Of a DNA stretch of 64,000 nucleotides, positions 1 to 64,000 are shown piece by piece. Location of the stretch: sequence record NC_071015.1; one strand, 5' to 3'. The number at the start of each line of letters is the position of its first letter. Positions within the stretch are counted from its first letter, which is position 1. The notes beneath the pieces are model-generated. The model saw only the letters and a list, made by a program, of their open reading frames with translations. It was not told the origin of the DNA and did not search any database. The translations under genes and the position numbers were made by a program.

Positions 1-1212
1 AGTAGAGTTACTCTCACAGATCCAGAAACGACCGACGTATTCAGTCGCCAAGGCATTACGGTCAATTGCCTCTACATCCCCTACCATCATTACCAGGTTA
101 TTTGACCCGCTGACGATGTAGTTAGGAGCCCGACCTGCAGCAGTGATGGTTGGGTGTTGATACTGTACGTAGGTATTGAGCCACGCAGAGCGATTGATGT
201 CGCGTTCCAACACATCCTGGTTATAGATGTAGTAGAGGTTCTTTACACGACCGTCATACGCACGAATTAACCCTACAACCCACCCGTTACCTTCTTGACA
301 GAAAGCAGAGTTTTCTTGGTCTGTTCCCAATCCTTCAAAGGAACCAGTAATCGGGGGTGGGAGGTAGATACCGGAACCATAATACCCGAACGGTAACTCA
401 GACTGCATTAAGTAGTCTTCAGAAACCGGTTCTGTTTCAGCAATGATGCGTGTCAACCCAGCTGGGGTCGAATACAAATCCGAACGGGTTCCGTCAGCAT
501 CCTGTTGAGGAGTAGCAGTAAAAGCATTTGGCACATTGCCCAAAGCCACATCAGAAGGCAATACGCCGTGTGGATTTTGGTAGTTGCGAATGTGGGTCAT
601 GATAGCACCCCACTTCAATTTCTGGATATAATCTAAGTGATCATACACATCCGTCTGAAGTTTTTCCAAGGCACTAAGTTGCGCAGTACTGTTTTTAATC
701 TGGTCATTACGGAACAGCGTAAACAGTTCAATCAGCCCACCGAACCCTACCAACTCATTTGGGTTCTGAATATCGTGACTGTGCCAGGCTGGATAATAGG
801 TTAACGGTTTTCCCGTGATCTGGGTATACCAGTCTACCGGCTTCCCGGTGATGACCATGTCTTCCAACATTTGAAGCAGAGTCTTGGTTGAGATAATCGG
901 CATCCCAACACGCTGATAAATGACGTCTAACTCCCCACCACTTGCGAGAATGTGGTCCTTTACTTCTATATAAAGGAAGACACTCTTACCAGTGCGCTTC
1001 GTTAAATCAGTTACCCCTTCAACAGCTTCGAAGTCAGTCCCAGGAATTAAGTCTAACCCGCCTTTTAATACCCGAAGCGAATCCCCGTAAAAGGGACCTT
1101 CTTCTGGGACGATCCAAGGGGGAGAGATTTTACTGAGATCGACATTGTCTTCTTTCTTGTACTCAGCTTTCTTTGCTGTGTAGTCGATCTCGACAATATG
1201 AATGTCTTTCAT
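1..1212 (-). CDS. Tail fibre/baseplate protein, phiKZ gp131-like family paralog (3'-truncated by window edge; absent from ORF track)
   Basis: Manual translation from ATG at 1212: MKDIHIVEIDYTAKK...PWIVPEEGPFY...YPAWHSHDIQNPNELVGFGGLIE...NPHGVLPSDVALGNVPN; same frame is open at position 1. N-terminal motifs match the 1279-4908 and 4961-5719 proteins. Confidence 0.75.
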   Translation of the reverse strand, partial: MKDIHIVEIDYTAKKAEYKKEDNVDLSKISPPWIVPEEGPFYGDSLRVLKGGLDLIPGTDFEAVEGVTDLTKRTGKSVFLYIEVKDHILASGGELDVIYQRVGMPIISTKTLLQMLEDMVITGKPVDWYTQITGKPLTYYPAWHSHDIQNPNELVGFGGLIELFTLFRNDQIKNSTAQLSALEKLQTDVYDHLDYIQKLKWGAIMTHIRNYQNPHGVLPSDVALGNVPNAFTATPQQDADGTRSDLYSTPAGLTRIIAETEPVSEDYLMQSELPFGYYGSGIYLPPPITGSFEGLGTDQENSAFCQEGNGWVVGLIRAYDGRVKNLYYIYNQDVLERDINRSAWLNTYVQYQHPTITAAGRAPNYIVSGSNNLVMMVGDVEAIDRNALATEYVGRFWICESNST

Positions 1213-1278
1213 TGAAACCTCGACAAATAAACTATGGAGCGATCAAAAGATCGCCCCAATAGTTTTGATTATTTTATT

Positions 1279-4200
1279 TTAGGAAATAAAATCTTGATCC
1301 AGCAGAATAGCAGAAGCGTCACCGATGTCGAATACTGACCCCGTTGTAGACAAGATTCCGGAACCTTGACGTTGTGCAGTAACTTGTGCACCGTCCATAG
1401 TAAAGCGATTATACGGAATAATGTTTTCGATCTGACTCGGACCCGTAATGATTTTAGCGATCATTGACTGGGAGCTGGTTTCAGGACGAACATCTTGCGA
1501 GATGGCATATTGAGCCTGACCATTGGCATAATAAAGGTAAGCATAGAACACTTTATTAGCCGGGGTAGGATCCACCGTTTGGATGTCGATATAGGTCGCA
1601 GGAATGTCGTACATCTTACCTGCTAGTAGCACGTTATCCATCTTGTTGAAATACACCACGAACTGAGACACCAACAGGTTACTCATCCCTACTTGCAATG
1701 AGTTACTCAAGTTGTTGCTAACCATCGCGTCATACAACGAACCGTTATTGCCGTAAACATAGTTCTGGCTAACGATCCCTGCACCTTCCATGATGTTCTG
1801 ACTCTGAAGCGGACTACCCTGCCCGTTACCTGGAGAAACCACCCATTTGTTTTCAGGACCCACATGGTTTTGACGGAAGTTACTCATGCGAATAATTTCT
1901 GTCCCGTTGAGTCTGAATTCATAAATGATATCTAAGGTCGAACGGTCAGCTGGCGCATGATAGCGAGCTAGACTTCGTACCACAGCAGTACCGATACCGG
2001 AATTGGTTATCCCGTTGCCGGTGACTAAGTTGATGGAGCTGTGTTCAAGGTTATTCCCGTCGACATACGTTTGGCCATAGAACTGTTGGAAAATAGCATC
2101 CGCGTCATAGGTAATGATTTTTACCGGACTTGTAAAGGTAATGGAAACATCATCGTAATACTGGTACCCATCTTTGGTGACAGGTGAGCCAGCCGCATTA
2201 ACTTTACAAAGCACTGCCGCTACACGAATCGTACGACCGTTAGCACTCGCCTCACCTGCTTGGAAAAGATGATAAATTTCACCTTTATCGGCAGTAAAGA
2301 TCTGTACCAACGTCCAACTGTCACTAACCTGCCCAGTATTAAATCCGGCCGCAGCTAAACGCGGTTTAAAATCACGATCAATGGATTTAGCTACATTGTA
2401 CACCGTGGTCGGGGTGAACGTAACGACGTTATTCACAAGTTTTGTACTGTTGTTGCGTACCAACAGCCCATCACCTTTTGCACCATTACCTTCTACGCCC
2501 AATAAGCGACCCCAAGCATCCGCACCGAAGATCTGTTTATATCGATCTTTCTGATTCGGGTTAGTAGCATCCAGCCCACAAATATTCAGAACCAGATTTG
2601 GACCCAAATTGGTTTTGTAGGTTTGAGAAACAAACGGGAAGTAGTTAACCGTGTTACCAGAAAGTTGCATCTGTGAAATTGAGCCATTATGACTCCAGGT
2701 GCTGGTTAAGAACGCCATAGGGCGTACAATCCACTCCGTCTGTTGTTTCTCGTTTACCTGACGACCCATTACCGCAGATTTGGTCCAATCGTCCGTGTCC
2801 ATAGTCATGTGGACCTGGTTAATAAAGAGTGCACCTAACCCTACTGGGTTATACTCTTTACACACTGACGACGACTGCTGTGCCCATGGGTTTACCGTAG
2901 GGGACATGGGGTCGATTAATCCGGTAGGATCCTTCAGATACTTCGCTGTCCCAATGACGATCTGAACAGGCAAGAACCATCCTGCATACGCCCCCAGATA
3001 CACAATCTTGCCATCATGCAAATTAGCAAAACCTTGATGCTCGGTTGAGTTAACCACATTCGGCAACACTTTCCATTGGTAGTACGCAGTGTAATCCGGG
3101 CTGTTCCCTACATCGTTAATATCAAGGGTATACAGTCGCTGTTCACCAGGACCTGGAGTAAATTCAATCAGCGGTGTAGTACCTTTGGTGACTTTAATCC
3201 GAGCACGGTAAGGGACCACGTTTGCAAAGGCTTGTCCAGCAAATGCACGACTCCAGATTTGGAAGTGCATCATCATGTCATAGGTGTTGGCGATCCCGGT
3301 CTTACTGCAATACCCGGCAAGCATGCGGTACGTCCAACTTTGGAGAATTGGATTTTTCCATTTAACGTGGTATTCAGAAATACCCTTTTCCCCAGCCGGA
3401 CCCAATCCCTGCACGCGCTCATACGGGGTAAAGATGGTATCCTGAACGCGAACTTTGCCGTTGGCTTGTCGGTATGACAATTTAGCCTGACGGAACTCAC
3501 TTCCTACCAGCACAAAGAACAAGAATGCTTCCAGTGCACGAGACCCACCCCCGGTTTCATTAAACGGCGGGGTATCAGGGCGGTAAGTAAGTAATTCAGC
3601 GTGGCTTAACCCAAACACTACCATCACGGCATCAGTCGGGTCATTCGGGGTCATGATAAAGGAGCGGCGAAATTCTCGGTTCTTTGCCAACCAGTTACTG
3701 TCGGTGATTCGGGTTAACACATGACGATCTGGATTTAATGTCCCCTTGGTTTCACACCAGAACCAGATGTTCTTATCCTCATCACCCACAATCATGAACT
3801 GATCGTTAGACCCGTTGACAACCATGTTAAGATTAGCGCCGGCTGCAATAGCAGTGGGGTGCTGATAAGTGTATCCCGTGAACTCCCAATCAGGAGTGGC
3901 GGAATCCCAGTTTGCAGAACGCAGGAAATACAGCCCTTTGGTTTTCCCGTTATTGCGACGTTGCAGAATCAGCATCGTCCCATCACTCTCTACTACCGCA
4001 GCCATTTGCTGATACAGTCCACCCATTCCTTCATATGACCCAGAGATTGACGGAGGAATAAAGGTATCAGAACCGTAACGTAACAGCGGTAAAGAACCAG
4101 AAGGGAAGAGTTTATCGTTTCGTCCAGCAGCCGCGTCAGCAGCGATAGCGGCGTTGTACGGGGTAATGTGCAGATCGTCTCGCAGACCTTCAATGGTTTC

Positions 4201-4908
4201 TTCCAAAGTTGCAGTCAGGAAGTTATCCACGTTTCCCAGTCCGATTACATCTTTATATACACCGTGGGCATCTTGCTTGTTAGCGATATGACTATTGATC
4301 AGTTTGAGCAAGACTTCTTTATAGCTTTTGATGTACGAATCCAGACGTTCCTGGAAAATATCCAGTACCTCATCAGCAATGTTCCCAGTTACCCCTTCAA
4401 ACTGCGCAATGCGGTTAATCTGAGTAACCAGATCGGTAAAGCCAAAGATCTCGTACGCCAGATCGTGCTGGTGAATTTCCGGGACAAACCACAGCGGTTT
4501 ATTCTGGATGTTTTCATAGATCACGTAGCGATCATCTTCATAGATGCTGTGAAGCATGTTGAGGATGTCATTGGTGATCTTGTTGAAGTTGCCGACAACC
4601 TGATAGTCAACGTACCATTCAGTCAGCTCTTCTTTTAACAGACGAACAAACAGTCCCACGGGCTTACCGGTATACTGGGTTAATTTCCCCATGAGTCCGT
4701 AGAACTCGTAATCCTCATTTTCAACCAACAGCTTGCCTGCTTTATCAAACATCTTAAACGATTTCTGATAGAACGGTGCGCCAGGAGGAATTACGATATT
4801 GTTGTTCTTGACAGTCCGGCGAAACATGTATTCACCGGTGACTTTATTAAACCGACTGGTACCGGTTAAGTCCAGTTTATAAAGTGGGATGTCTTCTTTG
4901 ATCATCAT
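1279..4908 (-). CDS. Large tail fibre/receptor-binding protein (phiKZ gp131-like family)
   Basis: 1209 aa. N-terminal PxxAPFY / PxxHxHD..FGF module, tail-fibre motif HGVYKDVIGLGNVDNF, long beta-rich body. Confidence 0.7.
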   Translation of the reverse strand: MMIKEDIPLYKLDLTGTSRFNKVTGEYMFRRTVKNNNIVIPPGAPFYQKSFKMFDKAGKLLVENEDYEFYGLMGKLTQYTGKPVGLFVRLLKEELTEWYVDYQVVGNFNKITNDILNMLHSIYEDDRYVIYENIQNKPLWFVPEIHQHDLAYEIFGFTDLVTQINRIAQFEGVTGNIADEVLDIFQERLDSYIKSYKEVLLKLINSHIANKQDAHGVYKDVIGLGNVDNFLTATLEETIEGLRDDLHITPYNAAIAADAAAGRNDKLFPSGSLPLLRYGSDTFIPPSISGSYEGMGGLYQQMAAVVESDGTMLILQRRNNGKTKGLYFLRSANWDSATPDWEFTGYTYQHPTAIAAGANLNMVVNGSNDQFMIVGDEDKNIWFWCETKGTLNPDRHVLTRITDSNWLAKNREFRRSFIMTPNDPTDAVMVVFGLSHAELLTYRPDTPPFNETGGGSRALEAFLFFVLVGSEFRQAKLSYRQANGKVRVQDTIFTPYERVQGLGPAGEKGISEYHVKWKNPILQSWTYRMLAGYCSKTGIANTYDMMMHFQIWSRAFAGQAFANVVPYRARIKVTKGTTPLIEFTPGPGEQRLYTLDINDVGNSPDYTAYYQWKVLPNVVNSTEHQGFANLHDGKIVYLGAYAGWFLPVQIVIGTAKYLKDPTGLIDPMSPTVNPWAQQSSSVCKEYNPVGLGALFINQVHMTMDTDDWTKSAVMGRQVNEKQQTEWIVRPMAFLTSTWSHNGSISQMQLSGNTVNYFPFVSQTYKTNLGPNLVLNICGLDATNPNQKDRYKQIFGADAWGRLLGVEGNGAKGDGLLVRNNSTKLVNNVVTFTPTTVYNVAKSIDRDFKPRLAAAGFNTGQVSDSWTLVQIFTADKGEIYHLFQAGEASANGRTIRVAAVLCKVNAAGSPVTKDGYQYYDDVSITFTSPVKIITYDADAIFQQFYGQTYVDGNNLEHSSINLVTGNGITNSGIGTAVVRSLARYHAPADRSTLDIIYEFRLNGTEIIRMSNFRQNHVGPENKWVVSPGNGQGSPLQSQNIMEGAGIVSQNYVYGNNGSLYDAMVSNNLSNSLQVGMSNLLVSQFVVYFNKMDNVLLAGKMYDIPATYIDIQTVDPTPANKVFYAYLYYANGQAQYAISQDVRPETSSQSMIAKIITGPSQIENIIPYNRFTMDGAQVTAQRQGSGILSTTGSVFDIGDASAILLDQDFIS

Positions 4909-4960
4909 TAAAACCTTGTGTAAACTTAACCGGAACCTGAGTCCCGGTTAAGGCAAAGTG

Positions 4961-5719
4961 TTAACTCCATTCACCGCGGTTAAATGCACGGATCGCTTCT
5001 TTTAGAACCGCCATGTTAATCACCACTTCGGTACTGTTCCCTTTGATGTCATTAATGACCGCCATCGGGAAATCACCCAGGTTTTTAATTCCCAGATCAC
5101 TTAGGCTGCCTTTATGGGCATCGTGAAGATCGGCCTCCAGGTGTGCTTTAAACTGCGACATCCAACTGAGGCTTGGGTTCTGGGTCAGGGCATCGATGTA
5201 TGACGTCATGTAGACAATCATGTCACCGTAGTTCATGGTATCCGAAATCGGTTGATCATGCGGATCCGATGGCCAGGTGAGTGGCAGGTTAACGATCTCG
5301 TCCCAGTCGATAGTACGTGGAGAGGTCAGTACGTTAGCAACGGCTGCGGCGTAAGCGATGTCACTTAAGACAAAATCACCGCCGATGGTATCGTATTCTA
5401 AGGTTACGTTCACAGGACCGCTTACGTTCTTAAGCTGAATCCCACCCCATACCAATCGGTTGTACCGTTTGTTAAAACGACCGAACGGATGAATAAAGCT
5501 GTAGTCACCAGCTTCGAAAGAAAGCTCGCGATTAGAGTCCACCAACGTGACTTTAACATTGCGGCTGAAGAATGGGCCGTTGCGAGGAATGATAATTCCA
5601 GCATTTGCCACATCGGTATGACCGGGTTCGTTAGTCACACGGTTTGCCGGGTTATCCTGGAACGGGTTCCATGCAAACGTGATCTTACCTGCCACGGTGA
5701 TCCTTGAATCATTTGGCAT
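4961..5719 (-). CDS. Short tail/baseplate protein consisting mainly of the gp131-family N-terminal module
   Basis: 252 aa; PRNGPFF, YDTIGGDF, WDEIVNLPLTWPSDPHDQP align by eye with N-termini of the two downstream fibre genes. Confidence 0.6.
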   Translation of the reverse strand: MPNDSRITVAGKITFAWNPFQDNPANRVTNEPGHTDVANAGIIIPRNGPFFSRNVKVTLVDSNRELSFEAGDYSFIHPFGRFNKRYNRLVWGGIQLKNVSGPVNVTLEYDTIGGDFVLSDIAYAAAVANVLTSPRTIDWDEIVNLPLTWPSDPHDQPISDTMNYGDMIVYMTSYIDALTQNPSLSWMSQFKAHLEADLHDAHKGSLSDLGIKNLGDFPMAVINDIKGNSTEVVINMAVLKEAIRAFNRGEWS

Positions 5720-5748
5720 TACTTTGTTCCTCTGAAAAGGTTTTGAAC

Positions 5749-6972
5749 ATGTATACGTATAAATATTCAGCTGGACGATACAAGAACTATAGACCCGGAT
5801 ATCACTTGGTGGATATCAAAGGGTATAGCGTAGCCGATCTTGAGAAACTGTTCGATATCCTTTATATTGTTGTCAATGACAGCATGTACAATGTGGACAT
5901 TTCAATTTCTCTTGAGGATTACAAACTTGCATTCGCCAGTAACCCTGATCTTGATATAGTCGGATGGTTAGCGACACAAAGCGAAAATAACCTTAAGGTA
6001 GCGGAAATGTTCCCAGGCGATTCATATAAATACGCCCGACTGGAACGCATTTTTACTTATGGTTATTTCCACTATCCGGCCGACTTAAACCTTGCAAATG
6101 ATAGACAAGACGCCCTGCTTCCTGACTCGGCTCCAGACATTCGTGTCGCGCATTACCAGTATCAAAATATCGACTACGGTAAGATTAACGACTACTCCCT
6201 TTTTAATGTAAACGGGGTATTTGTTCGAGGGGTTCCGCGAAAAGACGGAATCTACTTGATGGGTGCAGGTCGAGATTATATTGCTACCCGAAACGATGTC
6301 CGCGTCGGGGCAGTAAACTTTGAAAAACTGGGGAAAGTGGAAACCATTCCGATTACCGAAGAGACCCTCATCGAAACAGAGATGGACTTTGGTAAACGTT
6401 GGGAAATGAAGCTGGATGACCTGGATGGGAAAACCATCTACCTGGTGGTAAACGGTCAGCTGTTAGTTGATCAAGGCATTATCTACCGTGTTGCGGATGA
6501 CCGGGTGGTCATCGATCTTACTTGTTTTGATGTTGCGCATCATTATTTAAACTATAAGAAATACACCCGCACACCTAAGTTGACGAACCTCACTAAGTTC
6601 GATCTTTATAAGCGCCAAGCTTTGACTATGCACAATAGTTTTATCGTACTTATTGATAACCCGAGTTTGGGGGTGGACGTTAAACCGTTAACAACGTTCC
6701 ATTTCCCGAATGCCCTGCACACCGAGGAGCGTTTCCAACATCCTATCGTGCTGGACAGTGGACTGTTCCCTGTACCGTATATTAAAACTTACGGCATCAG
6801 GCAACGTCTGTTAACTCACGACCTACGGGTCTATAATAAATATCCTTTCATGACCACCGGAACGTTAGACGGGACCGTATTAATGAATCCCGCCATTAAC
6901 CAAGCTACCCCAGGTCATTTGTCGAAAGGATGGACATTTAAGATTCACGGTCTTCAACTTAGGAAAACATGA
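5749..6972 (+). CDS. Conserved phiKZ-like protein, probably virion structural
   Basis: Long ORF; start moved to ATG 5749 (AAGG upstream) to avoid overlap with the divergent gene; no catalytic motif recognised. Confidence 0.45.
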   Translation: MYTYKYSAGRYKNYRPGYHLVDIKGYSVADLEKLFDILYIVVNDSMYNVDISISLEDYKLAFASNPDLDIVGWLATQSENNLKVAEMFPGDSYKYARLERIFTYGYFHYPADLNLANDRQDALLPDSAPDIRVAHYQYQNIDYGKINDYSLFNVNGVFVRGVPRKDGIYLMGAGRDYIATRNDVRVGAVNFEKLGKVETIPITEETLIETEMDFGKRWEMKLDDLDGKTIYLVVNGQLLVDQGIIYRVADDRVVIDLTCFDVAHHYLNYKKYTRTPKLTNLTKFDLYKRQALTMHNSFIVLIDNPSLGVDVKPLTTFHFPNALHTEERFQHPIVLDSGLFPVPYIKTYGIRQRLLTHDLRVYNKYPFMTTGTLDGTVLMNPAINQATPGHLSKGWTFKIHGLQLRKT

Positions 6973-7403
6973 TGGAACAATCTACTAAAGACAAACTGTC
7001 TGCGATTAACACTATTGCCATATTGGTAATGCTCGCAATTGTTGTCGGGTGGTTGATTTTTAAACCTGATAACGGGTTAAGTAAATCGACGGTAGACAAA
7101 CTCACTGTAGCAATTGACAAAGTGGGTGTGGCTGCTGAGAACATGAACAAGGTCGCAATTGCCCAGCAAGCATGGTCTAGTAACCTCCAAAAGAACATGA
7201 TTCTGAACGACCAAAATCGGAACGATAACTATGAAAACCTTTACGGGAAATATGGGTATGTCAATCAAGATACCAGCGTTTCTCTTAATGACATTTATTC
7301 TCGCCGGTTGCACAGCGAAGCCGACAATAACGGAAGCGGAAAACTACGTCCAGACCAAAACGGAGTTGACAAAGCTAAACCTGTACAAAAACCAGCTGGC
7401 TAG
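6969..7403 (+). CDS. Putative inner-membrane spanin (Rz-like)
   Basis: Single N-terminal TM (TIAILVMLAIVVGWLIF) followed by a helical segment; 3' end overlaps a lipoprotein gene in another frame. Confidence 0.55.
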   Translation: MMEQSTKDKLSAINTIAILVMLAIVVGWLIFKPDNGLSKSTVDKLTVAIDKVGVAAENMNKVAIAQQAWSSNLQKNMILNDQNRNDNYENLYGKYGYVNQDTSVSLNDIYSRRLHSEADNNGSGKLRPDQNGVDKAKPVQKPAG

Positions 7404-7725
7404 TTTAAAAGACAGTTTGACTGACGTTCCCACAAAGGTGTATACAAAGGACTGGCAGTATCGCCAAAGTAACATTGGTAAACTGGATGCATATCTGGCC
7501 GCCAATGATTGTACGAAAGAGCCAGACTTTACTGGCTGCTATCGTGAAGCCCGGCTACTACTAATAGCAACTACAAAGGAGCTGGACGCTGCTAATGACC
7601 AAATCAACGGACTGAATCAAGTCGTTGATCAATTGATGGGAAACGTTACATCCGTCATTGACAATCTTAATCTGGATAACACCCAGAAATTCAGTGTATC
7701 TAGCCTTAAGAAAGTGGTTAATTAA
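7252..7725 (+). CDS. Putative outer-membrane lipoprotein spanin (Rz1-like)
   Basis: Signal peptide II with lipobox ILAG-C (MSIKIPAFLLMTFILAGC); starts inside upstream TM gene (ATG 7252 or 7258 after GGGAAA). Confidence 0.55.
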   Translation: MGMSIKIPAFLLMTFILAGCTAKPTITEAENYVQTKTELTKLNLYKNQLASLKDSLTDVPTKVYTKDWQYRQSNIGKLDAYLAANDCTKEPDFTGCYREARLLLIATTKELDAANDQINGLNQVVDQLMGNVTSVIDNLNLDNTQKFSVSSLKKVVN

Positions 7726-7728
7726 AAG

Positions 7729-7767
7729 CATAACCTCTACTCTCCCTAGGGAGAGTAGAGGACTATG
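7729..7767. terminator. Bidirectional hairpin between convergent genes, flanked by CATA/TATG
   Basis: CCTCTACTCTCCC-TA-GGGAGAGTAGAGG (7734-7761). Confidence 0.75.
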
Positions 7768-7769
7768 TT

Positions 7770-8423
7770 TTATTTGTTTGTTGATATTACACCAGCAAGC
7801 TTGTTGCGAATTCGGTCAATGGCCGATGCCCCTTCAATGACCGCAGTCAGAGTTGCATTGGCACGAACAAAACTCCACGACGTAATGATAGGTCCAATGA
7901 CCACCATAAAGAGCTGCATATCGCCTGGTAAACGATACCCGATAATCATCGAGTTATGAATGGTCCAAGTAAACAATAAACTACAAAAGCAAATCACATG
8001 CGTTGCAGTGAACCCTGCGATTGCTCTTAAGATTACTGTTGTCGGGCCAATGATTTCACGTTCAACAGCAACACTGTCTTCCGTGACAATTGCCGTAGCT
8101 GATGGAATTTCAATCGTTGTCGGCGCACCACCTTCCGAATCGTTCGCTTTGGCCAGAATGGTCCCAATGACTGACTTCGCATTCACGAAGTTCAGTGCGA
8201 TGATCATGGGTCCACCGATCATTAAGCTAAACGTAATTACCCCTGGCCAGTCACTCAGCGATTTACTCACCGAGATGTGTACCGACCAGATGAAGATGAG
8301 GCTCATTACCGACACCGTTAGACAAGAGTTAAACCCCGAGATCGATTTAAGAATAATCGGAATACGATCCCAGGGGTGAACCTCTGCCACAGTTTGCTTA
8401 CGAATTTTGTCCATCGAAAACAT
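7770..8423 (-). CDS. Multi-pass membrane protein with internal duplication (holin candidate)
   Basis: Four hydrophobic segments in two similar halves (ILKSISGF..SLIFIWSVH..MIGGPMI / ILRAIAGF..SLLFTWTIH..VVIGPII); start at 8423 or 8414. Confidence 0.5.
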   Translation of the reverse strand: MFSMDKIRKQTVAEVHPWDRIPIILKSISGFNSCLTVSVMSLIFIWSVHISVSKSLSDWPGVITFSLMIGGPMIIALNFVNAKSVIGTILAKANDSEGGAPTTIEIPSATAIVTEDSVAVEREIIGPTTVILRAIAGFTATHVICFCSLLFTWTIHNSMIIGYRLPGDMQLFMVVIGPIITSWSFVRANATLTAVIEGASAIDRIRNKLAGVISTNK

Positions 8424-8967
8424 CCCACCCCAAATCTTTGTAATACTGCACAGCAATATACAAGCCTATCAGGATAGCATCATTAGCGTGCTCGGTCAGT
8501 TTATCAAGGTCAAAACCATTAAGGTCCAAAAACGGACACTCTTTCAAACCTTTCGTGACATCATCTTTGGTGGTGCCACGGAAATCCACTCCCACAATCT
8601 GTTTTGCCAAACGGGGAAGAACCAGTTTAAAGGGAGTATCCTTTTTATTGGTCACTGTATAAATGTTGAAATAAGAGACGACTTCGATGAGACGTTTAAA
8701 GCTGGCTGGATTCACTCCTAAGAAGTTATCCTCACAACCCACTACTGTTGGGTCGATCATATCAAACACATGGCCGTAGGCTCTTGTAAGGCCTTTAGCA
8801 CGGATCTGTGCAGGATTATCAGCTCTCACACCAAACTCATTATGTTCACCACTCAGTGTGTCCGCATAAGTCAGTTTAAAAGGACTTCTCTCATAACAGT
8901 TTACTTCCAAGGCTGCCGCCCCGAGTTGACCAGTGCCCGGGTCAATCCCTAATATGCGTACCGTCAT
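8398..8967 (-). CDS. ruvC: RuvC-like Holliday junction resolvase
   Basis: ILGIDPG at N-terminus, central VGCED, C-terminal EHANDAILIG: RuvC catalytic D/E/D pattern. Confidence 0.85.
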   Translation of the reverse strand: MTVRILGIDPGTGQLGAAALEVNCYERSPFKLTYADTLSGEHNEFGVRADNPAQIRAKGLTRAYGHVFDMIDPTVVGCEDNFLGVNPASFKRLIEVVSYFNIYTVTNKKDTPFKLVLPRLAKQIVGVDFRGTTKDDVTKGLKECPFLDLNGFDLDKLTEHANDAILIGLYIAVQYYKDLGWDVFDGQNS

Positions 8968-8971
8968 AGGC

Positions 8972-9595
8972 TTATCTCACAACTAGAGCATGGGTTTCAT
9001 ATACCCCATACATCATTAACTCCACCACAGCAACCAATTTGGCATTAGGGTTAAAGTTGTAAACATCTGGTGCATTTGCGCCAGATCCAAAGTACCGAAG
9101 TACAAAGTAAGCCGTTGTGCAACCGTTACTTGGATTACTGGTCCAACCGTCGCCAATGTTGTACGCGTTCAGCAGGTTCATCAGTTTCAATGATTTATCG
9201 GCACCAACTAAACCTGAATCGTAACGTACATCTAAACGAACGTCTTTCAGAAATGCAAGTTCTGCTTCTGTATTGATTAAAACACCGAAGCTTTTTGTTA
9301 CCTGATCAAAAGCGAATGCTTTAGGATTTGTAATAAACTCGCTTTGATCAGTATCACTATTTGTGCTGTAGCGATCGATGATAACCCAATCCAATTCCCC
9401 TGTGGAGAGAGAAACCAAATTCATCGTCAGAAGGCCGTTGTCATTTCTGACTGCCAGCCTGTCTTCGTAATCCAGCGGATTCAACTCCACACCCACCGCC
9501 GCACTGATGGACGCAATGGCAGAACGCACCGTTGACCATTTTGTCAGTGAAACGTGAACTGGGGCTTTGGGTTGGGACTTATCGGTATTGCTCAT
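8972..9595 (-). CDS. Hypothetical protein, probably virion-associated
   Basis: 207 aa ORF in a tightly packed operon. Confidence 0.4.
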   Translation of the reverse strand: MSNTDKSQPKAPVHVSLTKWSTVRSAIASISAAVGVELNPLDYEDRLAVRNDNGLLTMNLVSLSTGELDWVIIDRYSTNSDTDQSEFITNPKAFAFDQVTKSFGVLINTEAELAFLKDVRLDVRYDSGLVGADKSLKLMNLLNAYNIGDGWTSNPSNGCTTAYFVLRYFGSGANAPDVYNFNPNAKLVAVVELMMYGVYETHALVVR

Positions 9596-9613
9596 ATAAG
9601 TCCCTTACTGGTT

Positions 9614-10543
9614 TTATACGGTCACTGCTCCAATAAGTGCTTCCGGCGCAACCAGCAGCGGCAAGGAGTTGCCGTACCAGAAGAACCATGGCATCTTACT
9701 GTTGGCGTTAGCATCACGTGCGTACGACTCAGTGATGTGGTAGGCCACAGAGGCAGACAGCAGTTCTTTATAACGGATAGTTGCCCCGTTAGTGATCTGC
9801 CCGTCGTTTACGGTTTCAATCCCGTACGCCATGTACACTTCGTTGATTGCCGCTTTACTGGAATCGTTGAAGAGAATACGGCACACGTTACGCAGTTCTT
9901 CCAGATCGTTACCGTCCAGAGAAAGATCGATCTTACCGGTACCGTTAATATAGGTATTAGTAATCGGCACGTTATTGGTGGTGGTCAACTCATATGGAGT
10001 TGGTTCCAGATCTTCTTTCTTCGGCGTGTACGGACGTTCTTTTTCGTTACCGGTATCCGGATCACGTTCGCCCACTTTCATGGTCGGATCGAATTCAATG
10101 AAGCCTGCTTCTTTCAGATAATAGAAGACGTAGAATTCGTCACCGATCTTGCGCACCACACGCACGCGGTATTTATCGCGCACCGTCGGATCCAGATCTT
10201 CGCTCAGTTTACGAGCGATCATGGGGATCGGGTAGAAGGCGTTAAAGTCAACCGCTTTGTGTTGATAAACGCGACGACCTTCCAGACCGTTTGCATCCAG
10301 ACCGATAGAGCGAGAGCCACCGATACCGACACCGAAATAGCGCAGGTTAAAGTCTTTGCCGTTTTTACGACCCAGAGACTCTTCTGCCAGCACTTCGTAT
10401 TTCTCGTTCAGTGTGGTGAACTTCGGAATGTTGACTACCTGGTTGGTAGTGCATGCGGCGTTAATAATTAAACCCATCCCAGTTGCAGAAACCAACTGGT
10501 TAGGGAGTTTCTGACCGTCGCGGCCAGAGCTTGCATCTGCCAT
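9614..10543 (-). CDS. Conserved phiKZ-like virion structural protein
   Basis: 309 aa; LRYFGVGIGG / FYPIPMIAR motifs recalled from phiKZ-like tail/baseplate proteins; synteny. Confidence 0.5.
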   Translation of the reverse strand: MADASSGRDGQKLPNQLVSATGMGLIINAACTTNQVVNIPKFTTLNEKYEVLAEESLGRKNGKDFNLRYFGVGIGGSRSIGLDANGLEGRRVYQHKAVDFNAFYPIPMIARKLSEDLDPTVRDKYRVRVVRKIGDEFYVFYYLKEAGFIEFDPTMKVGERDPDTGNEKERPYTPKKEDLEPTPYELTTTNNVPITNTYINGTGKIDLSLDGNDLEELRNVCRILFNDSSKAAINEVYMAYGIETVNDGQITNGATIRYKELLSASVAYHITESYARDANANSKMPWFFWYGNSLPLLVAPEALIGAVTV

Positions 10544-10549
10544 TAGCGT

Positions 10550-10903
10550 TTACCCTTCGTTAACGTATTCACGATACTTAATTTTAAAATTCCCATAATG
10601 AACCAAACACGTAGGCTGGATAACGACATCGTACCCGCCCGGTACTTCAGTGATTGATTCAATATCCGTTGAATAAAGATTGACATTCAAAGGACGAACA
10701 AGTCTCACAACATCCGAAGGGCGTAACATAGCAAGCCCAGTTTTAAGACTGTGTCGGTTAATAAATGTTAAATCTTGTTTTTCGAATTTGGCATGACGCC
10801 CATCTAGCAACAGAAGGAGTTCTTCTTCCCGATTAACCAGAACGTCTAATCGTTCACTATCTGGGTAGAGTGCTTTCAGTCTGTCCATTTTCTTCTTTGT
10901 CAT
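10550..10903 (-). CDS. Small hypothetical protein (possible repeated phiKZ-type structural domain)
   Basis: 117 aa; C-terminal pattern ...DI......hhI...L.HYGNFKI resembles ends of the 32411 and 34711 domains. Confidence 0.4.
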   Translation of the reverse strand: MTKKKMDRLKALYPDSERLDVLVNREEELLLLLDGRHAKFEKQDLTFINRHSLKTGLAMLRPSDVVRLVRPLNVNLYSTDIESITEVPGGYDVVIQPTCLVHYGNFKIKYREYVNEG

Positions 10904-13106
10904 AGAAAACTACGGATTGTTTAGCCATCGTCGGATTCCTGACGTCCCCAGTCACAACAGTCTGGAAACCAACGGCAAGATCGAGCGTGGCCGGTGCTGG
11001 TGTAGATTTAAGTGTCATTGCAATGCGGAGCTGAACATTGTTCACATCCGGGTCCACTGCAATTGGTTTCAAATTCATCGGTGCATACAGCTTCGCACAC
11101 CCGATTGAAAGGGCATCAAGACGGCCGCCCAACGGTTGGTCAACACTGCCACGCAGTTCCTTTGTGTGTAATTCACACTCCGGTTTGCCTTTTAGCAGGT
11201 TTGATAAGAACGCACGGTTATCATCACTCTCCAGTGCCGTCTCCCCATCCGGTAACCAATAATCCCCATCCACTAACATCATGTACGGGAGATTGAATTG
11301 CCCTTCTGCGGTTTCAGTACTGCCGATGTATTGCACCGTATAACTGGTCAGGTCCTTCATGAGGTTGATCAGTAGGCGTTGTTGTTCCCCGACACTTACG
11401 TAACTGTTTTCTTCCCAGCCTGTTACTTTACTCCAAATCGCCCATGCCAGATCCAAACATTCACTTTCACTGTAATCGTAAAAGTCCAAATCCATTTTCA
11501 ATAAGAACTGTTCGTAATTGGAGTATGTCCCAATTTTGGCCAGGCCGTTTTCATAACAGGCTTCGACAGCATTATAACGACGTGCTGCTGTAAACAAGTT
11601 ATTGATACGTGAGTAAAGCTTTTTATGAGACCAAATACCATCCGAGATTTCTTTGCTCTTTTGGAAGAACCCGTCAGGCGAGATAATGGTAGGGAAATCA
11701 ATGTGGACATCAAGAATGTTGCGACACACTGTTTCTGTTAAAATCTCTTTGTGACCTAATTGCATCAGGTCTTGATAGGTTGGACCGTTGATCTTTCTGA
11801 CATGCCAATAATTATACTCAGGGATGTCACCTGGGAATTTAATCCCTCGGCTTCGGTCAAGCAAATAGTGCCAGAGGATCAAGGCATCTGACGTGGTCAG
11901 GCGCATAACTTTCCCGGTACGGGCATCTGTTACATCCACATTAATGGTGTACAGTTGGTTCTGAACAAAGTAGATCCAATGGTTATGCAAGACCCGCATG
12001 ATACGATCCGGATTACGGTCCGTGGTGTCGGTCAGGTTAGACTCCAACACCTTCGAAGGAACACTGGAGTGCAAACTGTACTTGATTGCGTACTTGGTGT
12101 CCTCAATCCCGTAATCGGCATTGGCTTCATTATCTAAAGCCAGTGGAAGCTCTTTGGTAACGACCTCTTCCACATTCCACAGTCGAGTATCCGTTCCCAT
12201 TAAGTTTAACAGGTTAATTGGACGCGAGAGCATTTGTGGATTCGGGGCCAGATCTTCGATCATGTCCTCGGTGGTTTGTAATGTCTCATAACTGGTTAAC
12301 GGAATTTGACGTTCAGTGAGGATAGCGTCCATCACTTCATTGAATGTGTGACGGCGCCCTAATAGACGGAGTACGTATTCCACATTTCGGTAGAGCCACA
12401 TGGTCTGCTTGCGGTTTAACGCTGCCTTATAGATGCTGGAGATACCATAAGACTGCAGTCGACTCCAAATATAGAAGTCATGCGCGTACCGGGTTCCATC
12501 TGCTTCTTTACGAATCATTAGAATAGCAGAAACCAACGACCCGTGCAGCTGGGCTAACAAGGCCGGCAACATCAAGTTATCAGTATACGTGTACTCCGTT
12601 TTAAACGACCCCAGGACGGTGGTATCAATGTGTTTCTGCAATGCAGGCATCAGTTGATATTCATTCCACAATACATAGTCTGTGTTGTAACGAAGAATCT
12701 GATAATTATTTGCCGGGATTGATTCCGAAGGTGGAATAGGGTTTATGATCCCATTAATCAAAATTAATTGATGCTGGTACTTCTCAACCAGTCTCGTGTA
12801 ATAATACGATCCCAGTCGATAAGCTCGCTTGGTGGCTAAATGAATGTCCAGGTTGGCCTTGGTGAATTTAATGATCTCACCGTTGTCCAATGACTGCACT
12901 TCCATTTCATCATCAAGCTCGTGGTATTCGCCATTTAAATTCAGGTAATATTTCCATTTGCTTTTATCAGTACCGGCACTGATGCCATAGTACTGCTGCA
13001 ACTGTTTATTATCTAAAAGGGCCAATTCCTCACATTTAATGACGATAGTTCTTGCGAAGGCTATCGTGTTTAAAATGTAAGCATTAAACTCGATATTCTT
13101 AAGCAT
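10857..13106 (-). CDS. Virion structural (baseplate/tail) protein, phiKZ gp128-like
   Basis: Start moved to ATG 13106 (AAGGAA RBS); KWKYYLNLNGEYH motif; divergent from portal as in phiKZ-like phages. Confidence 0.55.
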   Translation of the reverse strand: MLKNIEFNAYILNTIAFARTIVIKCEELALLDNKQLQQYYGISAGTDKSKWKYYLNLNGEYHELDDEMEVQSLDNGEIIKFTKANLDIHLATKRAYRLGSYYYTRLVEKYQHQLILINGIINPIPPSESIPANNYQILRYNTDYVLWNEYQLMPALQKHIDTTVLGSFKTEYTYTDNLMLPALLAQLHGSLVSAILMIRKEADGTRYAHDFYIWSRLQSYGISSIYKAALNRKQTMWLYRNVEYVLRLLGRRHTFNEVMDAILTERQIPLTSYETLQTTEDMIEDLAPNPQMLSRPINLLNLMGTDTRLWNVEEVVTKELPLALDNEANADYGIEDTKYAIKYSLHSSVPSKVLESNLTDTTDRNPDRIMRVLHNHWIYFVQNQLYTINVDVTDARTGKVMRLTTSDALILWHYLLDRSRGIKFPGDIPEYNYWHVRKINGPTYQDLMQLGHKEILTETVCRNILDVHIDFPTIISPDGFFQKSKEISDGIWSHKKLYSRINNLFTAARRYNAVEACYENGLAKIGTYSNYEQFLLKMDLDFYDYSESECLDLAWAIWSKVTGWEENSYVSVGEQQRLLINLMKDLTSYTVQYIGSTETAEGQFNLPYMMLVDGDYWLPDGETALESDDNRAFLSNLLKGKPECELHTKELRGSVDQPLGGRLDALSIGCAKLYAPMNLKPIAVDPDVNNVQLRIAMTLKSTPAPATLDLAVGFQTVVTGDVRNPTMAKQSVVFYDKEENGQTESTLPR

Positions 13107-13134
13107 AAAGGTTCCTTTAAGGAGAATCCTGTCA

Positions 13135-15996
13135 ATGAGTTCGACAAAATCACTACCCAGAGGGTATGATGTTTTAGACAAGACTCAATTGAGGGGTAAG
13201 ATAGACGACTCCCCTCTCTCTCAGAATCTTCGTTCTTTAATTGTTAAAGATAAGACCCTCAGGGGCGACAAAGACACTGAGAATAAAACCAAACCGCCGG
13301 TTAGTAAAGTCAAAAGCATCTCTGACATAATCAGTAATAATATCCAGGCCTCAATGGACCTGCGTACGATTACGCACTACGTCAAGCGGGCTGAGCAAAT
13401 TTGGACTACTCTTCTGTTAAAACCAAACGGAGAACAACGCCAACTGCTCATTTATGATACAGAAAGCTCTGATGTAAAAAATAGCAAGCTCCATGAGCTT
13501 TTACTCCAGAAGGTGGAAAACTACTTTACAACAAAGTACCCCTTTGAAGAGTTAGCCCCTCAAATTATTAAAGATGTCCTTTTCCGTACCGGTTCTTATG
13601 TTCACGTGAGCATGAGTCACGCCGTACTGGACCATCTGATCAACGGCATGGAAGTAAGCGGAAGTGAGAATTTCCGTAACACTGCGACCGAGGTTCTCAC
13701 CAAACACTTTGTGGGTGGTAATCTGAACCGTGCTAAGAACGTGGGGTACATTCGTAAAGACCGTCTGGCGCAAAATAACCTGACTGGGTTTGAAGCACTC
13801 TATGGAACAACCGGTAATGCCGGTGAAGAGTATACTCTGGTTCACCCTGATCTTAAATGGACCTTTACCGATAACCCAATCGTTATTAAAGCGGGTTCTT
13901 TAGCACAGAGGATGCGTGAAGACCGACTCCGTGAAATGAGTGGGTTAGAAGGTATTGACTCTGCTATTGGCAATGTCTTTAAGAAAAAGAAAGGGGCACA
14001 TAAAGCCAACAATAACCGGGTGAAGATTCCGGAGAAAAAGGCCTTAGAGAAAGAACTCGATAACCTTTATCCTAACCGTAACTATAACCACATTGAATCG
14101 CTCTCTGTTCGTAAAGGGAAGTTCTACAGTGGTAATGGTCGCGGAATTGGCATCGACTTCCATTGGCCGTCTGAGGCCGTTGTGAACGTGATGGTAAACG
14201 GCGAAATCGGTAAACCGTTTGGTCATATCTTCTTGATCGATCCGGATACCGGTGAACCGTTGAAGAACACCTCAGATGTGAAGTTCTATCAGACAGCACG
14301 TGGAACCGGTGGCGCTGGGGATGTATCCAGTAAACCGAAGATGGGGTCCATCAACGACATCGTCAGTCACATTCGTACCGTTGCACAAGGTAAAGAGTGT
14401 ACGGAAGATATGGGTTGGATGGCGGAGTTCGCATCGGCAACTCTTGAGAAAGAGTTTATTGAAGGTTTCCTCAATGGGGATCTGCATAAAGATGTGAGCG
14501 TTTCGTTAACCGAAGAGAACAAGAAACTCTTCTTGTCCCGTGCTTTGCGTGATCAGGGTGTGCGCGCAGTCTTCGTTCCTTCTGAATACGTAACCTATGT
14601 GGCTACCGACTTCAGTCGTTTGGGTGTCGGACGTTCACTGGTCGATGAAGCCAAATTGCACATTGCTCGTTTAGCAGTACTGGAAACAGCAGACATGTTG
14701 GCCCAGATTGAGAACTCTATCTCTCATACGCTTTTGGAAGTTACCCCAGAGCGTGAAGATGTGGATGTTCGCAACACCGTTGCGATGGCTCGTGATGAGT
14801 GGTTTGCTGGTAACCCAACGCTGCATGACATTCTGGGTTATAATAACGTTTCTATCGATGCGATCCTTGATCGGTTTAAAGAGCAGTCGGTTACCGTTAA
14901 GATCAATCCGGGGGATAACCCGCATATCGTGGCTCCGGATATTAATGCTTCACAGGCTCAACGTGAACCATTGAAATCCATTGAACCAGAGACACGTGAA
15001 AACCTGCTGAACACCATTGCTGGTTTCTTCGGGCTGAAACGTAGCTGGTTGGAAGATACAGGTGATGGCAATGACTTTGCTATCGAAGCCCTGGCTGACC
15101 AGGAGCTGCTGCGTAATCAGACCAACGAGTACTCTCGTATCTTCTCTCGCTTCTTCACTGACATCATGCGCAAACACATGCGCGTTAACGAACCGCTTAT
15201 CACTGAGTTAGTGGATATCATTAAAGACAATAAAACGCTTTATGAAAAACCTGATCAGACTGGTGAGTTGAAAGTTGACGATGAGACTAAGAAGAAGATC
15301 GATAAAGAAGGTGATGAGGATACGACAGTTGAGGATCTGGAACAGATTGAAGTGGTCTTAAAAGACTTCCTTAATACGTTCTATGTGGTTCTTCCAACGC
15401 CTGCCATTACCGACTCGCTGAATAAGCTGGAAGATAAGATTGAAGCAGTTGAGAAACTGGTTGACTCTTGGGTTAACTTGGGTGGTGGTTCTAAACTGCT
15501 GAAACGTCGTGCCGACGCTGCTGGGTTGGTGGGTGATGACGTGGTAGAGAACATCAAAGCTATCCTGCTCAACGAAGCGTTCGAACGGTTTAACCTGCCG
15601 ATGCCATTTGAGGCAATACTGAACAATGGCCGTACTGGTGGTATGATGTCTTATATTACCAAAGCGGTTGATCTGGACAGTAACGTTATTCAGTTCCTGA
15701 CAGAGTGGGAAAAAGGTATTCGTAAAAACAACACTAAAGCTGACAAGCTTCAAGAGCGTGTTGATAAAGCAAATAACCCAGACCCAATCGAGGAGCCAAT
15801 CGATCCTGACGCCCCTGCTGAAATCACTGACGACAGTACCATCACTGATGACTCAGAGATAACTCCTACGGATGACACCAATCCAGAAGAAGTTGTTGAA
15901 GAAGGTACCACGCCAGAAGAAGAGCAGAAACAGGCTGAAGAAATAAATGATGAAACTGCCCCTAAAGAAGGTGGCGACGACATTTGGTCTGAATGA
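13135..15996 (+). CDS. Portal protein (phiKZ gp129-like)
   Basis: 953 aa, AAGGAG RBS; size, synteny, G-x-E sites (SGSE, TGFE, SGLE) in the N-terminal third, very acidic C-terminal tail. Confidence 0.65.
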   Translation: MSSTKSLPRGYDVLDKTQLRGKIDDSPLSQNLRSLIVKDKTLRGDKDTENKTKPPVSKVKSISDIISNNIQASMDLRTITHYVKRAEQIWTTLLLKPNGEQRQLLIYDTESSDVKNSKLHELLLQKVENYFTTKYPFEELAPQIIKDVLFRTGSYVHVSMSHAVLDHLINGMEVSGSENFRNTATEVLTKHFVGGNLNRAKNVGYIRKDRLAQNNLTGFEALYGTTGNAGEEYTLVHPDLKWTFTDNPIVIKAGSLAQRMREDRLREMSGLEGIDSAIGNVFKKKKGAHKANNNRVKIPEKKALEKELDNLYPNRNYNHIESLSVRKGKFYSGNGRGIGIDFHWPSEAVVNVMVNGEIGKPFGHIFLIDPDTGEPLKNTSDVKFYQTARGTGGAGDVSSKPKMGSINDIVSHIRTVAQGKECTEDMGWMAEFASATLEKEFIEGFLNGDLHKDVSVSLTEENKKLFLSRALRDQGVRAVFVPSEYVTYVATDFSRLGVGRSLVDEAKLHIARLAVLETADMLAQIENSISHTLLEVTPEREDVDVRNTVAMARDEWFAGNPTLHDILGYNNVSIDAILDRFKEQSVTVKINPGDNPHIVAPDINASQAQREPLKSIEPETRENLLNTIAGFFGLKRSWLEDTGDGNDFAIEALADQELLRNQTNEYSRIFSRFFTDIMRKHMRVNEPLITELVDIIKDNKTLYEKPDQTGELKVDDETKKKIDKEGDEDTTVEDLEQIEVVLKDFLNTFYVVLPTPAITDSLNKLEDKIEAVEKLVDSWVNLGGGSKLLKRRADAAGLVGDDVVENIKAILLNEAFERFNLPMPFEAILNNGRTGGMMSYITKAVDLDSNVIQFLTEWEKGIRKNNTKADKLQERVDKANNPDPIEEPIDPDAPAEITDDSTITDDSEITPTDDTNPEEVVEEGTTPEEEQKQAEEINDETAPKEGGDDIWSE

Positions 15997-16022
15997 CAAA
16001 AAAAAATAAATACTAAGTGAAA

Positions 16023-16050
16023 CCCTACTCATCCTGATGGATGAGTAGGG
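16023..16050. terminator. Intrinsic terminator hairpin (convergent junction)
   Basis: CCCTACTCATCC-TGAT-GGATGAGTAGGG; A-run to the left, TATG to the right. Confidence 0.75.
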
Positions 16051-16071
16051 ATCGCTTTATGTTTATTGCTA

Positions 16072-16686
16072 TTACGCTTCAGCAGATTCTTCTGCGGTTA
16101 CGTAGTCTTCGGTAGACGTGCTGATCTTACCGCGTACCAGAGCCAGGATTGGATCGCGTGCAAATACGCCACCAACGATAACGCCGTTTGCTACAACGGA
16201 GCCCGCGACCAGACGATACTGTTCGCTGTCGTTGATTTTGTCAATGCACTGCAGGCCTGCTTGCAGGCCTGCACCTACCAGACCGGCAGCAATAGTTACG
16301 CCGGTGATTTCCAGCGCGTTGTAACGCACTTCGGTTTCTTCCGGCAGGAATTTTTGCTGCAGTTTGTTACTGATTACCATGCTAGCAGCAGTACCTACTG
16401 CTGAAACGATCCCGGAGCCAACAACGCTTTCCCAGTTGTAACCAGATACTTTATTGGCAGCGTTGCCACGAATTGCAGATTTCACTTCTTCAGTTACAGG
16501 AGTTTCCTCAACAACAGTGGTGGTGGTTTCGATGTTTTCTTCAGCAACGATGGTGTTTTCAACGGTCATGGTAGATTCCTTACTATGGTTTTTGGAAAGT
16601 TCAGGGTTGTTTGACTTGGGAGCTACGCCAGCTTTAGCAACTGGTTTACAGTTAGATCCCAGATATTTATTGCGTTTGCCAGACAT
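16072..16686 (-). CDS. Hypothetical Gly/Ala-rich, probably membrane-associated protein, likely early
   Basis: AGGAGG RBS; three hydrophobic GxxxG/AxxxG-rich segments; TATATTAC upstream. Confidence 0.55.
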   Translation of the reverse strand: MSGKRNKYLGSNCKPVAKAGVAPKSNNPELSKNHSKESTMTVENTIVAEENIETTTTVVEETPVTEEVKSAIRGNAANKVSGYNWESVVGSGIVSAVGTAASMVISNKLQQKFLPEETEVRYNALEITGVTIAAGLVGAGLQAGLQCIDKINDSEQYRLVAGSVVANGVIVGGVFARDPILALVRGKISTSTEDYVTAEESAEA

Positions 16687-16732
16687 AGTTACCTCCTAAG
16701 CATAAGAAATATTTGTTCTTCTATACACTTTA

Positions 16733-16740
16733 GTAATATA
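16733..16740 (-). promoter_or_regulatory. phiKZ-type early promoter motif TATATTAC
   Basis: Exact GTAATATA on + strand in an AT-rich spacer, 47 nt upstream of the 16686 start. Confidence 0.55.
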
Positions 16741-16779
16741 GGTCTGAAAACTTTTTCAACTGAAATCTAACTGTTCTTT

Positions 16780-17070
16780 TTACTCCTCGCCCTGGTATTC
16801 CATTTCCAGTAAGTTAGGCAGAGAGGTATCTTCGCCCAGATCGTTGATTTCCGGGAACGCTTCCAGCGCTGGTTTGTACGCATCAACTAAAGGCTGAACT
16901 GCGTCGCGAATTTCATCGATCAACCCTTCGTTCTGATAACGATAGAGGAATTCGTTCAGCGCATCGATCGCTTCTTCACGGGTGCGAACCATGCCGTAGT
17001 CCAGCAGGAAGCGGAAGATATCGTAATAGTCTTTAACTTCTTTCGGTGCGAGAAAACGTTTAATAGCCAT
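16780..17070 (-). CDS. Small acidic hypothetical protein
   Basis: 96 aa, GAGG RBS, D/E-rich C-terminal half. Confidence 0.6.
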   Translation of the reverse strand: MAIKRFLAPKEVKDYYDIFRFLLDYGMVRTREEAIDALNEFLYRYQNEGLIDEIRDAVQPLVDAYKPALEAFPEINDLGEDTSLPNLLEMEYQGEE

Positions 17071-17077
17071 AAAAGCC

Positions 17078-17503
17078 TCATTTATATTGTACGAGTTGTT
17101 TTTCCCGGTTGCCGACGGCGTGCCTTATCAAGCGCCGCAGATCGTGTACCGTGAAATTCTTCAACTGATAATGTTGACCGTTGTTCAGGGTGTTTAAGAA
17201 AGTGTTTTTGATTCGCCATTGTGCGAATCGTTTTACCTCTTCTTTTTCTGGCTCCGCAAAAAGCAAGCGTAGTTTCCCCGCCACTTTTCTAGCGCCTTTC
17301 ATTTTTATTTCATGTTTGTACGTCTCTCCGTTTACAATGAGAATGAATTCCTCACCTTCTTCAATATCATCCATCGAACCGTGTTGAGTCTCGGGCAGGG
17401 TAACTGGAGAGTTCAGCCGATGCGACAGGATCATTGCTTCCTGCAAATTCATTTTATCTTTATTCCAGCCTGGAACGAATATTGAAGTGGTAAAGGTTTT
17501 CAT
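17078..17503 (-). CDS. Hypothetical protein
   Basis: 141 aa, AGGA RBS, preceded by an AT-rich spacer. Confidence 0.55.
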   Translation of the reverse strand: MKTFTTSIFVPGWNKDKMNLQEAMILSHRLNSPVTLPETQHGSMDDIEEGEEFILIVNGETYKHEIKMKGARKVAGKLRLLFAEPEKEEVKRFAQWRIKNTFLNTLNNGQHYQLKNFTVHDLRRLIRHAVGNREKQLVQYK

Positions 17504-17617
17504 TGCTGTTTCCTGTATACAATTAAAAAGTTTTTAATAGAGCCTGTTGAAACGGCTTTTGCTATATAACGATCGGGTCACTTATATAATAAAAGGCGCT
17601 CCGCAATCATCACAGTT

Positions 17618-17642
17618 AAAGGAGTCGGTGTTACCCGACTCC
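17618..17642 (-). terminator. Intrinsic terminator after the 788-aa gene
   Basis: GGAGTCGG-6nt-CCGACTCC followed by TTT on the minus strand. Confidence 0.65.
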
Positions 17643-17679
17643 CCTATTTAACTTAATTCATGAATTAACTTAATTGTGA

Positions 17680-20046
17680 CTATTCGCAGATAGGGTACGG
17701 GTGACAATATTCCTGACCTTCAGAAATTGCACGTAATACGAAAACGTTTTCCTGATCAAAGTCAGAACGTGTCGCAACCCAAACCTTGTTGCCTTCATCT
17801 TTATTAAACTTGATTAAGATCTGCGGCTCATGTGTAAAGTGCTTTTGCACCGTATTAAGAGATTTCTGAACTATCGCGAACAGCTCAGGGTTTCCGGATT
17901 TCTTAATCACTACTGCATCTGGCGTACGAGGGCCGGCTTCTTTTACCATGTTCAAAAGCAGGGTATCGCGTTTGATGAGAATGGATTTCTCACCCGCTTT
18001 AATCATCGCAGCACGAATCACTTCGTCCTCTTCAGATTTGTACTTGCTTTCGTACTCGGCTTTGACGTCTTCTGGGGTTGCCAGAATTTCAATGCCGGAG
18101 CGCAGGAAGTCGTTGTTCTTGTAATCCAGGAACGCACGGAGGGTCGGTTGGTCATTGTTGTTGAGATGCTGCACCAGATCATCAAGATCAGTGAAGACGT
18201 TACTGATTCGCAGATACGAAGAACCTGGGCTCGCTAAAGCATCGGCTTTCGTTTCTGTATACCCGCGCGCTTCGATCAACCAGCGGTTTACCAGGTTCGT
18301 TAAGTACGGTGTAATAAATTCCGCAAATTCGATACCCTGATATTTGTCGAGGACTGCTTTAATGTGGCGCAGTACACGACTGGTGTCGCTGACGTCATTT
18401 TTGTTACCACGTACCATGAATTTAAAGTCATCATAGAACCAGTCCATTTCAATGGTGTCTTCCATGTGCCATTCACGGGTGATAACGGTTGGTAAAGCAA
18501 ATGCATCCAACTTCCCTTTCGGGTCGTAGGTTTTGGTCAGTACAGTGAGACGCGACATGGTCGCTTCATTGCCCTGGTTACTGTTTACTGCTCGGTTGCC
18601 GATTAAGACATTAGGTTCTTTCTCAAGATCCTTCATCTCGCCCAGCGGAACTACCACGTTATCACGTACAAACTTGTCAGTTTCCAGAACAGACAGATCA
18701 AACGTCGTTTTCTGGACTCCGTCTTCTTCGTACATAAACGGCAGCAGTTTTTCAGGATTACTAAGTAAGGTTCCCATGAGATCCCATACCTGCAAGTTGT
18801 GTTTCACTAAACGGAAATTAAAAGTACCTTCCTGCCAATTTAAACGGTAAACCGGCACAGTACCAACACAACGTGTGTCTATCCAACGGAAGGAGGTTCC
18901 GTCATCTTTCCGCATGTTCTTGAGGATCAGTTTGGCATCCTCATCGCGCATTAAATACCACTCAGTACCAGGGATGTTTGTCGCATACTGGTTCATGTGG
19001 AATTTGTGGCGGTTCTCCATTGTCATCTCTTCCAGACGCAGGTTTGGACGATCGTAATCGTTATACATGCTGTGAATCACTGAACGGTCTTCATAACGGT
19101 CAGCAACTGGTTGAGAAGGCGTCCCTAACGCTTTCTGACGAACGAACTCGTTTAATGCACGGATATCTGCACTGTCATTTCCAGTCCCGGCAGAGAGCGG
19201 GTTATTCACATCAAAGATGCTTCCACCAAATCCCAGGTCCGTCGGGTCTGCTACCTGCAACAGCGGGTTAGGCGTCGACGACTTATCCATGATGGTGGTT
19301 AAATTCCCTTTTGAGTAAGGGCAGCTAACATTTGCAAACGTATAACGCGTCGCCACCATGTCATAGATCTTAGGTTCCAACTCCATTAATACTTGTTTGG
19401 CTACCTGAGAAAGACGATAGAAGATTTGCGTTCCGTCTGCCCCGTTGATCAAGGAGTCGATAAACTGTAAGTTGATGGTGTCAACACAACAGCGATACCA
19501 GATGTCCTGAATCTTGGCTCGGTCACCACGAATGGTTTCGTCACCTTGGGTCAACGCATACCCCATTTCAGAACCGGCTTGAACACCTGCCTGTGCTAAA
19601 ATGAAATGATGCAAGTTTTGCACACTGTCAATACGGTTAACAAATTCAACCAGTGCCGGTTCCTGGGGAAGGTTCTTCCGCGGAACTTTAAAGCGTTCTA
19701 ATGCAGCGCGCCACGTTGCATAGAAAGGATTGGTTTGTTTACGGTGAATACAAATATTAACAAGTGTTTGTGCAACCGTCCCACCTTCGTTTAATGCTTG
19801 TGCCTTAACCTGCTCTTCGTTGATGGTATCTTCTAACCCCAACAAAGAAGCATAGTTGGTACGAGAAGAGCCATAACTGTACAGTGACGACATTCCGCCC
19901 TGACCGTTTTGGTTAGGAGAAAACTTCGTCGCAAACTGTGCCAGTCCAGCAAGAATATTGGGCTGCTGTTGAGTCTGGTTTTGACCTTGTGGGTTCTGAC
20001 GACCCTGTAATACGCCATGTTGCTGGTTAGGAAGATTGCTACTCAT
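17680..20046 (-). CDS. Large conserved phiKZ-like protein of unknown function, Q/N-rich N-terminus
   Basis: 788 aa, immediately downstream of the RNAP beta fragment (5-nt gap). Confidence 0.5.
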   Translation of the reverse strand: MSSNLPNQQHGVLQGRQNPQGQNQTQQQPNILAGLAQFATKFSPNQNGQGGMSSLYSYGSSRTNYASLLGLEDTINEEQVKAQALNEGGTVAQTLVNICIHRKQTNPFYATWRAALERFKVPRKNLPQEPALVEFVNRIDSVQNLHHFILAQAGVQAGSEMGYALTQGDETIRGDRAKIQDIWYRCCVDTINLQFIDSLINGADGTQIFYRLSQVAKQVLMELEPKIYDMVATRYTFANVSCPYSKGNLTTIMDKSSTPNPLLQVADPTDLGFGGSIFDVNNPLSAGTGNDSADIRALNEFVRQKALGTPSQPVADRYEDRSVIHSMYNDYDRPNLRLEEMTMENRHKFHMNQYATNIPGTEWYLMRDEDAKLILKNMRKDDGTSFRWIDTRCVGTVPVYRLNWQEGTFNFRLVKHNLQVWDLMGTLLSNPEKLLPFMYEEDGVQKTTFDLSVLETDKFVRDNVVVPLGEMKDLEKEPNVLIGNRAVNSNQGNEATMSRLTVLTKTYDPKGKLDAFALPTVITREWHMEDTIEMDWFYDDFKFMVRGNKNDVSDTSRVLRHIKAVLDKYQGIEFAEFITPYLTNLVNRWLIEARGYTETKADALASPGSSYLRISNVFTDLDDLVQHLNNNDQPTLRAFLDYKNNDFLRSGIEILATPEDVKAEYESKYKSEEDEVIRAAMIKAGEKSILIKRDTLLLNMVKEAGPRTPDAVVIKKSGNPELFAIVQKSLNTVQKHFTHEPQILIKFNKDEGNKVWVATRSDFDQENVFVLRAISEGQEYCHPYPICE

Positions 20047-20051
20047 GATAA

Positions 20052-21743
20052 TTAACTCTCTCTAAACTTAAGTCTGCGCTTAGTATCCTCGTACACTCCG
20101 CGATCCTCAGGACGCAGACCTGTGTACTTGCCTTGTACGAGGTATACCCGAGGTTGGAGCATTCCGCGACTATCCGGATTCGGCTTAGTGGCGTACTGAT
20201 AAGAAACCACGAACGGCTGTGATGCATGAATCACGCTGCCCGGGTGGTTGGGATCAAATTCTTCTTTCTTCTTACCGGGTCCACGGTTAACTGTGGATTT
20301 GGTCTGCATAATGATCCCGAGACCATAATCGATAAACGGGTTATCCGTACCAGTTTGTTCGAGGATGGTGTTGTTGCTCAGCACAGATCGGTCGATGTTA
20401 AACAGACGGAAGTGTGCGTCAAGCTCACGGTTGATGATCTTCGGTGTGATGTTACTCTTGTTTCGGATCATGAAGCGGAATTCGTTCGCCTGATGGATTA
20501 GGTGATCGACTAAGAACTCCATACTGGCCAGCTCTTTGTGCAACATGTCTGCCGGATCATACAGCTTGATCAGGGAAGAGTAATTCAGCATGAGGTAGTT
20601 AAACAGGTCATAGGTCGAACGGATGTCGATGTCAAACTTGTTGTACTTCTCTACCGTGATGTCATCGGCGAGTTCTTCAATGCTGCTGAAGTGCTCGTTC
20701 ATCTGACGAAGGTACACGCTGGGTGGCGTTTTGGTTGGGAGGCGGATGGAACAACGTCCAATGATCAATCGCCAGTAATCGATATCGTCCAAACGGCGGA
20801 TATCCAATTCATGACTAAAGACCCCAAACATGAACAACAACGCACCGGTGTACTGTAGTGCCAGGTTACTGATTTCACTACCTTTATTACGGCTTTTGAT
20901 TGCGATTGCCGGTTCGTCCAGCAACGGCGTGCCTTTAGGGCGGTCAAATGCTTTAGGGTGAATCTGGCCGGTGTTAGAATAGATCTGCCAGCCTTCAGAC
21001 TCTGGACAAATATCCAGCAGGGTGTCTAAGGTGTCGATCTGATAATCACATTCAGCGAATTCCTGCATGCATTGACTGAAACCGTACTTACCGAATACAT
21101 ACCAACCCAGTAATGGGATCGGTACTTTCTTACTGGTGATCTTGCGATCGTTACGAGAGTTCATAAAGCGGTTTGCCGGAAGCGTCATGTTGATCGCACC
21201 AGTACCGACTTTATCCCCATTACGGAACACACGGTTGAATGTATGGATCTCTTTCGTGACTTTGAATTTGTAACCCAAAACACGAATAAAGATTGCTTTA
21301 TCACGAGCGCCGTCTACAGAAGGACCGCGTTCAGAAAGTACATATTGAAGACTGTACGTACTGTTACGTGTCCAGATGTCCCCATGCTTATTGGTATAAG
21401 CCAGATACATCAGTGGGTTTTTCAGTTCGGACTCGACGCCAGTTACGGGATCTTTGAAGTGATTCAGAATGCGAATCCCAAAGAAACTGTTTTTGGCAAT
21501 TTCAAAGTCTTTGGTACCTGAACTGCTGGAGCGTGTGATTAAGTTGTAGAACTCTAACGGACACACTTCCTCGATACCATCGAAAATATAACCTTTCTCC
21601 TGTAAAGAACGAAACATGTTACCGAAACATTTCTCTAAGTGAGGAACTATTCGATCCATGTCTTTCTTGTGCCATCCATCCACCAATTCTTGCGTAAAGG
21701 GTCCACGATCTTGCTGCACCGCTTTAAGGATTTGGGGATCCAT
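20052..21743 (-). CDS. Non-virion multisubunit RNA polymerase beta-like subunit, N-terminal part (phiKZ gp123-like)
   Basis: 563 aa; LQYVLSERGPS..IFIRVLGYKF and IHASQPF motifs, size and position near the capsid gene recalled for gp123 homologs. Confidence 0.75.
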   Translation of the reverse strand: MDPQILKAVQQDRGPFTQELVDGWHKKDMDRIVPHLEKCFGNMFRSLQEKGYIFDGIEEVCPLEFYNLITRSSSSGTKDFEIAKNSFFGIRILNHFKDPVTGVESELKNPLMYLAYTNKHGDIWTRNSTYSLQYVLSERGPSVDGARDKAIFIRVLGYKFKVTKEIHTFNRVFRNGDKVGTGAINMTLPANRFMNSRNDRKITSKKVPIPLLGWYVFGKYGFSQCMQEFAECDYQIDTLDTLLDICPESEGWQIYSNTGQIHPKAFDRPKGTPLLDEPAIAIKSRNKGSEISNLALQYTGALLFMFGVFSHELDIRRLDDIDYWRLIIGRCSIRLPTKTPPSVYLRQMNEHFSSIEELADDITVEKYNKFDIDIRSTYDLFNYLMLNYSSLIKLYDPADMLHKELASMEFLVDHLIHQANEFRFMIRNKSNITPKIINRELDAHFRLFNIDRSVLSNNTILEQTGTDNPFIDYGLGIIMQTKSTVNRGPGKKKEEFDPNHPGSVIHASQPFVVSYQYATKPNPDSRGMLQPRVYLVQGKYTGLRPEDRGVYEDTKRRLKFRES

Positions 21744-21761
21744 CTACTTCTCCTATTGCCT

Positions 21762-22844
21762 CTAGTATTTAAGTAACTGCATAACGTTCAAGACTACCTT
21801 AAGATTTGCCACAAGCGTAATCAGGAACCGGTTGATACCGCCTACATAATCATCGGCTCTGTATTCTTTCAATTTCTCCATCTGGACTGTTTGTTTAAAA
21901 TCACTTTGTGCTCTATTGATCTTCTCTACTCGCATTTTGTTTTCGAGGTCATCAACTTTGCCCGTTAGTTTCTTGTTCTCCGTATGGAGCTCTCTGTTTT
22001 CTTTCTTTAATTTATCCTTCTCGGTCATAACCGAGGCTGTGAATTCTCCTGTGGAATGTTTTCGGGCTTCACGTTCAGTAACATGAAGGTTATAACTTAA
22101 TAGTTTCTTAGGATCCTGCAGATCCGCAATTGGAATGAATTGTTTATGTTGTAATCTAAGTCCCCCGGCTAAGTATAGCCCGTCTTCTTGCTCCTCATCT
22201 TTAACTGGTAAGATACGACTGATTCCGCCGAACGCACTGGTCCAGAGTACACCCACTCGTGATTGATTGTCGATTAGCCGTGCTGAGAATAATGTTCGTA
22301 TGCCTTTATCTTCTCCTTTATCATCTTCTTGATCAATTTCCTCTAGCTCCTTCACCATCACACTTTCAATGTAACCAATTGGATTATCTCCGTGTGATTT
22401 CTCAACCAGGTTACTGGTTTCACGGATGGTAATGCCAAGAAGGTTAGATCGAGCGGTTGCTTGGGGAGTAAGGAAATCAAATCGCATCTCTATTTGCGTG
22501 TACATCCTAACCTGATTGGTTTCAGGCTCATAGAGACCGATTCTGCCTTTAAGTTCTTCAATACGACGCGCAAATGTGATTAAGTATTCACGGTCACATT
22601 CCAGTTGTGCTTCCAAGCTCGGAACTTGTACCCGTCGAGGATCGACTGCTCGGGTGATACGGACAACTACCTTTCCGCGATCTTCCAATCGCTCCGGGCG
22701 TTCTGTACACCTGAGGATTTCCATTTCAATTCCTAACCGGTCTGTGATGACCACATCGTAGTTAGAGTAATTGAAATATTCGATACCTTCAACAATTGGA
22801 GTATTCCGAGCATGAGTCCAGCAATCGCCAGATACAGTACCCAT
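21762..22844 (-). CDS. Conserved hypothetical protein with C-terminal coiled coil
   Basis: 360 aa; heptad-like run EKDKLKKENRELHTENKKLTGKVDDLENK; GAGG RBS. Confidence 0.5.
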   Translation of the reverse strand: MGTVSGDCWTHARNTPIVEGIEYFNYSNYDVVITDRLGIEMEILRCTERPERLEDRGKVVVRITRAVDPRRVQVPSLEAQLECDREYLITFARRIEELKGRIGLYEPETNQVRMYTQIEMRFDFLTPQATARSNLLGITIRETSNLVEKSHGDNPIGYIESVMVKELEEIDQEDDKGEDKGIRTLFSARLIDNQSRVGVLWTSAFGGISRILPVKDEEQEDGLYLAGGLRLQHKQFIPIADLQDPKKLLSYNLHVTEREARKHSTGEFTASVMTEKDKLKKENRELHTENKKLTGKVDDLENKMRVEKINRAQSDFKQTVQMEKLKEYRADDYVGGINRFLITLVANLKVVLNVMQLLKY

Positions 22845-22932
22845 TCATATATCCTCTTTGAAATAAACGAACTTACGTTTACAAGAAGATAATATTTGTT
22901 TGAAAATGTTTGGCCTTCTATTTATAGACAGC

Positions 22933-22970
22933 AAAAACCCCCTTCCCCAGGCATCGCCCAGGGAAGGAGG
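22933..22970 (-). terminator. Terminator after major capsid gene
   Basis: Imperfect CCTTCCC...GGGAAGG stem followed by TTTTT on the minus strand. Confidence 0.55.
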
Positions 22971-23015
22971 AAAGTGCTATGACTTATTACTTTGTAAAAG
23001 TATCGACCGTATTAC

Positions 23016-25166
23016 TTACGGCACTTCAACTTCTACTTCGTCGCCAGTGGCCGGAGTGTTGCCAGTGGTTTCGATGCTACCACCAACCAGGTGTTTGTTC
23101 ACCTTGGTGATCAGACCTTCGTCGCCCAGCAGGCTCTGAATGTCTTCGATTTCCAGGCGACCGATTACCGGGCACAGGCTGTGGTGCTGGTAAGCCGGCT
23201 GAGTGATGATCATGCGGTACTGACGGTCAGACTGACCAACCATACCTTCAATGACCAGCAGCTCTTTGGTTACGCAGATACCGATACCACCGAATACGTC
23301 GATTTCGCCGTCTTTGGTTTTAGAAGTCGGAACAACCCACATACGACCGATTTCAGAATCGATGTTGGTTTCCAGAACGTCGAACTTGATGTTCTGACCG
23401 AAGGTACGGTAATCACCAGCTTTCATCAGGAACGGAGCCAGGGCTGCGTGAGCGATTACGGTGTAATGCTCGTCACGGCCGTCCAGTTCTTTCAGCGCTG
23501 CAACGTTGGAGTTGATACGCAGGGCGGTGATGATGTCCCAAACTTTGTTCACCAGAGTCGCTTCGATGTTGCTCAGCGCGTCTTTGGAGTCCAGAGTAGA
23601 CACTTCTTTAACCAGGTTCAGTTTAGAACTGATGCCCACAGTTTTCAGGAAGTGCTGACCCGGCAGTACAGAAGAAGAGTCATCGTTGATGTTAACGATA
23701 TTGGTGCCGTTGTTGTCGTAGATGTAATCGAAGTGGCTGTTTGCCGCTTTGAACGCATCGTGAGACATGTTACGGGTAACCATCACGTCCATCTGCTTAA
23801 CCAGCATAGCCAGGACGTCAGCGTTGGTGTCATCGTCACTCATCGGATATTTGATGGAGATCGGCTGACGACGGTTGATGCCGTAGGTTTTGTTGGTGTT
23901 CGCGTATACAACAGTAGTACCGTAACGGCTACGGTTGGTGTTCGCGTGGTTCATTTTCAGCAGCACGCCGTGAATGGACGCTTCAACTGCCTGAGCAGTG
24001 ATCAGTGCAGACAGGCTATCCGGCATACCGGTGCTACCAACTACCAGTTTGTCACCAGCTTCGTTCAGAACGTAAGCTACTGCAACCGGAGAAGTGGTCG
24101 GAGACCAGCTGCGGGTCGCACGATGGTAAGTTGCGCTCAGTTCCAGAGACAGGTACACACGCAGTTTCGCATCGGTCAGAGATTTGAACAGCGCAGTCGG
24201 CTTGTCGTTCGCATCTTTCAGGTTTTCAACGCTAATGCCGTTCAGCACGAAGTTGATCTGACGTTTTTCATCAGAGGTGGTGCCAGAGCTCGGACGTGCA
24301 GAAACGCCAGACATGTTGCTGGTGTCCAGAGTCACGAAGCCTTCGCCGTCTTTGGTTTTCACTTTGATCAGCAGAGAGCTCAGCTTGATAGAAGAAGCTT
24401 CGATCTCATCGTTCTGTTCGAAAGCGGCAGAACCCGGTGCGCGGCACAGGGAGAGCAGGTTGTTCAGCTTTTTGATCGCCAGGTAGTTGGTCTTGTGAGC
24501 CTGACGGCCCAGCAGATCACCTGCGTCGTATGCAACATCCCACGGAGTCCAGTCTGCGGCAGGTACGAATGCGCTAGCATTTGCGTCCTGCGGGTTTTCA
24601 GGCAGTACCGGAACCAGCTTCAGATCGTCGCCGGCGTTGAATTTGGAATCGGTCAGTACAGATGCGATCGGACGCAGATCTTCCCAGGCTTCGTTCACGT
24701 TGCCGGAAGAGTTATACGCACCAACACCTGCGATGTCGATCGGGAGTACCAGCGCTTCCTGGTCGTAAGGAACGACAACAGTCGGGTACAGAGCTTCAGC
24801 GGCATCCCACTGACGGTTAGCACGGGCGTTCAGCTCCAGGGTAGCAGCTTTCTGACGTGCGACGGAACCTGCTTCCAGAGACATGGAGAAGGATTCCAGA
24901 CCGCCGTGTGCGATCATGTCTTTCAGTGCAGCAGCGCGTTCGTTGAATTTACCAGCGCCAACAGCGGCTGATTGGAAAGCAATTTTCTGACCAAAGTTCA
25001 TACCGCTTGCAAGAGCGTTCAGGCCTGGGGTCATTGATTCGGCGCCAACGATAGATGACATAGTGCCATCAGTGTTGCCAATAGCATTGGACTGCACACC
25101 GAGAATCAGCGCCTTCAGATCCTTCCCACTTTTAGAAGTGGCGAAACGGAAATTTTTCTGTTCCAT
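23016..25166 (-). CDS. Major capsid protein (phiKZ gp120-like) with cleaved propeptide
   Basis: 716 aa, strong high-expression codon bias, GGLE|SFS and SLE|A protease-type sites, AEALYPTVVV motif, own promoter and terminator. Confidence 0.85.
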   Translation of the reverse strand: MEQKNFRFATSKSGKDLKALILGVQSNAIGNTDGTMSSIVGAESMTPGLNALASGMNFGQKIAFQSAAVGAGKFNERAAALKDMIAHGGLESFSMSLEAGSVARQKAATLELNARANRQWDAAEALYPTVVVPYDQEALVLPIDIAGVGAYNSSGNVNEAWEDLRPIASVLTDSKFNAGDDLKLVPVLPENPQDANASAFVPAADWTPWDVAYDAGDLLGRQAHKTNYLAIKKLNNLLSLCRAPGSAAFEQNDEIEASSIKLSSLLIKVKTKDGEGFVTLDTSNMSGVSARPSSGTTSDEKRQINFVLNGISVENLKDANDKPTALFKSLTDAKLRVYLSLELSATYHRATRSWSPTTSPVAVAYVLNEAGDKLVVGSTGMPDSLSALITAQAVEASIHGVLLKMNHANTNRSRYGTTVVYANTNKTYGINRRQPISIKYPMSDDDTNADVLAMLVKQMDVMVTRNMSHDAFKAANSHFDYIYDNNGTNIVNINDDSSSVLPGQHFLKTVGISSKLNLVKEVSTLDSKDALSNIEATLVNKVWDIITALRINSNVAALKELDGRDEHYTVIAHAALAPFLMKAGDYRTFGQNIKFDVLETNIDSEIGRMWVVPTSKTKDGEIDVFGGIGICVTKELLVIEGMVGQSDRQYRMIITQPAYQHHSLCPVIGRLEIEDIQSLLGDEGLITKVNKHLVGGSIETTGNTPATGDEVEVEVP

Positions 25167-25181
25167 TGTTATACCTTTTCA

Positions 25182-25238
25182 CAAAAAGTCTTTTTGAAAA
25201 CAAATATATTTGTTCGCGGTTATTAATGTTTACGCATA
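25182..25238 (-). promoter_or_regulatory. Capsid gene leader: TATG late-promoter motif plus two palindromes
   Basis: CATA at 25235-25238; perfect 16-bp AACAAATATATTTGTT (25199-25214); CAAAAAG-T-CTTTTTG (25182-25196). Confidence 0.45.
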
Positions 25239-25279
25239 AAATAGTTTAAAGCGCACCAACACTACTACTCCACAAAGTA

Positions 25280-25831
25280 TTACTGCATAGCTTTAGAGAG
25301 AACAAACCCTAAATCGATGCCTTTTCTTTGGGCGACTGTCTCCTTAAGATTTTTGTTCTCGCGGAAGTACAGCTCAAACACACTAAAGGCCGACAGCAAG
25401 GTTTGATAAAGAGAACTGGCCAGATCCCCTTGGACACTTTTGAACAGCGGGCTGTCCACAGTATTATTACTGGTAAGAATGAAAAGCTTACCGTTGATAA
25501 AGGCCTGATAGAAACGCGAACCTAAATTAACACTCGCGTCACTATTTAATACCTCATCATACTTTGCCTTATAAACAACACTCTTACGATTGATATCACC
25601 AATTGTAATAACACTGGCATAGTCATAAGTTGTAGTCTTGAACCCACAGTATTGCTTTTCAACACCGCGCTGGAAGGCAAGCCAATCCAAAAGATCTTCA
25701 TCAGCGATCTTGTCGAACTTCGGCAAGTAAGGAAGATCACTCAGGGCAAGCTTATAAGAATTCAACAGAGCGAGGTGATGTTCTTGTAAGAAGAAGATCT
25801 CGATCTGCTTATCACCGTATTTATAAATCAT
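25280..25831 (-). CDS. Conserved hypothetical protein upstream of capsid gene
   Basis: 183 aa ORF between helicase and capsid genes. Confidence 0.5.
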   Translation of the reverse strand: MIYKYGDKQIEIFFLQEHHLALLNSYKLALSDLPYLPKFDKIADEDLLDWLAFQRGVEKQYCGFKTTTYDYASVITIGDINRKSVVYKAKYDEVLNSDASVNLGSRFYQAFINGKLFILTSNNTVDSPLFKSVQGDLASSLYQTLLSAFSVFELYFRENKNLKETVAQRKGIDLGFVLSKAMQ

Positions 25832-25869
25832 AACAAATAACCCCTAAGGTTTTTAACGAGGAGCTTTAC

Positions 25870-27417
25870 ATGAATAACCTTATCCGTCTTGTCAAATTAG
25901 CCACAGCGATGTATCAGGCCTGGCGATTAAAAGACGATGACCTTATGGATGAGATTCTCTTATTGTCGGAGGAGGTTCCTAACAGCAAAGAAAGTTTGGT
26001 AGTCCAGGACAAAAAGACGGAGACAAAGTTACGCAAGTTGCTAGGCTGGTTAAGGGAGCAACCGGATGACTCCAATATCATAACATCACTGCTAGCTCCG
26101 AAGATCACCGAAATCGTCCTGCTGTCCCCAGAGTTGGAAAAACTGCTGGATGTGGCGTTCGATGATAAAATCGAAGTTGAAGATGCCCGTCAACTGATCT
26201 TCCAGATTGTGAAAGAACTGCGAGACGTTGATGCTAAAGGTAAGTTCAGTGCTCAGTTTAAACATATGGTTCGTCCTTTCCTGTTTGAAGGTGAGGACGA
26301 TTTAACCAAAGATGACTGGATCAAGATTGGTGAACTGGTCAGTCAAAAAATTACCGATCTGAATGAAAGTAACTTCGATAAGGCAGTGGTGGAAGCAACC
26401 GGGTCGGATAACCCGGAAACCTTGAAAGAAGTTATTAACCAGTTAAAGATTGAAACGTCTCCTGAGGGGATCATCAAAACAGGGCTGGCTGGATTAAACG
26501 AAGCACTGGCACCTGACTACGGAATCCGTCGTGGATTGATGTACATGATCGAAGCTCTGACCAACCGTGGTAAGTCATTCGGGTTGGGTCATCTGTTGGC
26601 TTCCGTCCCACTGTACAACAAACCGTTACTGCGTAACAAGACGAAGATTCCAACCGTTCTGTTAATGTCTGCTGAGGATAGCTTAGGGTTAATCTTCAAA
26701 CGCATGTATGAGCTGTTTGTCACGGCGAAGACCGGAACCAAACCGGACTTCTTTGCAGCCACAACGGAAGAGGTGGTTAACACCATCATTGAAACCTTCC
26801 ACGAAAATGGCTGGGCATTTAAGTTCTACCGTGTGAACCCAAGTCATGATAACATTTATGAAATCATGCAGCGTGTCCGTTCTCTGGAACTGAAAGGTCA
26901 CGAAATCATTGTAGGTGCGTATGACTATCTGGCCATGGCGGACTTACAAGGGTGCAGTGGGGAATCACGTTCAGACAAACTGCAAAACCTGTATAACCGA
27001 GCACGTAACTTCTTTACGTCTCGTGGGGCAGCTTTCTTAACTCCACACCAGTTAAACCCAGATGCCAAGAAATTCATTCGTGAGCAGGATGACGATTCTG
27101 AAATTTACTTTATCCGTGATGTTGGCGGCAAGTCAATGACAGAAGGTTCCACCAAGCTGACGAACGAAGTCGATGTGGTCATTGGGTTCCATGTTGCCAA
27201 ACTTCAAAATAACGAATGCTGGTTTACTTACTACGTCGGTAAGAAACGTGGGGAAGGTGCGAAGGAGTCAGATCGCTTTGGCATTTATCCATTACACGAA
27301 ACAAACGGGTTGGTCCACGACATCAACTTTGAGAAGAAACTTTACAGACGTTCTTTAGCACACCGCAGTGAAGCTATGGGTGGCGGTACAGACTTCGACG
27401 ATATGGAAGCAGCGTAA
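25870..27417 (+). CDS. dnaB: DnaB-like (SF4) replicative helicase
   Basis: Walker A ALTNRGKS, SAED, Walker B IIVGAYDYL, FLTPHQLN, EVDVVI, GKKRG arginine finger; GAGGAG RBS. Confidence 0.85.
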   Translation: MNNLIRLVKLATAMYQAWRLKDDDLMDEILLLSEEVPNSKESLVVQDKKTETKLRKLLGWLREQPDDSNIITSLLAPKITEIVLLSPELEKLLDVAFDDKIEVEDARQLIFQIVKELRDVDAKGKFSAQFKHMVRPFLFEGEDDLTKDDWIKIGELVSQKITDLNESNFDKAVVEATGSDNPETLKEVINQLKIETSPEGIIKTGLAGLNEALAPDYGIRRGLMYMIEALTNRGKSFGLGHLLASVPLYNKPLLRNKTKIPTVLLMSAEDSLGLIFKRMYELFVTAKTGTKPDFFAATTEEVVNTIIETFHENGWAFKFYRVNPSHDNIYEIMQRVRSLELKGHEIIVGAYDYLAMADLQGCSGESRSDKLQNLYNRARNFFTSRGAAFLTPHQLNPDAKKFIREQDDDSEIYFIRDVGGKSMTEGSTKLTNEVDVVIGFHVAKLQNNECWFTYYVGKKRGEGAKESDRFGIYPLHETNGLVHDINFEKKLYRRSLAHRSEAMGGGTDFDDMEAA

Positions 27418-27440
27418 AACACACAGCACGCTCAATGAAT

Positions 27441-27472
27441 CTAGAACTAGGAGCTTTCGCTCCTAGTTCTAG
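27441..27472. terminator. Bidirectional hairpin
   Basis: CTAGAACTAGGAGC-TTTC-GCTCCTAGTTCTAG (14-bp stem), TATG at 27477. Confidence 0.8.
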
Positions 27473-27475
27473 TTG

Positions 27476-28816
27476 TTATGCTTTATACTTCTCTTGACGT
27501 TTTAAGAACAAGACCAACTTAGTGGTGCGTTTCATATGTGGAGTGATTGAATCGGTAATCGGAACATAATCCGTACGGTATCCCAACAAGACACCTTTTC
27601 GAATCATCATGGTGTCGTCGTCATATAAGTAATGATAACGAAGTGGATGTCCCGGTTCCAAATACCCGGTATCACCGTTACGCCATTCCACTATCACAAT
27701 CTCACCTTCGTTCTTGGCGTTCTCAGATAACGGAACCATTAAGTTTCCGGTTGGGTTTGGATTCAACGGAACCCATTCATCTCCATTACGGCGATCACTC
27801 AGTTTATACTCTTGCAAGGTATCTGCTCGAGTGGTGATTGCACGTCCGTTATTATAATGGTAGCCAGTATCCCCGGCAATGGCATCCCCCATCACAATAC
27901 GCTGGCCCACCCCTTCATTCTGTTTACGAATGTCCGCCTGGTCATTGTGTTCCCCCTCACCAGTAGAGATGATAGTCAACGCGGTTGCTGACATATAGAA
28001 CGTACTGTCCAAGTCAGGAATCTTGTTTTGCGGAACACGGATGAGATCAATAGGCCGAGGATGGGTATCAACCCGGTTGGTATTGTAAAGCGGATATATC
28101 CACCAATAACGCTGTTTGTAAAACGCCCCCAGTCCTTTTGAATACACCCCGTACTCGTTGTGATTCTGAAGGAAGAACGGCACATCAATAAAACGGGTTC
28201 CACTGGGAATCAGAATTTGACGATACTTGTTAGTATTGTCAATAGGCTCGTGCATACTCAGCCCTTTATAGGCATCGTAGCCAGTCAATCTTGCCTGCTG
28301 AGATCCCTCTTCCATAACCGTCATCAAAGTGTCTCGAATGTTGGCCATGGCATGGATGTTGGAATAAGGGAGGTTACGCAGTTTGGCAAATCCCTTATCC
28401 ATCAGCTGAAACTCATACGACACCAGGTTAGTGGTATCCAAGGCATCCAGGTTGTTATTGATATTACTGTTGGACTCTGAGCGAACGTCCTTGTCTGTTT
28501 GTGGAATAGCCACGAACTCCCGCATTACCCGGTCTGATTCAGATTGCGTTATCAACTGGCAGATTAAATCGTCTCGGTACGGTACGATCTGATTAAAATA
28601 CACCCCGGGTTGAAAACGACATTTGATCTGGTACAGTTCTGAGCGACGTCCTGCAAAGTCAGCTTGCTCCATGAACTTCACCACCCCTATGGCTTTATAT
28701 TGTCCTTTCGGGGTGATGAACATGGCTGTCATGGTAACGGTTTCCGCAATCTTGTTTGAAAGCTTAGCGGATAAGCTGGCTTGTTTTAAAAAGGCAGTAA
28801 TCTGGTTACTGATCAC
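27476..28816 (-). CDS. Virion structural protein (phiKZ gp101-like)
   Basis: 446 aa; NHNEYGVYSKGLGAFY / WWIYPLYN motifs; synteny. Confidence 0.5.
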   Translation of the reverse strand: MISNQITAFLKQASLSAKLSNKIAETVTMTAMFITPKGQYKAIGVVKFMEQADFAGRRSELYQIKCRFQPGVYFNQIVPYRDDLICQLITQSESDRVMREFVAIPQTDKDVRSESNSNINNNLDALDTTNLVSYEFQLMDKGFAKLRNLPYSNIHAMANIRDTLMTVMEEGSQQARLTGYDAYKGLSMHEPIDNTNKYRQILIPSGTRFIDVPFFLQNHNEYGVYSKGLGAFYKQRYWWIYPLYNTNRVDTHPRPIDLIRVPQNKIPDLDSTFYMSATALTIISTGEGEHNDQADIRKQNEGVGQRIVMGDAIAGDTGYHYNNGRAITTRADTLQEYKLSDRRNGDEWVPLNPNPTGNLMVPLSENAKNEGEIVIVEWRNGDTGYLEPGHPLRYHYLYDDDTMMIRKGVLLGYRTDYVPITDSITPHMKRTTKLVLFLKRQEKYKA

Positions 28817-29454
28817 ATCCCACCCCCAAAGCCACGCAAGAAGTCCAGAGTGCCACCAGAATGGCTATTGTAGCTACTGGAGTACCCAATGGTGGATTTG
28901 TATTGGTCAAGATGGGAAATGTACGAGATGGGCTCTCCAAAGTCCTTACCGTGCATCATGGTCCCACGCAGCAACGTCACCAGGGTGATTTCCTCACCCG
29001 GATTAAGGTGCATGTCCTTATTGATCCGCTCATGATAATAGTGGGAATATGGCGTAAAGACGAAACGCGCCAAACGTTCAATCAACTCCAGTTCACTGAT
29101 GTCAGGCGTTCTCATGTAACTGAGATTAACTTTAATCTCTATCCAATATTTAATCCATGTTTGAATGGACTCATAAATAACGGGAAGGTCCTGCCGTGGA
29201 TTGCGGAACCCGAGGTGAATGTCGTCCCCCATTATCTCCACCGCCCGCAGCAGGTATTGGATAGTGTAAGGACGTTCCACCGGCTGTTCCAACGTTTCAA
29301 ATCCCGTCAACGGTGGTCGCTCCCTTGCTCGGTCTAATTGTTCCAGGGTCAGAAAAGAGGACGGAGGAATAAAGACCAGAAAGGTTCGTTCTGAAAAGAG
29401 TTTGTACAAACGGATCAGTTCTTTTCGAATATAGGTGTAACGTTCAATGTTCAT
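28813..29454 (-). CDS. Conserved hypothetical protein
   Basis: 213 aa; 4-nt ATGA overlap with the downstream gene. Confidence 0.45.
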   Translation of the reverse strand: MNIERYTYIRKELIRLYKLFSERTFLVFIPPSSFLTLEQLDRARERPPLTGFETLEQPVERPYTIQYLLRAVEIMGDDIHLGFRNPRQDLPVIYESIQTWIKYWIEIKVNLSYMRTPDISELELIERLARFVFTPYSHYYHERINKDMHLNPGEEITLVTLLRGTMMHGKDFGEPISYISHLDQYKSTIGYSSSYNSHSGGTLDFLRGFGGGM

Positions 29455-29462
29455 GAATCGCC

Positions 29463-30764
29463 TTATGTGTAATCGCTGGACGTTCTCAATGCAGTCTTGA
29501 TGGCTGCCAAGTAGATCCCGCCCATGTATAATTTTGATACGTCATCGAGTGACCAATACTTACCTGCTTCATCCAACAGACCTTGTTTGTCCACCACTTT
29601 GTCCCGGAACATCTTCCAGATAAACTGTTGGACTTCGGTCCCACCGCCGGTGTAGAAATCATCCCCGAAGAAATAATTCCACTTGTCCCCTTCAAAGCTG
29701 GGGTACGCCGGCACAGCCGGAATCGGACTCGGAACCAACGCCCCGTTGGTGACATACGGATTGCGCATCGCCCCGTTCTGGTGAACAGTAATGATGCGGT
29801 CCATTTTGGAATAGAACACGTTGCCGTAGAAGCGGGTGTTGATTAACGATGCCCGGTTATGTACCCAGAACTGGTGTTTGTACCGCTCCGGGTGTTTAAA
29901 GTCATTCCGGTAGAACATGTCCCACAGCGTCACAGGTTCTTTCATTTGCCGATTATCAACGTAGTAGTTTACGTTCAGCAAATTGATCTTGTTACGTGGT
30001 GAGATCTCGTTGGCCGGAATCACATAGCTCAAGAACTTTGCCAGGTACGGGTCGTACAATCGATCCCCACTGTCGTTAGGAACAATAATGGTATCCTCAT
30101 CCGAGAAATAACAGTTCGCTAACAGGTCGTCCATGATGGCAAACCTCAACTGGTGCAGTTCCCGATTAAGGTCCCAGTCGTTTTGAGAGAGCACTGCGTT
30201 TCCACCGGCAACGGCATTCTCTTTGCTGTAGTATAACTCTTTAACCACTTTGCTGTTTAAGTTGGCAGCAATGGTTGCGTCAACAATAGCAATGATGGTG
30301 GCTTCAAAGTAATACGCTTTATCAGCATTGATGGTGCGAATCTCAGGCTGTTCCATAACGGTAAACAACCCAGCTCGTCCATCACCGATGTCTTTGATAA
30401 ACACATCCCCTTTGTTGGGGGTGAGATCAAATAACACGTACCCGGTGAACTGCAACGTGCTGCTGCCTTTTTCCGGGTCGAAGTTAAAGTTCCCGTTTCC
30501 GTTATCAATCTTCACAATCAGATTGCGGATGCGGGTATACGACTGGTAGGTCTCAATGCTTTCCGGTTCGAGATCGTGTTGCTCTTCATCCGCCCCGTAG
30601 TATCCCCGGTACCATTCCACCAAGGTGGGGGTTCCTGGAACAAACGAAAGTAAACTGGTATGAGGAACGTAACGAGACTCGACGAGAGGATGTCGATACT
30701 CTTTAGGAAGCGCAACCGGTTCCGGAACCGGAGCCTTGACCGTACCGATAGTAGTCTGTGCCAT
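29463..30764 (-). CDS. Virion structural protein (phiKZ gp99-like)
   Basis: 433 aa; PNKGDVFIKDIGDGRAGLF and LYDPYL motifs; synteny. Confidence 0.5.
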   Translation of the reverse strand: MAQTTIGTVKAPVPEPVALPKEYRHPLVESRYVPHTSLLSFVPGTPTLVEWYRGYYGADEEQHDLEPESIETYQSYTRIRNLIVKIDNGNGNFNFDPEKGSSTLQFTGYVLFDLTPNKGDVFIKDIGDGRAGLFTVMEQPEIRTINADKAYYFEATIIAIVDATIAANLNSKVVKELYYSKENAVAGGNAVLSQNDWDLNRELHQLRFAIMDDLLANCYFSDEDTIIVPNDSGDRLYDPYLAKFLSYVIPANEISPRNKINLLNVNYYVDNRQMKEPVTLWDMFYRNDFKHPERYKHQFWVHNRASLINTRFYGNVFYSKMDRIITVHQNGAMRNPYVTNGALVPSPIPAVPAYPSFEGDKWNYFFGDDFYTGGGTEVQQFIWKMFRDKVVDKQGLLDEAGKYWSLDDVSKLYMGGIYLAAIKTALRTSSDYT

Positions 30765-32322
30765 CGATTACACCTTTATCTTTAAGTGACTTATACTGCT
30801 GATAATCCGCGGCGTTATGCGCGATGATCAAATGCCCTAACATGCCGTACGGGAACCACGGATGAATCTCATCCCCATCCCCCACTTCAATGCCATTATG
30901 AACATCCACCCAATCCGAAATTCCACCTTCACCCCAGTTATCCGGTAACGGATAGTTCGGGAACAGAATCCCAATAATCCAACGACCGTAATCTGAATCA
31001 AAGAGGAAATCCTCAATACAGTCTTCAGCATACAAACGCAACGCGTAATCAAACGAGAAGACTATCCGATAGATGTTCTCCATACGAGGAGGACGCAGCA
31101 GAACCAGATCTCCATTGTCCCGTAACTCGAGCTGACTTTCTAATACCTCAACGTCATTGGAATAGACTTTGAAGTTCATCGGGTTATGGTGACGCCGGGT
31201 AACTTTGGTTCGGTACTTCATGATGTAGTGAATGACCGTCGGATTCCAGGTGAACCCCTGAATGTCGAGAATATTCAACAAGACCTGCTCTTGAACATCT
31301 TCCACATTGATCATCACTTGAAGTTGCGGACTAATCCAGTACTGCGGCGTAGGACGCCAGTTATCAATGTTGGGTAGGATATGGTAGAACGGTGCTTTGT
31401 TCTTATCTTTATTAAACACCAACTCAGATACCTGGGCTTCAAAGAAGCGACGCAGTGGATAGTCTTCCAGATTTTGCTCAAACACTTCGGGCAAGTATTC
31501 CGGCGGTAACGGCTGTTGGAACACTTGGATAGGATACTTCATGATCCACTCAACGTGCTCAGACCAGAAGAACCAATAACTGAAGCTGACCTCATATTTC
31601 CCAATGAACGCACCTTTAGTAACCTTTGCCAGATTAGGGTTGTCCATATTGACCCCAATCTCTTCGATACGCTGTTTGAACACGTACACCGGGTTATTGA
31701 AGGCTGCGTTACGCAAGATCGCCCCAGGGCTGACGGAGTTATCGTACATCCAGTCAATGAAGTCTTTATCCGCGGCTACTTTACCTGCATTAACTAATCG
31801 ATCAAAGATCTCTTTAAAGAACGCCAGTTGTTGCATGGAAATAGGGTAATGAGTTTCCACGGCAAATTCGGTGTTCTGATTCTGACCTAAGGTTTTAGAG
31901 CGGATATTGGTGTAATACCGTTCCGCAGTAACCCGGTCTTTAAAATACGCATTGACAGTAATGTCAAAACGTCGAGTACTGAACTTGGGTGTCAGTTTGG
32001 TCCCGGTATAGATTTCACTCCAGACAGAAGGCACGACATCGTCATTGCTGTTACCGTCAAGCTCATCGTTATACCCAGCCAAACTCTTTTCCATTTCTAC
32101 AAAGAGTTTATTGTCATAGCCCACATCGGTTGCAAGATCACTCCCACGACGACCAGACAAATCTCCCCCTAATAACTTAGAGACTTCCGCTTCATTGTTA
32201 AAAAAGATTTTCTGGTTTACATCGATATCAAAATAATCCAGCATCTTTCTTAATGAAGCCAATACAGCAGGACGGGTTCCTATTCTGTATGTCTCAAAAG
32301 AGGGAATCATTACTTTAAGCAT
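30703..32322 (-). CDS. Virion structural protein (phiKZ gp98-like)
   Basis: 539 aa; synteny; own promoter-like TGTTATG upstream. Confidence 0.5.
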   Translation of the reverse strand: MLKVMIPSFETYRIGTRPAVLASLRKMLDYFDIDVNQKIFFNNEAEVSKLLGGDLSGRRGSDLATDVGYDNKLFVEMEKSLAGYNDELDGNSNDDVVPSVWSEIYTGTKLTPKFSTRRFDITVNAYFKDRVTAERYYTNIRSKTLGQNQNTEFAVETHYPISMQQLAFFKEIFDRLVNAGKVAADKDFIDWMYDNSVSPGAILRNAAFNNPVYVFKQRIEEIGVNMDNPNLAKVTKGAFIGKYEVSFSYWFFWSEHVEWIMKYPIQVFQQPLPPEYLPEVFEQNLEDYPLRRFFEAQVSELVFNKDKNKAPFYHILPNIDNWRPTPQYWISPQLQVMINVEDVQEQVLLNILDIQGFTWNPTVIHYIMKYRTKVTRRHHNPMNFKVYSNDVEVLESQLELRDNGDLVLLRPPRMENIYRIVFSFDYALRLYAEDCIEDFLFDSDYGRWIIGILFPNYPLPDNWGEGGISDWVDVHNGIEVGDGDEIHPWFPYGMLGHLIIAHNAADYQQYKSLKDKGVIDGTDYYRYGQGSGSGTGCAS

Positions 32323-32358
32323 TTTCCATTCCTCTTCAGAACAATCATAACATCAAAC

Positions 32359-32386
32359 CCTCTTACCCCACTTACAGGGTAAGAGG
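32359..32386 (-). terminator. Terminator hairpin
   Basis: CCTCTTACCC-8nt-GGGTAAGAGG, followed on the minus strand by TTTGATGTTATG. Confidence 0.65.
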
Positions 32387-32410
32387 AGTTGGTATTAAAT
32401 CAGTTTCGTA

Positions 32411-33295
32411 CTATTCAATCTCTAACTCCATATCTTCATCAAGGTTTAATTCACCTTCGGTAGAGGAATGAGGAAGTTCGCTCTGCTCACCTGTATTTAA
32501 ATTCCCCCTATCCCCAACTGGTAACTCTTTCGAGTCATCAGTCTTAACATCAGAATTACCGTTTTTAATTATCGGTAAATCATGAGGTTCAGATTTAAAA
32601 CGTAATTGATACAAATCACGATCCGAAGTGAGTAACAGAGCAATGTCTGAAATTCCATCAGTAAACACATCTACAACGATTGCGTTGTTTAAGGTTTGAC
32701 GGAATGTGTCAGCGGCACCTTCTACAATCTCTTCATCTAAGTTTGCCGTGATCTTATCGATTAAGGCATTACTTAAATGGTTCTCGATAAAGAGAGGAGG
32801 ATCGGTTTGGAAAAGCTTACCGACCAGATAGTTACGGAACTTAAGGTGGTACATGGCAACCTGCACATCTTCCCCAGAAAGGTCGTTGTGGGTTTGTCCG
32901 TTTTTCCCACACAGTTCACACTGCATTACGAAACAACGGATGTATCCGGTGTACCCATAACTGTTACGACTAATAGGTAACTCAACGAACTGAGGGAGAT
33001 GACCGACCTCGACGAGTGCAGAATCGTAGAAGTCCACATTGCGTTGCAAGCCTAAACCGTACAGATCACTGATGATCTCATACAGGTCATTATACGTTTT
33101 ACCGGCCTCTAAGGCGATTGTAGGCATTTTGAAGAAATAGGTAGATAAGTTTACCTTCTCCATGATAAAAACGTTCTTGACGCCATTCAGGCTTGTTTCA
33201 ATGGATGTCTGATTATTATCCGTACTGTACATACGAACAAAAGTATGCCCGGCAGGTAAACGAGCTATTATGTCATCCTTAAATGAATAACTCAT
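32411..33295 (-). CDS. Hypothetical virion-associated protein
   Basis: 294 aa; N-terminal domain ending SYGYTGYI; acidic tail. Confidence 0.45.
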   Translation of the reverse strand: MSYSFKDDIIARLPAGHTFVRMYSTDNNQTSIETSLNGVKNVFIMEKVNLSTYFFKMPTIALEAGKTYNDLYEIISDLYGLGLQRNVDFYDSALVEVGHLPQFVELPISRNSYGYTGYIRCFVMQCELCGKNGQTHNDLSGEDVQVAMYHLKFRNYLVGKLFQTDPPLFIENHLSNALIDKITANLDEEIVEGAADTFRQTLNNAIVVDVFTDGISDIALLLTSDRDLYQLRFKSEPHDLPIIKNGNSDVKTDDSKELPVGDRGNLNTGEQSELPHSSTEGELNLDEDMELEIE

Positions 33296-33297
33296 GG

Positions 33298-34137
33298 TTA
33301 CCCCTTAAACTCAGACTTGGCAGGCTGCTCTTTAATTGATTTACTTTGTTTTGCCAGAGAGTTATACACCGTGACCAGTTTGTTGCGGACCCCGCCAATG
33401 ATGCGTGCCTTTTTGGTTTCATCTTTGGCTTTAGCGATTGCTTCCTGGTTCTCTTGTTTAATCCCAGCTTTAACTTCACCCGTGTCTTCCTCTTTGGGAA
33501 CTTTCGGGTTACGAAGATCGTTGGCAGCACTGTTGGCTTCACTCAAGGATTTGCGCAGGCTTTGTGACACTGCCTGAACACCCGAGTCAGCGGCTTTGCG
33601 AACTTCGGCATACACCGCGCGCAGCTTAGCTACCGTGTCACAGTCTTTGACTTTATCGACCGCTGATTTGACTTTATCCAGCGCACTGCCAAGTTCACCG
33701 TTTTCTTCTTTCACTTCATTAAACTCGGTACCACCTTCCAACGCTTTCATCAAAGCTTCCGGATCACGAGCAGGGGAGTCTTCTGGGATTGGTGTGTTCC
33801 CGTCTACCTTCCCTAATGCATCCAACGCCTCTTCTGCGTTCTCTGCGGCCGCTTCTGCGGCTTTCTGCCCTTCACCAAAGAAATACTCATTGATACGCTT
33901 AAGCATGGCGGTGATGCTGTTGTAAAGCGTTGCGGCGGCTTTCTTGATACCGTCGGTAAATTTGTTTTCGGTACCGGCAAATTGGCTGGCATCAAAATGT
34001 AAGCAGTAATAAGATTCGTTACCGCTCATGGCTTCAAACTGTTCTTTTGAACCGTTCAGAAGAGAGGCGTACCCATCGTACATCCAATCAAGATGTTCGA
34101 ACTCTTCATTCAGTTTCGCGTCGTTCGGGATCACCAT
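33298..34137 (-). CDS. Internal head protein
   Basis: Start moved to ATG 34137 (GGAG RBS); SGNE|S site; FTDGIKKAAATLYNSITAMLKRINEYFFG amphipathic helix; Ala/Lys/Glu-rich helical body. Confidence 0.6.
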   Translation of the reverse strand: MVIPNDAKLNEEFEHLDWMYDGYASLLNGSKEQFEAMSGNESYYCLHFDASQFAGTENKFTDGIKKAAATLYNSITAMLKRINEYFFGEGQKAAEAAAENAEEALDALGKVDGNTPIPEDSPARDPEALMKALEGGTEFNEVKEENGELGSALDKVKSAVDKVKDCDTVAKLRAVYAEVRKAADSGVQAVSQSLRKSLSEANSAANDLRNPKVPKEEDTGEVKAGIKQENQEAIAKAKDETKKARIIGGVRNKLVTVYNSLAKQSKSIKEQPAKSEFKG

Positions 34138-34714
34138 TTTCGGCTCCGTAATAATCATTAAAGAAGGCGAACGTACGGTCCACCAATTCAACCATATTGA
34201 TCAACAGCAGAATCTGTTCTAAAGACTTATCATCGGCACGTTCTGCCCAATACTGAAGAGACCGTAAAGATGATGAAGTAATCTGAATCAGATCGCCCAC
34301 TCGAGAACGAGAGGATCCCCAGAACTGTCCTTGTTCAACGTTTTCTTTATGCAGTTGAATGGTCGGACCCATGACCGGGAAATCATTGATGACACGCTCG
34401 ATGGCTTCGGGACCTTTAACGGTTGCCAGTGCATCGGCAGTTGTCCCTTGTACCAACTCCATTCCTTGCAATTGTGACAGTGGCTGAATAAAGACCGACA
34501 TGTCAAAAGCAACCGAAATGTTGCGGATCATCACATAAGGAATGGTGAAGTCCTGCTCGATCTGATCGATAAGACGAGTGATGGATTCAATCGTGCTGTC
34601 AACGGTAACTTCCCGTTGCCCTTCCCCTGTCTTTATCTGGCCATTCAAACGCAGCGTCTGAAGGACGACCATCAGCTGTTTTAACAGCAGGTAGTTATCG
34701 GCATTGGCAATCAT
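34106..34714 (-). CDS. Hypothetical protein (head module)
   Basis: 202 aa, translationally coupled to neighbours. Confidence 0.45.
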   Translation of the reverse strand: MIANADNYLLLKQLMVVLQTLRLNGQIKTGEGQREVTVDSTIESITRLIDQIEQDFTIPYVMIRNISVAFDMSVFIQPLSQLQGMELVQGTTADALATVKGPEAIERVINDFPVMGPTIQLHKENVEQGQFWGSSRSRVGDLIQITSSSLRSLQYWAERADDKSLEQILLLINMVELVDRTFAFFNDYYGAENGDPERRETE

Positions 34715-35229
34715 ACTAAAACCTCAAGATACCCGGTGAAGAGAGCATGGGTAGAAACCACCGCAATTCCCATCTTCCCATCATACTCGTTTAAGGTCAC
34801 ATCCCCAATCCCTAGCTCGTAAAACCCAAATACCCGACAGAAGAGGATAAACTTCTTAACCAGCGCCTCATCAAACATGGTGGCTGAATTTAAGAGGTTC
34901 GCTTCTTGTAACGCAATAACCGTTGCATGACGTTGATTCAACGCGTCTACATCAGTCGATGCTAAAACGGGTGCGTTCTTAACAAACGTGGTCATGAACG
35001 GACGTAAGTCAAGCGTTTTAGGAAACAGATCCTCAATACGGATCTTATTCATTATCACACCGGTTTTGGTACTGGGGTTTTGTAAAAGGACTTTTCCATC
35101 AATGGTGGTCCTTTCGAAACTGAGGTCGGTCAAGGGGACATCCACGTCTGTTTTATTGACTTGGTTAAACAAGCTGATAGCCAATTTCTTTAACCGTGTC
35201 TCACTAACGTTTACAATGTCTATACTCAT
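34711..35229 (-). CDS. Hypothetical protein
   Basis: 172 aa, 4-nt overlaps on both sides. Confidence 0.45.
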   Translation of the reverse strand: MSIDIVNVSETRLKKLAISLFNQVNKTDVDVPLTDLSFERTTIDGKVLLQNPSTKTGVIMNKIRIEDLFPKTLDLRPFMTTFVKNAPVLASTDVDALNQRHATVIALQEANLLNSATMFDEALVKKFILFCRVFGFYELGIGDVTLNEYDGKMGIAVVSTHALFTGYLEVLV

Positions 35230-36302
35230 TTACGAATTCCCGCATGGACAAAATCCAACGCCGTATCTAACGAGTTCAGCGTATACTGGATCGTTGTGGT
35301 CATGAGTTTCTTGTTAAACCGCACTAACCAGTTGAGGTATTCCCGTTGCTTAGCATCCAGCTTCACATTGGGGTTATTCTCAAATGCCTTTACCGTCTTT
35401 TCAAATGTCCGATAAAGCTGAGAAACCGTACTCTGGTTGGAACGAATATTTTTAACGATGGTTTTAACTTGCTTTAGGGTTTCATCAACCATAAAGCTTG
35501 ACGGAAGAAACGTCGGGCTTGCCAGTTTAGTATCCGTCGTGGATGCCTGGAAATACAACTTGATCTGATCCGTATTGCCGTCATTAATTTGCTCGACAAT
35601 AAAGCGGCGATTGCCTGGCAGAATTTCTGTCTGGTAGTTACCACTTTCCGGTTTCATCTTCAAGTTACTGGCGACACTTCTTAAGCTGTCTTTAATCGCA
35701 TCTTCAAGATTGAAGGACGACTGAGTGACCGCTTCAATGTCTTTGGTCAACCCTTTATACGTTTTGATGGTATCAGAGTAAAACGCATCCACGTCTTTGA
35801 GGACCGTCGCTACCCAGTTAGGGTCAACGGACATCTTTAACGGCGAAAGCAGTCGACGAATACCAGCAGGGTAGTTTACCTCAACCGTTACGATACCATC
35901 ACGTTTACGGTGAAGAGAGGTGCGGTATTCACGGTTGTCTATCCGGCTAATGCGGTTGTTGATTAAGTTCAATAACCAATCCACGGCATCTTTGGCAAAC
36001 TGGATCAAAGCGTCGATAAACCGCTTCACCTTTCCTGCTGCTTCCATACCGTCTACACATGCGTCTGTGGGGATATCGTCAAAGCCCGGTACCGAAACCT
36101 TACCGTATGAAGTAAATCGCTGTATAACGCTTTCTAAGCCGTCCACAGTTTCTTTATCTTCTTCTTTGACCTTATCCTTATCCACTTCAACTTTTTCATT
36201 CAGGAAGAAGTTCATTCTCTCCTGATAAGGTTCCATTCGTTCACCGTAAATATAATCGGTGGACTCTTTAGGTTCCTTAGGATTTGGAATTAATTTGGTC
36301 AT
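35226..36302 (-). CDS. Internal head protein (phiKZ_IP-like)
   Basis: DGLE|S and DGME|A sites, then KVKRFIDALIQFAKDAVDWLLN helix. Confidence 0.6.
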   Translation of the reverse strand: MTKLIPNPKEPKESTDYIYGERMEPYQERMNFFLNEKVEVDKDKVKEEDKETVDGLESVIQRFTSYGKVSVPGFDDIPTDACVDGMEAAGKVKRFIDALIQFAKDAVDWLLNLINNRISRIDNREYRTSLHRKRDGIVTVEVNYPAGIRRLLSPLKMSVDPNWVATVLKDVDAFYSDTIKTYKGLTKDIEAVTQSSFNLEDAIKDSLRSVASNLKMKPESGNYQTEILPGNRRFIVEQINDGNTDQIKLYFQASTTDTKLASPTFLPSSFMVDETLKQVKTIVKNIRSNQSTVSQLYRTFEKTVKAFENNPNVKLDAKQREYLNWLVRFNKKLMTTTIQYTLNSLDTALDFVHAGIRK

Positions 36303-36349
36303 ACTAAGCTCCTAAGTGAGATCATAGCATTCCGATAAAACGACACAAA

Positions 36350-36379
36350 AGGAACAAGGGACCGAAGCCCCTTGTTCCT
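36350..36379 (-). terminator. Terminator with cUUCGg tetraloop
   Basis: Minus strand AGGAACAAGGGGC-TTCG-GTCCCTTGTTCC-TTTTG. Confidence 0.8.
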
Positions 36380-36403
36380 AAAGTAGTTTTCGATCAAAAA
36401 GAA

Positions 36404-37651
36404 TTAATCTTTTTTCTCTTCTTCTTTCTTCTCGTCTTTCTTCTCAGCTGCTTTGCCGCCCACGTGAGCTTTAACAAAGTCCAGCTGCGCATCGAGAATC
36501 GCAGTACCCAGTTTCACAGCGCCGGCACCCAGTTTCAGGCCCGCAGTGTGAGCTGCTTTGATCGCACCAGCGCCAGCTTTACGGTCTTTCTTATCCGCAT
36601 CAGCGATGTCAGCCAGTTTGGTCATCATGCCGATCGCCTGGTCGCGCTGACGGGTCAGAGCAGTTTTGTCCAGTTTCGCGTTCTGCAGAGTACGAGAACC
36701 GTTGATCACGTTGGTCAGGATAGAGACCAGATCAGTTTTGGATGCAGTAGATGCAGCCGGAGTGCCTTCCAGAGAGAAGCTCACTTTAACTGAACCCAGG
36801 CCAGCATCTTTGGTCGGAGAAACGACTTTAACGGTAGCGCCCTGGCCAACTTTGATTGCCAGCGTTTCGGTGCTGTCAGATTTGCCTTCCACTGATTTGG
36901 TACCAGCTTTGGCGAAATCGTCAGCAACTTCAGCGATCGCGCTAGCAGCAGAGTTTTCAGCACCAGAACCCAGTTTGTTCACTGCACCGTAAACGGAACC
37001 GCAAGCTTTAGCCAGCGCGTCAACCGCTTTAGAGGTACCGTTGGTTTCCAGCAGGCCCGCAGATTTAGGCGGAGTCACACCAGACTTCACTTCACCACCG
37101 GACAGAACAGAGGATTTGATAACCTGTGCTTTCTGACCCAGGCCTTTCAGCTTGTTGAACATGCCACTGAACATGTTGATGAAGCTGTTGTACAGATCAA
37201 CGAAGAACTTCTTGATTGCGCCGATGGCTTTGCCAGCGGTTTCTTTGAAGCTTTCGATGCCTGCGTACGCGTTCAGGTTTGCAGTGGAAACGTCGGCATA
37301 AGACTCAACGCCGCTCACTTCAACCGGTGCGCCGAATTTGGCAACGATCTTAGCACCCTGTTTGAACTGGTGTGCGAACAGACCGGCGTTGAACGGAGTG
37401 TCGCCGCGCAGCATGGATTCGGTGCCTTCGATCACTTCTTCCAGCTCTTCAACTTTCTCTTCCAGAGCTTCGATCGCAGTTTCCTGCTGAGCGATGTCTT
37501 TCTCTACTTCAGCGATGTCGGCTTCAGCAGTTTTGATTTCTGCTTCAACCACAGCTTCTGCTGCTTCTTCCGCAGTTGCAACTACAGCCGGCATATCCAG
37601 TTCAGCGCTTTCCTGACCAGCAACAGAGCTAAAAATATTTGCAAGAGACAT
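36404..37651 (-). CDS. Abundant internal head protein (phiKZ gp93/95-like, phiKZ_IP family)
   Basis: 415 aa; acidic coiled-coil propeptide, AGQE, SGVE, AGIE|SF sites; extreme codon bias. Confidence 0.75.
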   Translation of the reverse strand: MSLANIFSSVAGQESAELDMPAVVATAEEAAEAVVEAEIKTAEADIAEVEKDIAQQETAIEALEEKVEELEEVIEGTESMLRGDTPFNAGLFAHQFKQGAKIVAKFGAPVEVSGVESYADVSTANLNAYAGIESFKETAGKAIGAIKKFFVDLYNSFINMFSGMFNKLKGLGQKAQVIKSSVLSGGEVKSGVTPPKSAGLLETNGTSKAVDALAKACGSVYGAVNKLGSGAENSAASAIAEVADDFAKAGTKSVEGKSDSTETLAIKVGQGATVKVVSPTKDAGLGSVKVSFSLEGTPAASTASKTDLVSILTNVINGSRTLQNAKLDKTALTRQRDQAIGMMTKLADIADADKKDRKAGAGAIKAAHTAGLKLGAGAVKLGTAILDAQLDFVKAHVGGKAAEKKDEKKEEEKKD

Positions 37652-37689
37652 ATTAAAATACCTTTTTCTATAGAAAGAGTTAAAACGAT

Positions 37690-38643
37690 TTAATTAAATT
37701 GTTTACTTAAGTAGGACGACAATGTGTCCACATAATCGTCAAGGTAGATCATTACTTTGGGTAGAAACCCTGTGTAAAGGGCGAATACATCTGCGTTGCC
37801 TTCTAAATGCGCATGAAGCTCATTGAGCAGACTGGCAGAGATTTTACCCTTCAGGGCATCCAAATGTGCAAAGGATTTACCCACCACAGTATTGAACTTC
37901 TTTACATACTCAACATAGTGATCCAAAGCTTTCACAACATATTGGTATGTTTCAATCAACTTGTTCAACTTTGAAAGAACCGACTTAACGTCCTCTTTCG
38001 CAAATGATTCCGTTACATCACTCGCTGTCACCACTTCGTTTTCAAGATAGAAGCGACCTTTGGTGGTGTCGTATCGGATAAACTTCCCGCCAGGCAACTC
38101 TGTAGAAGTTGCGGTATTACCGCTGTGCTGGGGGAAATTAACCTTAGGAAACTTTTTGGTATCCAGCACGTCTAAGATGGCAATAGCATCGTCACCCGTG
38201 TTGATTCCCTTTATTCCTTCGGTTGATTTTAATTCGCGAGAGTAGTGCGTCTGGACATCTTGCAAGTATTTAACCAGCTCGTCCATCGTTTTTTGCAGAT
38301 CATCAAGTCCGTCGATGATATCGCTGGGCTTCCCATCACGGGTAACTTTCTTCAATAGCCCTGCGGTAAAAGTCATCTCGTCATTTATAGCGTCTTTAGA
38401 CAGACGGTTATGTAAATGAGCAATGAACATGCGACGGGTTCCGATTGCTTTGATAATCCCCGTTTTGGCGACACGGGCGGCTTCACTGATTTTAGCGACC
38501 GCCATTTCCCCGGTATTTGAACCCACTTCTTTGAGTTTCCCCATGATATCCGTGAGCAGGGATTCTGCCCCATCAACACGGATATCAATAAGGATGAGTC
38601 CTTGAAGTGAGTGCTCGAGGCTATTCACTTCATTCGACATCAT
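37690..38643 (-). CDS. Internal head protein
   Basis: 317 aa; DGAE|SLL site; head module synteny. Confidence 0.55.
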   Translation of the reverse strand: MMSNEVNSLEHSLQGLILIDIRVDGAESLLTDIMGKLKEVGSNTGEMAVAKISEAARVAKTGIIKAIGTRRMFIAHLHNRLSKDAINDEMTFTAGLLKKVTRDGKPSDIIDGLDDLQKTMDELVKYLQDVQTHYSRELKSTEGIKGINTGDDAIAILDVLDTKKFPKVNFPQHSGNTATSTELPGGKFIRYDTTKGRFYLENEVVTASDVTESFAKEDVKSVLSKLNKLIETYQYVVKALDHYVEYVKKFNTVVGKSFAHLDALKGKISASLLNELHAHLEGNADVFALYTGFLPKVMIYLDDYVDTLSSYLSKQFN

Positions 38644-39904
38644 AACACTCCAGATGCAAGTTCAACATGGTGAGCAAATGACTGGCCAGCACGGTCAGCA
38701 TATTGGACACCTGGGTTTTGAAGGCGTTCACATCAAACTGGTAATCCGCCGTGATCAAGCCATACTGATAGGCACGGTCTTGACCGGCATTACCGTTACG
38801 CAGTGTGTTGAGTACGTCTTTCACATCATCAGGGTTAAAGTTAACCGGATCATTTTCAAAGTTCAGTGATTTGAGTCGATCGATGATGGTGCTTACCATA
38901 TCCCGAATCGTAAAGATTTCAGAGAGCGGGAGGATATCTACCGCAACTTTACCCACGCGGCTGTCTTCGGTCTTAATCAGACTAAAGCCGGTCTGCGATA
39001 ACGCATCTGCATAAAGGGTATTGTCTTCAGGAACTTTGATGTTGTCTTTTACCCATTTAGGATCCAGAGCAACACCTCGGAACGAGAAACCATCCAGGGT
39101 AGGTTGAGACTGACGAGCGATCAACATGTTTTTATCGTCATCAACCTTTCCTTTCATTACGAAGAGTTTCGGAAGTTGGCGATCGATCATGGTGATGTCT
39201 TCGTTGCGGTCATTGCCGAAGAAACGGATCGTGATGTTTTTGAAACGCGTTTGTTCCATTTCCCACAGTTTAATGCAAGAAGCAATGTAGTTAAGTTCGC
39301 TTTGCAGTCCCTTTGCCACATCGGTGGTCATCACCCGGCCATTCTTGGAGATAGAACGCGCGATAAGCTCGTTTAACTCAACCTTGGTACAACCTTCACG
39401 TTTACGCCCTACTACGCCCAGACTGGCATCTAAGACTTCTAAACGCCCTTCCAATACTTCTGTAGAGGTCATCAGCTCAACCCAGCTACGGTGGAAGTTA
39501 TCCGCCAGCTGGTTAGCCCAACGTTTGATGTTCTTATAGGTTTCCCCTAACATCTCACGTAAAGCACCGGCACGGATCGCCCGCCACTCTTTGGGGGTGA
39601 TGTTAACACCGAATGACTCGTTCCCAGAAATCACGGTTCCGTTAGTGGTTACCATGAGATCGCTGTTGGCAGCAATGAGGTTATCGACTTTCTTAGCATG
39701 GTCCACGGTAATCTGATAATCAGCTTTGGATTCCAGATTGGTTAACGCCTGCTGTACTTCTTCTTTAATACGAAGGTTGGCACGAAAGTCGGTCAGGACC
39801 TCTTTGGCTTCTTGCTGCATTTTATCAACGTCAGCCACTTTTGCCAAACTGATCTCAGCCATTTTCAGATCATCGAGTACGCTAGCAGTCATAGTAGATA
39901 CCAT
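38630..39904 (-). CDS. Internal head protein
   Basis: 424 aa; SGNE|SFG site followed by an amphipathic helix. Confidence 0.55.
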   Translation of the reverse strand: MVSTMTASVLDDLKMAEISLAKVADVDKMQQEAKEVLTDFRANLRIKEEVQQALTNLESKADYQITVDHAKKVDNLIAANSDLMVTTNGTVISGNESFGVNITPKEWRAIRAGALREMLGETYKNIKRWANQLADNFHRSWVELMTSTEVLEGRLEVLDASLGVVGRKREGCTKVELNELIARSISKNGRVMTTDVAKGLQSELNYIASCIKLWEMEQTRFKNITIRFFGNDRNEDITMIDRQLPKLFVMKGKVDDDKNMLIARQSQPTLDGFSFRGVALDPKWVKDNIKVPEDNTLYADALSQTGFSLIKTEDSRVGKVAVDILPLSEIFTIRDMVSTIIDRLKSLNFENDPVNFNPDDVKDVLNTLRNGNAGQDRAYQYGLITADYQFDVNAFKTQVSNMLTVLASHLLTMLNLHLECYDVE

Positions 39905-40412
39905 CCAGGCTCAGACAGAGTTTAGCTGCCAGCTCGGGACCGATCAGCGCCATGATGTCGTAAAAGTGACGATCTTCAATAACAGAGAAGTCCACATCTT
40001 CCACGCGGAATTGATTTCGGCTTTCCTGATACTCATCATAGATGATGGAAGTTTTAATCACTTCCCCATTTTTGCTGAGGTTTTGGATGCGGTTCAAATC
40101 GATCTTCAATTGTGCAACCACTGTGCGCCCAGACAGGCGCCCCATGATGTATCCCACAATCTTTCTGACCAGCTCTTTACGAGCCCCGCCACCATTACGG
40201 AAGTTCACAATCAACCAGTTACGGAAGTTGGGACCAATGTAGCGACGGGTAATGGCGAAGATCTCTTTGTGTGACTCTGCATCATCCAGCAGGTTGAAGG
40301 CATTAAACGAACCCAGGAAGGATTTGATAATGCGTTCACTGCTTTCTAATGTTGCCGCATCGAACGTAACAGGAACCAGACCGAATTTAAGATACTTAAA
40401 CTCAGTTGCCAT
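39882..40412 (-). CDS. Conserved head-module protein
   Basis: 176 aa, overlaps both neighbours. Confidence 0.45.
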   Translation of the reverse strand: MATEFKYLKFGLVPVTFDAATLESSERIIKSFLGSFNAFNLLDDAESHKEIFAITRRYIGPNFRNWLIVNFRNGGGARKELVRKIVGYIMGRLSGRTVVAQLKIDLNRIQNLSKNGEVIKTSIIYDEYQESRNQFRVEDVDFSVIEDRHFYDIMALIGPELAAKLCLSLDGIYYDC

Positions 40413-41274
40413 ATTTCGCCTCGATTTGCATGATTTTGCCCTGCTTCTTAATCAGCGCGTCCTGATACACTTCGATCTGACGATCGATGTCAGGATCGTT
40501 GGTCCCGTCACGACGGTTGTTCAGACGCGCAATTTTCATGGCCAACATGTCGATATCCTGATTGGTATCCACGATGGCTTTGATGTCTGCTTTCATCTGA
40601 CGACGTTTCCACCAGTACAGTGGATTCAGTTCGTGCGGTGCCAGACCACGCAGAGCAGAGACAGCTTTATCTCCAACGCTGTTGCGCAAGATCTCTTCTG
40701 ATGTTGCGTCATACGTTTCATCAGACAGGTTATCCACCATATCTTCCAGGGATTTAACCGACTGAGAGAAACGGATCAGCAGCCCGGCAAAGTACGTCGG
40801 GGTGTTGTTGAAGAACGTGATGTCCACTTTGGTCAGGAAGCTCGCAAAGTTAACTTCTTTTGCAGCCTGGGTCAGAACGATGTTCAGAACCATAGTGGCG
40901 TAGCGGTTGAAGAAGTTCAGCGCACTGACGATGTCCAGGATCCCTTTCTCACGGAACGTGATGGTTTCCACATCGTACACACTGGTTTTACTTTTCAGCA
41001 CACGGTCACGCAGTTTCGGTAACCACATGTCCAGCTGCTTCGCTGCATACTCAAGAGAGTCGATCAGATCAGCATGCGGGTTCAGACCTTTCTTCAGCTG
41101 ATTCTCAATACCGCGCAGGACCGCATTCTTCTGAATGTAACCGTTAACTGCTGCGATATTCTCCGGAGAGTCTTTCAGCAGGTGAATGGTGTCCAGCAGG
41201 CCTTTGACGTGTGCCGATTCTTTATCGATGGCAACAAGCACTTCCAGCTTGGGGGTTTCGTTGATAATGATCAT
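40402..41274 (-). CDS. Abundant head/inner-body protein (phiKZ gp90-like)
   Basis: 290 aa, strong codon bias, LNPLYWWKRRQ motif, synteny. Confidence 0.55.
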   Translation of the reverse strand: MIIINETPKLEVLVAIDKESAHVKGLLDTIHLLKDSPENIAAVNGYIQKNAVLRGIENQLKKGLNPHADLIDSLEYAAKQLDMWLPKLRDRVLKSKTSVYDVETITFREKGILDIVSALNFFNRYATMVLNIVLTQAAKEVNFASFLTKVDITFFNNTPTYFAGLLIRFSQSVKSLEDMVDNLSDETYDATSEEILRNSVGDKAVSALRGLAPHELNPLYWWKRRQMKADIKAIVDTNQDIDMLAMKIARLNNRRDGTNDPDIDRQIEVYQDALIKKQGKIMQIEAKYGN

Positions 41275-41276
41275 TA

Positions 41277-42413
41277 TTAACGTCCAGTAAACAGTTTAGA
41301 AAGAGAAGCCAGATCCATGGACGTATCTTTCTTAGAAGCTACGGTGATCTGACGCTGGGTCCACGTTTCCGGCATGTTGTTGCCTGCGTAGTAGAACGTG
41401 AACAGACCTAAGCCATCATCTACCACCACGATGGTATTTGCCAGAACCGATTTGCGAATCTTACCGATGCCGTTGCTATCAAAGCGTACGCCAATTTCCA
41501 GCTCGATGTTGCGAGCGGTTTCAGCAGTCAGGATGATAGTGTTGGCCGCGCTGTTCATGCTGACCATACCGGTACGCAGGGCAGCCATGCGATTTTTGGC
41601 TTCGCGGTCTTTGGCTTCACTGTAGTATCCAGACAGATCGTTACGACGAATATTGAACTCGCGCTTGATCTCATCCGTTCCCATCAGGAATTCTGGTGAC
41701 GTGATCTCTTTACTGCGATACATCATCACACGAGCAAACCAACCTTCTTCCGGACGTGCTGCTTCAAAGATTCTTTGAATGCTGGAAGAATCAACCGGAA
41801 CCGGAGTTTGACGGAAGGTCAGCGGGAAGTTTAGCTGAGTACCATCAATGGTGACCGATGCTTCTACAGTACGACCAATTGCCAGAGGCTGATATTCGGT
41901 CAGATCAGAAACTTGCTTACCGTTTACCATCACCAACTTGTCTGTGCGTTCTGCTTTTTCAGAACCAGCAGCAACAGGTTTGGCTTCTTGCCCAGCGATT
42001 TCGTTAAAGTTGAACGGACGGTTAGTTGGGCGACCAAATGACTCAGCACCTGCGTAGGACAGGAAACCGGCACGGCGTGGGTTGATGCCGTCAACCAGAT
42101 CGGAGATTTTGATGCCGTTAACTTGACCCTGCTGGGCCAGGTGAGAAAGGGCATCTTTAATATCACGCAGGTTGATCACTGTCATCAGGTCGTTCATGTA
42201 GTCCTGATGTAACAGAGTGTTTTCAACAGCAACCATTGGGGAAATCAGGGTTTTTGCAGCGGACTGTGAAAGGCTACCAGTCTGAAGAACATTGTATGTC
42301 GCAGTAGCTCCATCAACGATTTTCTTTGCTTCTGCAACCCCTTCTTTGCTAGCCCCAAAGGCTGACGCCAGCTGAGTCAGCATGGCACCAAAAGAAAGAA
42401 TTTGAGGAATCAT
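41277..42413 (-). CDS. Abundant head/inner-body protein (phiKZ gp89-like)
   Basis: 378 aa; AGAE|SF and AGQE|A sites; PLAIGRTVEASV motif. Confidence 0.55.
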   Translation of the reverse strand: MIPQILSFGAMLTQLASAFGASKEGVAEAKKIVDGATATYNVLQTGSLSQSAAKTLISPMVAVENTLLHQDYMNDLMTVINLRDIKDALSHLAQQGQVNGIKISDLVDGINPRRAGFLSYAGAESFGRPTNRPFNFNEIAGQEAKPVAAGSEKAERTDKLVMVNGKQVSDLTEYQPLAIGRTVEASVTIDGTQLNFPLTFRQTPVPVDSSSIQRIFEAARPEEGWFARVMMYRSKEITSPEFLMGTDEIKREFNIRRNDLSGYYSEAKDREAKNRMAALRTGMVSMNSAANTIILTAETARNIELEIGVRFDSNGIGKIRKSVLANTIVVVDDGLGLFTFYYAGNNMPETWTQRQITVASKKDTSMDLASLSKLFTGR

Positions 42414-42440
42414 TAAAAATGCTCCGTTTGAGGTTTATAT

Positions 42441-43496
42441 ATGGACCAAGATGAAAATAATTTTACAAATTATTCAGGGGAGAACCTACCTAAGCGGCAA
42501 GAAATCTTTGATGCTGCATTGCTATCTGGAACTTCACCTGGCTGGACCGCTCCCTTAATCAACTCACTTCGGGGATTAAGGATTGTGGGTAAAGGCCCGG
42601 CAATGATGCCTTTGGCCGACAACACCATAGGATTGGCGCTTGTCACCCGCCCTCAGTTGAACCTGACTGATGACAACATTACCCGCTCAGAAAAACTGGT
42701 CAGTTTATACGGAGTCGGTCCAAACAGTATCGGGGCATATGTCCGAGGGATGCTCGATGAACGATGGGCAGCTGCCAATAATCCGATTTTGTTAAACAAC
42801 AAGCTTCCTTTTATTACCTGTTTAACCGAATACCTGAAAACATCCACTGGGTTTAACGATCTGCAAATCTCGATTGATACCAGTGAACCGGGATTACGTA
42901 GTCAGGTGTATCAGCGAGTTTCCAGTAAGCTTGAGGACAACTCGGTCTACAGCATTAACCAAACGTACTTTAACCCGAAGCCGTCTGTGATTCAGGGATT
43001 GTTCCAATACTGGGAAGATTACATTTCAGAAGTGACCTCGGGAGATCGTCAAGTCAGTCCACGTACCTGGTACTTGATGGGTAACCGTATTGATTACGAT
43101 TGCCGCATCTATCACTTGATAATGAACAAGGACAGTTATTTTCTGGAACATATCTTTGCCACAGTGCAATCGATTCCGGTGTCCTATCCAGCAGGGGCTA
43201 TTGCTTCTATTGATAACACCCAGAACAGTTTGCGTGGTGAAGGTCAGGATGACTTCTCAGTACAGTTCTCATCCGCAGGTCAACGTATGGATGAATGGGG
43301 TTTGATCCAGGCGTTCAATGAACACAGTTTCCTGTACAACCCGGCTATTCGTCCTGAAACACGCAACAGTTATTATCGGGAACTGGATCCAACCGAATAC
43401 GTCGCTTACGGATACGGGGCGTATCCTTTATTACTTCCCCGTATAACCGATAACGGCCGTACGGGTATTAAACTCACATGGTGGGTGGAGAAATAA
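42441..43496 (+). CDS. Baseplate/tail structural protein (phiKZ gp88-like)
   Basis: 351 aa; VTRPQLNL, RIDYDCRIY motifs; coupled to the following large gene. Confidence 0.55.
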   Translation: MDQDENNFTNYSGENLPKRQEIFDAALLSGTSPGWTAPLINSLRGLRIVGKGPAMMPLADNTIGLALVTRPQLNLTDDNITRSEKLVSLYGVGPNSIGAYVRGMLDERWAAANNPILLNNKLPFITCLTEYLKTSTGFNDLQISIDTSEPGLRSQVYQRVSSKLEDNSVYSINQTYFNPKPSVIQGLFQYWEDYISEVTSGDRQVSPRTWYLMGNRIDYDCRIYHLIMNKDSYFLEHIFATVQSIPVSYPAGAIASIDNTQNSLRGEGQDDFSVQFSSAGQRMDEWGLIQAFNEHSFLYNPAIRPETRNSYYRELDPTEYVAYGYGAYPLLLPRITDNGRTGIKLTWWVEK

Positions 43497-43498
43497 GT

Positions 43499-46459
43499 AT
43501 GGATTTTGATGAACTGACACGGATATCGAATAACCCAACCAGGGTAATTTCGGCCGTGTTGAACAATATCGAAAGTGCATTTACGGCAGGGGGTGGGAGC
43601 CTTAACTCCACGGACCATCCTTTCCCGTATATCGTGGATTTGATTACCGGGGTTAACTACGGGTTCATTTCGCGATTGGGGGATGTGGAAGCCGGTCAGT
43701 ATCGGGTTCATGCCCGCAACATCGGGGATTTGTCAAAAACCATGTCTGACGATGACTGGTATGGCGTGTATGCTGAACCCAGTGGAACGTCATTGCGTTT
43801 CATTATTTCAGAAGAGTCTCTCGATCGGTATTCCATTCGGTATAATGAAGTGAATGGAAATCTGAATAACACGTACCGTAAATTGGTTATTCCACCGGAC
43901 ACCCAGTTCGATGTAGCAGGAATCCCGTTCCTGTTAGAGAACCCGGTTGAGATTCGTGTGATGGATCACGGTGGGTATGAAGTGGTTTACGACAGCACCC
44001 GTCAGTCGACCCTGAAACCATTGGCAACCAACACACCGGATATCGTCTATCTGGATATCGACCGTCGTCGTTACATGGCGATCACTATTCCGGTACGCCA
44101 GTTAGCTATTGATGCTCACGTTAACAAGTCGGCTAACCCCAACACCGGGTTTAAAGAATCAATCCAGTATGAAGACAGTCTTTATGCGGTACGTGCCTTT
44201 ATTACTCCGGATGGCAGCAACACCCGTTCTGAGATGGCGGTGATCTTTAATAACAAGATCTACGACCCGAATCAGGTTACGTTGGTGATCGACCTGAAAG
44301 ACGAGAACACGTTCGAAGCTACCATTCCGCCAGTGTACATGCAAAACGGAATGATCACGGCCGCTCGTGTTACCATCTTGGTTTACACGACCAAGGGTGA
44401 ATACTACCGCGATTTCTCTACGTTGCAAAATCAGTACTTCAAAGCACAGTACTTTGATTACGCCAATGCTGGCGGTGCCCTGAACGAGTTTGAAAAGCCG
44501 TTCAGTAAAATCAATGACGTGCTCATTGACTCCATTGCACCGATCACAGGTGGACGTGCGGCAACGCCGTTTGAAGAGCTGAAGAACATGCTCATCTACG
44601 GACACCGTCAACGCCAGATTCCGGTCAGTAACTCGGACATCTCTCAGTTCTTACAACGGGCTGGGTACTCTTCCGTTAAATCCATCGACATGGTGACAAA
44701 CCGTCTTTATCGTGTAACCAAAGACTTGCCGGTACAGAACAATAAACTGTATCAGGACAGTTCAGTGGTCCGCTTTAACTCGGCGATTGGAACCAACGTA
44801 GGGTCCATGTTGACTTCTCTGGAAGAACTGATTGGGTCAGGTTGGGGGATTGATAACGGACGTCGTGTGACCCTCTTGCAGCGGGCTGCGTTTGATATTA
44901 CCAAACAAACTCCGTATCTGGTTTCCAAACAAGAGTTCGATACCTTAATGAACTCCTCTAACCAGAACAAGATCAACACGCTTTCCACCAAGACCATGGC
45001 GTACAACCCGTTCGCTTATGTCTTTGATACCACCAAGAACCGCGCTACCGTGCGTATTTATCGTCTCAGTATCCCGTCGATCAAATACCAAACGTTCCGA
45101 TTTGAAAACGCCACGCTGGGACTACAGGTCGGTATTGACGTCATTAACATGGAAGCCACCAAAGAGCATTACACCATCACAGTACAAACCAAGTCATCGG
45201 ACGCGTACAAAGAGTTGGATGATGCCCTGGTTAATCTTCAGTTGAGTTTCATCTCTGCCGGCTCTACTACGCCGGTGACCATGAAAGCTCAGCTACTCGG
45301 TAAAACTCAGGACGGCGAACGACGCTTCATGTTTACGCTTCCTACCCGGTTTGATGTTGACGATTCTGATCAGATTGACTTCTCAGGCTTTAGCCAGTTT
45401 GGTCGTCCGCAGGATAAAGTCTATATCGATTTAAGCACCACGGCTAACTTTATCTTTACCTATGCCGGGGATGGCCTGCAGCTGCTTTCTAGCTCAGACA
45501 TGAAAATCGATCAGACCCTCTTTGATCAAACCAACGTGGCGATCATCGAAACGGAATATGCGGTGGAGTTTGGTCGTCGTTTAAGTTCTCTGTACACACG
45601 TATTCGCCCTATGGTAGGTGAAGGCATTTACGAGAAGTACGAAGACAACGTCCCAGAAACGTACAAGCAAGACGAGTACGAATATGAAGACGTGAAAGAC
45701 CCGACCACTGGAATTACCATCCGTCAGCTGAAGTTGGTAGACGGTGTCCCGGTGATCAAACATAACCGAGGCGAACAGGTCTACACGGAAGCCGGTGAAC
45801 CGGTGTGGCGTTTCCTGAAAGGTCAGACGGTATACAACAGCAACAATGAACCGATTGAGCTTGCACCTCGCAAGATGAAATATTATTGGGATTTCATTGG
45901 CTTTGATTTCAACTACCTGATCTCACAGGACCAGTACGACACCGATTACATGAACACGGTGGAAGATTTCTTTGTCGACCAAGTGGTTGCGCAGTTGGAT
46001 GATTACAACAAGATCACCCTGGATGAAACAACGTTGGTATTCAAACCACGTTCAACCATGGGCTTCACCAAAGTGGTAATCAACGAAGCTATCGAGCGCA
46101 TGCTGAAAAACGACCTGTCCTTCACGGTTACCTATATGTTAACCAAAGAAGGGCTGCGTAATCAGAACTTGAAAGACAACCTGGTCACGATGACTCACAC
46201 GCAGATCAACAACATCTTGCTGAAAGATACCGTTGCCCGCAGTGACATCATCAAGGTTCTAAAAGAACTGGCTGGGAATGAAGTGATTGATGTTCGTCTG
46301 ACTGCATTAGCAGGTACGACGGATATTGATGCCATTACGAACATTGACTCTACTAACGGATTCAGTGTGCGTAAAGTGGTTGAGCAGACAGCTGATAAAT
46401 TCCTGACTATTAAGGAAGATATCGACGTCCAGTTCAAACGCCACTTGAACGACCAGTAA
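43499..46459 (+). CDS. Large baseplate wedge-like protein (phiKZ gp87-like)
   Basis: Start moved to ATG 43499 (GGAG RBS); ITGGRAATPFEELK..I segment resembles baseplate wedge/J-type proteins. Confidence 0.6.
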   Translation: MDFDELTRISNNPTRVISAVLNNIESAFTAGGGSLNSTDHPFPYIVDLITGVNYGFISRLGDVEAGQYRVHARNIGDLSKTMSDDDWYGVYAEPSGTSLRFIISEESLDRYSIRYNEVNGNLNNTYRKLVIPPDTQFDVAGIPFLLENPVEIRVMDHGGYEVVYDSTRQSTLKPLATNTPDIVYLDIDRRRYMAITIPVRQLAIDAHVNKSANPNTGFKESIQYEDSLYAVRAFITPDGSNTRSEMAVIFNNKIYDPNQVTLVIDLKDENTFEATIPPVYMQNGMITAARVTILVYTTKGEYYRDFSTLQNQYFKAQYFDYANAGGALNEFEKPFSKINDVLIDSIAPITGGRAATPFEELKNMLIYGHRQRQIPVSNSDISQFLQRAGYSSVKSIDMVTNRLYRVTKDLPVQNNKLYQDSSVVRFNSAIGTNVGSMLTSLEELIGSGWGIDNGRRVTLLQRAAFDITKQTPYLVSKQEFDTLMNSSNQNKINTLSTKTMAYNPFAYVFDTTKNRATVRIYRLSIPSIKYQTFRFENATLGLQVGIDVINMEATKEHYTITVQTKSSDAYKELDDALVNLQLSFISAGSTTPVTMKAQLLGKTQDGERRFMFTLPTRFDVDDSDQIDFSGFSQFGRPQDKVYIDLSTTANFIFTYAGDGLQLLSSSDMKIDQTLFDQTNVAIIETEYAVEFGRRLSSLYTRIRPMVGEGIYEKYEDNVPETYKQDEYEYEDVKDPTTGITIRQLKLVDGVPVIKHNRGEQVYTEAGEPVWRFLKGQTVYNSNNEPIELAPRKMKYYWDFIGFDFNYLISQDQYDTDYMNTVEDFFVDQVVAQLDDYNKITLDETTLVFKPRSTMGFTKVVINEAIERMLKNDLSFTVTYMLTKEGLRNQNLKDNLVTMTHTQINNILLKDTVARSDIIKVLKELAGNEVIDVRLTALAGTTDIDAITNIDSTNGFSVRKVVEQTADKFLTIKEDIDVQFKRHLNDQ

Positions 46460-46463
46460 ACAG

Positions 46464-46505
46464 CATAAACTCCCTACCCCTCCGCAAGGAAGGGTAGGGG
46501 TTATG
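46464..46505. terminator. Bidirectional hairpin (GCAA loop) flanked by CATA/TATG; near-identical to 62187-62227
   Basis: CCCTACCC-CTCCGCAAGGAA-GGGTAGGG. Confidence 0.75.
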
Positions 46506-46518
46506 TCATTCTTCAGGA

Positions 46519-47220
46519 TTAAATAAAGTTATCGTAAACATTTTCAATACGAGCATGAAGTTCAGTAAAATCTTTACTCATAACCGTTATAGAAGAAAGC
46601 TTGCGTTCTTCGTCTGGGGTAACGTGTTTAACTTTGGCATCGATGCCGTCCAGAAGTTTATAGAGTTCTTTTCGGCTAGCACCAAAGGCTCGACTGATTT
46701 GACTCTCTATTTTGCTGGCTTCTTTATTGACATCTGTCTGTTTAAGCAATGCCAAGAGCTCGTCCATCTTATCGGTCACTTGACGGATATCGACCTGAAT
46801 ATTCAGGAAACCCTCGACATCCAAATTAGTGATTCTTTCCGCAATTTGCTCATATTGCGGTTTTAAATTCTCAATCGCTTTCTCGACGCCAGGGATCTTC
46901 TCCGATACTTCTTTGACCCTTTCGTGGTCTTCTTTATTGGAGTTCACTGGGCCAGCTTTCTTGAAAGACTTTCTTCCCTTTCCTGTAAGAAAATCCCGAA
47001 TAGCCCTGATCACTTTAATGATCCACTCTTTGACATTGGATGCCCCGCGTTTAATGGAATCCAAGAACCCTTCCTGGCCTGCTACCGCCCCAAAATCTGC
47101 AGCATGCAGCTTCAGGACCGCATAGGCATAGCGCCCATCTGAGTTCAACGGTCTTCCACTGTTGATGTTCTCGCAACCCGCTAACATCGTAGCAAAGTGC
47201 TCTACTTCTCCGAATGACAT
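46519..47220 (-). CDS. Head protein paralog family member 1 (conserved FGEVEH...AGQE|GFLD leader)
   Basis: MSFGEVEHFATMLAGCE...YAVLKLHA...AGQEGFLDSIKRGA. Confidence 0.7.
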   Translation of the reverse strand: MSFGEVEHFATMLAGCENINSGRPLNSDGRYAYAVLKLHAADFGAVAGQEGFLDSIKRGASNVKEWIIKVIRAIRDFLTGKGRKSFKKAGPVNSNKEDHERVKEVSEKIPGVEKAIENLKPQYEQIAERITNLDVEGFLNIQVDIRQVTDKMDELLALLKQTDVNKEASKIESQISRAFGASRKELYKLLDGIDAKVKHVTPDEERKLSSITVMSKDFTELHARIENVYDNFI

Positions 47221-47251
47221 ATCGTCCCCTAATTAAAAGAATATAACAAAA

Positions 47252-47284
47252 GATCCTACTCTCCTTAACGGGAGAGTAGGGATC
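47252..47284 (-). terminator. Terminator hairpin
   Basis: CCTACTCTCC-6nt-GGAGAGTAGG with GATC flanks, then TTTTG on the minus strand. Confidence 0.7.
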
Positions 47285-47286
47285 AA

Positions 47287-47940
47287 TTAGAACTTAAGGA
47301 AACTGTCAAGATAGTTCAGATACGTACGCATAGAGCGAATGATGTAATCCTCATGAAGACGGAAATCATCACTGGTCACAGTGGACCAACGCATCATACG
47401 TTCTTCACTACAGAGATCCTTGGTCAGCGTATCCAGATCGACATTAAGATAATCAATCCATTCACACGCTTCCACTTCAGACCACTGATCTTCCGTTACC
47501 ATCGTCTTTTGATTAGAATAGAAGATGGTCATCAAACGGGCAACCGCACGACGCAGATATACCTGACGTTCGATCTTATCGCTCAGAGTAGTTTCACTCA
47601 ATTTGACCGAAGTCTCTTTGATGTACTCGGCGATATTGGTCATGATTAACAGACGAGCCTTTTTCAGAGCATCGTTATAACCGTTGGTGATATCGTGACC
47701 TTCAATGAAGGAACGCGTTTCAAATGCGTTTCGTTCGGTTTTGGTTGATGCCAACGTAATGGCCAGCACTTCTTTGCCGGACACGTTAGGCAGGTTGAAG
47801 ATCTCGTCAATGAATGCCAAACAACCTTTCTTACAACGCGGCTCCCGAGTAAACGTATGAACGTAATCCAGGAACTTATTGTATTTAGTTTGGTCAATCA
47901 AGAGCTGATCTAACAACGCAAAGATTTCTTCTTTTTGCAT
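47287..47940 (-). CDS. Hypothetical protein
   Basis: 217 aa helical ORF. Confidence 0.45.
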   Translation of the reverse strand: MQKEEIFALLDQLLIDQTKYNKFLDYVHTFTREPRCKKGCLAFIDEIFNLPNVSGKEVLAITLASTKTERNAFETRSFIEGHDITNGYNDALKKARLLIMTNIAEYIKETSVKLSETTLSDKIERQVYLRRAVARLMTIFYSNQKTMVTEDQWSEVEACEWIDYLNVDLDTLTKDLCSEERMMRWSTVTSDDFRLHEDYIIRSMRTYLNYLDSFLKF

Positions 47941-47942
47941 GA

Positions 47943-49523
47943 TTAAATCCTGTTGTTCACACCGAGCACTTTCAGACCGGCGTTGATACGATCGATGATC
48001 TTAAAGTTCTTTTTGATCTCGTCGTAACGTGCCCGCTGAGACATTAAGACCATACCGAGTGTCGGATGAGCATTTATGAACAGGTTGTCGTAATTGACAT
48101 GCATCGAAGTAGAATACTGTTCACCTTTATCATTATACTCACCTACGGCTTTCTGTGCTTTTTCATTCAGCACTTCCTGCTCAGCAGCAATCATCGTTTT
48201 CAGATCTTTGCTGATGTAAGCAAGCATGAGTTTATCAACTTTGTTGGTCCAGTTGATAATTCCGGCAATGCTACGACGAATCTGTCCGGTCACCGTAATC
48301 AGGTATTCCAGAGCAGCGGTGTATTCGCTGATGCTGGCACTGTAAGACGTGTAAGACATCTTCAGAACACCTACGTTCTCAAATACCGCATCCACACGCT
48401 CAATCAGTTCAGCGTCTTTTACATCGATCACATCTTTCAATGCACTCAATGTAGCTTCGTCAAACCGATCACGTGAGGCGCGCAGCAGAATACGAGGAAG
48501 AAGCTTGGCCGATTTACGAACACGCTCATAATCGTTTTCACTGACTTTGACGGAACTCATCGCAGACAGCTGTTCACGTTGCTGACGCAGGTTATCTTTA
48601 AAACCTTTATCCAGTCCAACGTTACCCAGATCGATCCCGTAGATCTCATCCAGAAGCTTGACGAGCTTATCACGGAGTGGAGCTGGGTTTAGGTTGTTGG
48701 CCACTTCATCATCGAGGGTGGCTCGGAATTCAATAACATCCGCGTTGCTGAAGTTTTCTTTATCTGCAAAAGCTTTGCGAAGTTTCGCTGCTGCTGCCTG
48801 ATAGCGACCACGAGACTGACGTGCCAGGTTCCCTGCTTTTAAGATCTCGTCTTCAGCTTCTTCCAGTGCCTTACTGGCTTTAGTTAAAGATTCAATTTGA
48901 TCCATTGCAGATTTGTTTTTGTTCTGAACGATAGTGAACGCTTCAATGGAGCTCAAGTTACCCGGCAGGGCAGCATAGAGTTCTTCCACATCGAGATTGA
49001 TCGGTTCAGAACCGGCAACATTGCCCAGTACCAGCGCCAGATCTTTTTTCACATCGTCAGAAAGCTCTGCCACGATCTTAAGTTCTTTTTCGGTCTTCTC
49101 AAACCCTAACAGCGTTTTGACTTTGAGAATCACCCAATCGATCACCGCAATCACAAAACGTTTGACCGCTTTAATGATGGTAACAAACCCAGCCTTCAAT
49201 GCGCTAAGGAATGACTCCGCACCTTTATATGCGTTGAACCGATCGTACCCGGGAACTAGCCCTTCCATCCCACCAATCTTCAGTGCAGAGAAGACAGCGG
49301 GGTGAAGGCGTTCGGTTTGGAGATATTGGCGGCAGTTTGCTGCCAGAATTTGAATGGATTCCTGGCCGGTCACTTCATACACTTCATCAAGAGAAACGTA
49401 TTCGGTGCCTTCATCATCACGGGCTACAACAGACACTTTATCTGTTGACGTATGAGGGCCAAGCTGAACAACAGTGCTCAGCTCAATAGAATCGCCATCG
49501 GTCTGTTTATCTTCATCGGCCAT
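47943..49523 (-). CDS. Internal head protein (large, processed)
   Basis: 526 aa; TGQE|S, GGME|G, KGAE|SF sites, then SFLSALKAGFVTIIKAVKRFVIAVIDWV helix. Confidence 0.6.
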   Translation of the reverse strand: MADEDKQTDGDSIELSTVVQLGPHTSTDKVSVVARDDEGTEYVSLDEVYEVTGQESIQILAANCRQYLQTERLHPAVFSALKIGGMEGLVPGYDRFNAYKGAESFLSALKAGFVTIIKAVKRFVIAVIDWVILKVKTLLGFEKTEKELKIVAELSDDVKKDLALVLGNVAGSEPINLDVEELYAALPGNLSSIEAFTIVQNKNKSAMDQIESLTKASKALEEAEDEILKAGNLARQSRGRYQAAAAKLRKAFADKENFSNADVIEFRATLDDEVANNLNPAPLRDKLVKLLDEIYGIDLGNVGLDKGFKDNLRQQREQLSAMSSVKVSENDYERVRKSAKLLPRILLRASRDRFDEATLSALKDVIDVKDAELIERVDAVFENVGVLKMSYTSYSASISEYTAALEYLITVTGQIRRSIAGIINWTNKVDKLMLAYISKDLKTMIAAEQEVLNEKAQKAVGEYNDKGEQYSTSMHVNYDNLFINAHPTLGMVLMSQRARYDEIKKNFKIIDRINAGLKVLGVNNRI

Positions 49524-49535
49524 GACGATTTCCTA

Positions 49536-49973
49536 TTAAACGATTTGGTTGGTTTCGGTGAATTTCTGAAGCTTGCGGTTCGCTTCATCAATCAGGATCT
49601 GCACCAGTGCGGAATAACTTTCCAGCTTGGTATAATCTTTCTCGCCTTCGGTCTCAACACGCGGGGTGATTTTAATCACTACCACGTCATCGACCAGCGT
49701 GCTGTTCAGCACCTGCTGAAGGTTACGGAAGAACTGACCCACCTGGGACATCACCATGTTACCGTTAACCGGGGTGACTTCATTCCAGTAAGACAGAATG
49801 TAACGGTTAAAGTTAATGCAGGTCTGCTCGTCCAGCTTGTTAGCGCCGTTGACGGTGAGCAGCGCTTTAGTGTACGCAGTTTGGGCGATATCAATATGCT
49901 GCTGCGGGTGAAGAATGCCTTCTTGAATCAGGCTTTCTTTGAGTTTTACAATATGGGCTAAATGGCTCATCAT
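49536..49973 (-). CDS. Small conserved head-module protein
   Basis: 145 aa. Confidence 0.45.
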   Translation of the reverse strand: MMSHLAHIVKLKESLIQEGILHPQQHIDIAQTAYTKALLTVNGANKLDEQTCINFNRYILSYWNEVTPVNGNMVMSQVGQFFRNLQQVLNSTLVDDVVVIKITPRVETEGEKDYTKLESYSALVQILIDEANRKLQKFTETNQIV

Positions 49974-49979
49974 GAATCC

Positions 49980-51314
49980 TTAAAATGCATCTTTATAAAG
50001 TGACAAAGTATGACCCAGCAACTCGTCGGTGTAGTTTTCGAAATCCTGGGCACGGAAATCGTTGCCGGAGCTTAACCAGCCGAACACGCGCTGAACTGCG
50101 GTCCCTTCCAGGAAAGGCTTGTTATCATCAAGCATCTTTTCGATCTCTTTGGCATCTGCCAAAAGTTTGATCTTGTCGCGCTTGTCACCGCCTTTCATTT
50201 CATTCAGCTGAACAATATGATCACGCAGAATTGTTTTCAAACGACGGTAGCGAGAATCGTACATGTCATTCGGAAGCAATTTATTCTGGAAGAATACGTT
50301 TATGTAAAATAAACTGAAAAGCCCACCGACGATCATCAGTGCCGGGCTCATTGCAGCCCACCCAATAATGGCGATATTCAACCAGGCAGCGGACATTCCT
50401 GCAAAAAGCAGACTGCCGGTCGGAATAGCAGCTAAAGCCGCTACCAGGGACTTACCACAACCCATACGCACAGAGTAAAGATCGGCATAAATCTCAGAAG
50501 AACGATCTTGAGTTCCAAGAGATAACGTACGGCGCATATCACGCGTATTGATCGCTTTATTAAAATAGATAACAAGCTGGTCACCGGTCATGTTAACCAC
50601 ATCTTCTTCTTTGACCGGCTGAGAAACTTCCATCAGCTTGAACGCCTCTTTAATAATATCAACGCGTTGTTTGCCGTAAATTTTTCCGGCCACGATCATT
50701 TTCATGGCAGTGGTAGAAACCAGCGGATCGACAATAGTGCGGTAGATAGACAAGAAGCCAGTAAAGACATGGCCGCACTCATGAATAAGAATGCCAGCCA
50801 GCGCTTCCGACATGGTAACTTTGTAACGTTCAACAATTTTGTATCTGATGAAGTTACTGATGTAGTGGTTCATGTAAAGACGGAACGGAATCTTGCTGAA
50901 ATCCCCACCGACCATACCGGTAGAAGTATCGACCCAGCCTTTAAGCACATCGGTCTTCATGGCTTTGAACGCTTGACCAATGTTTGTCTGGCTTGCACTG
51001 AACCAGTTTTCCAGACCTTTAATATTGATCACGTTGTTTGGGCTGAACCAACCGGCTTCAACAGCAGCATTCCCAACACTCTCTTCTTGAAGTTCAAGCA
51101 AAATGCCGGTGTGTTTCATAAAGATGACTTTTAAAGCTTCAGCGCTATTTTCGCGATCTTTTAAATGCCAGGTATGGTTATCATTCACCAACTCGGTATC
51201 AAAGTAACGAACAAGGTCGTGAAACAAATCACCTTTTTGATAATCCATGAACTCTAACCCGCCCACTTCCACTTGGAAGTTCTTAGGTTTGTTCAGGAAA
51301 GTGATGTCTAACAT
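49980..51314 (-). CDS. phiKZ gp84-like protein with zincin HExxH motif and TM hairpin (M48-like metalloprotease candidate)
   Basis: ILIHECGH; downstream SEIYADLYSVRMG..SLVAAL; hydrophobic stretch SLLFAGMSAAWLNIAIIG..LMIVGGLFSLFYINVFF. Confidence 0.55.
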   Translation of the reverse strand: MLDITFLNKPKNFQVEVGGLEFMDYQKGDLFHDLVRYFDTELVNDNHTWHLKDRENSAEALKVIFMKHTGILLELQEESVGNAAVEAGWFSPNNVINIKGLENWFSASQTNIGQAFKAMKTDVLKGWVDTSTGMVGGDFSKIPFRLYMNHYISNFIRYKIVERYKVTMSEALAGILIHECGHVFTGFLSIYRTIVDPLVSTTAMKMIVAGKIYGKQRVDIIKEAFKLMEVSQPVKEEDVVNMTGDQLVIYFNKAINTRDMRRTLSLGTQDRSSEIYADLYSVRMGCGKSLVAALAAIPTGSLLFAGMSAAWLNIAIIGWAAMSPALMIVGGLFSLFYINVFFQNKLLPNDMYDSRYRRLKTILRDHIVQLNEMKGGDKRDKIKLLADAKEIEKMLDDNKPFLEGTAVQRVFGWLSSGNDFRAQDFENYTDELLGHTLSLYKDAF

Positions 51315-51369
51315 GTTTCTCTCCGGAGTAAAATAAAAGGGCAGGTTAAATAGTGTAGCAAAATTAACC

Positions 51370-51383
51370 TTATGACGTCATAA
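51370..51383. promoter_or_regulatory. Palindrome TTATGACGTCATAA carrying TATG on both strands
   Basis: Perfect 14-bp palindrome in the divergent spacer between the HExxH gene and the DNA polymerase gene. Confidence 0.45.
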
Positions 51384-51397
51384 CATTCGGGTGCAGA

Positions 51398-53161
51398 ATG
51401 AAGATATATAAGAACGAAAGTCCCATTGTTGGGCGGGTGTGTAAGCACGCTTATCTTTCATTTAGTAAATTCAGTTCAGATCATGACCTGCTTACAGCAA
51501 AGATTACCAACATTCATGAAGACGGGACACGTAGTCATAAACTGGTTCAAGTTGAAGACTTCAAACGCGACTTCTATATTGTCAAGAAGAAACATCAAGG
51601 TTTCAAAGACAAACGCGACTATATTGAAATCGCCAAGTGTGATAAATACAGTTCCAATGAATCGCGTCTGGCATTAAACATCAGTAAAATTCTCTTTGGT
51701 CGTCCAGATCGTAAAGCGCAATTAAACGAATTAAAGAACAACCCGTATGTGTTTGGTTGCCAAGAAACCGTGCCGGTCATATATAAAGAAAGGTTTTATA
51801 AAAGATATCCTGACTATCAACCGCAAGAAGCGTATGAAGTTGGGGCGTACGACGTTGAAACCTATATCAACGATGACGGTGGTGTTGGGTGTGTCAACAT
51901 GGCATCCACCACCCACAAAGATTACGCGTTCTGGGCTGGAATCCGTTCGTACTTCCCTGTGGAGGATCAGAAAGATGACGCCATCATTCTGCGTAAACTG
52001 AAAGAAGCTGAGAAGAAGTATCTGCAAGAGTACATCGATAAGCATGGCGTTACGATCGATTACAACCTGGTAGATACTCCCGGTCAAGTAGTTTATGAGA
52101 ACATTCAGTATTGGCATCGATCCAACATCGACTTCATTGTTAGCTGGAATGCCAACTTTGATATGGAACGTAACCAGGAAGCTCTGAAGAACGAAGGGTA
52201 CGACTTAGCACGTACTTACAGTGATCCTGAGATTCCGGATGCCTATAAAGATTATTACTATTTCCCGGGTCGTCAATTTAAGACCAAGGTTGATGGTACC
52301 CAGTCTCCGTTAGAACCACAGGAACGTTTTCCGGTTGTTCAGGCACCTGCTCGCTGGCAGTGGTTTGACGGCATGTCCTTCTATGCTATCAAACGTGCGC
52401 CGATGGGCAAGAAAGAATCGTACTCTTTGCAGGCAACTGCCGAATCTGAAAAAATTCAAGGTAAGCTTTATATTCCAGAAGCGGATCATCTCCAAGCAGG
52501 TTCTGCAGAATGGCACAAATTCATGGTGCGCAACTATCCGTATGAATACGTCATGTATAACATTCGCGATAACTGGACCATTGAAGATTTGAACCGTCAG
52601 ACTAATGACTATTCATTATCACTGCCGTCTCTGGTAACGTCTTCTGAACTGAAGTCTTATCAGTCTCAACCGTCCATGATCTCCGATAAGCTTTCCTTCA
52701 TTGCGATGGAACATGGTTATGTCTGGGGAACTGTTGGGCGTAGAAAAGAAGATGTTTGGAAAGAGATTAAACCGGATCTGCGCGACTGGATTGCTCTGTT
52801 GCATGCTGAGCTTAATGAAGATAAAGGCAAAGCGATTTATGCTGGACTTCCATCTTGGCGTTCACGTGGTCGTGGTGATACAGATGACATCGACGTGACT
52901 GGTGCTTATCCACACATCACCGTAAGTCTGAATGTCTCTAACAAAACCACCAAACTGGAAGTGTGTGAGATTGAAGGGCTGGATCGTTTCGAGTTCCGTC
53001 GAGTGGGTGTGAACTACGCGTCGTCTCCTGTCGCGAATGCCACTACTCTGTGCAATACCATCTTCGGTATGCCACAACTGACAGACATTAACTCGTTCTA
53101 CGAAGAGTCTGTCATTCCATTCATTAATGAAGCAAAAGAAGAACTAAAGAAAGCCGCATAA
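51398..53161 (+). CDS. Split family-B DNA polymerase, exonuclease/motif-A subunit (phiKZ gp82-like)
   Basis: ExoI YDVET, ExoII WNANFD, ExoIII YNIRD; palm motif A DIDVTGAYP near the C-terminus; motifs B and C not seen. Confidence 0.85.
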   Translation: MKIYKNESPIVGRVCKHAYLSFSKFSSDHDLLTAKITNIHEDGTRSHKLVQVEDFKRDFYIVKKKHQGFKDKRDYIEIAKCDKYSSNESRLALNISKILFGRPDRKAQLNELKNNPYVFGCQETVPVIYKERFYKRYPDYQPQEAYEVGAYDVETYINDDGGVGCVNMASTTHKDYAFWAGIRSYFPVEDQKDDAIILRKLKEAEKKYLQEYIDKHGVTIDYNLVDTPGQVVYENIQYWHRSNIDFIVSWNANFDMERNQEALKNEGYDLARTYSDPEIPDAYKDYYYFPGRQFKTKVDGTQSPLEPQERFPVVQAPARWQWFDGMSFYAIKRAPMGKKESYSLQATAESEKIQGKLYIPEADHLQAGSAEWHKFMVRNYPYEYVMYNIRDNWTIEDLNRQTNDYSLSLPSLVTSSELKSYQSQPSMISDKLSFIAMEHGYVWGTVGRRKEDVWKEIKPDLRDWIALLHAELNEDKGKAIYAGLPSWRSRGRGDTDDIDVTGAYPHITVSLNVSNKTTKLEVCEIEGLDRFEFRRVGVNYASSPVANATTLCNTIFGMPQLTDINSFYEESVIPFINEAKEELKKAA

Positions 53162-53199
53162 TAAAAACTCTACTCTCCTTTTGGGAGAGTAGAGTTATG
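53157..53199. terminator. Bidirectional hairpin flanked by CATA/TATG
   Basis: AACTCTACTCTCC-TTTTG-GGAGAGTAGAGTT. Confidence 0.75.
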
Positions 53200-53206
53200 C
53201 TATTTA

Positions 53207-53929
53207 TCATTTACCACGAACCGCTGTGACCACAATTCGATCCGCAGCTAAAATAGTTTTATGAGCAATGCTCACAACTTCTGATACCGCAGTCAAAACT
53301 TTGGTAGCGTATACCGCAAGTTTCTCATCCACAGCACCGCTTGTGAATGCTGATTTAATATTATCAGCCTGTTTATTAACCTGATCCAGCATCTTCAATC
53401 CACCCAGCTCATTCAAATAAGTGGTGGCTGAATTATTACTGAAATTCCCTTCGGCCTGTTCAATGAATTTCTCCATTGTCTTGACATAGTTATCAAAATC
53501 AAACGCAATGCGTGGTGCGTTACTTAATTCAGATACCAAATCGCTGTCATGCAGGTTTTCAAATATCTTTAATTTTGCTTTTAATTGATCTGCACTTTTC
53601 TTGTACAAATCGGCGAGCGCCGAAACATCGGAAATATTAACTGAGTTAGCGGTCTCCCCGGCTTTTGATTCTTTAATCTTGCGTTTGCTGCCAGTGACAA
53701 ATTCCACAATGGCTTTAAGCAATTTTAAACACCATTCTTTAACCGACTGTGCACCTTTTTTGACACTGTCCAAAAAGCTTTCATTGCCAGCGTAAATGCC
53801 CATGTCATTAGCATGAAGCTTCAATACGCTAAAAGCATACTTGGCATCTAAGGAATTTACATCGCCTTGATTAATACTTTCGCACCCAGATACCATGGTT
53901 GCAAAATGTTCAACTTCTCCAAAACTCAT
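53207..53929 (-). CDS. Head protein paralog family member 2
   Basis: MSFGEVEHFATMVSGCE...AGNE|SFLDSVKKGA. Confidence 0.7.
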   Translation of the reverse strand: MSFGEVEHFATMVSGCESINQGDVNSLDAKYAFSVLKLHANDMGIYAGNESFLDSVKKGAQSVKEWCLKLLKAIVEFVTGSKRKIKESKAGETANSVNISDVSALADLYKKSADQLKAKLKIFENLHDSDLVSELSNAPRIAFDFDNYVKTMEKFIEQAEGNFSNNSATTYLNELGGLKMLDQVNKQADNIKSAFTSGAVDEKLAVYATKVLTAVSEVVSIAHKTILAADRIVVTAVRGK

Positions 53930-53941
53930 TTTTTAATACCT

Positions 53942-54727
53942 CTAATTAATGGCTTTTTCCATCCGCTCTTGATCTTTCTTAAGGAAGCTAGCAAACGCTT
54001 TGCTAAGACTAGCATAAACCTCAGTGTACACTTTTAATAAACGAGCACCTGCATTCAGCTGTCGATCTCTTTCTCTGGCCTCCTGGCTATTGTCATCGCT
54101 TATGCGAATCCTTTTTGCATGATTACTGCAAGACAGATTTAAACTGAATAACGCTGTGTCGTAATCATTCAGTTTATCTTTGATCCAGTTTATTTCACTG
54201 CGATCGAAGTCTTCTGGTTTGCATGTTTCGATGTGCCGGATAATGTCATCAACAATATGACCCGATGAAAGATATCTAAATTTTTCTACTGACAATTCTA
54301 AATAGTCCGCGAAAGTAAAAAAGTCATCAGAGTCTTTTATTGGTTCCATCTTACCTTGCGCCACGGTAAGAGCGTGCATCATACTTTCTTTCAACATCTC
54401 ATAACGCTTAGCGCGATTGGCTTCTTTATCCGTTTCTAACTTCTCGTTTGCTTTATCCGCTTCTTCCCAAAACTTACGTTCTCGCTCAAAACGTCTACGA
54501 CCAAAGCTAAGGAAGTCTTTGATGGCTTCACACAAACTTATGAAGAATTCCTTTATCTTTCCTGCAGCAGCTTTGACTGTATCCAGAAACCCTTCGTTTC
54601 CAGCGTGAGAATATAACTTCAATACCGCATAGCTGTATTTGCCATCAGGGGTAATCCTACCACCGCTTGTCAATGATTCACATCCTGACACCATCGTGGC
54701 TAAGTGTTCGATCTCTCCAAGACTCAT
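53942..54727 (-). CDS. Head protein paralog family member 3
   Basis: Start moved to ATG 54727; MSLGEIEHLATMVSGCE...AGNE|GFLDTVK. Confidence 0.7.
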   Translation of the reverse strand: MSLGEIEHLATMVSGCESLTSGGRITPDGKYSYAVLKLYSHAGNEGFLDTVKAAAGKIKEFFISLCEAIKDFLSFGRRRFERERKFWEEADKANEKLETDKEANRAKRYEMLKESMMHALTVAQGKMEPIKDSDDFFTFADYLELSVEKFRYLSSGHIVDDIIRHIETCKPEDFDRSEINWIKDKLNDYDTALFSLNLSCSNHAKRIRISDDNSQEARERDRQLNAGARLLKVYTEVYASLSKAFASFLKKDQERMEKAIN

Positions 54728-54763
54728 TTCTGTTCCTCTAATATGGGCATATGACAAAGAATC

Positions 54764-54789
54764 CCTTTACCCCTTTATTGGGGTAAAGG
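54764..54789 (-). terminator. Terminator hairpin
   Basis: CCTTTACCCC-TTTATT-GGGGTAAAGG. Confidence 0.65.
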
Positions 54790-54803
54790 AATAATATCAT
54801 TTA

Positions 54804-55550
54804 TTATTTATTTCCGACGGTTCGATCATACACATCGTTGAGTCTTTTAGCGATACGCTCAATACGTTCCGCACGCACAGCACAAGCCTTTAAAAGTTTT
54901 CCGGCAAGTTTGACCGCACCGGTATCTTGATCGGATTCAAAGACATGCTGTTTTACATATCGTTCTACTGCTTCTGCGGTATAATTGGTACGTGTACCAA
55001 GTTTGGCGCATTTATAAACCAGCTTGTTAATCTTTCTGAGATCAAATACACCGTCTTTAGTGTGCTCGCCCAATTGTTTAAAATTGGCAATGTCTTCTTT
55101 AATTCCATCCCCATTGATGTGGAATAAAGAACAAGCGGATTCAAAACTGGGATCGTTCACAATCTCTTCCAAATGCTGGGTGTCGTTTGCTGCGTATTCC
55201 ATCAAACTTTCCATCTGGAATTGAACATCAAGAGACAGTTTTGAATAATCTTCTTCAGACATCTTTTCGATATCTAATACTACCTTTTCAATCTCTTTTT
55301 CTTTCTTGGAGCCTTTAAACCAGTTGCGGATAGCCTGAATAAGTTTAAGGATCCATTCCTTAACGTTATTCGCACCACGTTTAATGGAATCCAGGAAGCC
55401 TTCCTGACCGGCATACAAACCAGCGTCGTTAGCGTGGAGCTTTAATACTGATAGAGCGTATTTTGCATCAGTATTAGTCGTATTTCCGTTACTGATGCTT
55501 TCACAGCCAGACAACATTGTAGCAAAGTGTTCTACTTCTCCGAATGACAT
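54804..55550 (-). CDS. Head protein paralog family member 4
   Basis: Start moved to ATG 55550 (GAGG RBS); MSFGEVEHFATMLSGCE...AGQE|GFLDSIKRGA. Confidence 0.7.
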   Translation of the reverse strand: MSFGEVEHFATMLSGCESISNGNTTNTDAKYALSVLKLHANDAGLYAGQEGFLDSIKRGANNVKEWILKLIQAIRNWFKGSKKEKEIEKVVLDIEKMSEEDYSKLSLDVQFQMESLMEYAANDTQHLEEIVNDPSFESACSLFHINGDGIKEDIANFKQLGEHTKDGVFDLRKINKLVYKCAKLGTRTNYTAEAVERYVKQHVFESDQDTGAVKLAGKLLKACAVRAERIERIAKRLNDVYDRTVGNK

Positions 55551-55557
55551 ATTTACC

Positions 55558-56559
55558 TCAACTTGATTTTTTAACGACAGCACTTACCTGGAATCCGGAA
55601 ATACCTTTTTCTCGCAGATAATCATAGACAGTGGCTTGGTGCATCAAACGTTTTTTGCTAAAGTTACTTTGAAGCCACGCATTCGCCATGGAATAATAAT
55701 CTTCATCCCATTTCGTTTTATCGGTTTCTATGTCCAATGAAAGAGTGGTAACCTCATATTCATCAAACACATCAGGGGCTTTATTTTCCACATACTTAAC
55801 ATTTTCTTTCCAGTCGGCAATGGTTAATCGATTGCTCTCCAGTGCGGCCATCAAGCTTGATTGCAAATACGATCGACCTTTATTTTCATTGATTGCTTTT
55901 GAAACTAATGAATCAATAGGAACGCTCCCTGTTGAACTGCTAATAACTTTAACAATCCCAGCTAATCCTTCGGACAAGATTTTGATACCCTTCCCTAAGG
56001 CAACGGCTTGTTTATTATCGTTTTCATTATTTTTAGATAATTTATCGACAATTTTTGTAAGCCCATCAATGGATTTTTTAACGCTTTCGTTGAACGAATC
56101 CAAATCTTTTCCGGCGTTTGAATTCTCTTTCTTTAATTTATCAATAAGGGATTCTCCATCTGCAATTAAAAAAGAGAATTTAATATTAGCGTTAAGTTGA
56201 GATTCATCAATAGTTTTTATCTCAGAAATCAAATGTTCTATCTTTTTAATGAGACCTTCGGATTTCTCCGCGACATTGATCGTCGCACCAGGCTTTTTAC
56301 CTGTAATTTTATTTACAACATTACGAATCCAATCCATGACAGCCCGAGCAAGTTTCTTAACCCACTCTACAATTGACATTGCCCCTCGTTTAACCGAATC
56401 GAGAAACCCTTCTTGCCCTGCATATAGACCGGCATCGTTCGCATGAAGCTTTAACACACTTATTGCATAACGACCATCGGGACTATTTACGTTGCCGTTG
56501 TTAATACTTTCACAGCCGGACAACATGGTACTAAAATGCTCAACTTCCCCAAAGTTCAT
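55558..56559 (-). CDS. Head protein paralog family member 5, with extra C-terminal domain
   Basis: Start moved to ATG 56559; MNFGEVEHFSTMLSGCE...AGQE|GFLD; later AALE|S followed by a W-D-E-D-Y...NFS domain. Confidence 0.7.
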   Translation of the reverse strand: MNFGEVEHFSTMLSGCESINNGNVNSPDGRYAISVLKLHANDAGLYAGQEGFLDSVKRGAMSIVEWVKKLARAVMDWIRNVVNKITGKKPGATINVAEKSEGLIKKIEHLISEIKTIDESQLNANIKFSFLIADGESLIDKLKKENSNAGKDLDSFNESVKKSIDGLTKIVDKLSKNNENDNKQAVALGKGIKILSEGLAGIVKVISSSTGSVPIDSLVSKAINENKGRSYLQSSLMAALESNRLTIADWKENVKYVENKAPDVFDEYEVTTLSLDIETDKTKWDEDYYSMANAWLQSNFSKKRLMHQATVYDYLREKGISGFQVSAVVKKSS

Positions 56560-56600
56560 CTTTTTATTCCTCTTGACAAAATAAATATAACAAAAGATCC

Positions 56601-56626
56601 CTCCTACTCCCCGAAGAGAGTAGGAG
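56601..56626 (-). terminator. Terminator hairpin
   Basis: CTCCTACTC-8nt-GAGTAGGAG, then GGATCTTTTG on the minus strand. Confidence 0.65.
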
Positions 56627-56633
56627 GAGATCA

Positions 56634-57173
56634 TTAACCGTACACGTAGTTATGCAGGCGCTGTTTGGCAACCGGACTGAACATGTTTTCGAACTTAACC
56701 ATGTCGTAGTTTTCCAGGAAGCGGCGCTTGTCACGGGCGTTCTCACTGTACATGACAATGAACAGCATGAAACGTTTGTAACGCAACACTTCTTCGCTTG
56801 GCAGGCTGGATTCGAGCGGGAACAGCGGAGCTACGATGTTGTCGTAGCTGAACAGGTTCGGGCTTTCCGAGATGGTCACCACGAAGTGATCCAGGATCGC
56901 CTTTACCTGTGCATCGTTAAGTTCCAGAGCACCCCAAATGGTGCGCATGAAATCACGCTGAAGTACTTTACGTGTTTCCAGATCACCAGTAACAGTCCCA
57001 GCCAGGAAATCACGGAACCCATCGATACCTTGTTTATAGATATCAACCACATCGGTCGTGGGTTTCTGAGTTGCCACTTTCATGCTGGTATCAAGCGTAG
57101 CTTCAGCAGTAACCTGCTCGTCTACGGCGTTGACACGTTTTTCAATTTTCGGTGTAGTGAACTTGTCACTCAT
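56634..57173 (-). CDS. Conserved hypothetical protein
   Basis: 179 aa, GAGGA RBS. Confidence 0.55.
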   Translation of the reverse strand: MSDKFTTPKIEKRVNAVDEQVTAEATLDTSMKVATQKPTTDVVDIYKQGIDGFRDFLAGTVTGDLETRKVLQRDFMRTIWGALELNDAQVKAILDHFVVTISESPNLFSYDNIVAPLFPLESSLPSEEVLRYKRFMLFIVMYSENARDKRRFLENYDMVKFENMFSPVAKQRLHNYVYG

Positions 57174-57185
57174 CGCTTAGTCCTC

Positions 57186-57668
57186 TTATTGTTTACCGTT
57201 TTGGGCTTTGCTCTTTTCAGCGGCCGCAAGTTTATCGGCGATCTTCTTCTTCTCAATGAGAAGATCTTCGGTACCACGGTTGATACCTTCCAAAATATCC
57301 TCAATATGCGTGATTGGCATATCCAGGTAATCTTTCACGGTTAAGAATTTTTCATACTCTCTAAACCCGAAGGCGTATCCGAAACCTTTCGCGGAGAAGA
57401 TGTGAGCAAAATCCCTTCTCTGGTGATTGTACTTGATGTGATTAGAAAGGGGTTCTTTCTCATTCACATGTCCGTACATCATCATCACAATACGCCGTTC
57501 CAGAATAGCTTGCTTAATAGGGTCTTTTTCATTTGCCCCTTCTATAAAGAGCTGAAGGGCTCGATCTAAAAGGGGCGCTGAAACTTGATCTTCCCGTCTT
57601 AGGAAAGAGTTTCCTCTACTGTGCTCGCTGCTTCGGTTCTGATACCAATCATCATTCGGGTTCGGTCT
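57186..57668 (-). CDS. Downstream ORF probably reached by -1 frameshift from the 57599-59209 gene (or a 100-aa protein from GTG 57488)
   Basis: Frame is open upstream of GTG 57488 to about 57740 with no ATG/GTG/TTG; the extension (APLLDRALQLFIEGANEKDPIKQAILERRI) looks protein-like. Confidence 0.5.
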   Translation of the reverse strand, partial: RPNPNDDWYQNRSSEHSRGNSFLRREDQVSAPLLDRALQLFIEGANEKDPIKQAILERRIVMMMYGHVNEKEPLSNHIKYNHQRRDFAHIFSAKGFGYAFGFREYEKFLTVKDYLDMPITHIEDILEGINRGTEDLLIEKKKIADKLAAAEKSKAQNGKQ

Positions 57669-59209
57669 AAAAAATTTAGAATCGGATCGACCGGTGTAAA
57701 CCCAGACAAGCGAGAAGCGCTCACTGAATCGTTTTCTTTCTTACAGGCCGGACAGACGTTGTTCATAATCCCCACAAATGTGTAGGTCATACGAGGAGCC
57801 AACGTGATCACTTTTTCCAGCGCAGAGAAGTACACTTCTTCGTCTTCGTTGAAGATATCAATCAGACCTTCGCTAAAGCCCTCTGGATCTTCTTCACGCG
57901 TGATCGTCTTGATCTCGGTATCTTCGGTACCCGGCTCTGGCAGCTCTTCATACAGACGGAACCAGTGCATGTATTCGTGCCCACGCAGGCTGGCCAGATA
58001 TTCACGACGTTTGGTTCGGAAGACGTCCATGTTCGGGAACTGAATTGCCAGCTCACGCAGTTCAGGGTTAATACGTTCCGCCATCATTTCATAACAACGG
58101 AAATATTCTTCCAGAGACGGAACCCCCAAGACGATGCGAGAACCGGTGTTACCCAGGTCACAGGTCAGATCCAACGGTTCACCGTTTTCATCCACATACA
58201 CCGGAGCGTATTTGGCCAACTCTTCACGGGACAGCTTACGTCCGTTAGAGGTGATCTCAAAGAGAATGTTGCGGCGTTCTTCCGGCATGGCATTTTCGAG
58301 AGTCAGTACCATACTGGCTGGATCGATGATGATCACTTCGGAGTGTTTGCACTCATTGGCCAGGCAATAGGTACGATACGCTACCCCTTTCGGTGCACTG
58401 ATTGCTAACAGCGCCATGGCGATATGTTCTAAATCGTTAACTTTGATGTAACGTTTCAGTTCATAGTGGTCAGCCACATCTTTCACGCTGTGATAAGACA
58501 GACGATCAAGAATGAAGTTCACCAGAATCTGAGAAATACCGGCGCGCTCCAAGTGGATGGAGGTAACGTTATAACGCTCTCCGTATTGACGCAGTTTGGT
58601 AGACACGTCGTTGATCAGACGAATCAGATCTGACGGGGTCGGAATCTTCACGCGCAGAACGATCAGGGAGTTAAGCAGGACGATAGTGAAACTGTCCGGG
58701 GCATGAACCGCTGCACGGAAGTTGCGACGCATACGAGAGCGCACGTCAAGCTTGCTGTCCGGTTTCGGTGTCACGGACTGAATCAGACCCAGACGCAGAT
58801 CGCCTTTGGCCGGTACGGTATTCACCCAGCCCGTACGTTCAACCAGGGAAACGTTATCAGAACGCATCAGATGACGGTCAGTATACGCATAAAGGAAACG
58901 CGTATAGTTGATCAGCATCGGGATCAGTTCGTCGTAATCCATGCCTTTGAAGTGCTCATCGGCCAGGGTATCGAAGTTGAGCTTGAGGGCGTTAACGTCC
59001 CGTGTCTCTTTACCTTTATCCGCAGCTTCTTGTGCTTGTTGCCAAGCCATATACGATACTGCGGTCCGGTAGATTACCTTGTGTACTTCTTCGGCTGTTC
59101 CTAAGAACATAGGAAGAATGGCAACTTCATCGCTGGTTCCGGATCCCAGAACCATATCACGCAGCGCGTTGGTCAGATCCGGCTGCGGATCTTTTTGTTC
59201 TTCAGACAT
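57599..59209 (-). CDS. Conserved phiKZ-like protein with Cys-pair motifs; possible tail/baseplate assembly chaperone
   Basis: 536 aa from ATG 59209 (AAGGAA RBS); CLANEC and CPAC motifs; ends DPILNFLDR... Confidence 0.5.
   Translation of the reverse strand: MSEEQKDPQPDLTNALRDMVLGSGTSDEVAILPMFLGTAEEVHKVIYRTAVSYMAWQQAQEAADKGKETRDVNALKLNFDTLADEHFKGMDYDELIPMLINYTRFLYAYTDRHLMRSDNVSLVERTGWVNTVPAKGDLRLGLIQSVTPKPDSKLDVRSRMRRNFRAAVHAPDSFTIVLLNSLIVLRVKIPTPSDLIRLINDVSTKLRQYGERYNVTSIHLERAGISQILVNFILDRLSYHSVKDVADHYELKRYIKVNDLEHIAMALLAISAPKGVAYRTYCLANECKHSEVIIIDPASMVLTLENAMPEERRNILFEITSNGRKLSREELAKYAPVYVDENGEPLDLTCDLGNTGSRIVLGVPSLEEYFRCYEMMAERINPELRELAIQFPNMDVFRTKRREYLASLRGHEYMHWFRLYEELPEPGTEDTEIKTITREEDPEGFSEGLIDIFNEDEEVYFSALEKVITLAPRMTYTFVGIMNNVCPACKKENDSVSASRLSGFTPVDPILNFLDRTRMMIGIRTEAASTVEETLS
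57668..57677 (-). other. Candidate -1 ribosomal slippery site A AAT TTT TTA
   Basis: In-frame codons AAT TTT TTA (N-F-L) give X XXY YYZ twice (A AAT TTT and T TTT TTA); the -1 frame is the 57186 ORF. Confidence 0.55.
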
Positions 59210-59239
59210 CAATAGTTCCTTTATAAAGGAGTGAATGAA

Positions 59240-59968
59240 TTATTGTGCAACAGCTTCGGCAGACTCTTCAGGTTGAGTCGCTTCTGGTTTTGGTTCCAGT
59301 TCGTTTTCCGTGTGAACGCGAGACAGGTAGTCATAAGAAATGGCTTCCAGTACCTTGACGGTCTTCTCACTTTCAGAAAGTTCACCGTCCACATCTTCAC
59401 GCAGACGGGCCAGGGTATCTTCCACTACCAGGGCGTGTGGTTCAGCACGGGTAACTTCGACGTACAGCTCTTCAGCAAAGTTCTGAATAGTAGTACCGAT
59501 GTCCAGGCATTCGGTAGCCACGACTTCTTCCTGTTCAGCTTTCAGCAGCGGTTGCAGACGAGAGACGCGGTTGTCGATCAGGAACAGCTCAAGCGCGATG
59601 GCTTTGAGGTCGAGCACCAAAGTATGCTCGATGATCTTTTTCTCGATCATGCCGTTCAGCAGAGCGACATAAGAGAAGAGTTTGAACACTTCTCCAATAT
59701 TACGCTTCAATCCATCGATCATGTCTTGCGGAGATTTAAACTCCGTGTCTGTCGCCGGCTGGGTACCTTTATTGATCTGTCGTACCGCATTGCCCAGTAC
59801 AGAATCAAAGTCAAGCTGTTGGGCACCGAGCTTACGGGCTAAGCGGCGGTTCTCACGGTTGGCAACCGCAGACGGAGCTGCACGACCTTTCGCATTGCTG
59901 ATGCTTTTTTGCTTAGCACGAGCGTTGCGTTTCTGGGCACGTTTCTGAACAGAATTTTTGTTGGACAT
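59240..59968 (-). CDS. Hypothetical protein with highly basic N-terminal arm
   Basis: MSNKNSVQKRAQKRNARAKQK...RENRRLARKLG, then an acidic helical body. Confidence 0.55.
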   Translation of the reverse strand: MSNKNSVQKRAQKRNARAKQKSISNAKGRAAPSAVANRENRRLARKLGAQQLDFDSVLGNAVRQINKGTQPATDTEFKSPQDMIDGLKRNIGEVFKLFSYVALLNGMIEKKIIEHTLVLDLKAIALELFLIDNRVSRLQPLLKAEQEEVVATECLDIGTTIQNFAEELYVEVTRAEPHALVVEDTLARLREDVDGELSESEKTVKVLEAISYDYLSRVHTENELEPKPEATQPEESAEAVAQ

Positions 59969-60003
59969 TTTATGACCCCTTTTAAAAATGATTAGGTAAA
60001 TCT

Positions 60004-60888
60004 ATGTCAGAGATAGTTGATCTTACTAACGTAGACTTAGGTGTAGAAAACTTGGGTGAGATGTGGGAGGATTTTATTGCTCGCTGCACTCCCGCACATG
60101 CTACACTATTCAATGAGTCGTACAATTTAATTGCACTGTCATTCCCTGACAGTTTTACCGACAGTACGTTAACCCACTTATTTATCGACGAAGGTTTGGA
60201 AACCTCGGAACTGATGGCACACGTGCGGTTACTCTTTATCAACTCCATTGTTGATGCGTTGCAGATAATGGGGATTATCATTGATAAAGACTATCTGGAA
60301 ATGAACAGTCTGGAAGAACTGAAAAACGTTCTTGATACCATCTTCTTGTTCGACGGCTTAACAGATCTCATTGGTCTGGTAGATGTCCTTAATAATGAAG
60401 AACTCGATTGCAAAGAGCGCTTCATCGAAGTTGTGCGTATGGTTCAGCCACAATACGACATGAGCAACATGGAAGACTACATCACGGATGTCAGTCCTAA
60501 TGTTATTCGCGGCATCTTGATCGGTTTGAACATTATCGATGAGGATGACACCGAACATGTGGATCACACTCTCAAACAGAGGATTCGTGCTAACCGACTT
60601 TTCTTAGCTGAAACGTTTGCGGGTCAGCATATCCAAAACGGCGGTGGTGTTGGTCAAGTGGTGGATGCATATATGCGTCTTTTCATGAGCGATCTGGCAA
60701 AGCTTCTGGTAGAAGACAAGCTTAAGTATTTATCTAACGTGCTCTCCCTGCTGTTGATCTCATCCTTAAGTGACAATGAGATCAGCGGACAGTTCAGTGC
60801 GCTGGTAGAAGATCAGTGTAATGAGGTTGACGAACTGTACAAAGCGACCGCTCTTTTGAATAAGGTAAAACTCAATGCACAAGCTTGA
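60004..60888 (+). CDS. Conserved acidic protein co-transcribed with the virion RNAP subunit
   Basis: 294 aa; 14-nt overlap with the beta-prime fragment gene. Confidence 0.5.
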   Translation: MSEIVDLTNVDLGVENLGEMWEDFIARCTPAHATLFNESYNLIALSFPDSFTDSTLTHLFIDEGLETSELMAHVRLLFINSIVDALQIMGIIIDKDYLEMNSLEELKNVLDTIFLFDGLTDLIGLVDVLNNEELDCKERFIEVVRMVQPQYDMSNMEDYITDVSPNVIRGILIGLNIIDEDDTEHVDHTLKQRIRANRLFLAETFAGQHIQNGGGVGQVVDAYMRLFMSDLAKLLVEDKLKYLSNVLSLLLISSLSDNEISGQFSALVEDQCNEVDELYKATALLNKVKLNAQA

Positions 60889-62185
60889 TTACCTCTTTCT
60901 GGCTTTTAAAAACCGTGCCTATGTGCGCAAGACCTTTCTCATGTCGATCTTCAGTTTGGTACACGACACGCCAAACAACCGAAAGCTGTTAGAAAGTGTT
61001 CCGTACGCCGCTATCCGGGATAATGAGAAGAAAGAGATCTACTTCATTGATGAGAACAAAAACAAAGTGGTGATTGAAGGGTACGAGAACTTCAATGCTC
61101 CGTTGTTCAATAAAAATGAAAAGATCACCGTTGACATGCAGGCGCATGATTTCATCACAGAGAAACAAGAGACCACGGTTGGGATCTTCTTGGTGAACAT
61201 CGTGGTACTGTTTGAATCGTTCGGTAAACGCACGAACTATGTCAATGGTAAAATCGCCGGTGGAACCATTCAGGGACTGATTGACAGTCTGATGGCAGAT
61301 AACCCAACTCCAACCACTCCGTTACCGGAAGGAAAGGCGTCGGTTGATGAATGCTTGAATGTCACCAAACAGCTTGATTACCTGGAAGGGTTAAATCAGG
61401 TCTTTGTTAAGGCGTCTTCTCTTGACGTACTGACTGTTCACCCTGATGTTATTGCCCTGCGCGATAAACTCCTGAAGGAACTGGAAGAGCAAGGTAAACT
61501 GGAAGACCCTACAGCAGTTGCAGTAGCGATCGATCAGGTTATTGCACTGGATGCCAAAATCCAGTATGCCGGTCCCTCTAAAGATTTCTTCATTAACGGG
61601 AAGTTTATCGACAACGCCCGTAAGAAGATGTTCATCATCTTTGATATGGTTCCAGACTTTAATACCGGCAAATATCAGCTGCTCCGCAAATCTCTGGATG
61701 AAGGTTGGGATCCTGATCATTATCCAGAATACATCAACACCGCTATCTCAGCATCCTTCGACCGTGGTAACGCAACCGGGGAAGGTGGTGCAGAAGTAAA
61801 AGTAGCCATCCTGTTGACCAACCGTATTTTGATTGGTGGGGAAGACTGTGGAACCGTACGTACCGAACCTGTGCGGTTAAACAAGTTTAACTTCAAAGGG
61901 TGGATTGGTGGATATCACTTAGTGGACGGAACAGCTACCAAACTTACCAAAGCCGATGAAAGCCTCATTGGACAGACCGTTCAAATGCGTGTACCTCAGT
62001 ACTGTACTCAGGATGAAGGTAACTTATGTCGGACGTGTTGTGGGGAGAAGCTGGGAGCGATTAAAACCCGTGTAAGTGCTGAGGCAGTTTACATCTTTAC
62101 TCAATTCATGTTGACACGTATGAAAGCCATGCACGTTTCACAGCTGAAAACAATCACCATGTCATTAGAACAAATCGTACGATAA
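60875..62185 (+). CDS. Virion RNA polymerase beta-prime-like subunit (phiKZ gp80-like)
   Basis: Bridge-helix-like SFDRGNATGEGG..ILLTNRI..EDCGT; Zn site VPQYC..NLCRTCCG; trigger-loop-like TQFMLTRMKAMH. Confidence 0.85.
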   Translation: MHKLDYLFLAFKNRAYVRKTFLMSIFSLVHDTPNNRKLLESVPYAAIRDNEKKEIYFIDENKNKVVIEGYENFNAPLFNKNEKITVDMQAHDFITEKQETTVGIFLVNIVVLFESFGKRTNYVNGKIAGGTIQGLIDSLMADNPTPTTPLPEGKASVDECLNVTKQLDYLEGLNQVFVKASSLDVLTVHPDVIALRDKLLKELEEQGKLEDPTAVAVAIDQVIALDAKIQYAGPSKDFFINGKFIDNARKKMFIIFDMVPDFNTGKYQLLRKSLDEGWDPDHYPEYINTAISASFDRGNATGEGGAEVKVAILLTNRILIGGEDCGTVRTEPVRLNKFNFKGWIGGYHLVDGTATKLTKADESLIGQTVQMRVPQYCTQDEGNLCRTCCGEKLGAIKTRVSAEAVYIFTQFMLTRMKAMHVSQLKTITMSLEQIVR

Positions 62186-62186
62186 G

Positions 62187-62227
62187 CATAACCCTTACCC
62201 CTCCGCAAGGAAGGGTAAGGGAGTATG
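62187..62227. terminator. Bidirectional hairpin flanked by CATA/TATG; near-identical to 46464-46505
   Basis: CCCTTACCC-CTCCGCAAGGAA-GGGTAAGGG. Confidence 0.75.
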
Positions 62228-62232
62228 TTTAA

Positions 62233-63063
62233 TTACAGCTCAAATGCTGCATCGGACTTCATGAAGCTATCCAGGCCGCTCAGCATACGCTTATTCAGCG
62301 AGTTGTTTGCAGATTCCAGTTTGCCCATCAGCTCACCGTAACCGGTCATTTTCGGGGATACTGCGCTACCGATTTTGTTACGTTGTTCATCGGTGACATC
62401 TTGACGAGCAAAGGTGTACGCGTTCAGCTTGTCATTAAGTTGACCCATCTCAGCGGACAGGGCGGATTGTGAGCGAGCAAATGCGGCACCCACCCCCCAG
62501 ACGTTGGAGTTATCCGGGTCGGCATCTTTCAGCGCATCTTTCAGCAGTTTGATAACGTGATCCAGTTCTTTACTTTCGAACCCGATCTCTTTAAACGCTT
62601 CCCCACCCACTTGTTCCTTCAGGGCTTCGGCTTTAGCGATCAGACCTTTGATCCCTTCGCCCATACCGGACACAGCCTTGTCCATGTTTTTGTCCCACTC
62701 GGTACGCTTAGCGGGTTCTTTGGCGACGACTTCTTTTACTACTTTATCAGCTTTTGCTTTGATAGCTTTGGTTTCGTCTTCTTGTTCTTTAACCGTTTTC
62801 TTCTTCCCGGTCAAAAACTCTTTGATGGCTTTGATGAGTGCAGCTAACCACTCTTTCACTTTACCCGCCGTTTTCTTAACGCCGTCCAGGAAGCCCTCAT
62901 TACCGGCAACAGAACCCATGTCAGCCACATGCAGTTTCAGTACCGCATAAGCGTAGTTCCCATCAGAATTAAGTTGGGCCTTTCCGGACATTGCCAGATT
63001 AAGGTTTTCACACCCAGTCACCATCGTGGCTAAGTGTTCGATCTCTCCGAAGCATGCACTCAT
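62233..63063 (-). CDS. Head protein paralog family member 6
   Basis: Start moved to ATG 63063; MSACFGEIEHLATMVTGCE...YAYAVLKLH...AGNE|GFLDGVKK. Confidence 0.7.
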   Translation of the reverse strand: MSACFGEIEHLATMVTGCENLNLAMSGKAQLNSDGNYAYAVLKLHVADMGSVAGNEGFLDGVKKTAGKVKEWLAALIKAIKEFLTGKKKTVKEQEDETKAIKAKADKVVKEVVAKEPAKRTEWDKNMDKAVSGMGEGIKGLIAKAEALKEQVGGEAFKEIGFESKELDHVIKLLKDALKDADPDNSNVWGVGAAFARSQSALSAEMGQLNDKLNAYTFARQDVTDEQRNKIGSAVSPKMTGYGELMGKLESANNSLNKRMLSGLDSFMKSDAAFEL

Positions 63064-63130
63064 TATTATGATACCTTTTTTAACAGTTATAATGGACAAA
63101 AGATTGACAAAAAAAAATAATGATAGCTCG

Positions 63131-63157
63131 CTCTACGTACCCACTGGGTACGTAGAG
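63131..63157 (-). terminator. Terminator hairpin
   Basis: CTCTACGTACCC-ACT-GGGTACGTAGAG, with a T-run further downstream on the minus strand. Confidence 0.7.
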
Positions 63158-63162
63158 TTCTA

Positions 63163-63828
63163 TTAAAGTGTCGCTGCCAACGTGACCGTTAAAATTTCGG
63201 TGGTGGTGTTGTAGTTATGAGAGTACAGTTCAATACGATTAAAGAACGACATCTCTTCATACAACGTTGCCACGTCCTGATTAAATCGGTCTTCAGCAAT
63301 TTCAGCCGACATTTTATTTAGGATCGAGCGAAACATCATTTCCAACTGACCGTAGAGTTGGCTGTTTTCGAAATCTTCTTCTGGTTCTATAGACACCATC
63401 GCAAGACCATCGATTTCACCAAACCCAGCATTGATACCCAGTTGATGAGCATAAATAGCAAAGGCCACATCCGTGATGATCTGCTGTTCGTGATCGAGTA
63501 AATCCTCATCATCGTCTTGCAACGGGTCGCCTTCCAGCGCCAGCCCACTTTGATCAGGAGTAGGGCGTGCAAACACAATGTTTAACACCCCCTCGATTAC
63601 AACATGCGACTGCTCTGTAGACAGTCCTTCGAAATAGTCAGCCAGCTGTGGAATCTTAAACTTATAAGTCACCGGAGCCAACTCGGGAATGACCCCTGCA
63701 CTAGTTAATGGCATTTTAATAGGTCCTAACATATCGGTGATAGAAACCGGGAGTGTATCACTCCCAGTCAAACTCGGCATTGACATAAAGTCTAATCCGA
63801 GTGAAGTCGGCATTAAATTCGTAGTCAT
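63163..63828 (-). CDS. Acidic hypothetical protein (start uncertain)
   Basis: Up to 221 aa; several candidate Met starts between 63828 and about 63712. Confidence 0.5.
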   Translation of the reverse strand: MTTNLMPTSLGLDFMSMPSLTGSDTLPVSITDMLGPIKMPLTSAGVIPELAPVTYKFKIPQLADYFEGLSTEQSHVVIEGVLNIVFARPTPDQSGLALEGDPLQDDDEDLLDHEQQIITDVAFAIYAHQLGINAGFGEIDGLAMVSIEPEEDFENSQLYGQLEMMFRSILNKMSAEIAEDRFNQDVATLYEEMSFFNRIELYSHNYNTTTEILTVTLAATL

Positions 63829-64000
63829 ATTTTAAGTAGAACTCCCCGCTTACGAGCAACGAATAATAGATCGGATCTTCACTGATCTCTGTTACTCGTT
63901 TTCTCATTTCTTCGTAGATAATGAGTGCCGATGGTTTATCTAATTCACCCAAGCACGAGACCATATAGGCCAGCATTTGGTTGTCGAATTCCAGCGGCGC
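63758..64000 (-). CDS. Hypothetical protein, 5'-truncated by window edge
   Basis: Frame is open from 64000 (APLEFDNQMLAYM...) to TGA at 63758. Confidence 0.5.
   Translation of the reverse strand, partial: APLEFDNQMLAYMVSCLGELDKPSALIIYEEMRKRVTEISEDPIYYSLLVSGEFYLKYDYEFNADFTRIRLYVNAEFDWE

Follow-up and report, generated by a model that had tools for sequence, protein, structure and literature searches.

The internal head and ejection proteins made by nucleus-forming jumbo phages are abundant, act at the first step of infection and are poorly understood. Relatives of the phiKZ type are packaged, and some of them are injected (PMC5694885; bioRxiv 10.1101/2024.03.24.586471). In phiKZ itself, the inner-body proteins gp92-gp95, gp97, gp162 and gp163 belong to Pfam family PF12699 (phiKZ_IP) and are clustered paralogs that are proteolysed during packaging; several of these enter the cell with the injected DNA and are found at the early infection vesicle (bioRxiv 10.1101/2024.03.24.586471). 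In the Salmonella giant phage SPN3US, gp53 and gp54 ('paralog family A', PF12699) are highly abundant ejection proteins whose propeptides are removed in several pieces by an S80 prohead protease cutting after x-x-E, and gp53 E125 and gp54 E137 are maturation sites verified by mass spectrometry (MS; PMC10052503). According to published data, many copies of the mature SPN3US proteins and their phiKZ homologues stay in the virion. Phages of this group have no confirmed scaffold protein (PMC5694885). In T4, an N-terminal peptide brings the internal proteins IPI-III and Alt into the prohead core; the prohead protease removes this capsid targeting sequence by cutting after a Glu, and the mature protein leaves with the DNA on ejection (PMC5694885).

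The DNA analysed here (the window) is a 64,000-nucleotide stretch of record NC_071015.1, which derives from Kosakonia phage Kc263. This nucleus-forming jumbo myovirus has genes for a nuclear shell protein, PhuZ and split RNA polymerases, and is therefore a phage of the phiKZ-like kind. On sequence evidence, six genes of the window and three more outside it represent a branch of the known phiKZ-type internal head proteins that has diverged and expanded. The locus is thus an extension of a known system, not a system of a new kind, because a predicted cleavable piece is shared and the fast-evolving helical tails are still related.

Paralog genes and their surroundings

The original prediction described a six-member family by the low (stop-codon) ends of its genes. 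All six open reading frames were confirmed, all on the minus strand, and the count holds for the window; for the genome it is too low, as Kc263 has nine members with the full leader (gp057, gp200 and gp201 lie outside the window) and three distant carriers of the core. Four of the six form a tandem array, which begins with gp107 (55558..56559, 333 aa, with an additional helical C-terminal extension of ~90 aa) and continues through gp106 (54804..55550, 248 aa from the ATG at 55550) and gp105 (53942..54727, 261 aa) to gp104 (53207..53929, 240 aa). The record starts gp106 at an upstream GTG, adding 10 aa that are found in no paralog. The remaining two are gp098 (46519..47220, 233 aa) and gp114 (62233..63063, 276 aa), the latter adjoining a virion RNA polymerase subunit gene.

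Hairpins punctuate these genes. A terminator-like hairpin followed by TCTTTTGTTATAT (56599..56628, minus strand) lies upstream of gp107, where the gp107-gp106 unit starts, and another, followed by TCTTTGTCATAT (54761..54792, minus strand), separates gp106 from gp105. A two-way hairpin (53166..53196) stands between gp104, at the end of the array, and a converging DNA polymerase gene. Upstream of gp098 there is a hairpin followed by TCTTTTGTTATAT (47255..47280, minus strand), and the minus-strand hairpins downstream of gp098 (46472..46499) and of gp114 (62192..62221) have an identical 18-nt core.

The paralog genes are surrounded by head and virion genes, and their counterparts in pEt-SU and OBP occupy the same positions; gp114 sits where OBP_089 does. 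Counterparts in OBP (OBP_089), N1M2 (N1M2_207) and ZPAH34 are annotated as 'putative virion structural protein'; the Kc263 and ZPAH34 papers report no proteomics. Copy number differs between related phages. The array (53207-56559) is AT-rich, as first described: its GC content, 0.394, is the lowest of any 3.35-kb stretch in the window, whose mean is 0.457 (sd 0.017). Both the variable copy number and the base composition would suit the reading in which a portable address tag, the conserved block, is joined to unrelated effector C-termini with fast turnover (anti-defence or early-vesicle).

The shared N-terminal module and its predicted cleavage sites

Across the first ~85 aa the six proteins are 41-70% identical (BLASTP E 1e-25 to 1e-44), and the shared motif reported at the outset was found in all of them, with 27 invariant columns that all fall inside the first 73 residues. 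Chance or low complexity as its source was rejected, given E values down to 1e-44. Where residues are identical, their codons agree in just 21-54% of cases, so the leaders are conserved at the protein level; recent gene conversion was rejected as the cause, synonymous codon agreement being near saturation.

The module is homologous to the propeptide, the cleavage site and the first helix of phiKZ-type internal head proteins. PF12699 is matched by 56 of 66 family members at E<=0.01 (best E 9.2e-9), whereas no other family is matched by more than 4 of the 66. Among the six paralogs themselves, five score 13.7-18.5 bits over the cut site and helix and gp104 gives no match to the model, so that all six fail the Pfam gathering threshold of 27 bits. 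Compared by hhalign with a profile of gp090 orthologues plus SPN3US gp53 and gp54, the family profile aligns over 89 columns with 85.8% probability (E 5.3e-6). None of the phiKZ proteins matched the six genes directly, and the link runs through the Pfam model and gp090. This last protein (36404..37651, minus strand, 415 aa) is a canonical phiKZ-type internal head protein of Kc263 (PF12699, 87.6 bits) with G-x-E↓S sites at residues 14, 78, 116 and 133, the arrow marking the cut, predicted or (in SPN3US) proven; residue 133 aligns with the cut site of the family.

In the six paralogs the motif A-G-x-E↓(G/S)-F is invariant and aligns with the MS-proven cleavage sites of SPN3US gp53 and gp54. The predicted propeptides span residues 1-50 in gp098 (47071-47220; G-C-E at residue 17, A-G-Q-E↓G-F at residue 50), gp104 (53780-53929), gp106 (55401-55550) and gp107 (56410-56559), residues 1-45 in gp105 (54593-54727) and residues 1-56 in gp114 (62896-63063). 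A second invariant G-x-E lies near residue 17. Among 168 family representatives, x-G-x-E↓(G/S)-F is kept in 151, with a varying middle residue, and the early G-x-E in 156. In the nine module proteins of the window, the tetrapeptide G-x-E-[SG] reaches ~11 times the density seen in the other annotated proteins there. Outside the window, gp222 is an S80 prohead protease (Peptidase_S80, 236.6 bits, E 2.6e-70), the type represented by phiKZ gp175 and SPN3US gp245 and the one that would match the predicted cut sites. The cut originally proposed at A-G-(Q/N)-E↓(G/S)-F is supported by homology, as a conserved (S/A/G)-x-E at a position homologous to a proven site, the last step being a low-identity alignment: gp090 E133, gp53 E125 and gp54 E137 share one column at ~20% identity (MAFFT), and the step from gp090 to SPN3US also leans on a local E-(S/G)-(F/W)-K-E-T match. 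The gp090-orthologue profile alone did not find SPN3US gp53 and gp54 significantly, and so this link rests on shared Pfam membership together with the alignment. At P3, the Kc263 sites have Gly, while SPN3US prefers Ala; Gly is compatible only with the broader S/A/G-x-E motif described for phiKZ in the literature. Sites with Gly at P3 are also predicted in the major capsid protein (G-L-E↓S, residue 91) and in the portal (G-L-E↓G, residue 272).

The presence of more than one G-x-E site per protein, the all-helical, coiled-coil-like models and the lack of a confirmed scaffold protein in this group (PMC5694885) are also what one might see if the paralogs served only in assembly, as core or scaffold proteins that are lost by degradation or expulsion during maturation and do not appear in the finished virion. 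This is improbable, since conserved cut sites occur only within the first ~56 residues, the [SAG]-x-E triplets of the tails being few and unconserved between paralogs, and since the mature parts of the homologous SPN3US and phiKZ proteins remain in the virion.

The leader was first taken for a disposable capsid-targeting tag of ~80 aa. Its relationship to the phiKZ-type propeptide supports cleavage, but only for part of the block: with the predicted cut at residue 45-56, ~35 conserved residues stay on the mature protein, where they form a predicted basic amphipathic helix (G/S-F-L-D...K-E-W...). The conserved block is therefore not purely a disposable tag, and its extra ~35 aa also count against the address-tag reading.

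The module is carried by three further, distant proteins. In addition to gp090, these are gp086 (33298..34137, minus strand, 279 aa), with A-G-T-E at residue 57, and gp100 (47943..49523, minus strand, 526 aa), a member of virion structural protein family phrog_14541. In gp100 the module occupies residues 55-147 and includes three invariant G-x-E sites (55, 87 and 103); the module of the gp100 family matches PF12699-type proteins profile-to-profile with 93.2% probability (E 3e-7). An iterative search with the core also drew in gp045 ('polynucleotide kinase'), which is probably a self-reinforced false positive. One module is thus common to the nine bundle proteins and to the bodies of gp086, gp090 and gp100, which are not detectably related to the bundle tails; this distribution, too, speaks for the address-tag reading. 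In a bolder form, which we regard as rather unlikely, the ~85-aa block would be a portable capsid-address-and-release cassette on at least four not detectably related bodies in the OBP/Kc263 lineage (the nine bundle proteins, gp086, gp090 and gp100). All nine bundle proteins would then enter the cell along with the DNA and, by means of the basic amphipathic helix exposed by cleavage, work on that DNA or at the early infection vesicle; conflict with the host would drive their diversification.

The C-terminal parts

Beyond the module, pairwise BLASTP finds no similarity between the C-terminal remainders of the six paralogs (best E 0.017), in agreement with the claim that they diverge completely. 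More sensitive comparisons modify this picture. Profiles built from C-termini only link 19 of 190 pairs at >50% probability, far above the reversed-sequence control (0 of 190), and these links join gp114, gp200/201, gp107, gp098 and gp105; the C-termini of gp104 and gp106 have no link to the others by sequence profiles. Against the mature region of the gp090 orthologues, the C-terminal profiles reach a probability of <=1.1%, no better than the reversed control. AlphaFold2 models are all-helical bundles with their lowest confidence at the cut-site linker, and Foldseek gives TM scores of 0.52-0.68 between full-length models of paralogs with different tails. Unrelatedness of the C-termini was accordingly rejected for most members, by the C-termini-only profiles and their control. 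The original prediction had named one conserved fold shared by the C-termini as evidence against it, and the results go part of the way towards that.

These results weigh on the address-tag reading. It accounts for the sharp break in conservation between the N- and C-terminal parts, and it has a precedent in the injected phiKZ PF12699 paralogs at the early infection vesicle (bioRxiv 10.1101/2024.03.24.586471). Against it stand the profile links, the similarity of the models and the failure to find an enzymatic domain or a known effector domain, whether in the six genes or in ten long members of the family. Other phages, moreover, have distant counterparts (20-36% identity) for five of the six C-terminal types, which are therefore old lineages; the rapid payload turnover first proposed for the array is not supported. 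Overall it is unlikely. The supposed payloads are, by profile and predicted structure, diverged all-helical bundles that are distantly related and have no enzymatic domain, and for most of them the view as unrelated cargo was given up.

Helical composition also explains a different set of names. GenBank lists family members as apolipoprotein E, apolipoprotein A-I and apolipophorin-III, profile searches return apolipoprotein structures in the PDB, and weak, partial PHROG matches over helical stretches (E 1e-4 to 4e-3) point to tape measures. These could indicate lipid- or membrane-binding apolipoprotein-like proteins, or tape-measure-like tail proteins, unconnected with the head. This is very improbable. 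Designed helical bundles outrank apolipoproteins in the same PDB profile search, and the apolipoprotein signal is therefore one of helical composition; the ApoLp-III model scores 16.8 bits against a Pfam cut-off of 36.3, and a Foldseek search of the PDB yields a best E of 0.17, there being no relative of solved structure by sequence either. The specific, position-conserved signal goes to PF12699. Both identities were dismissed as compositional, with no significant family or full-length match. The GenBank name of gp104, 'putative apolipoprotein E', likewise reflects helical composition only.

Relation to known internal head proteins

The Kc263 paralogs are thus likely to be a short-propeptide branch of the PF12699 internal head proteins that is packaged, cut and kept in the head. 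Late in infection, each paralog would be synthesised with an acidic propeptide of 45-66 aa at its N-terminus, which comprises two predicted helices and would carry the protein into the assembling prohead. There, gp222 would cut after G-x-E near residue 17 and after A-G-(Q/N)-E near residue 50, freeing the propeptide as two small pieces. The mature protein, beginning with the basic amphipathic helix and continuing as a fast-evolving all-helical bundle, would stay in the head, contributing to the mass of internal protein that is packed alongside the DNA. By analogy with phiKZ gp93, gp95 and gp97, some members probably exit with the DNA at infection; ejection need not hold for every paralog, since phiKZ retains some proteins of this class in the head. 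It is homology only that suggests packaging, cleavage, head retention and ejection for the Kc263 proteins.

On this basis, 'apolipoprotein' and hypothetical genes can be re-labelled as probable internal head proteins, and a short-propeptide subfamily is defined that Pfam misses at its threshold and that comprises 254 sequence clusters at 50% identity in public data. The exact predicted processing sites are checkable by virion mass spectrometry. One predicted targeting and cleavage module recurs across several head-protein families of a single phage, which sharpens the question of how heads are loaded without a known scaffold protein.

The closest likeness is to SPN3US gp53 and gp54, which are internal head proteins too, paralogs whose N-termini are conserved while the rest has diverged. 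The SPN3US sites E↓G-W-K-E-T and E↓S-L-W share a column with E↓S-F-K-E-T of gp090, which by profile alignment is that of E↓G-F-L-D in the Kc263 family. However, the Kc263 propeptides are far shorter (45-66 against 125-137 aa), the mature body, a shorter helical bundle, is different and does not detectably resemble the PF12699 body, and there are nine copies plus three distant carriers where SPN3US has two. phiKZ and Kc263 are alike in lifestyle (nuclear shell, PhuZ and virion RNA polymerase), and inner-body membership and injection would apply to the Kc263 proteins by analogy. The T4 internal proteins are alike in principle, with no sequence homology to the Kc263 family detected; the T4 tag is 10-20 aa long, while the conserved block of Kc263 runs past the predicted cut into the mature protein.

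Phage setting, gene family and intergenic elements

The DNA belongs to Kosakonia phage Kc263 (NC_071015.1/MZ348422; 253,740 bp; genus Branisovskavirus), a myovirus with a 96 nm head according to its describing paper. With a nuclear shell protein, PhuZ tubulin and split multi-subunit RNA polymerases all annotated in the record, Kc263 belongs to the phiKZ-like jumbo phages that form a nucleus. Positions 46000-64000 are 100% identical to the record (record position minus 62,000 equals window position), and the region contains no broken genes. The closest named relatives at the paralog loci are OBP, pEt-SU, AH04, Survivor, SXP01 and a group of Aeromonas phages.

Six paralogs, gp098 (46519-47220), gp104 (53207-53929), gp105 (53942-54727), gp106 (54804-55550), gp107 (55558-56559) and gp114 (62233-63063), all lie on the minus strand. 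They do share a leader, as originally observed: the six-protein alignment has 27 invariant columns, every one inside the first 73 residues, and identity among paralogs over the first ~86 residues is 41-70% (BLASTP E 1e-25 to 1e-44). Codons agree at only 21-54% of identical residues, which marks the copies as old and the leader as maintained by protein-level selection, not gene conversion. The AT-richness noted for the tandem array (53207-56559) is equally real, since its GC content of 0.394 (window mean 0.457, sd 0.017) is the lowest among stretches of equal length. The major capsid gene shows the opposite trend: nowhere else in the window is GC content as high (23001-25000, 0.51-0.55). For gp106, the record uses an upstream GTG, giving 258 aa (54804-55580). 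All paralogs open with M-S-F-G-E; in gp106 the equivalent ATG is at 55550, with a GAGG ribosome-binding site and a gap of 7 nt to gp107, and the record probably starts the gene 10 codons too far upstream.

A whole-genome run of the leader profile found nine full-leader genes, the six paralogs plus gp057, gp200 and gp201 outside the window, and weaker matches in gp086, gp100 and gp090. Judged by sequence, Kc263 has twelve module carriers under this broader criterion. The core of cut site and helix also gave a weak match to gp045 ('polynucleotide kinase', record 41809-43482, outside the window; E 0.004, growing with iteration), which is probably a false positive. Copy number, which the original prediction proposed comparing across related phages, differs: tblastn places the leader nine times in Kc263, seven times in pEt-SU and one to four times in other relatives. 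The gene for the virion RNA polymerase subunit has three members next to it in pEt-SU, one in Kc263 (gp114) and one in OBP (OBP_089); next to the DNA polymerase gene there are three more in pEt-SU and four in Kc263.

Strong hairpins flank each transcription unit. Terminator-like hairpins just downstream of gp098 (46472-46499) and gp114 (62192-62221), on the minus strand, have an identical 18-nt core, CCCTTCCTTGCGGAGGGG, with no further copy in the window; their likeness is confined to the ~30-nt hairpin. Also on the minus strand, a hairpin and then TCTTT(T)GT(T/C)ATAT precede the start codons of gp098 (47240-47280), gp105 (54745-54792) and gp107 (56584-56628) by ~25-35 nt, with a looser version upstream of gp114 (about 63095-63113). 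This arrangement may be a terminator-promoter cassette, and its absence upstream of gp104 and gp106 suggests two-gene units, gp107-gp106 and gp105-gp104. The arms CTACTCTC...GAGAGTAG, common to three hairpins (7737-7758, 47256-47279, 53170-53192; chance expectation 0), define a repeated intergenic hairpin family.

The leader and its predicted cut site

The predicted cut falls at residue 45-56 in the six paralogs and at 60-66 in gp201 and gp200. The part upstream of it is acidic (net charge -2 to -11), and the ~35 residues that follow make up a basic helix of strong amphipathicity (hydrophobic moment 0.54-0.80, net charge +3 to +6). Among 1.84 billion representative proteins, a profile search identified 254 leader clusters at E<=1e-3, of which 142 reached E<=1e-10. 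The motif x-G-x-E|(G/S)-F is kept in 151 of 168 members and an early G-x-E in 156 of 168. The middle residue of G-x-E is not fixed: the first site has C, F, L or M and the second Q, T or N, as a P3-x-P1 protease motif would be expected to show. Of the 30 occurrences of G-x-E-[SG] in the window, 19 lie inside its nine module proteins (6.8 per 1000 aa, versus 0.63 elsewhere).

The Pfam family of phiKZ-type internal head proteins, PF12699, matches five of the six paralogs below threshold, each time across the cut site and the helix after it, and its profile position 92 is the cut-site Glu in gp098, gp105, gp106 and gp114. At E<=0.01 it matches 56 of 66 family representatives; any other family is matched by four at most. 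In the neighbourhood of the paralogs Kc263 itself encodes a full-length PF12699 protein, gp090 (87.6 bits). When compared with a joint profile built from gp090 orthologues and SPN3US gp53 and gp54, the family profile scores 85.8% probability (E 5.3e-6, 89 columns), pairing family G-C-E with gp090 G-T-E78|S and family A-G-Q-E|G-F with gp090 A-G-I-E133|S-F. Alignment of the canonical members places gp090 E133, SPN3US gp53 E125 and gp54 E137 in one column, and gp54 E124 with gp090 E116, this being a low-identity alignment with local backing from E-(S/G)-(F/W)-K-E-T; the profile of gp090 orthologues alone did not retrieve gp53/54. The three SPN3US residues are cleavage sites by mass spectrometry (PMC10052503). 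Kc263 also encodes an S80 prohead protease, gp222 (236.6 bits).

Homology to PF12699, the cut-site alignment and the S80 protease support cleavage and head targeting of the Kc263 paralogs, and the original reading, a cleavable capsid tag with variable cargo, is partly supported as a whole. Cleavage is predicted to remove the acidic first part only, leaving the next ~35 conserved residues on the mature protein.

Similar sites occur in other genes of the window. Candidate maturation sites are G-L-E91|S in the major capsid protein (23016-25166) and G-L-E272|G in gp071 (13135-15996), a homologue of gp81, the SPN3US portal (E 6e-11), that the record names just 'virion structural protein'. They lie within ~4 and ~12 residues, respectively, of positions extrapolated from SPN3US ATE-130 and AQE-254, an agreement that is suggestive only, because the alignments stop short of the sites themselves. 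One G-x-E|S site is present in the N-terminal part of each of gp089 (35226-36302), gp091 (37690-38640), gp092 (38630-39892; S-G-N-E|S-F) and gp095 (41277-42413; Y-A-G-A-E|S-F). These four are possible further prohead protease substrates, and the module profile did not detect them.

Relatedness, fold and age of the tails

The tails had been described as diverging completely and read as variable cargo. BLASTP among the six is indeed silent (best E 0.017), and 166 member tails, with the leader removed, fall into 35 BLAST clusters, one per Kc263 paralog except that gp200 and gp201 group together. Yet tail-cluster profiles link: 19 of 190 pairs exceed 50% probability and four exceed 90%, versus none of 190 above 50% (maximum 21.6%) in a reversed-target control. 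The gp114 tail is linked to gp200/201 (93%), gp107 (84%) and gp098 (79.5%), and a further link reaches gp105 (68.5%); the gp104 and gp106 tails have no sequence link to other tails in these comparisons. Unrelated cargo is thus not supported.

AlphaFold2 models of gp114 (pLDDT 82.5, pTM 0.74) and gp107 (pLDDT 78.7) are entirely helical, with the confidence minimum around the cut site. Foldseek, proposed originally, matched among predicted viral structures family members alone, from pEt-SU, OBP, Aeromonas PS1 and Erwinia Joad/RisingSun, with TM-scores up to 0.65-0.68 against one 258-aa entry, by its length probably gp106; a PDB fold search gave no match (best E 0.17). PDB sequence matches are designed bundles and apolipoproteins and nothing else, which explains misleading GenBank names. 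Among ten longer relatives, the only known domain was one weak, sub-threshold PF12699 match. One 2761-aa protein from the representative search (P0121), with 19 separate stretches matching the tail part of the family profile, is probably a repetitive helical protein, not a relative.

Other phages encode distant counterparts (20-36% identity) of five of the six tail types, and the sole other record of the gp106 type is a near-identical copy. Rapid payload turnover is not supported; on sequence grounds, the tails are old, fast-evolving lineages, not recent acquisitions.

One module on several protein bodies, and known systems

No similarity links the tails to the mature body of gp090-type proteins. 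The gp100 family (phrog_14541, virion structural protein) carries the N-terminal module (93.2% probability, E 3e-7, three invariant G-x-E sites), as does gp086. Its presence in the bundle paralogs, gp090-type proteins, gp100 and gp086 therefore indicates one targeting and cleavage module for several head-protein families of Kc263; the modular idea survives in this form. For pETSU_042 (L018:25717-27282), which corresponds to gp100 in pEt-SU, the annotated name 'tail length tape measure protein' is probably wrong, given its head-protein family and module.

PF12699 paralogs of SPN3US and phiKZ are abundant internal head proteins whose long N-terminal propeptides are removed in pieces by the prohead protease, and the SPN3US authors drew a parallel between the conserved N-termini and the capsid targeting sequences of T4 (PMC5694885; PMC10052503). 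Several of the phiKZ paralogs are co-injected with the DNA and are present at the early infection vesicle, and others remain in the head (bioRxiv 10.1101/2024.03.24.586471). Two to seven paralogs per phage are reported (PMC5694885), compared with twelve module carriers in Kc263 by the broader criterion. The kind of system, PF12699-type processed internal head proteins, is established; the Kc263 genes differ in a short predicted propeptide, Gly at P3, and a distinct, diversified mature body that Pfam does not recognise.

Follow-up and report, generated by a model that had tools for sequence, protein, structure and literature searches.

Comparative evidence for a programmed −1 frameshift in the core gene cg18 of phiKZ-like jumbo phages

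Organization of the cg18 locus in Kosakonia phage Kc263

The analyzed window, a stretch of 64,000 nucleotides from sequence record NC_071015.1, originates from Kosakonia phage Kc263, a phiKZ-like jumbo phage with a genome of 254 kb. Two neighboring genes on the minus strand, here termed gene A and gene B, are considered together with the following features:

57599..59209, minus strand: gene A (QYN80003), 0-frame product of 536 aa
57186..57488, minus strand: gene B as given in GenBank (QYN80002), GTG start, 100 aa, phrog_19747
57668..57674, minus strand: putative slippery heptamer T_TTT_TTA, with TTT (F513) as P-site and TTA (L514) as A-site codon
57671..57677, minus strand: overlapping heptamer A_AAT_TTT, phased, specific to Kc263
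57599..57667, minus strand: 0-frame tail of the short form only, 22 codons and stop, predicted C-terminal helix
57186..57668, minus strand: −1-frame extension of the predicted long form only, 160 codons and stop
57489..57740, minus strand: start-less part of the −1-frame ORF, 5' of the annotated GTG, without ATG, GTG or TTG
57603..57616, minus strand: GAGGA...TCTTTC block, dual-coding, just 5' of the gene A stop, invariant
57743..58366, minus strand: span with the two Cys pairs C282/C287 and C486/C489, presumed Zn site

Gene A is the Chimalliviridae core gene cg18 and thus the orthologue of phiKZ gp077, PhiPA3 gp074, Goslar gp081 and EL gp47. Every nucleus-forming jumbo phage shares this core gene, whose product is listed as 'hypothetical protein'. 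The gene A product matches the profile phrog_4585, whose end coincides with the end of gene A, and there is no broken gene at this locus. Among the PHROGs, both pieces matched families of unknown function only. The label 'ZipA-like cell division protein', which is attached to some orthologues, found no support in any search. All GenBank records examined show two CDSs at the locus, with a frameshift annotated in none of them; likewise, no report of a frameshift in phiKZ gp077 or cg18 was found in a full-text search of the literature that covered a minority of subscription journals.

In the gene A frame, positions 57679-57665 read CTA AAT TTT TTA GAC, and TTA is followed by 22 sense codons and the gene A stop. 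A preliminary description of this DNA had taken this site, 23 codons before the stop of the 536-aa gene, as a candidate programmed −1 frameshift site, and the re-analysis confirmed its reading of the locus: the next ORF (57488..57186, GTG, 100 aa) is in the −1 frame of gene A, and this frame has no stop between 57740 and its end at 57186, the GTG at 57488 being its first start codon. The predicted long product of ~674 aa was likewise reproduced, as 514 residues through TTA plus 160 codons of the −1 frame.

Conservation of the putative slippery site

The locus was compared across 39 distinct genomes and metagenome contigs, with protein identity down to ~15%. Gene B lies in the −1 frame of gene A in 39/39, and each carries a run of T6–T8 coding for F-F, 42–123 nt before the gene A stop. 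The run is phased as T_TTT_TTN in 38/39 cases, the exception being PhiPA3 with G_TTT_TTT, whose first position is non-canonical. In a set of 34 distinct genomes, TTT always serves as the P-site codon (34/34), and TTC (23), TTT (10) or TTA (1) occupies the A-site. The wobble base of the codon preceding the P-site codon of the heptamer is T in 33/34, with the encoded residue varying over seven amino acids.

The preliminary description had pointed to two overlapping heptamers at this site. Both are present in Kc263 and correctly phased (X_XXY_YYZ), but T_TTT_TTN alone is conserved; the closest relatives (81, 70 and 60% identity) lack A_AAT_TTT and show G_AAT, C_ACT or G_CAT instead. Since phased TTTTTTN heptamers number only 3 in the 22,217 long-ORF codons of the window and the layout recurs in 39/39 related genomes, a chance origin is unlikely. 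A second phased TTTTTTA at 56173 was rejected as a slip site, with its −1 frame closing after 10 codons.

The same long form could also be produced by transcriptional slippage, if the phage RNA polymerase stuttered on the T-run and added one extra U in some transcripts. These phages do encode unusual multisubunit RNA polymerases of their own, runs of T7 or T8 occur in many lineages, and the selected T at the preceding wobble position lengthens the run as well. However, efficient transcriptional slippage in bacteria usually needs runs of about nine or more A/T, a length that the T6–T8 runs do not reach. The run is T6 in Kc263 and 23 other genomes (T7–T8 elsewhere); in these 23 of 34 genomes, the T6 is closed by a conserved C (T_TTT_TTC), whereas selection for stuttering should prefer TTT over TTC as the second Phe codon. 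Furthermore, the phasing in 38/39 genomes is canonical for tandem slippage of tRNAs. Altogether, we regard transcriptional slippage as improbable.

Coding potential of the −1 frame and annotated starts of gene B

In all 39 distinct genomes, the −1 frame is open from a position 5' of the T-run, and the −1 extension comprises 149–186 stop-free codons in every case where the contig includes its end. A tblastn search with the stop-to-stop −1 ORF returned 37 other phage records with single-piece matches starting at or before the heptamer, and the start-less stretch at 57489..57740 shows a codon-position periodicity of the coding type. In the extension, a Pro-rich, disordered linker (~31 residues) precedes a helical domain that ends in a long helix.

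In the databases, the locus is presented as two separate genes: every GenBank record examined has two CDSs and PHROGs keeps separate families for gene B. On this reading, gene B would use its own start, be it the annotated one or a non-canonical one (e.g. by coupling or re-initiation past the gene A stop), and the open −1 frame upstream would be a by-product of constraints on the gene A tail or on an RNA element. An ATG or GTG is indeed found soon after the gene A stop in some genomes, for example at 8 nt in Vibrio phages. However, neither the position nor the codon of the start is conserved. Annotated gene B starts are scattered 8–236 nt past the gene A stop with ATG, GTG, TTG or CTG as the codon, and the called gene B lengths vary even inside clusters of 90% identity. 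In 17/27 named genomes (9 of the first 16), the region from the upstream −1-frame stop to the annotated gene B start contains no ATG, GTG or TTG at all. The ribosome binding sites are weak, with a median Shine-Dalgarno pairing of −3.0 kcal/mol at annotated gene B starts compared to −5.7 for gene A and −5.55 for the next gene. In addition, protein-level conservation and coding periodicity run through the start-less stretch, the open −1 frame always reaches back beyond the T-run, and the extra synonymous constraint described below starts at the heptamer and not at the gene A stop. Two independent genes are, on this evidence, very improbable, and gene B is best interpreted as the C-terminal portion of a long form.

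A further possibility is that a sequencing error or a recent homopolymer frameshift mutation has split one long gene. Homopolymer runs are error-prone, and for Kc263 there is a single sequence, deposited under two accessions. The distribution of the same two-frame layout over 39 independently sequenced genomes and metagenome contigs already refutes such an artefact, to which we assign next to no probability. Length and sequence of the 0-frame tail past the run are themselves conserved; throughout the clade from Kc263 to the Vibrio phages, every genome has exactly 22 codons here. In the Kc263 protein, a helix is predicted at residues 509–535. Moreover, a scan for fusions revealed no relative with a single-frame version: the family counts 684 representatives at E ≤ 1e-3, and since none of the best 150 of these has more than ~40 residues after the profile end, there is no in-frame fusion among them. 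A scan of IMG/VR gave six loci, and a word-indexed protein search with a diverse alignment recovered the same close set of relatives again.

Synonymous constraint and RNA structure around the putative slip site

Between pairs of gene A sequences, the use of identical codons for the same residue amounts to 0.494 over residues 1–504 and to 0.784 from residue 512 on. The best 12-codon windows in the whole gene start at residues 507–513 and lie 4.5 sd above the mean. This jump in synonymous-site conservation is located exactly at the slip site, as is characteristic of dual coding. Just upstream of the gene A stop, the GAGGA...TCTTTC block is identical in 17/17 aligned genomes and shows no covariation.

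A stable or covarying stimulatory hairpin was found neither by single-sequence folding nor by RNAalifold or Rfam. For 27 sequences folded individually, the z-scores of the downstream region against shuffles scatter around 0; RNAalifold predicted 8 pairs for 17 sequences, none of them compensatory; and the slip-site region has no Rfam match. This result counts against the ribosomal slip and in favor of transcriptional slippage. A downstream stimulator is not obligatory for ribosomal frameshifting, however, since lambda G-T has none.

Proposed expression of a short and a long form

Taken together, the best explanation is probably that genes A and B form one recoding unit, in which a ribosomal −1 slip yields a short and a long form with a common body distantly resembling T4 gp26/gp51 (see below). 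The frameshift is strongly supported by the layout and its conservation; the slip itself and its efficiency are inferred. The preliminary description had named several comparative tests that could refute the short/long pair with a common N-terminal body, and each of them came out in its favor: homologues keep the slippery heptamer at the same F-F position, they have no stop between it and the downstream ORF, and that ORF has no conserved independent start.

According to this model, most ribosomes would read gene A in frame and terminate at 57599, which yields the 536-aa short form with its helical tail of 22 residues. A fraction, carrying tRNA-Phe in the P site, would move one base back on T_TTT_TTA and continue for 160 more codons in the −1 frame to 57186, giving a long form of ~674 aa. 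In this product, a helical domain of ~130 residues, joined by the flexible Pro-rich linker, would take the place of the helical tail. As in lambda G/GT, the shared body might bind one partner and the extension a second one. Given that no stimulatory RNA structure was found, our guess is that the slip is inefficient and, like that of lambda G-T, amounts to a few percent.

If the frameshift is real, the locus is mis-annotated as two genes in every GenBank record examined for the family, and a protein of ~75 kDa is missing from the proteomes of all these phages.

Possible relationship of the shared body to T4 gp26 and gp51

The preliminary description had noted that the Cys pairs of gene A recall T4 gp26 and gp51, and this likeness was borne out by three lines of evidence, namely fold matches, PF12322 matches in a few relatives and the Cys pairs of both T4 proteins. 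The AF2 model of the gene A product has a pLDDT of 75.9. Foldseek searches with BFVD as target retrieved several proteins of 250–285 aa named 'baseplate hub assembly protein, T4-like' or 'hub subunit', with E values of 1e-3 to 0.1, probabilities of 0.84–1.0 and a TM(target) of ~0.5. At the sequence level, PF12322, of which both T4 gp26 and gp51 are members, was matched by 4/58 diverse relatives (best E 1.2e-5); P0106 reached 19.2 bits, below the gathering score of 24.5. Scanning two batches of 10 relatives gave one PF12322 match. The 'baseplate hub' family phrog_150 was matched by 1/58 relatives. In these 58 sequences, C282, C287 and C486 never vary, and at least 90% retain C489. Both T4 proteins also contain two Cys pairs, C82/C84 and C187/C190 in gp26 and C85/C88 and C185/C186 in gp51, the pairs of all three proteins including a CPxC motif, and hhalign aligned the CPxC region of the family with T4 gp26.

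Several other searches gave no signal. In Pfam, the Kc263 gene A product has no match, PF12322 included, and neither has the 184-aa −1-frame ORF; the 100-aa ORF showed just a sub-threshold match to DisA-linker (E 0.096, 12.9 bits vs. a cut-off of 25). Comparison by hhalign with the single sequences of T4 gp26 and gp51 resulted in short, weak alignments with probabilities of 2.6% and 36%, and hmmsearch with the family profile, run on every ORF of a 35-kb T4 region, yielded nothing significant. A PDB sequence search with the family profile was negative as well, and PDB fold searches with both models returned noise (E > 1); none of these searches revealed a solved structure for the family. On fold and weak sequence evidence, the shared body may be very distantly related to T4 gp26/gp51, the baseplate-hub assembly proteins, though much enlarged.

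There are also clear differences between the two groups. The T4 proteins comprise 208 and 249 aa, compared to 536 aa for the gene A product. T4 gene 26 resembles cg18 in giving two nested products (26 and 26'), but the second T4 product is a truncation from an internal start, whereas that of cg18 would be an extension made by frameshifting. Finally, T4 genes 26 and 51 adjoin the hub genes 27–29, whereas no recognised hub gene adjoins cg18 in Kc263.

Genomic context and possible function

In Kc263, gene A is not found among the tail genes. Its neighbors are homologues of phiKZ gp078, gp079 and gp080 (virion RNA polymerase subunit), a helicase and a DNA polymerase. In OBP, N1M2 and ZPAH34, the annotation 'virion structural protein' is given to the neighboring gp079 homologue, but to neither gene A nor gene B. 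The text of the Goslar virion cryo-EM paper makes no mention of gp81 or gp82.

A role of the pair in tail or baseplate assembly, as put forward in the preliminary description, agrees with the T4 gp26/gp51-like fold and Cys evidence, whereas no homology to lambda G/GT or P2 E/E' was found. In particular, no search supports a likeness of the distal helix to that of E'/T. The two caveats raised at the time hold true: gene A is four times larger than the chaperones and does not adjoin the tape-measure gene. An assembly-chaperone function of the short/long pair is a plausible inference, and the chance that both forms act at a fixed ratio in tail or baseplate-hub assembly appears to us slightly below even.

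Comparison with known frameshifting systems

A conserved −1 frameshift is known from the tail assembly genes of phages (Xu, Hendrix & Duda 2004, cited in PMC5009743). Like lambda G/GT and P2 E/E+E', cg18 would use a −1 slip on a simple heptamer near the upstream gene's 3' end, with an N-terminal body common to the predicted short and long forms, an extension of similar size and no obvious RNA stimulator. In all these systems, the layout is kept while the sequence diverges, and the pair was never resolved into a fusion. In contrast, searches of Pfam, PDB and BFVD found no sequence or fold relation between cg18 and these genes. The shared body of cg18 comprises 514 aa compared to ~100–140 in lambda and P2, the gene is not located between the tube and tape-measure genes, and its 0-frame tail past the slip site is itself conserved. 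Furthermore, the hosts of cg18 are contractile-tailed jumbo phages with a phage nucleus. If real, the frameshift would be a new example of recoding, conserved very widely, in proteins that have no relation to the classic chaperone pairs.

One possible, though rather doubtful, interpretation is that phiKZ-like jumbo phages with contractile tails have their missing counterpart of lambda G/GT in the cg18 pair. The hub-assembly family of T4 gp26/gp51 would then belong to the same functional class, in which two nested products at a set ratio couple the hub or the tape measure to the growing tail, and this ratio would here be set by a family-wide U-run frameshift without an RNA stimulator. The locus offers a testable handle on tail and baseplate assembly of phiKZ-like phages and may illuminate the poorly understood T4 gp26/gp51.

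A further parallel exists to tau/gamma of E. coli dnaX, where one gene also gives two products at a set ratio by a −1 slip on a homopolymeric heptamer. In dnaX, the shift yields the shorter product and needs an upstream SD-like element as well as a downstream hairpin. Neither of these elements is seen at the cg18 site, and the proteins are unrelated. For the mechanism of frameshifting, cg18 is of interest as a bare U-run heptamer that is strictly conserved in the absence of any recognisable stimulator.

The probable slip site and its frames in phage Kc263

The 2.2-kb region was compared with Kosakonia phage Kc263 (MZ348422, 253,740 bp, genus Branisovskavirus) and showed 100% identity; the annotation at the locus comprises the hypothetical proteins QYN80003 (536 aa, gene A) and QYN80002 (100 aa, GTG start, the downstream ORF). 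The pair is surrounded by genes for the phage multisubunit RNA polymerase, a UvsW-like helicase and DNA polymerase, and the locus contains no broken genes. Notes in the PhiPA3 record tie gene A to phiKZ gp077, 201phi2-1 gp136 and EL gp47, and the downstream ORF to 201phi2-1 gp135. In a supplement of Prichard et al. 2023, gene A is core gene cg18, a 'hypothetical protein' with the orthologues Goslar gp081 and RAY gp267.

The preliminary description had proposed a -1 frameshift near the end of gene A, and the following features are relevant here.

59209..57599, (-) strand: gene A, 536 aa
57679-57665, (-) strand: codons CTA AAT TTT TTA GAC in gene A, with 22 further sense codons ahead of the stop
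57674-57668, (-) strand: heptamer T_TTT_TTA, phased in the gene A frame
57677-57671, (-) strand: heptamer A_AAT_TTT, phased in the gene A frame and overlapping T_TTT_TTA
57740 to 57186, (-) strand: open -1 frame holding the next ORF, with no ATG/GTG/TTG ahead of the GTG at 57488

The candidate layout was confirmed: both overlapping heptamers are in phase with gene A, the next ORF lies in the -1 frame, which is open and start-less as described, and the predicted long form of about 674 aa is obtained from 514 residues plus 160 codons. Phased TTTTTTN heptamers are found only three times in the 22,217 long-ORF codons of the window. A second phased TTTTTTA (56167-56173, (-) strand; ORF 55558..56634, 205 codons before the stop) was rejected as probably due to chance, as its -1 frame closes after 10 codons.

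Conservation of the probable slip site

For comparison, the locus was retrieved in 27 named phages (Sureiya, AH04, Survivor, N1M2, pEt-SU, OBP, CF8, ZPAH34, PS1, SXP01, D9, AhC3_1, VP4B, pTD1, 2 TSL-2019, Miami, RisingSun, FishSpeaker, an EL-like phage, PhiPA3, the phiKZ-like PA7, SPN3US, Goslar, Ea35-70, RSL2 and JM-2012) and supplemented with seven further distinct loci from IMG/VR or metagenomes and with five highly divergent metagenome representatives (15-18% identity), resulting in 39 distinct genomes. All 39 carry the downstream ORF in the -1 frame relative to gene A, a T6-T8 run encoding Phe-Phe 42-123 nt upstream of the gene A stop, and a -1 frame that is open from upstream of this run. 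Past the run, this frame continues for 149-186 stop-free codons in every genome whose contig reaches its end; one contig stops short of it. A phased T_TTT_TTN heptamer is present in 38 of the 39 runs. The only exception is PhiPA3 (locus L021, 4685-4691), where G_TTT_TTT places the T6 run in codon phase 1 with a non-canonical first position; its -1 frame and extension are otherwise like those of the remaining genomes.

A tabulation of 34 distinct genomes showed seven different amino acids immediately before Phe-Phe, yet 33 of these genomes have T at the wobble position of that codon. All 34 have TTT in the P site; in the A site, 23 have TTC, 10 have TTT and only Kc263 has TTA. Since the closest Kc263 relatives (81, 70 and 60% identity) read T_TTT_TTC, the A_AAT_TTT heptamer is peculiar to Kc263; of the two slippery heptamers originally noted, only T_TTT_TTN is thus a conserved element. 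Slippage during transcription of the T-run is still a rival source of the long form, but the ribosome is favoured both by canonical tRNA-slippage phasing and by the predominance of T6 runs that end at a conserved C. Judging from the sequences compared, a conserved recoding event of either kind, ribosomal or transcriptional, is very probable in these phages, and we regard ribosomal -1 frameshifting specifically as likely.

Folding, RNAalifold and Rfam searches revealed no stimulatory element for the shift. Folding of the 90 nt downstream in 27 genomes gave z-scores of -2.2 to +1.8 without a shared hairpin, RNAalifold on 17 sequences predicted 8 pairs with no compensatory changes, and Rfam returned no match. 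One further block stands just before the gene A stop.

57603-57616, (-) strand: GAGGA...TCTTTC block, dual-coding, identical in 17/17 aligned genomes

This invariance may simply reflect dual coding. The block resembles a Shine-Dalgarno sequence, without a start codon at the right distance.

Evidence for reading of the -1 frame from the slip site

That the -1 frame is read from the slip site is supported on five counts. Using the stop-to-stop -1 ORF, tblastn yielded single-piece matches in 37 other phage records, beginning at or just before the heptamer. Across 19 distinct gene A sequences, codons were identical in 49.4% of same-residue pairs at residues 1-504 versus 78.4% of those between residue 512 and the stop, and the top 12-codon windows of the whole gene start at residues 507-513 (0.84 versus a gene mean of 0.50, sd 0.075). 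This jump is the signature of dual coding from the slip site onward. In an alignment built in the -1 frame, and therefore somewhat biased toward it, differences at codon positions 1/2/3 were 0.59, 0.47 and 0.71 in the start-less stretch between the gene A stop and the annotated start, 0.43, 0.34 and 0.64 in the annotated downstream domain, and flat in the overlap (0.40, 0.29 and 0.33).

Annotated starts of the downstream ORF are scattered from 8 to 236 nt past the gene A stop, with ATG, GTG, TTG or CTG as start codon, and their Shine-Dalgarno pairing is weak (median -3.0 kcal/mol versus -5.7 and -5.55 at the flanking genes). The called lengths vary even inside 90% identity clusters; for example, gene callers assign 66, 72, 103 or 119 aa within cluster P0236-P0250. 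This scatter is how the missing start shows itself in practice. Searching 1.84 billion representatives with the family profile identified 684 family members, and among the best 150 of these no in-frame fused form was found, the proteins ending at most ~40 residues past the profile end. If both forms are needed, the pair would be expected never to be fused and never to be parted from the slip site, as seen here.

No joined CDS is annotated at the locus in the GenBank records examined. Likewise, we found no report of this frameshift in the full-text literature searched on jumbo and phiKZ-like/Chimalliviridae phages (including SPN3US, 201phi2-1, gp077 and gp076), which covers few subscription journals, nor in the 2016 recoding review, the PRFect paper, the core-genome paper, transposon-mutagenesis preprints or the Goslar virion structure preprint.

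The two C-termini and the protein family

The 0-frame tail is conserved, comprising exactly 22 codons throughout the Kc263-to-Vibrio clade and mostly closing with an acidic stretch followed by Leu-Ser; AlphaFold places residues 509-535 in a terminal helix. For the -1 extension, the model is of only moderate confidence (pLDDT 64): a disordered, Pro-rich linker (~31 residues) leads into a helical part that ends in a long helix. This model matched no PDB fold.

Pfam gave no meaningful match for gene A or the downstream piece, the sole hit being a sub-threshold one of the 100-aa ORF to DisA-linker (E 0.096), and the PHROG families matched are of unknown function. The AF2 model of gene A (pLDDT 75.9, pTM 0.75) had no PDB match. 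Among predicted viral structures, jumbo-phage orthologues ranked first, followed by a series of 250-285-aa proteins annotated as 'Baseplate hub assembly protein, bacteriophage T4-like', 'Baseplate hub subunit' and 'hub assembly chaperone' (E 1e-3 to 0.1, TM on target ~0.5). Of 58 diverse relatives, four matched PF12322 T4_baseplate (best E 1.2e-5) and one phrog_150 'baseplate hub'; in relative P0106 the match to PF12322 spans the C-terminal portion with the CPxC motif and scores below the gathering score. T4 gp26 and gp51 (from NC_000866) both match PF12322 and are therefore paralogues. The suggested likeness in Cys pairs also held, as gp26, gp51 and the gene A protein each have two. In the jumbo-phage family, C282, C287, C486 and the slip-site F513 show no variation, and at least 90% of members retain C489.

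In direct comparison, hhalign aligned gp26 at E 3.8e-4 with a probability of 36% and gp51 at E 0.018, while hmmsearch found no significant match among the ORFs of a 35-kb T4 region. These direct tests are weak. We consider distant homology to gp26/gp51 likely but unproven, and tentatively infer a chaperone-like role in hub or tail assembly as plausible. T4 gene 26 (locus L038, 15803-16429, (-) strand) has an annotated nested second product, 26' (95 aa, internal start), which is a parallel to the putative short/long pair rather than evidence for it.

Several product names in the Kc263 record (L001) and orthologue records look over-read from weak matches to helical or low-complexity proteins, for example 'apolipoprotein A-I', 'apolipophorin-III', 'large tegument protein deneddylase', 'ATP synthase subunit b' and 'ZipA-like cell division protein' for gene A orthologues. 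In some lineages gene A is extended at its N-terminus by 100-300 residues (630-658 aa; SPN3US, L023 1144-3114, and P0105, P0142 and P0188) and P0166 is a 383-aa form; what is always retained is the C-terminal portion, which carries the Cys pairs and the slip site.

Two genes of unknown function flank the pair.

56634-57173, (-) strand: 179-aa protein, phrog_14374
59240-59968, (-) strand: 242-aa protein, phiKZ gp078 homologue by position

Both accompany the pair in most fetched loci and may be part of the same module.
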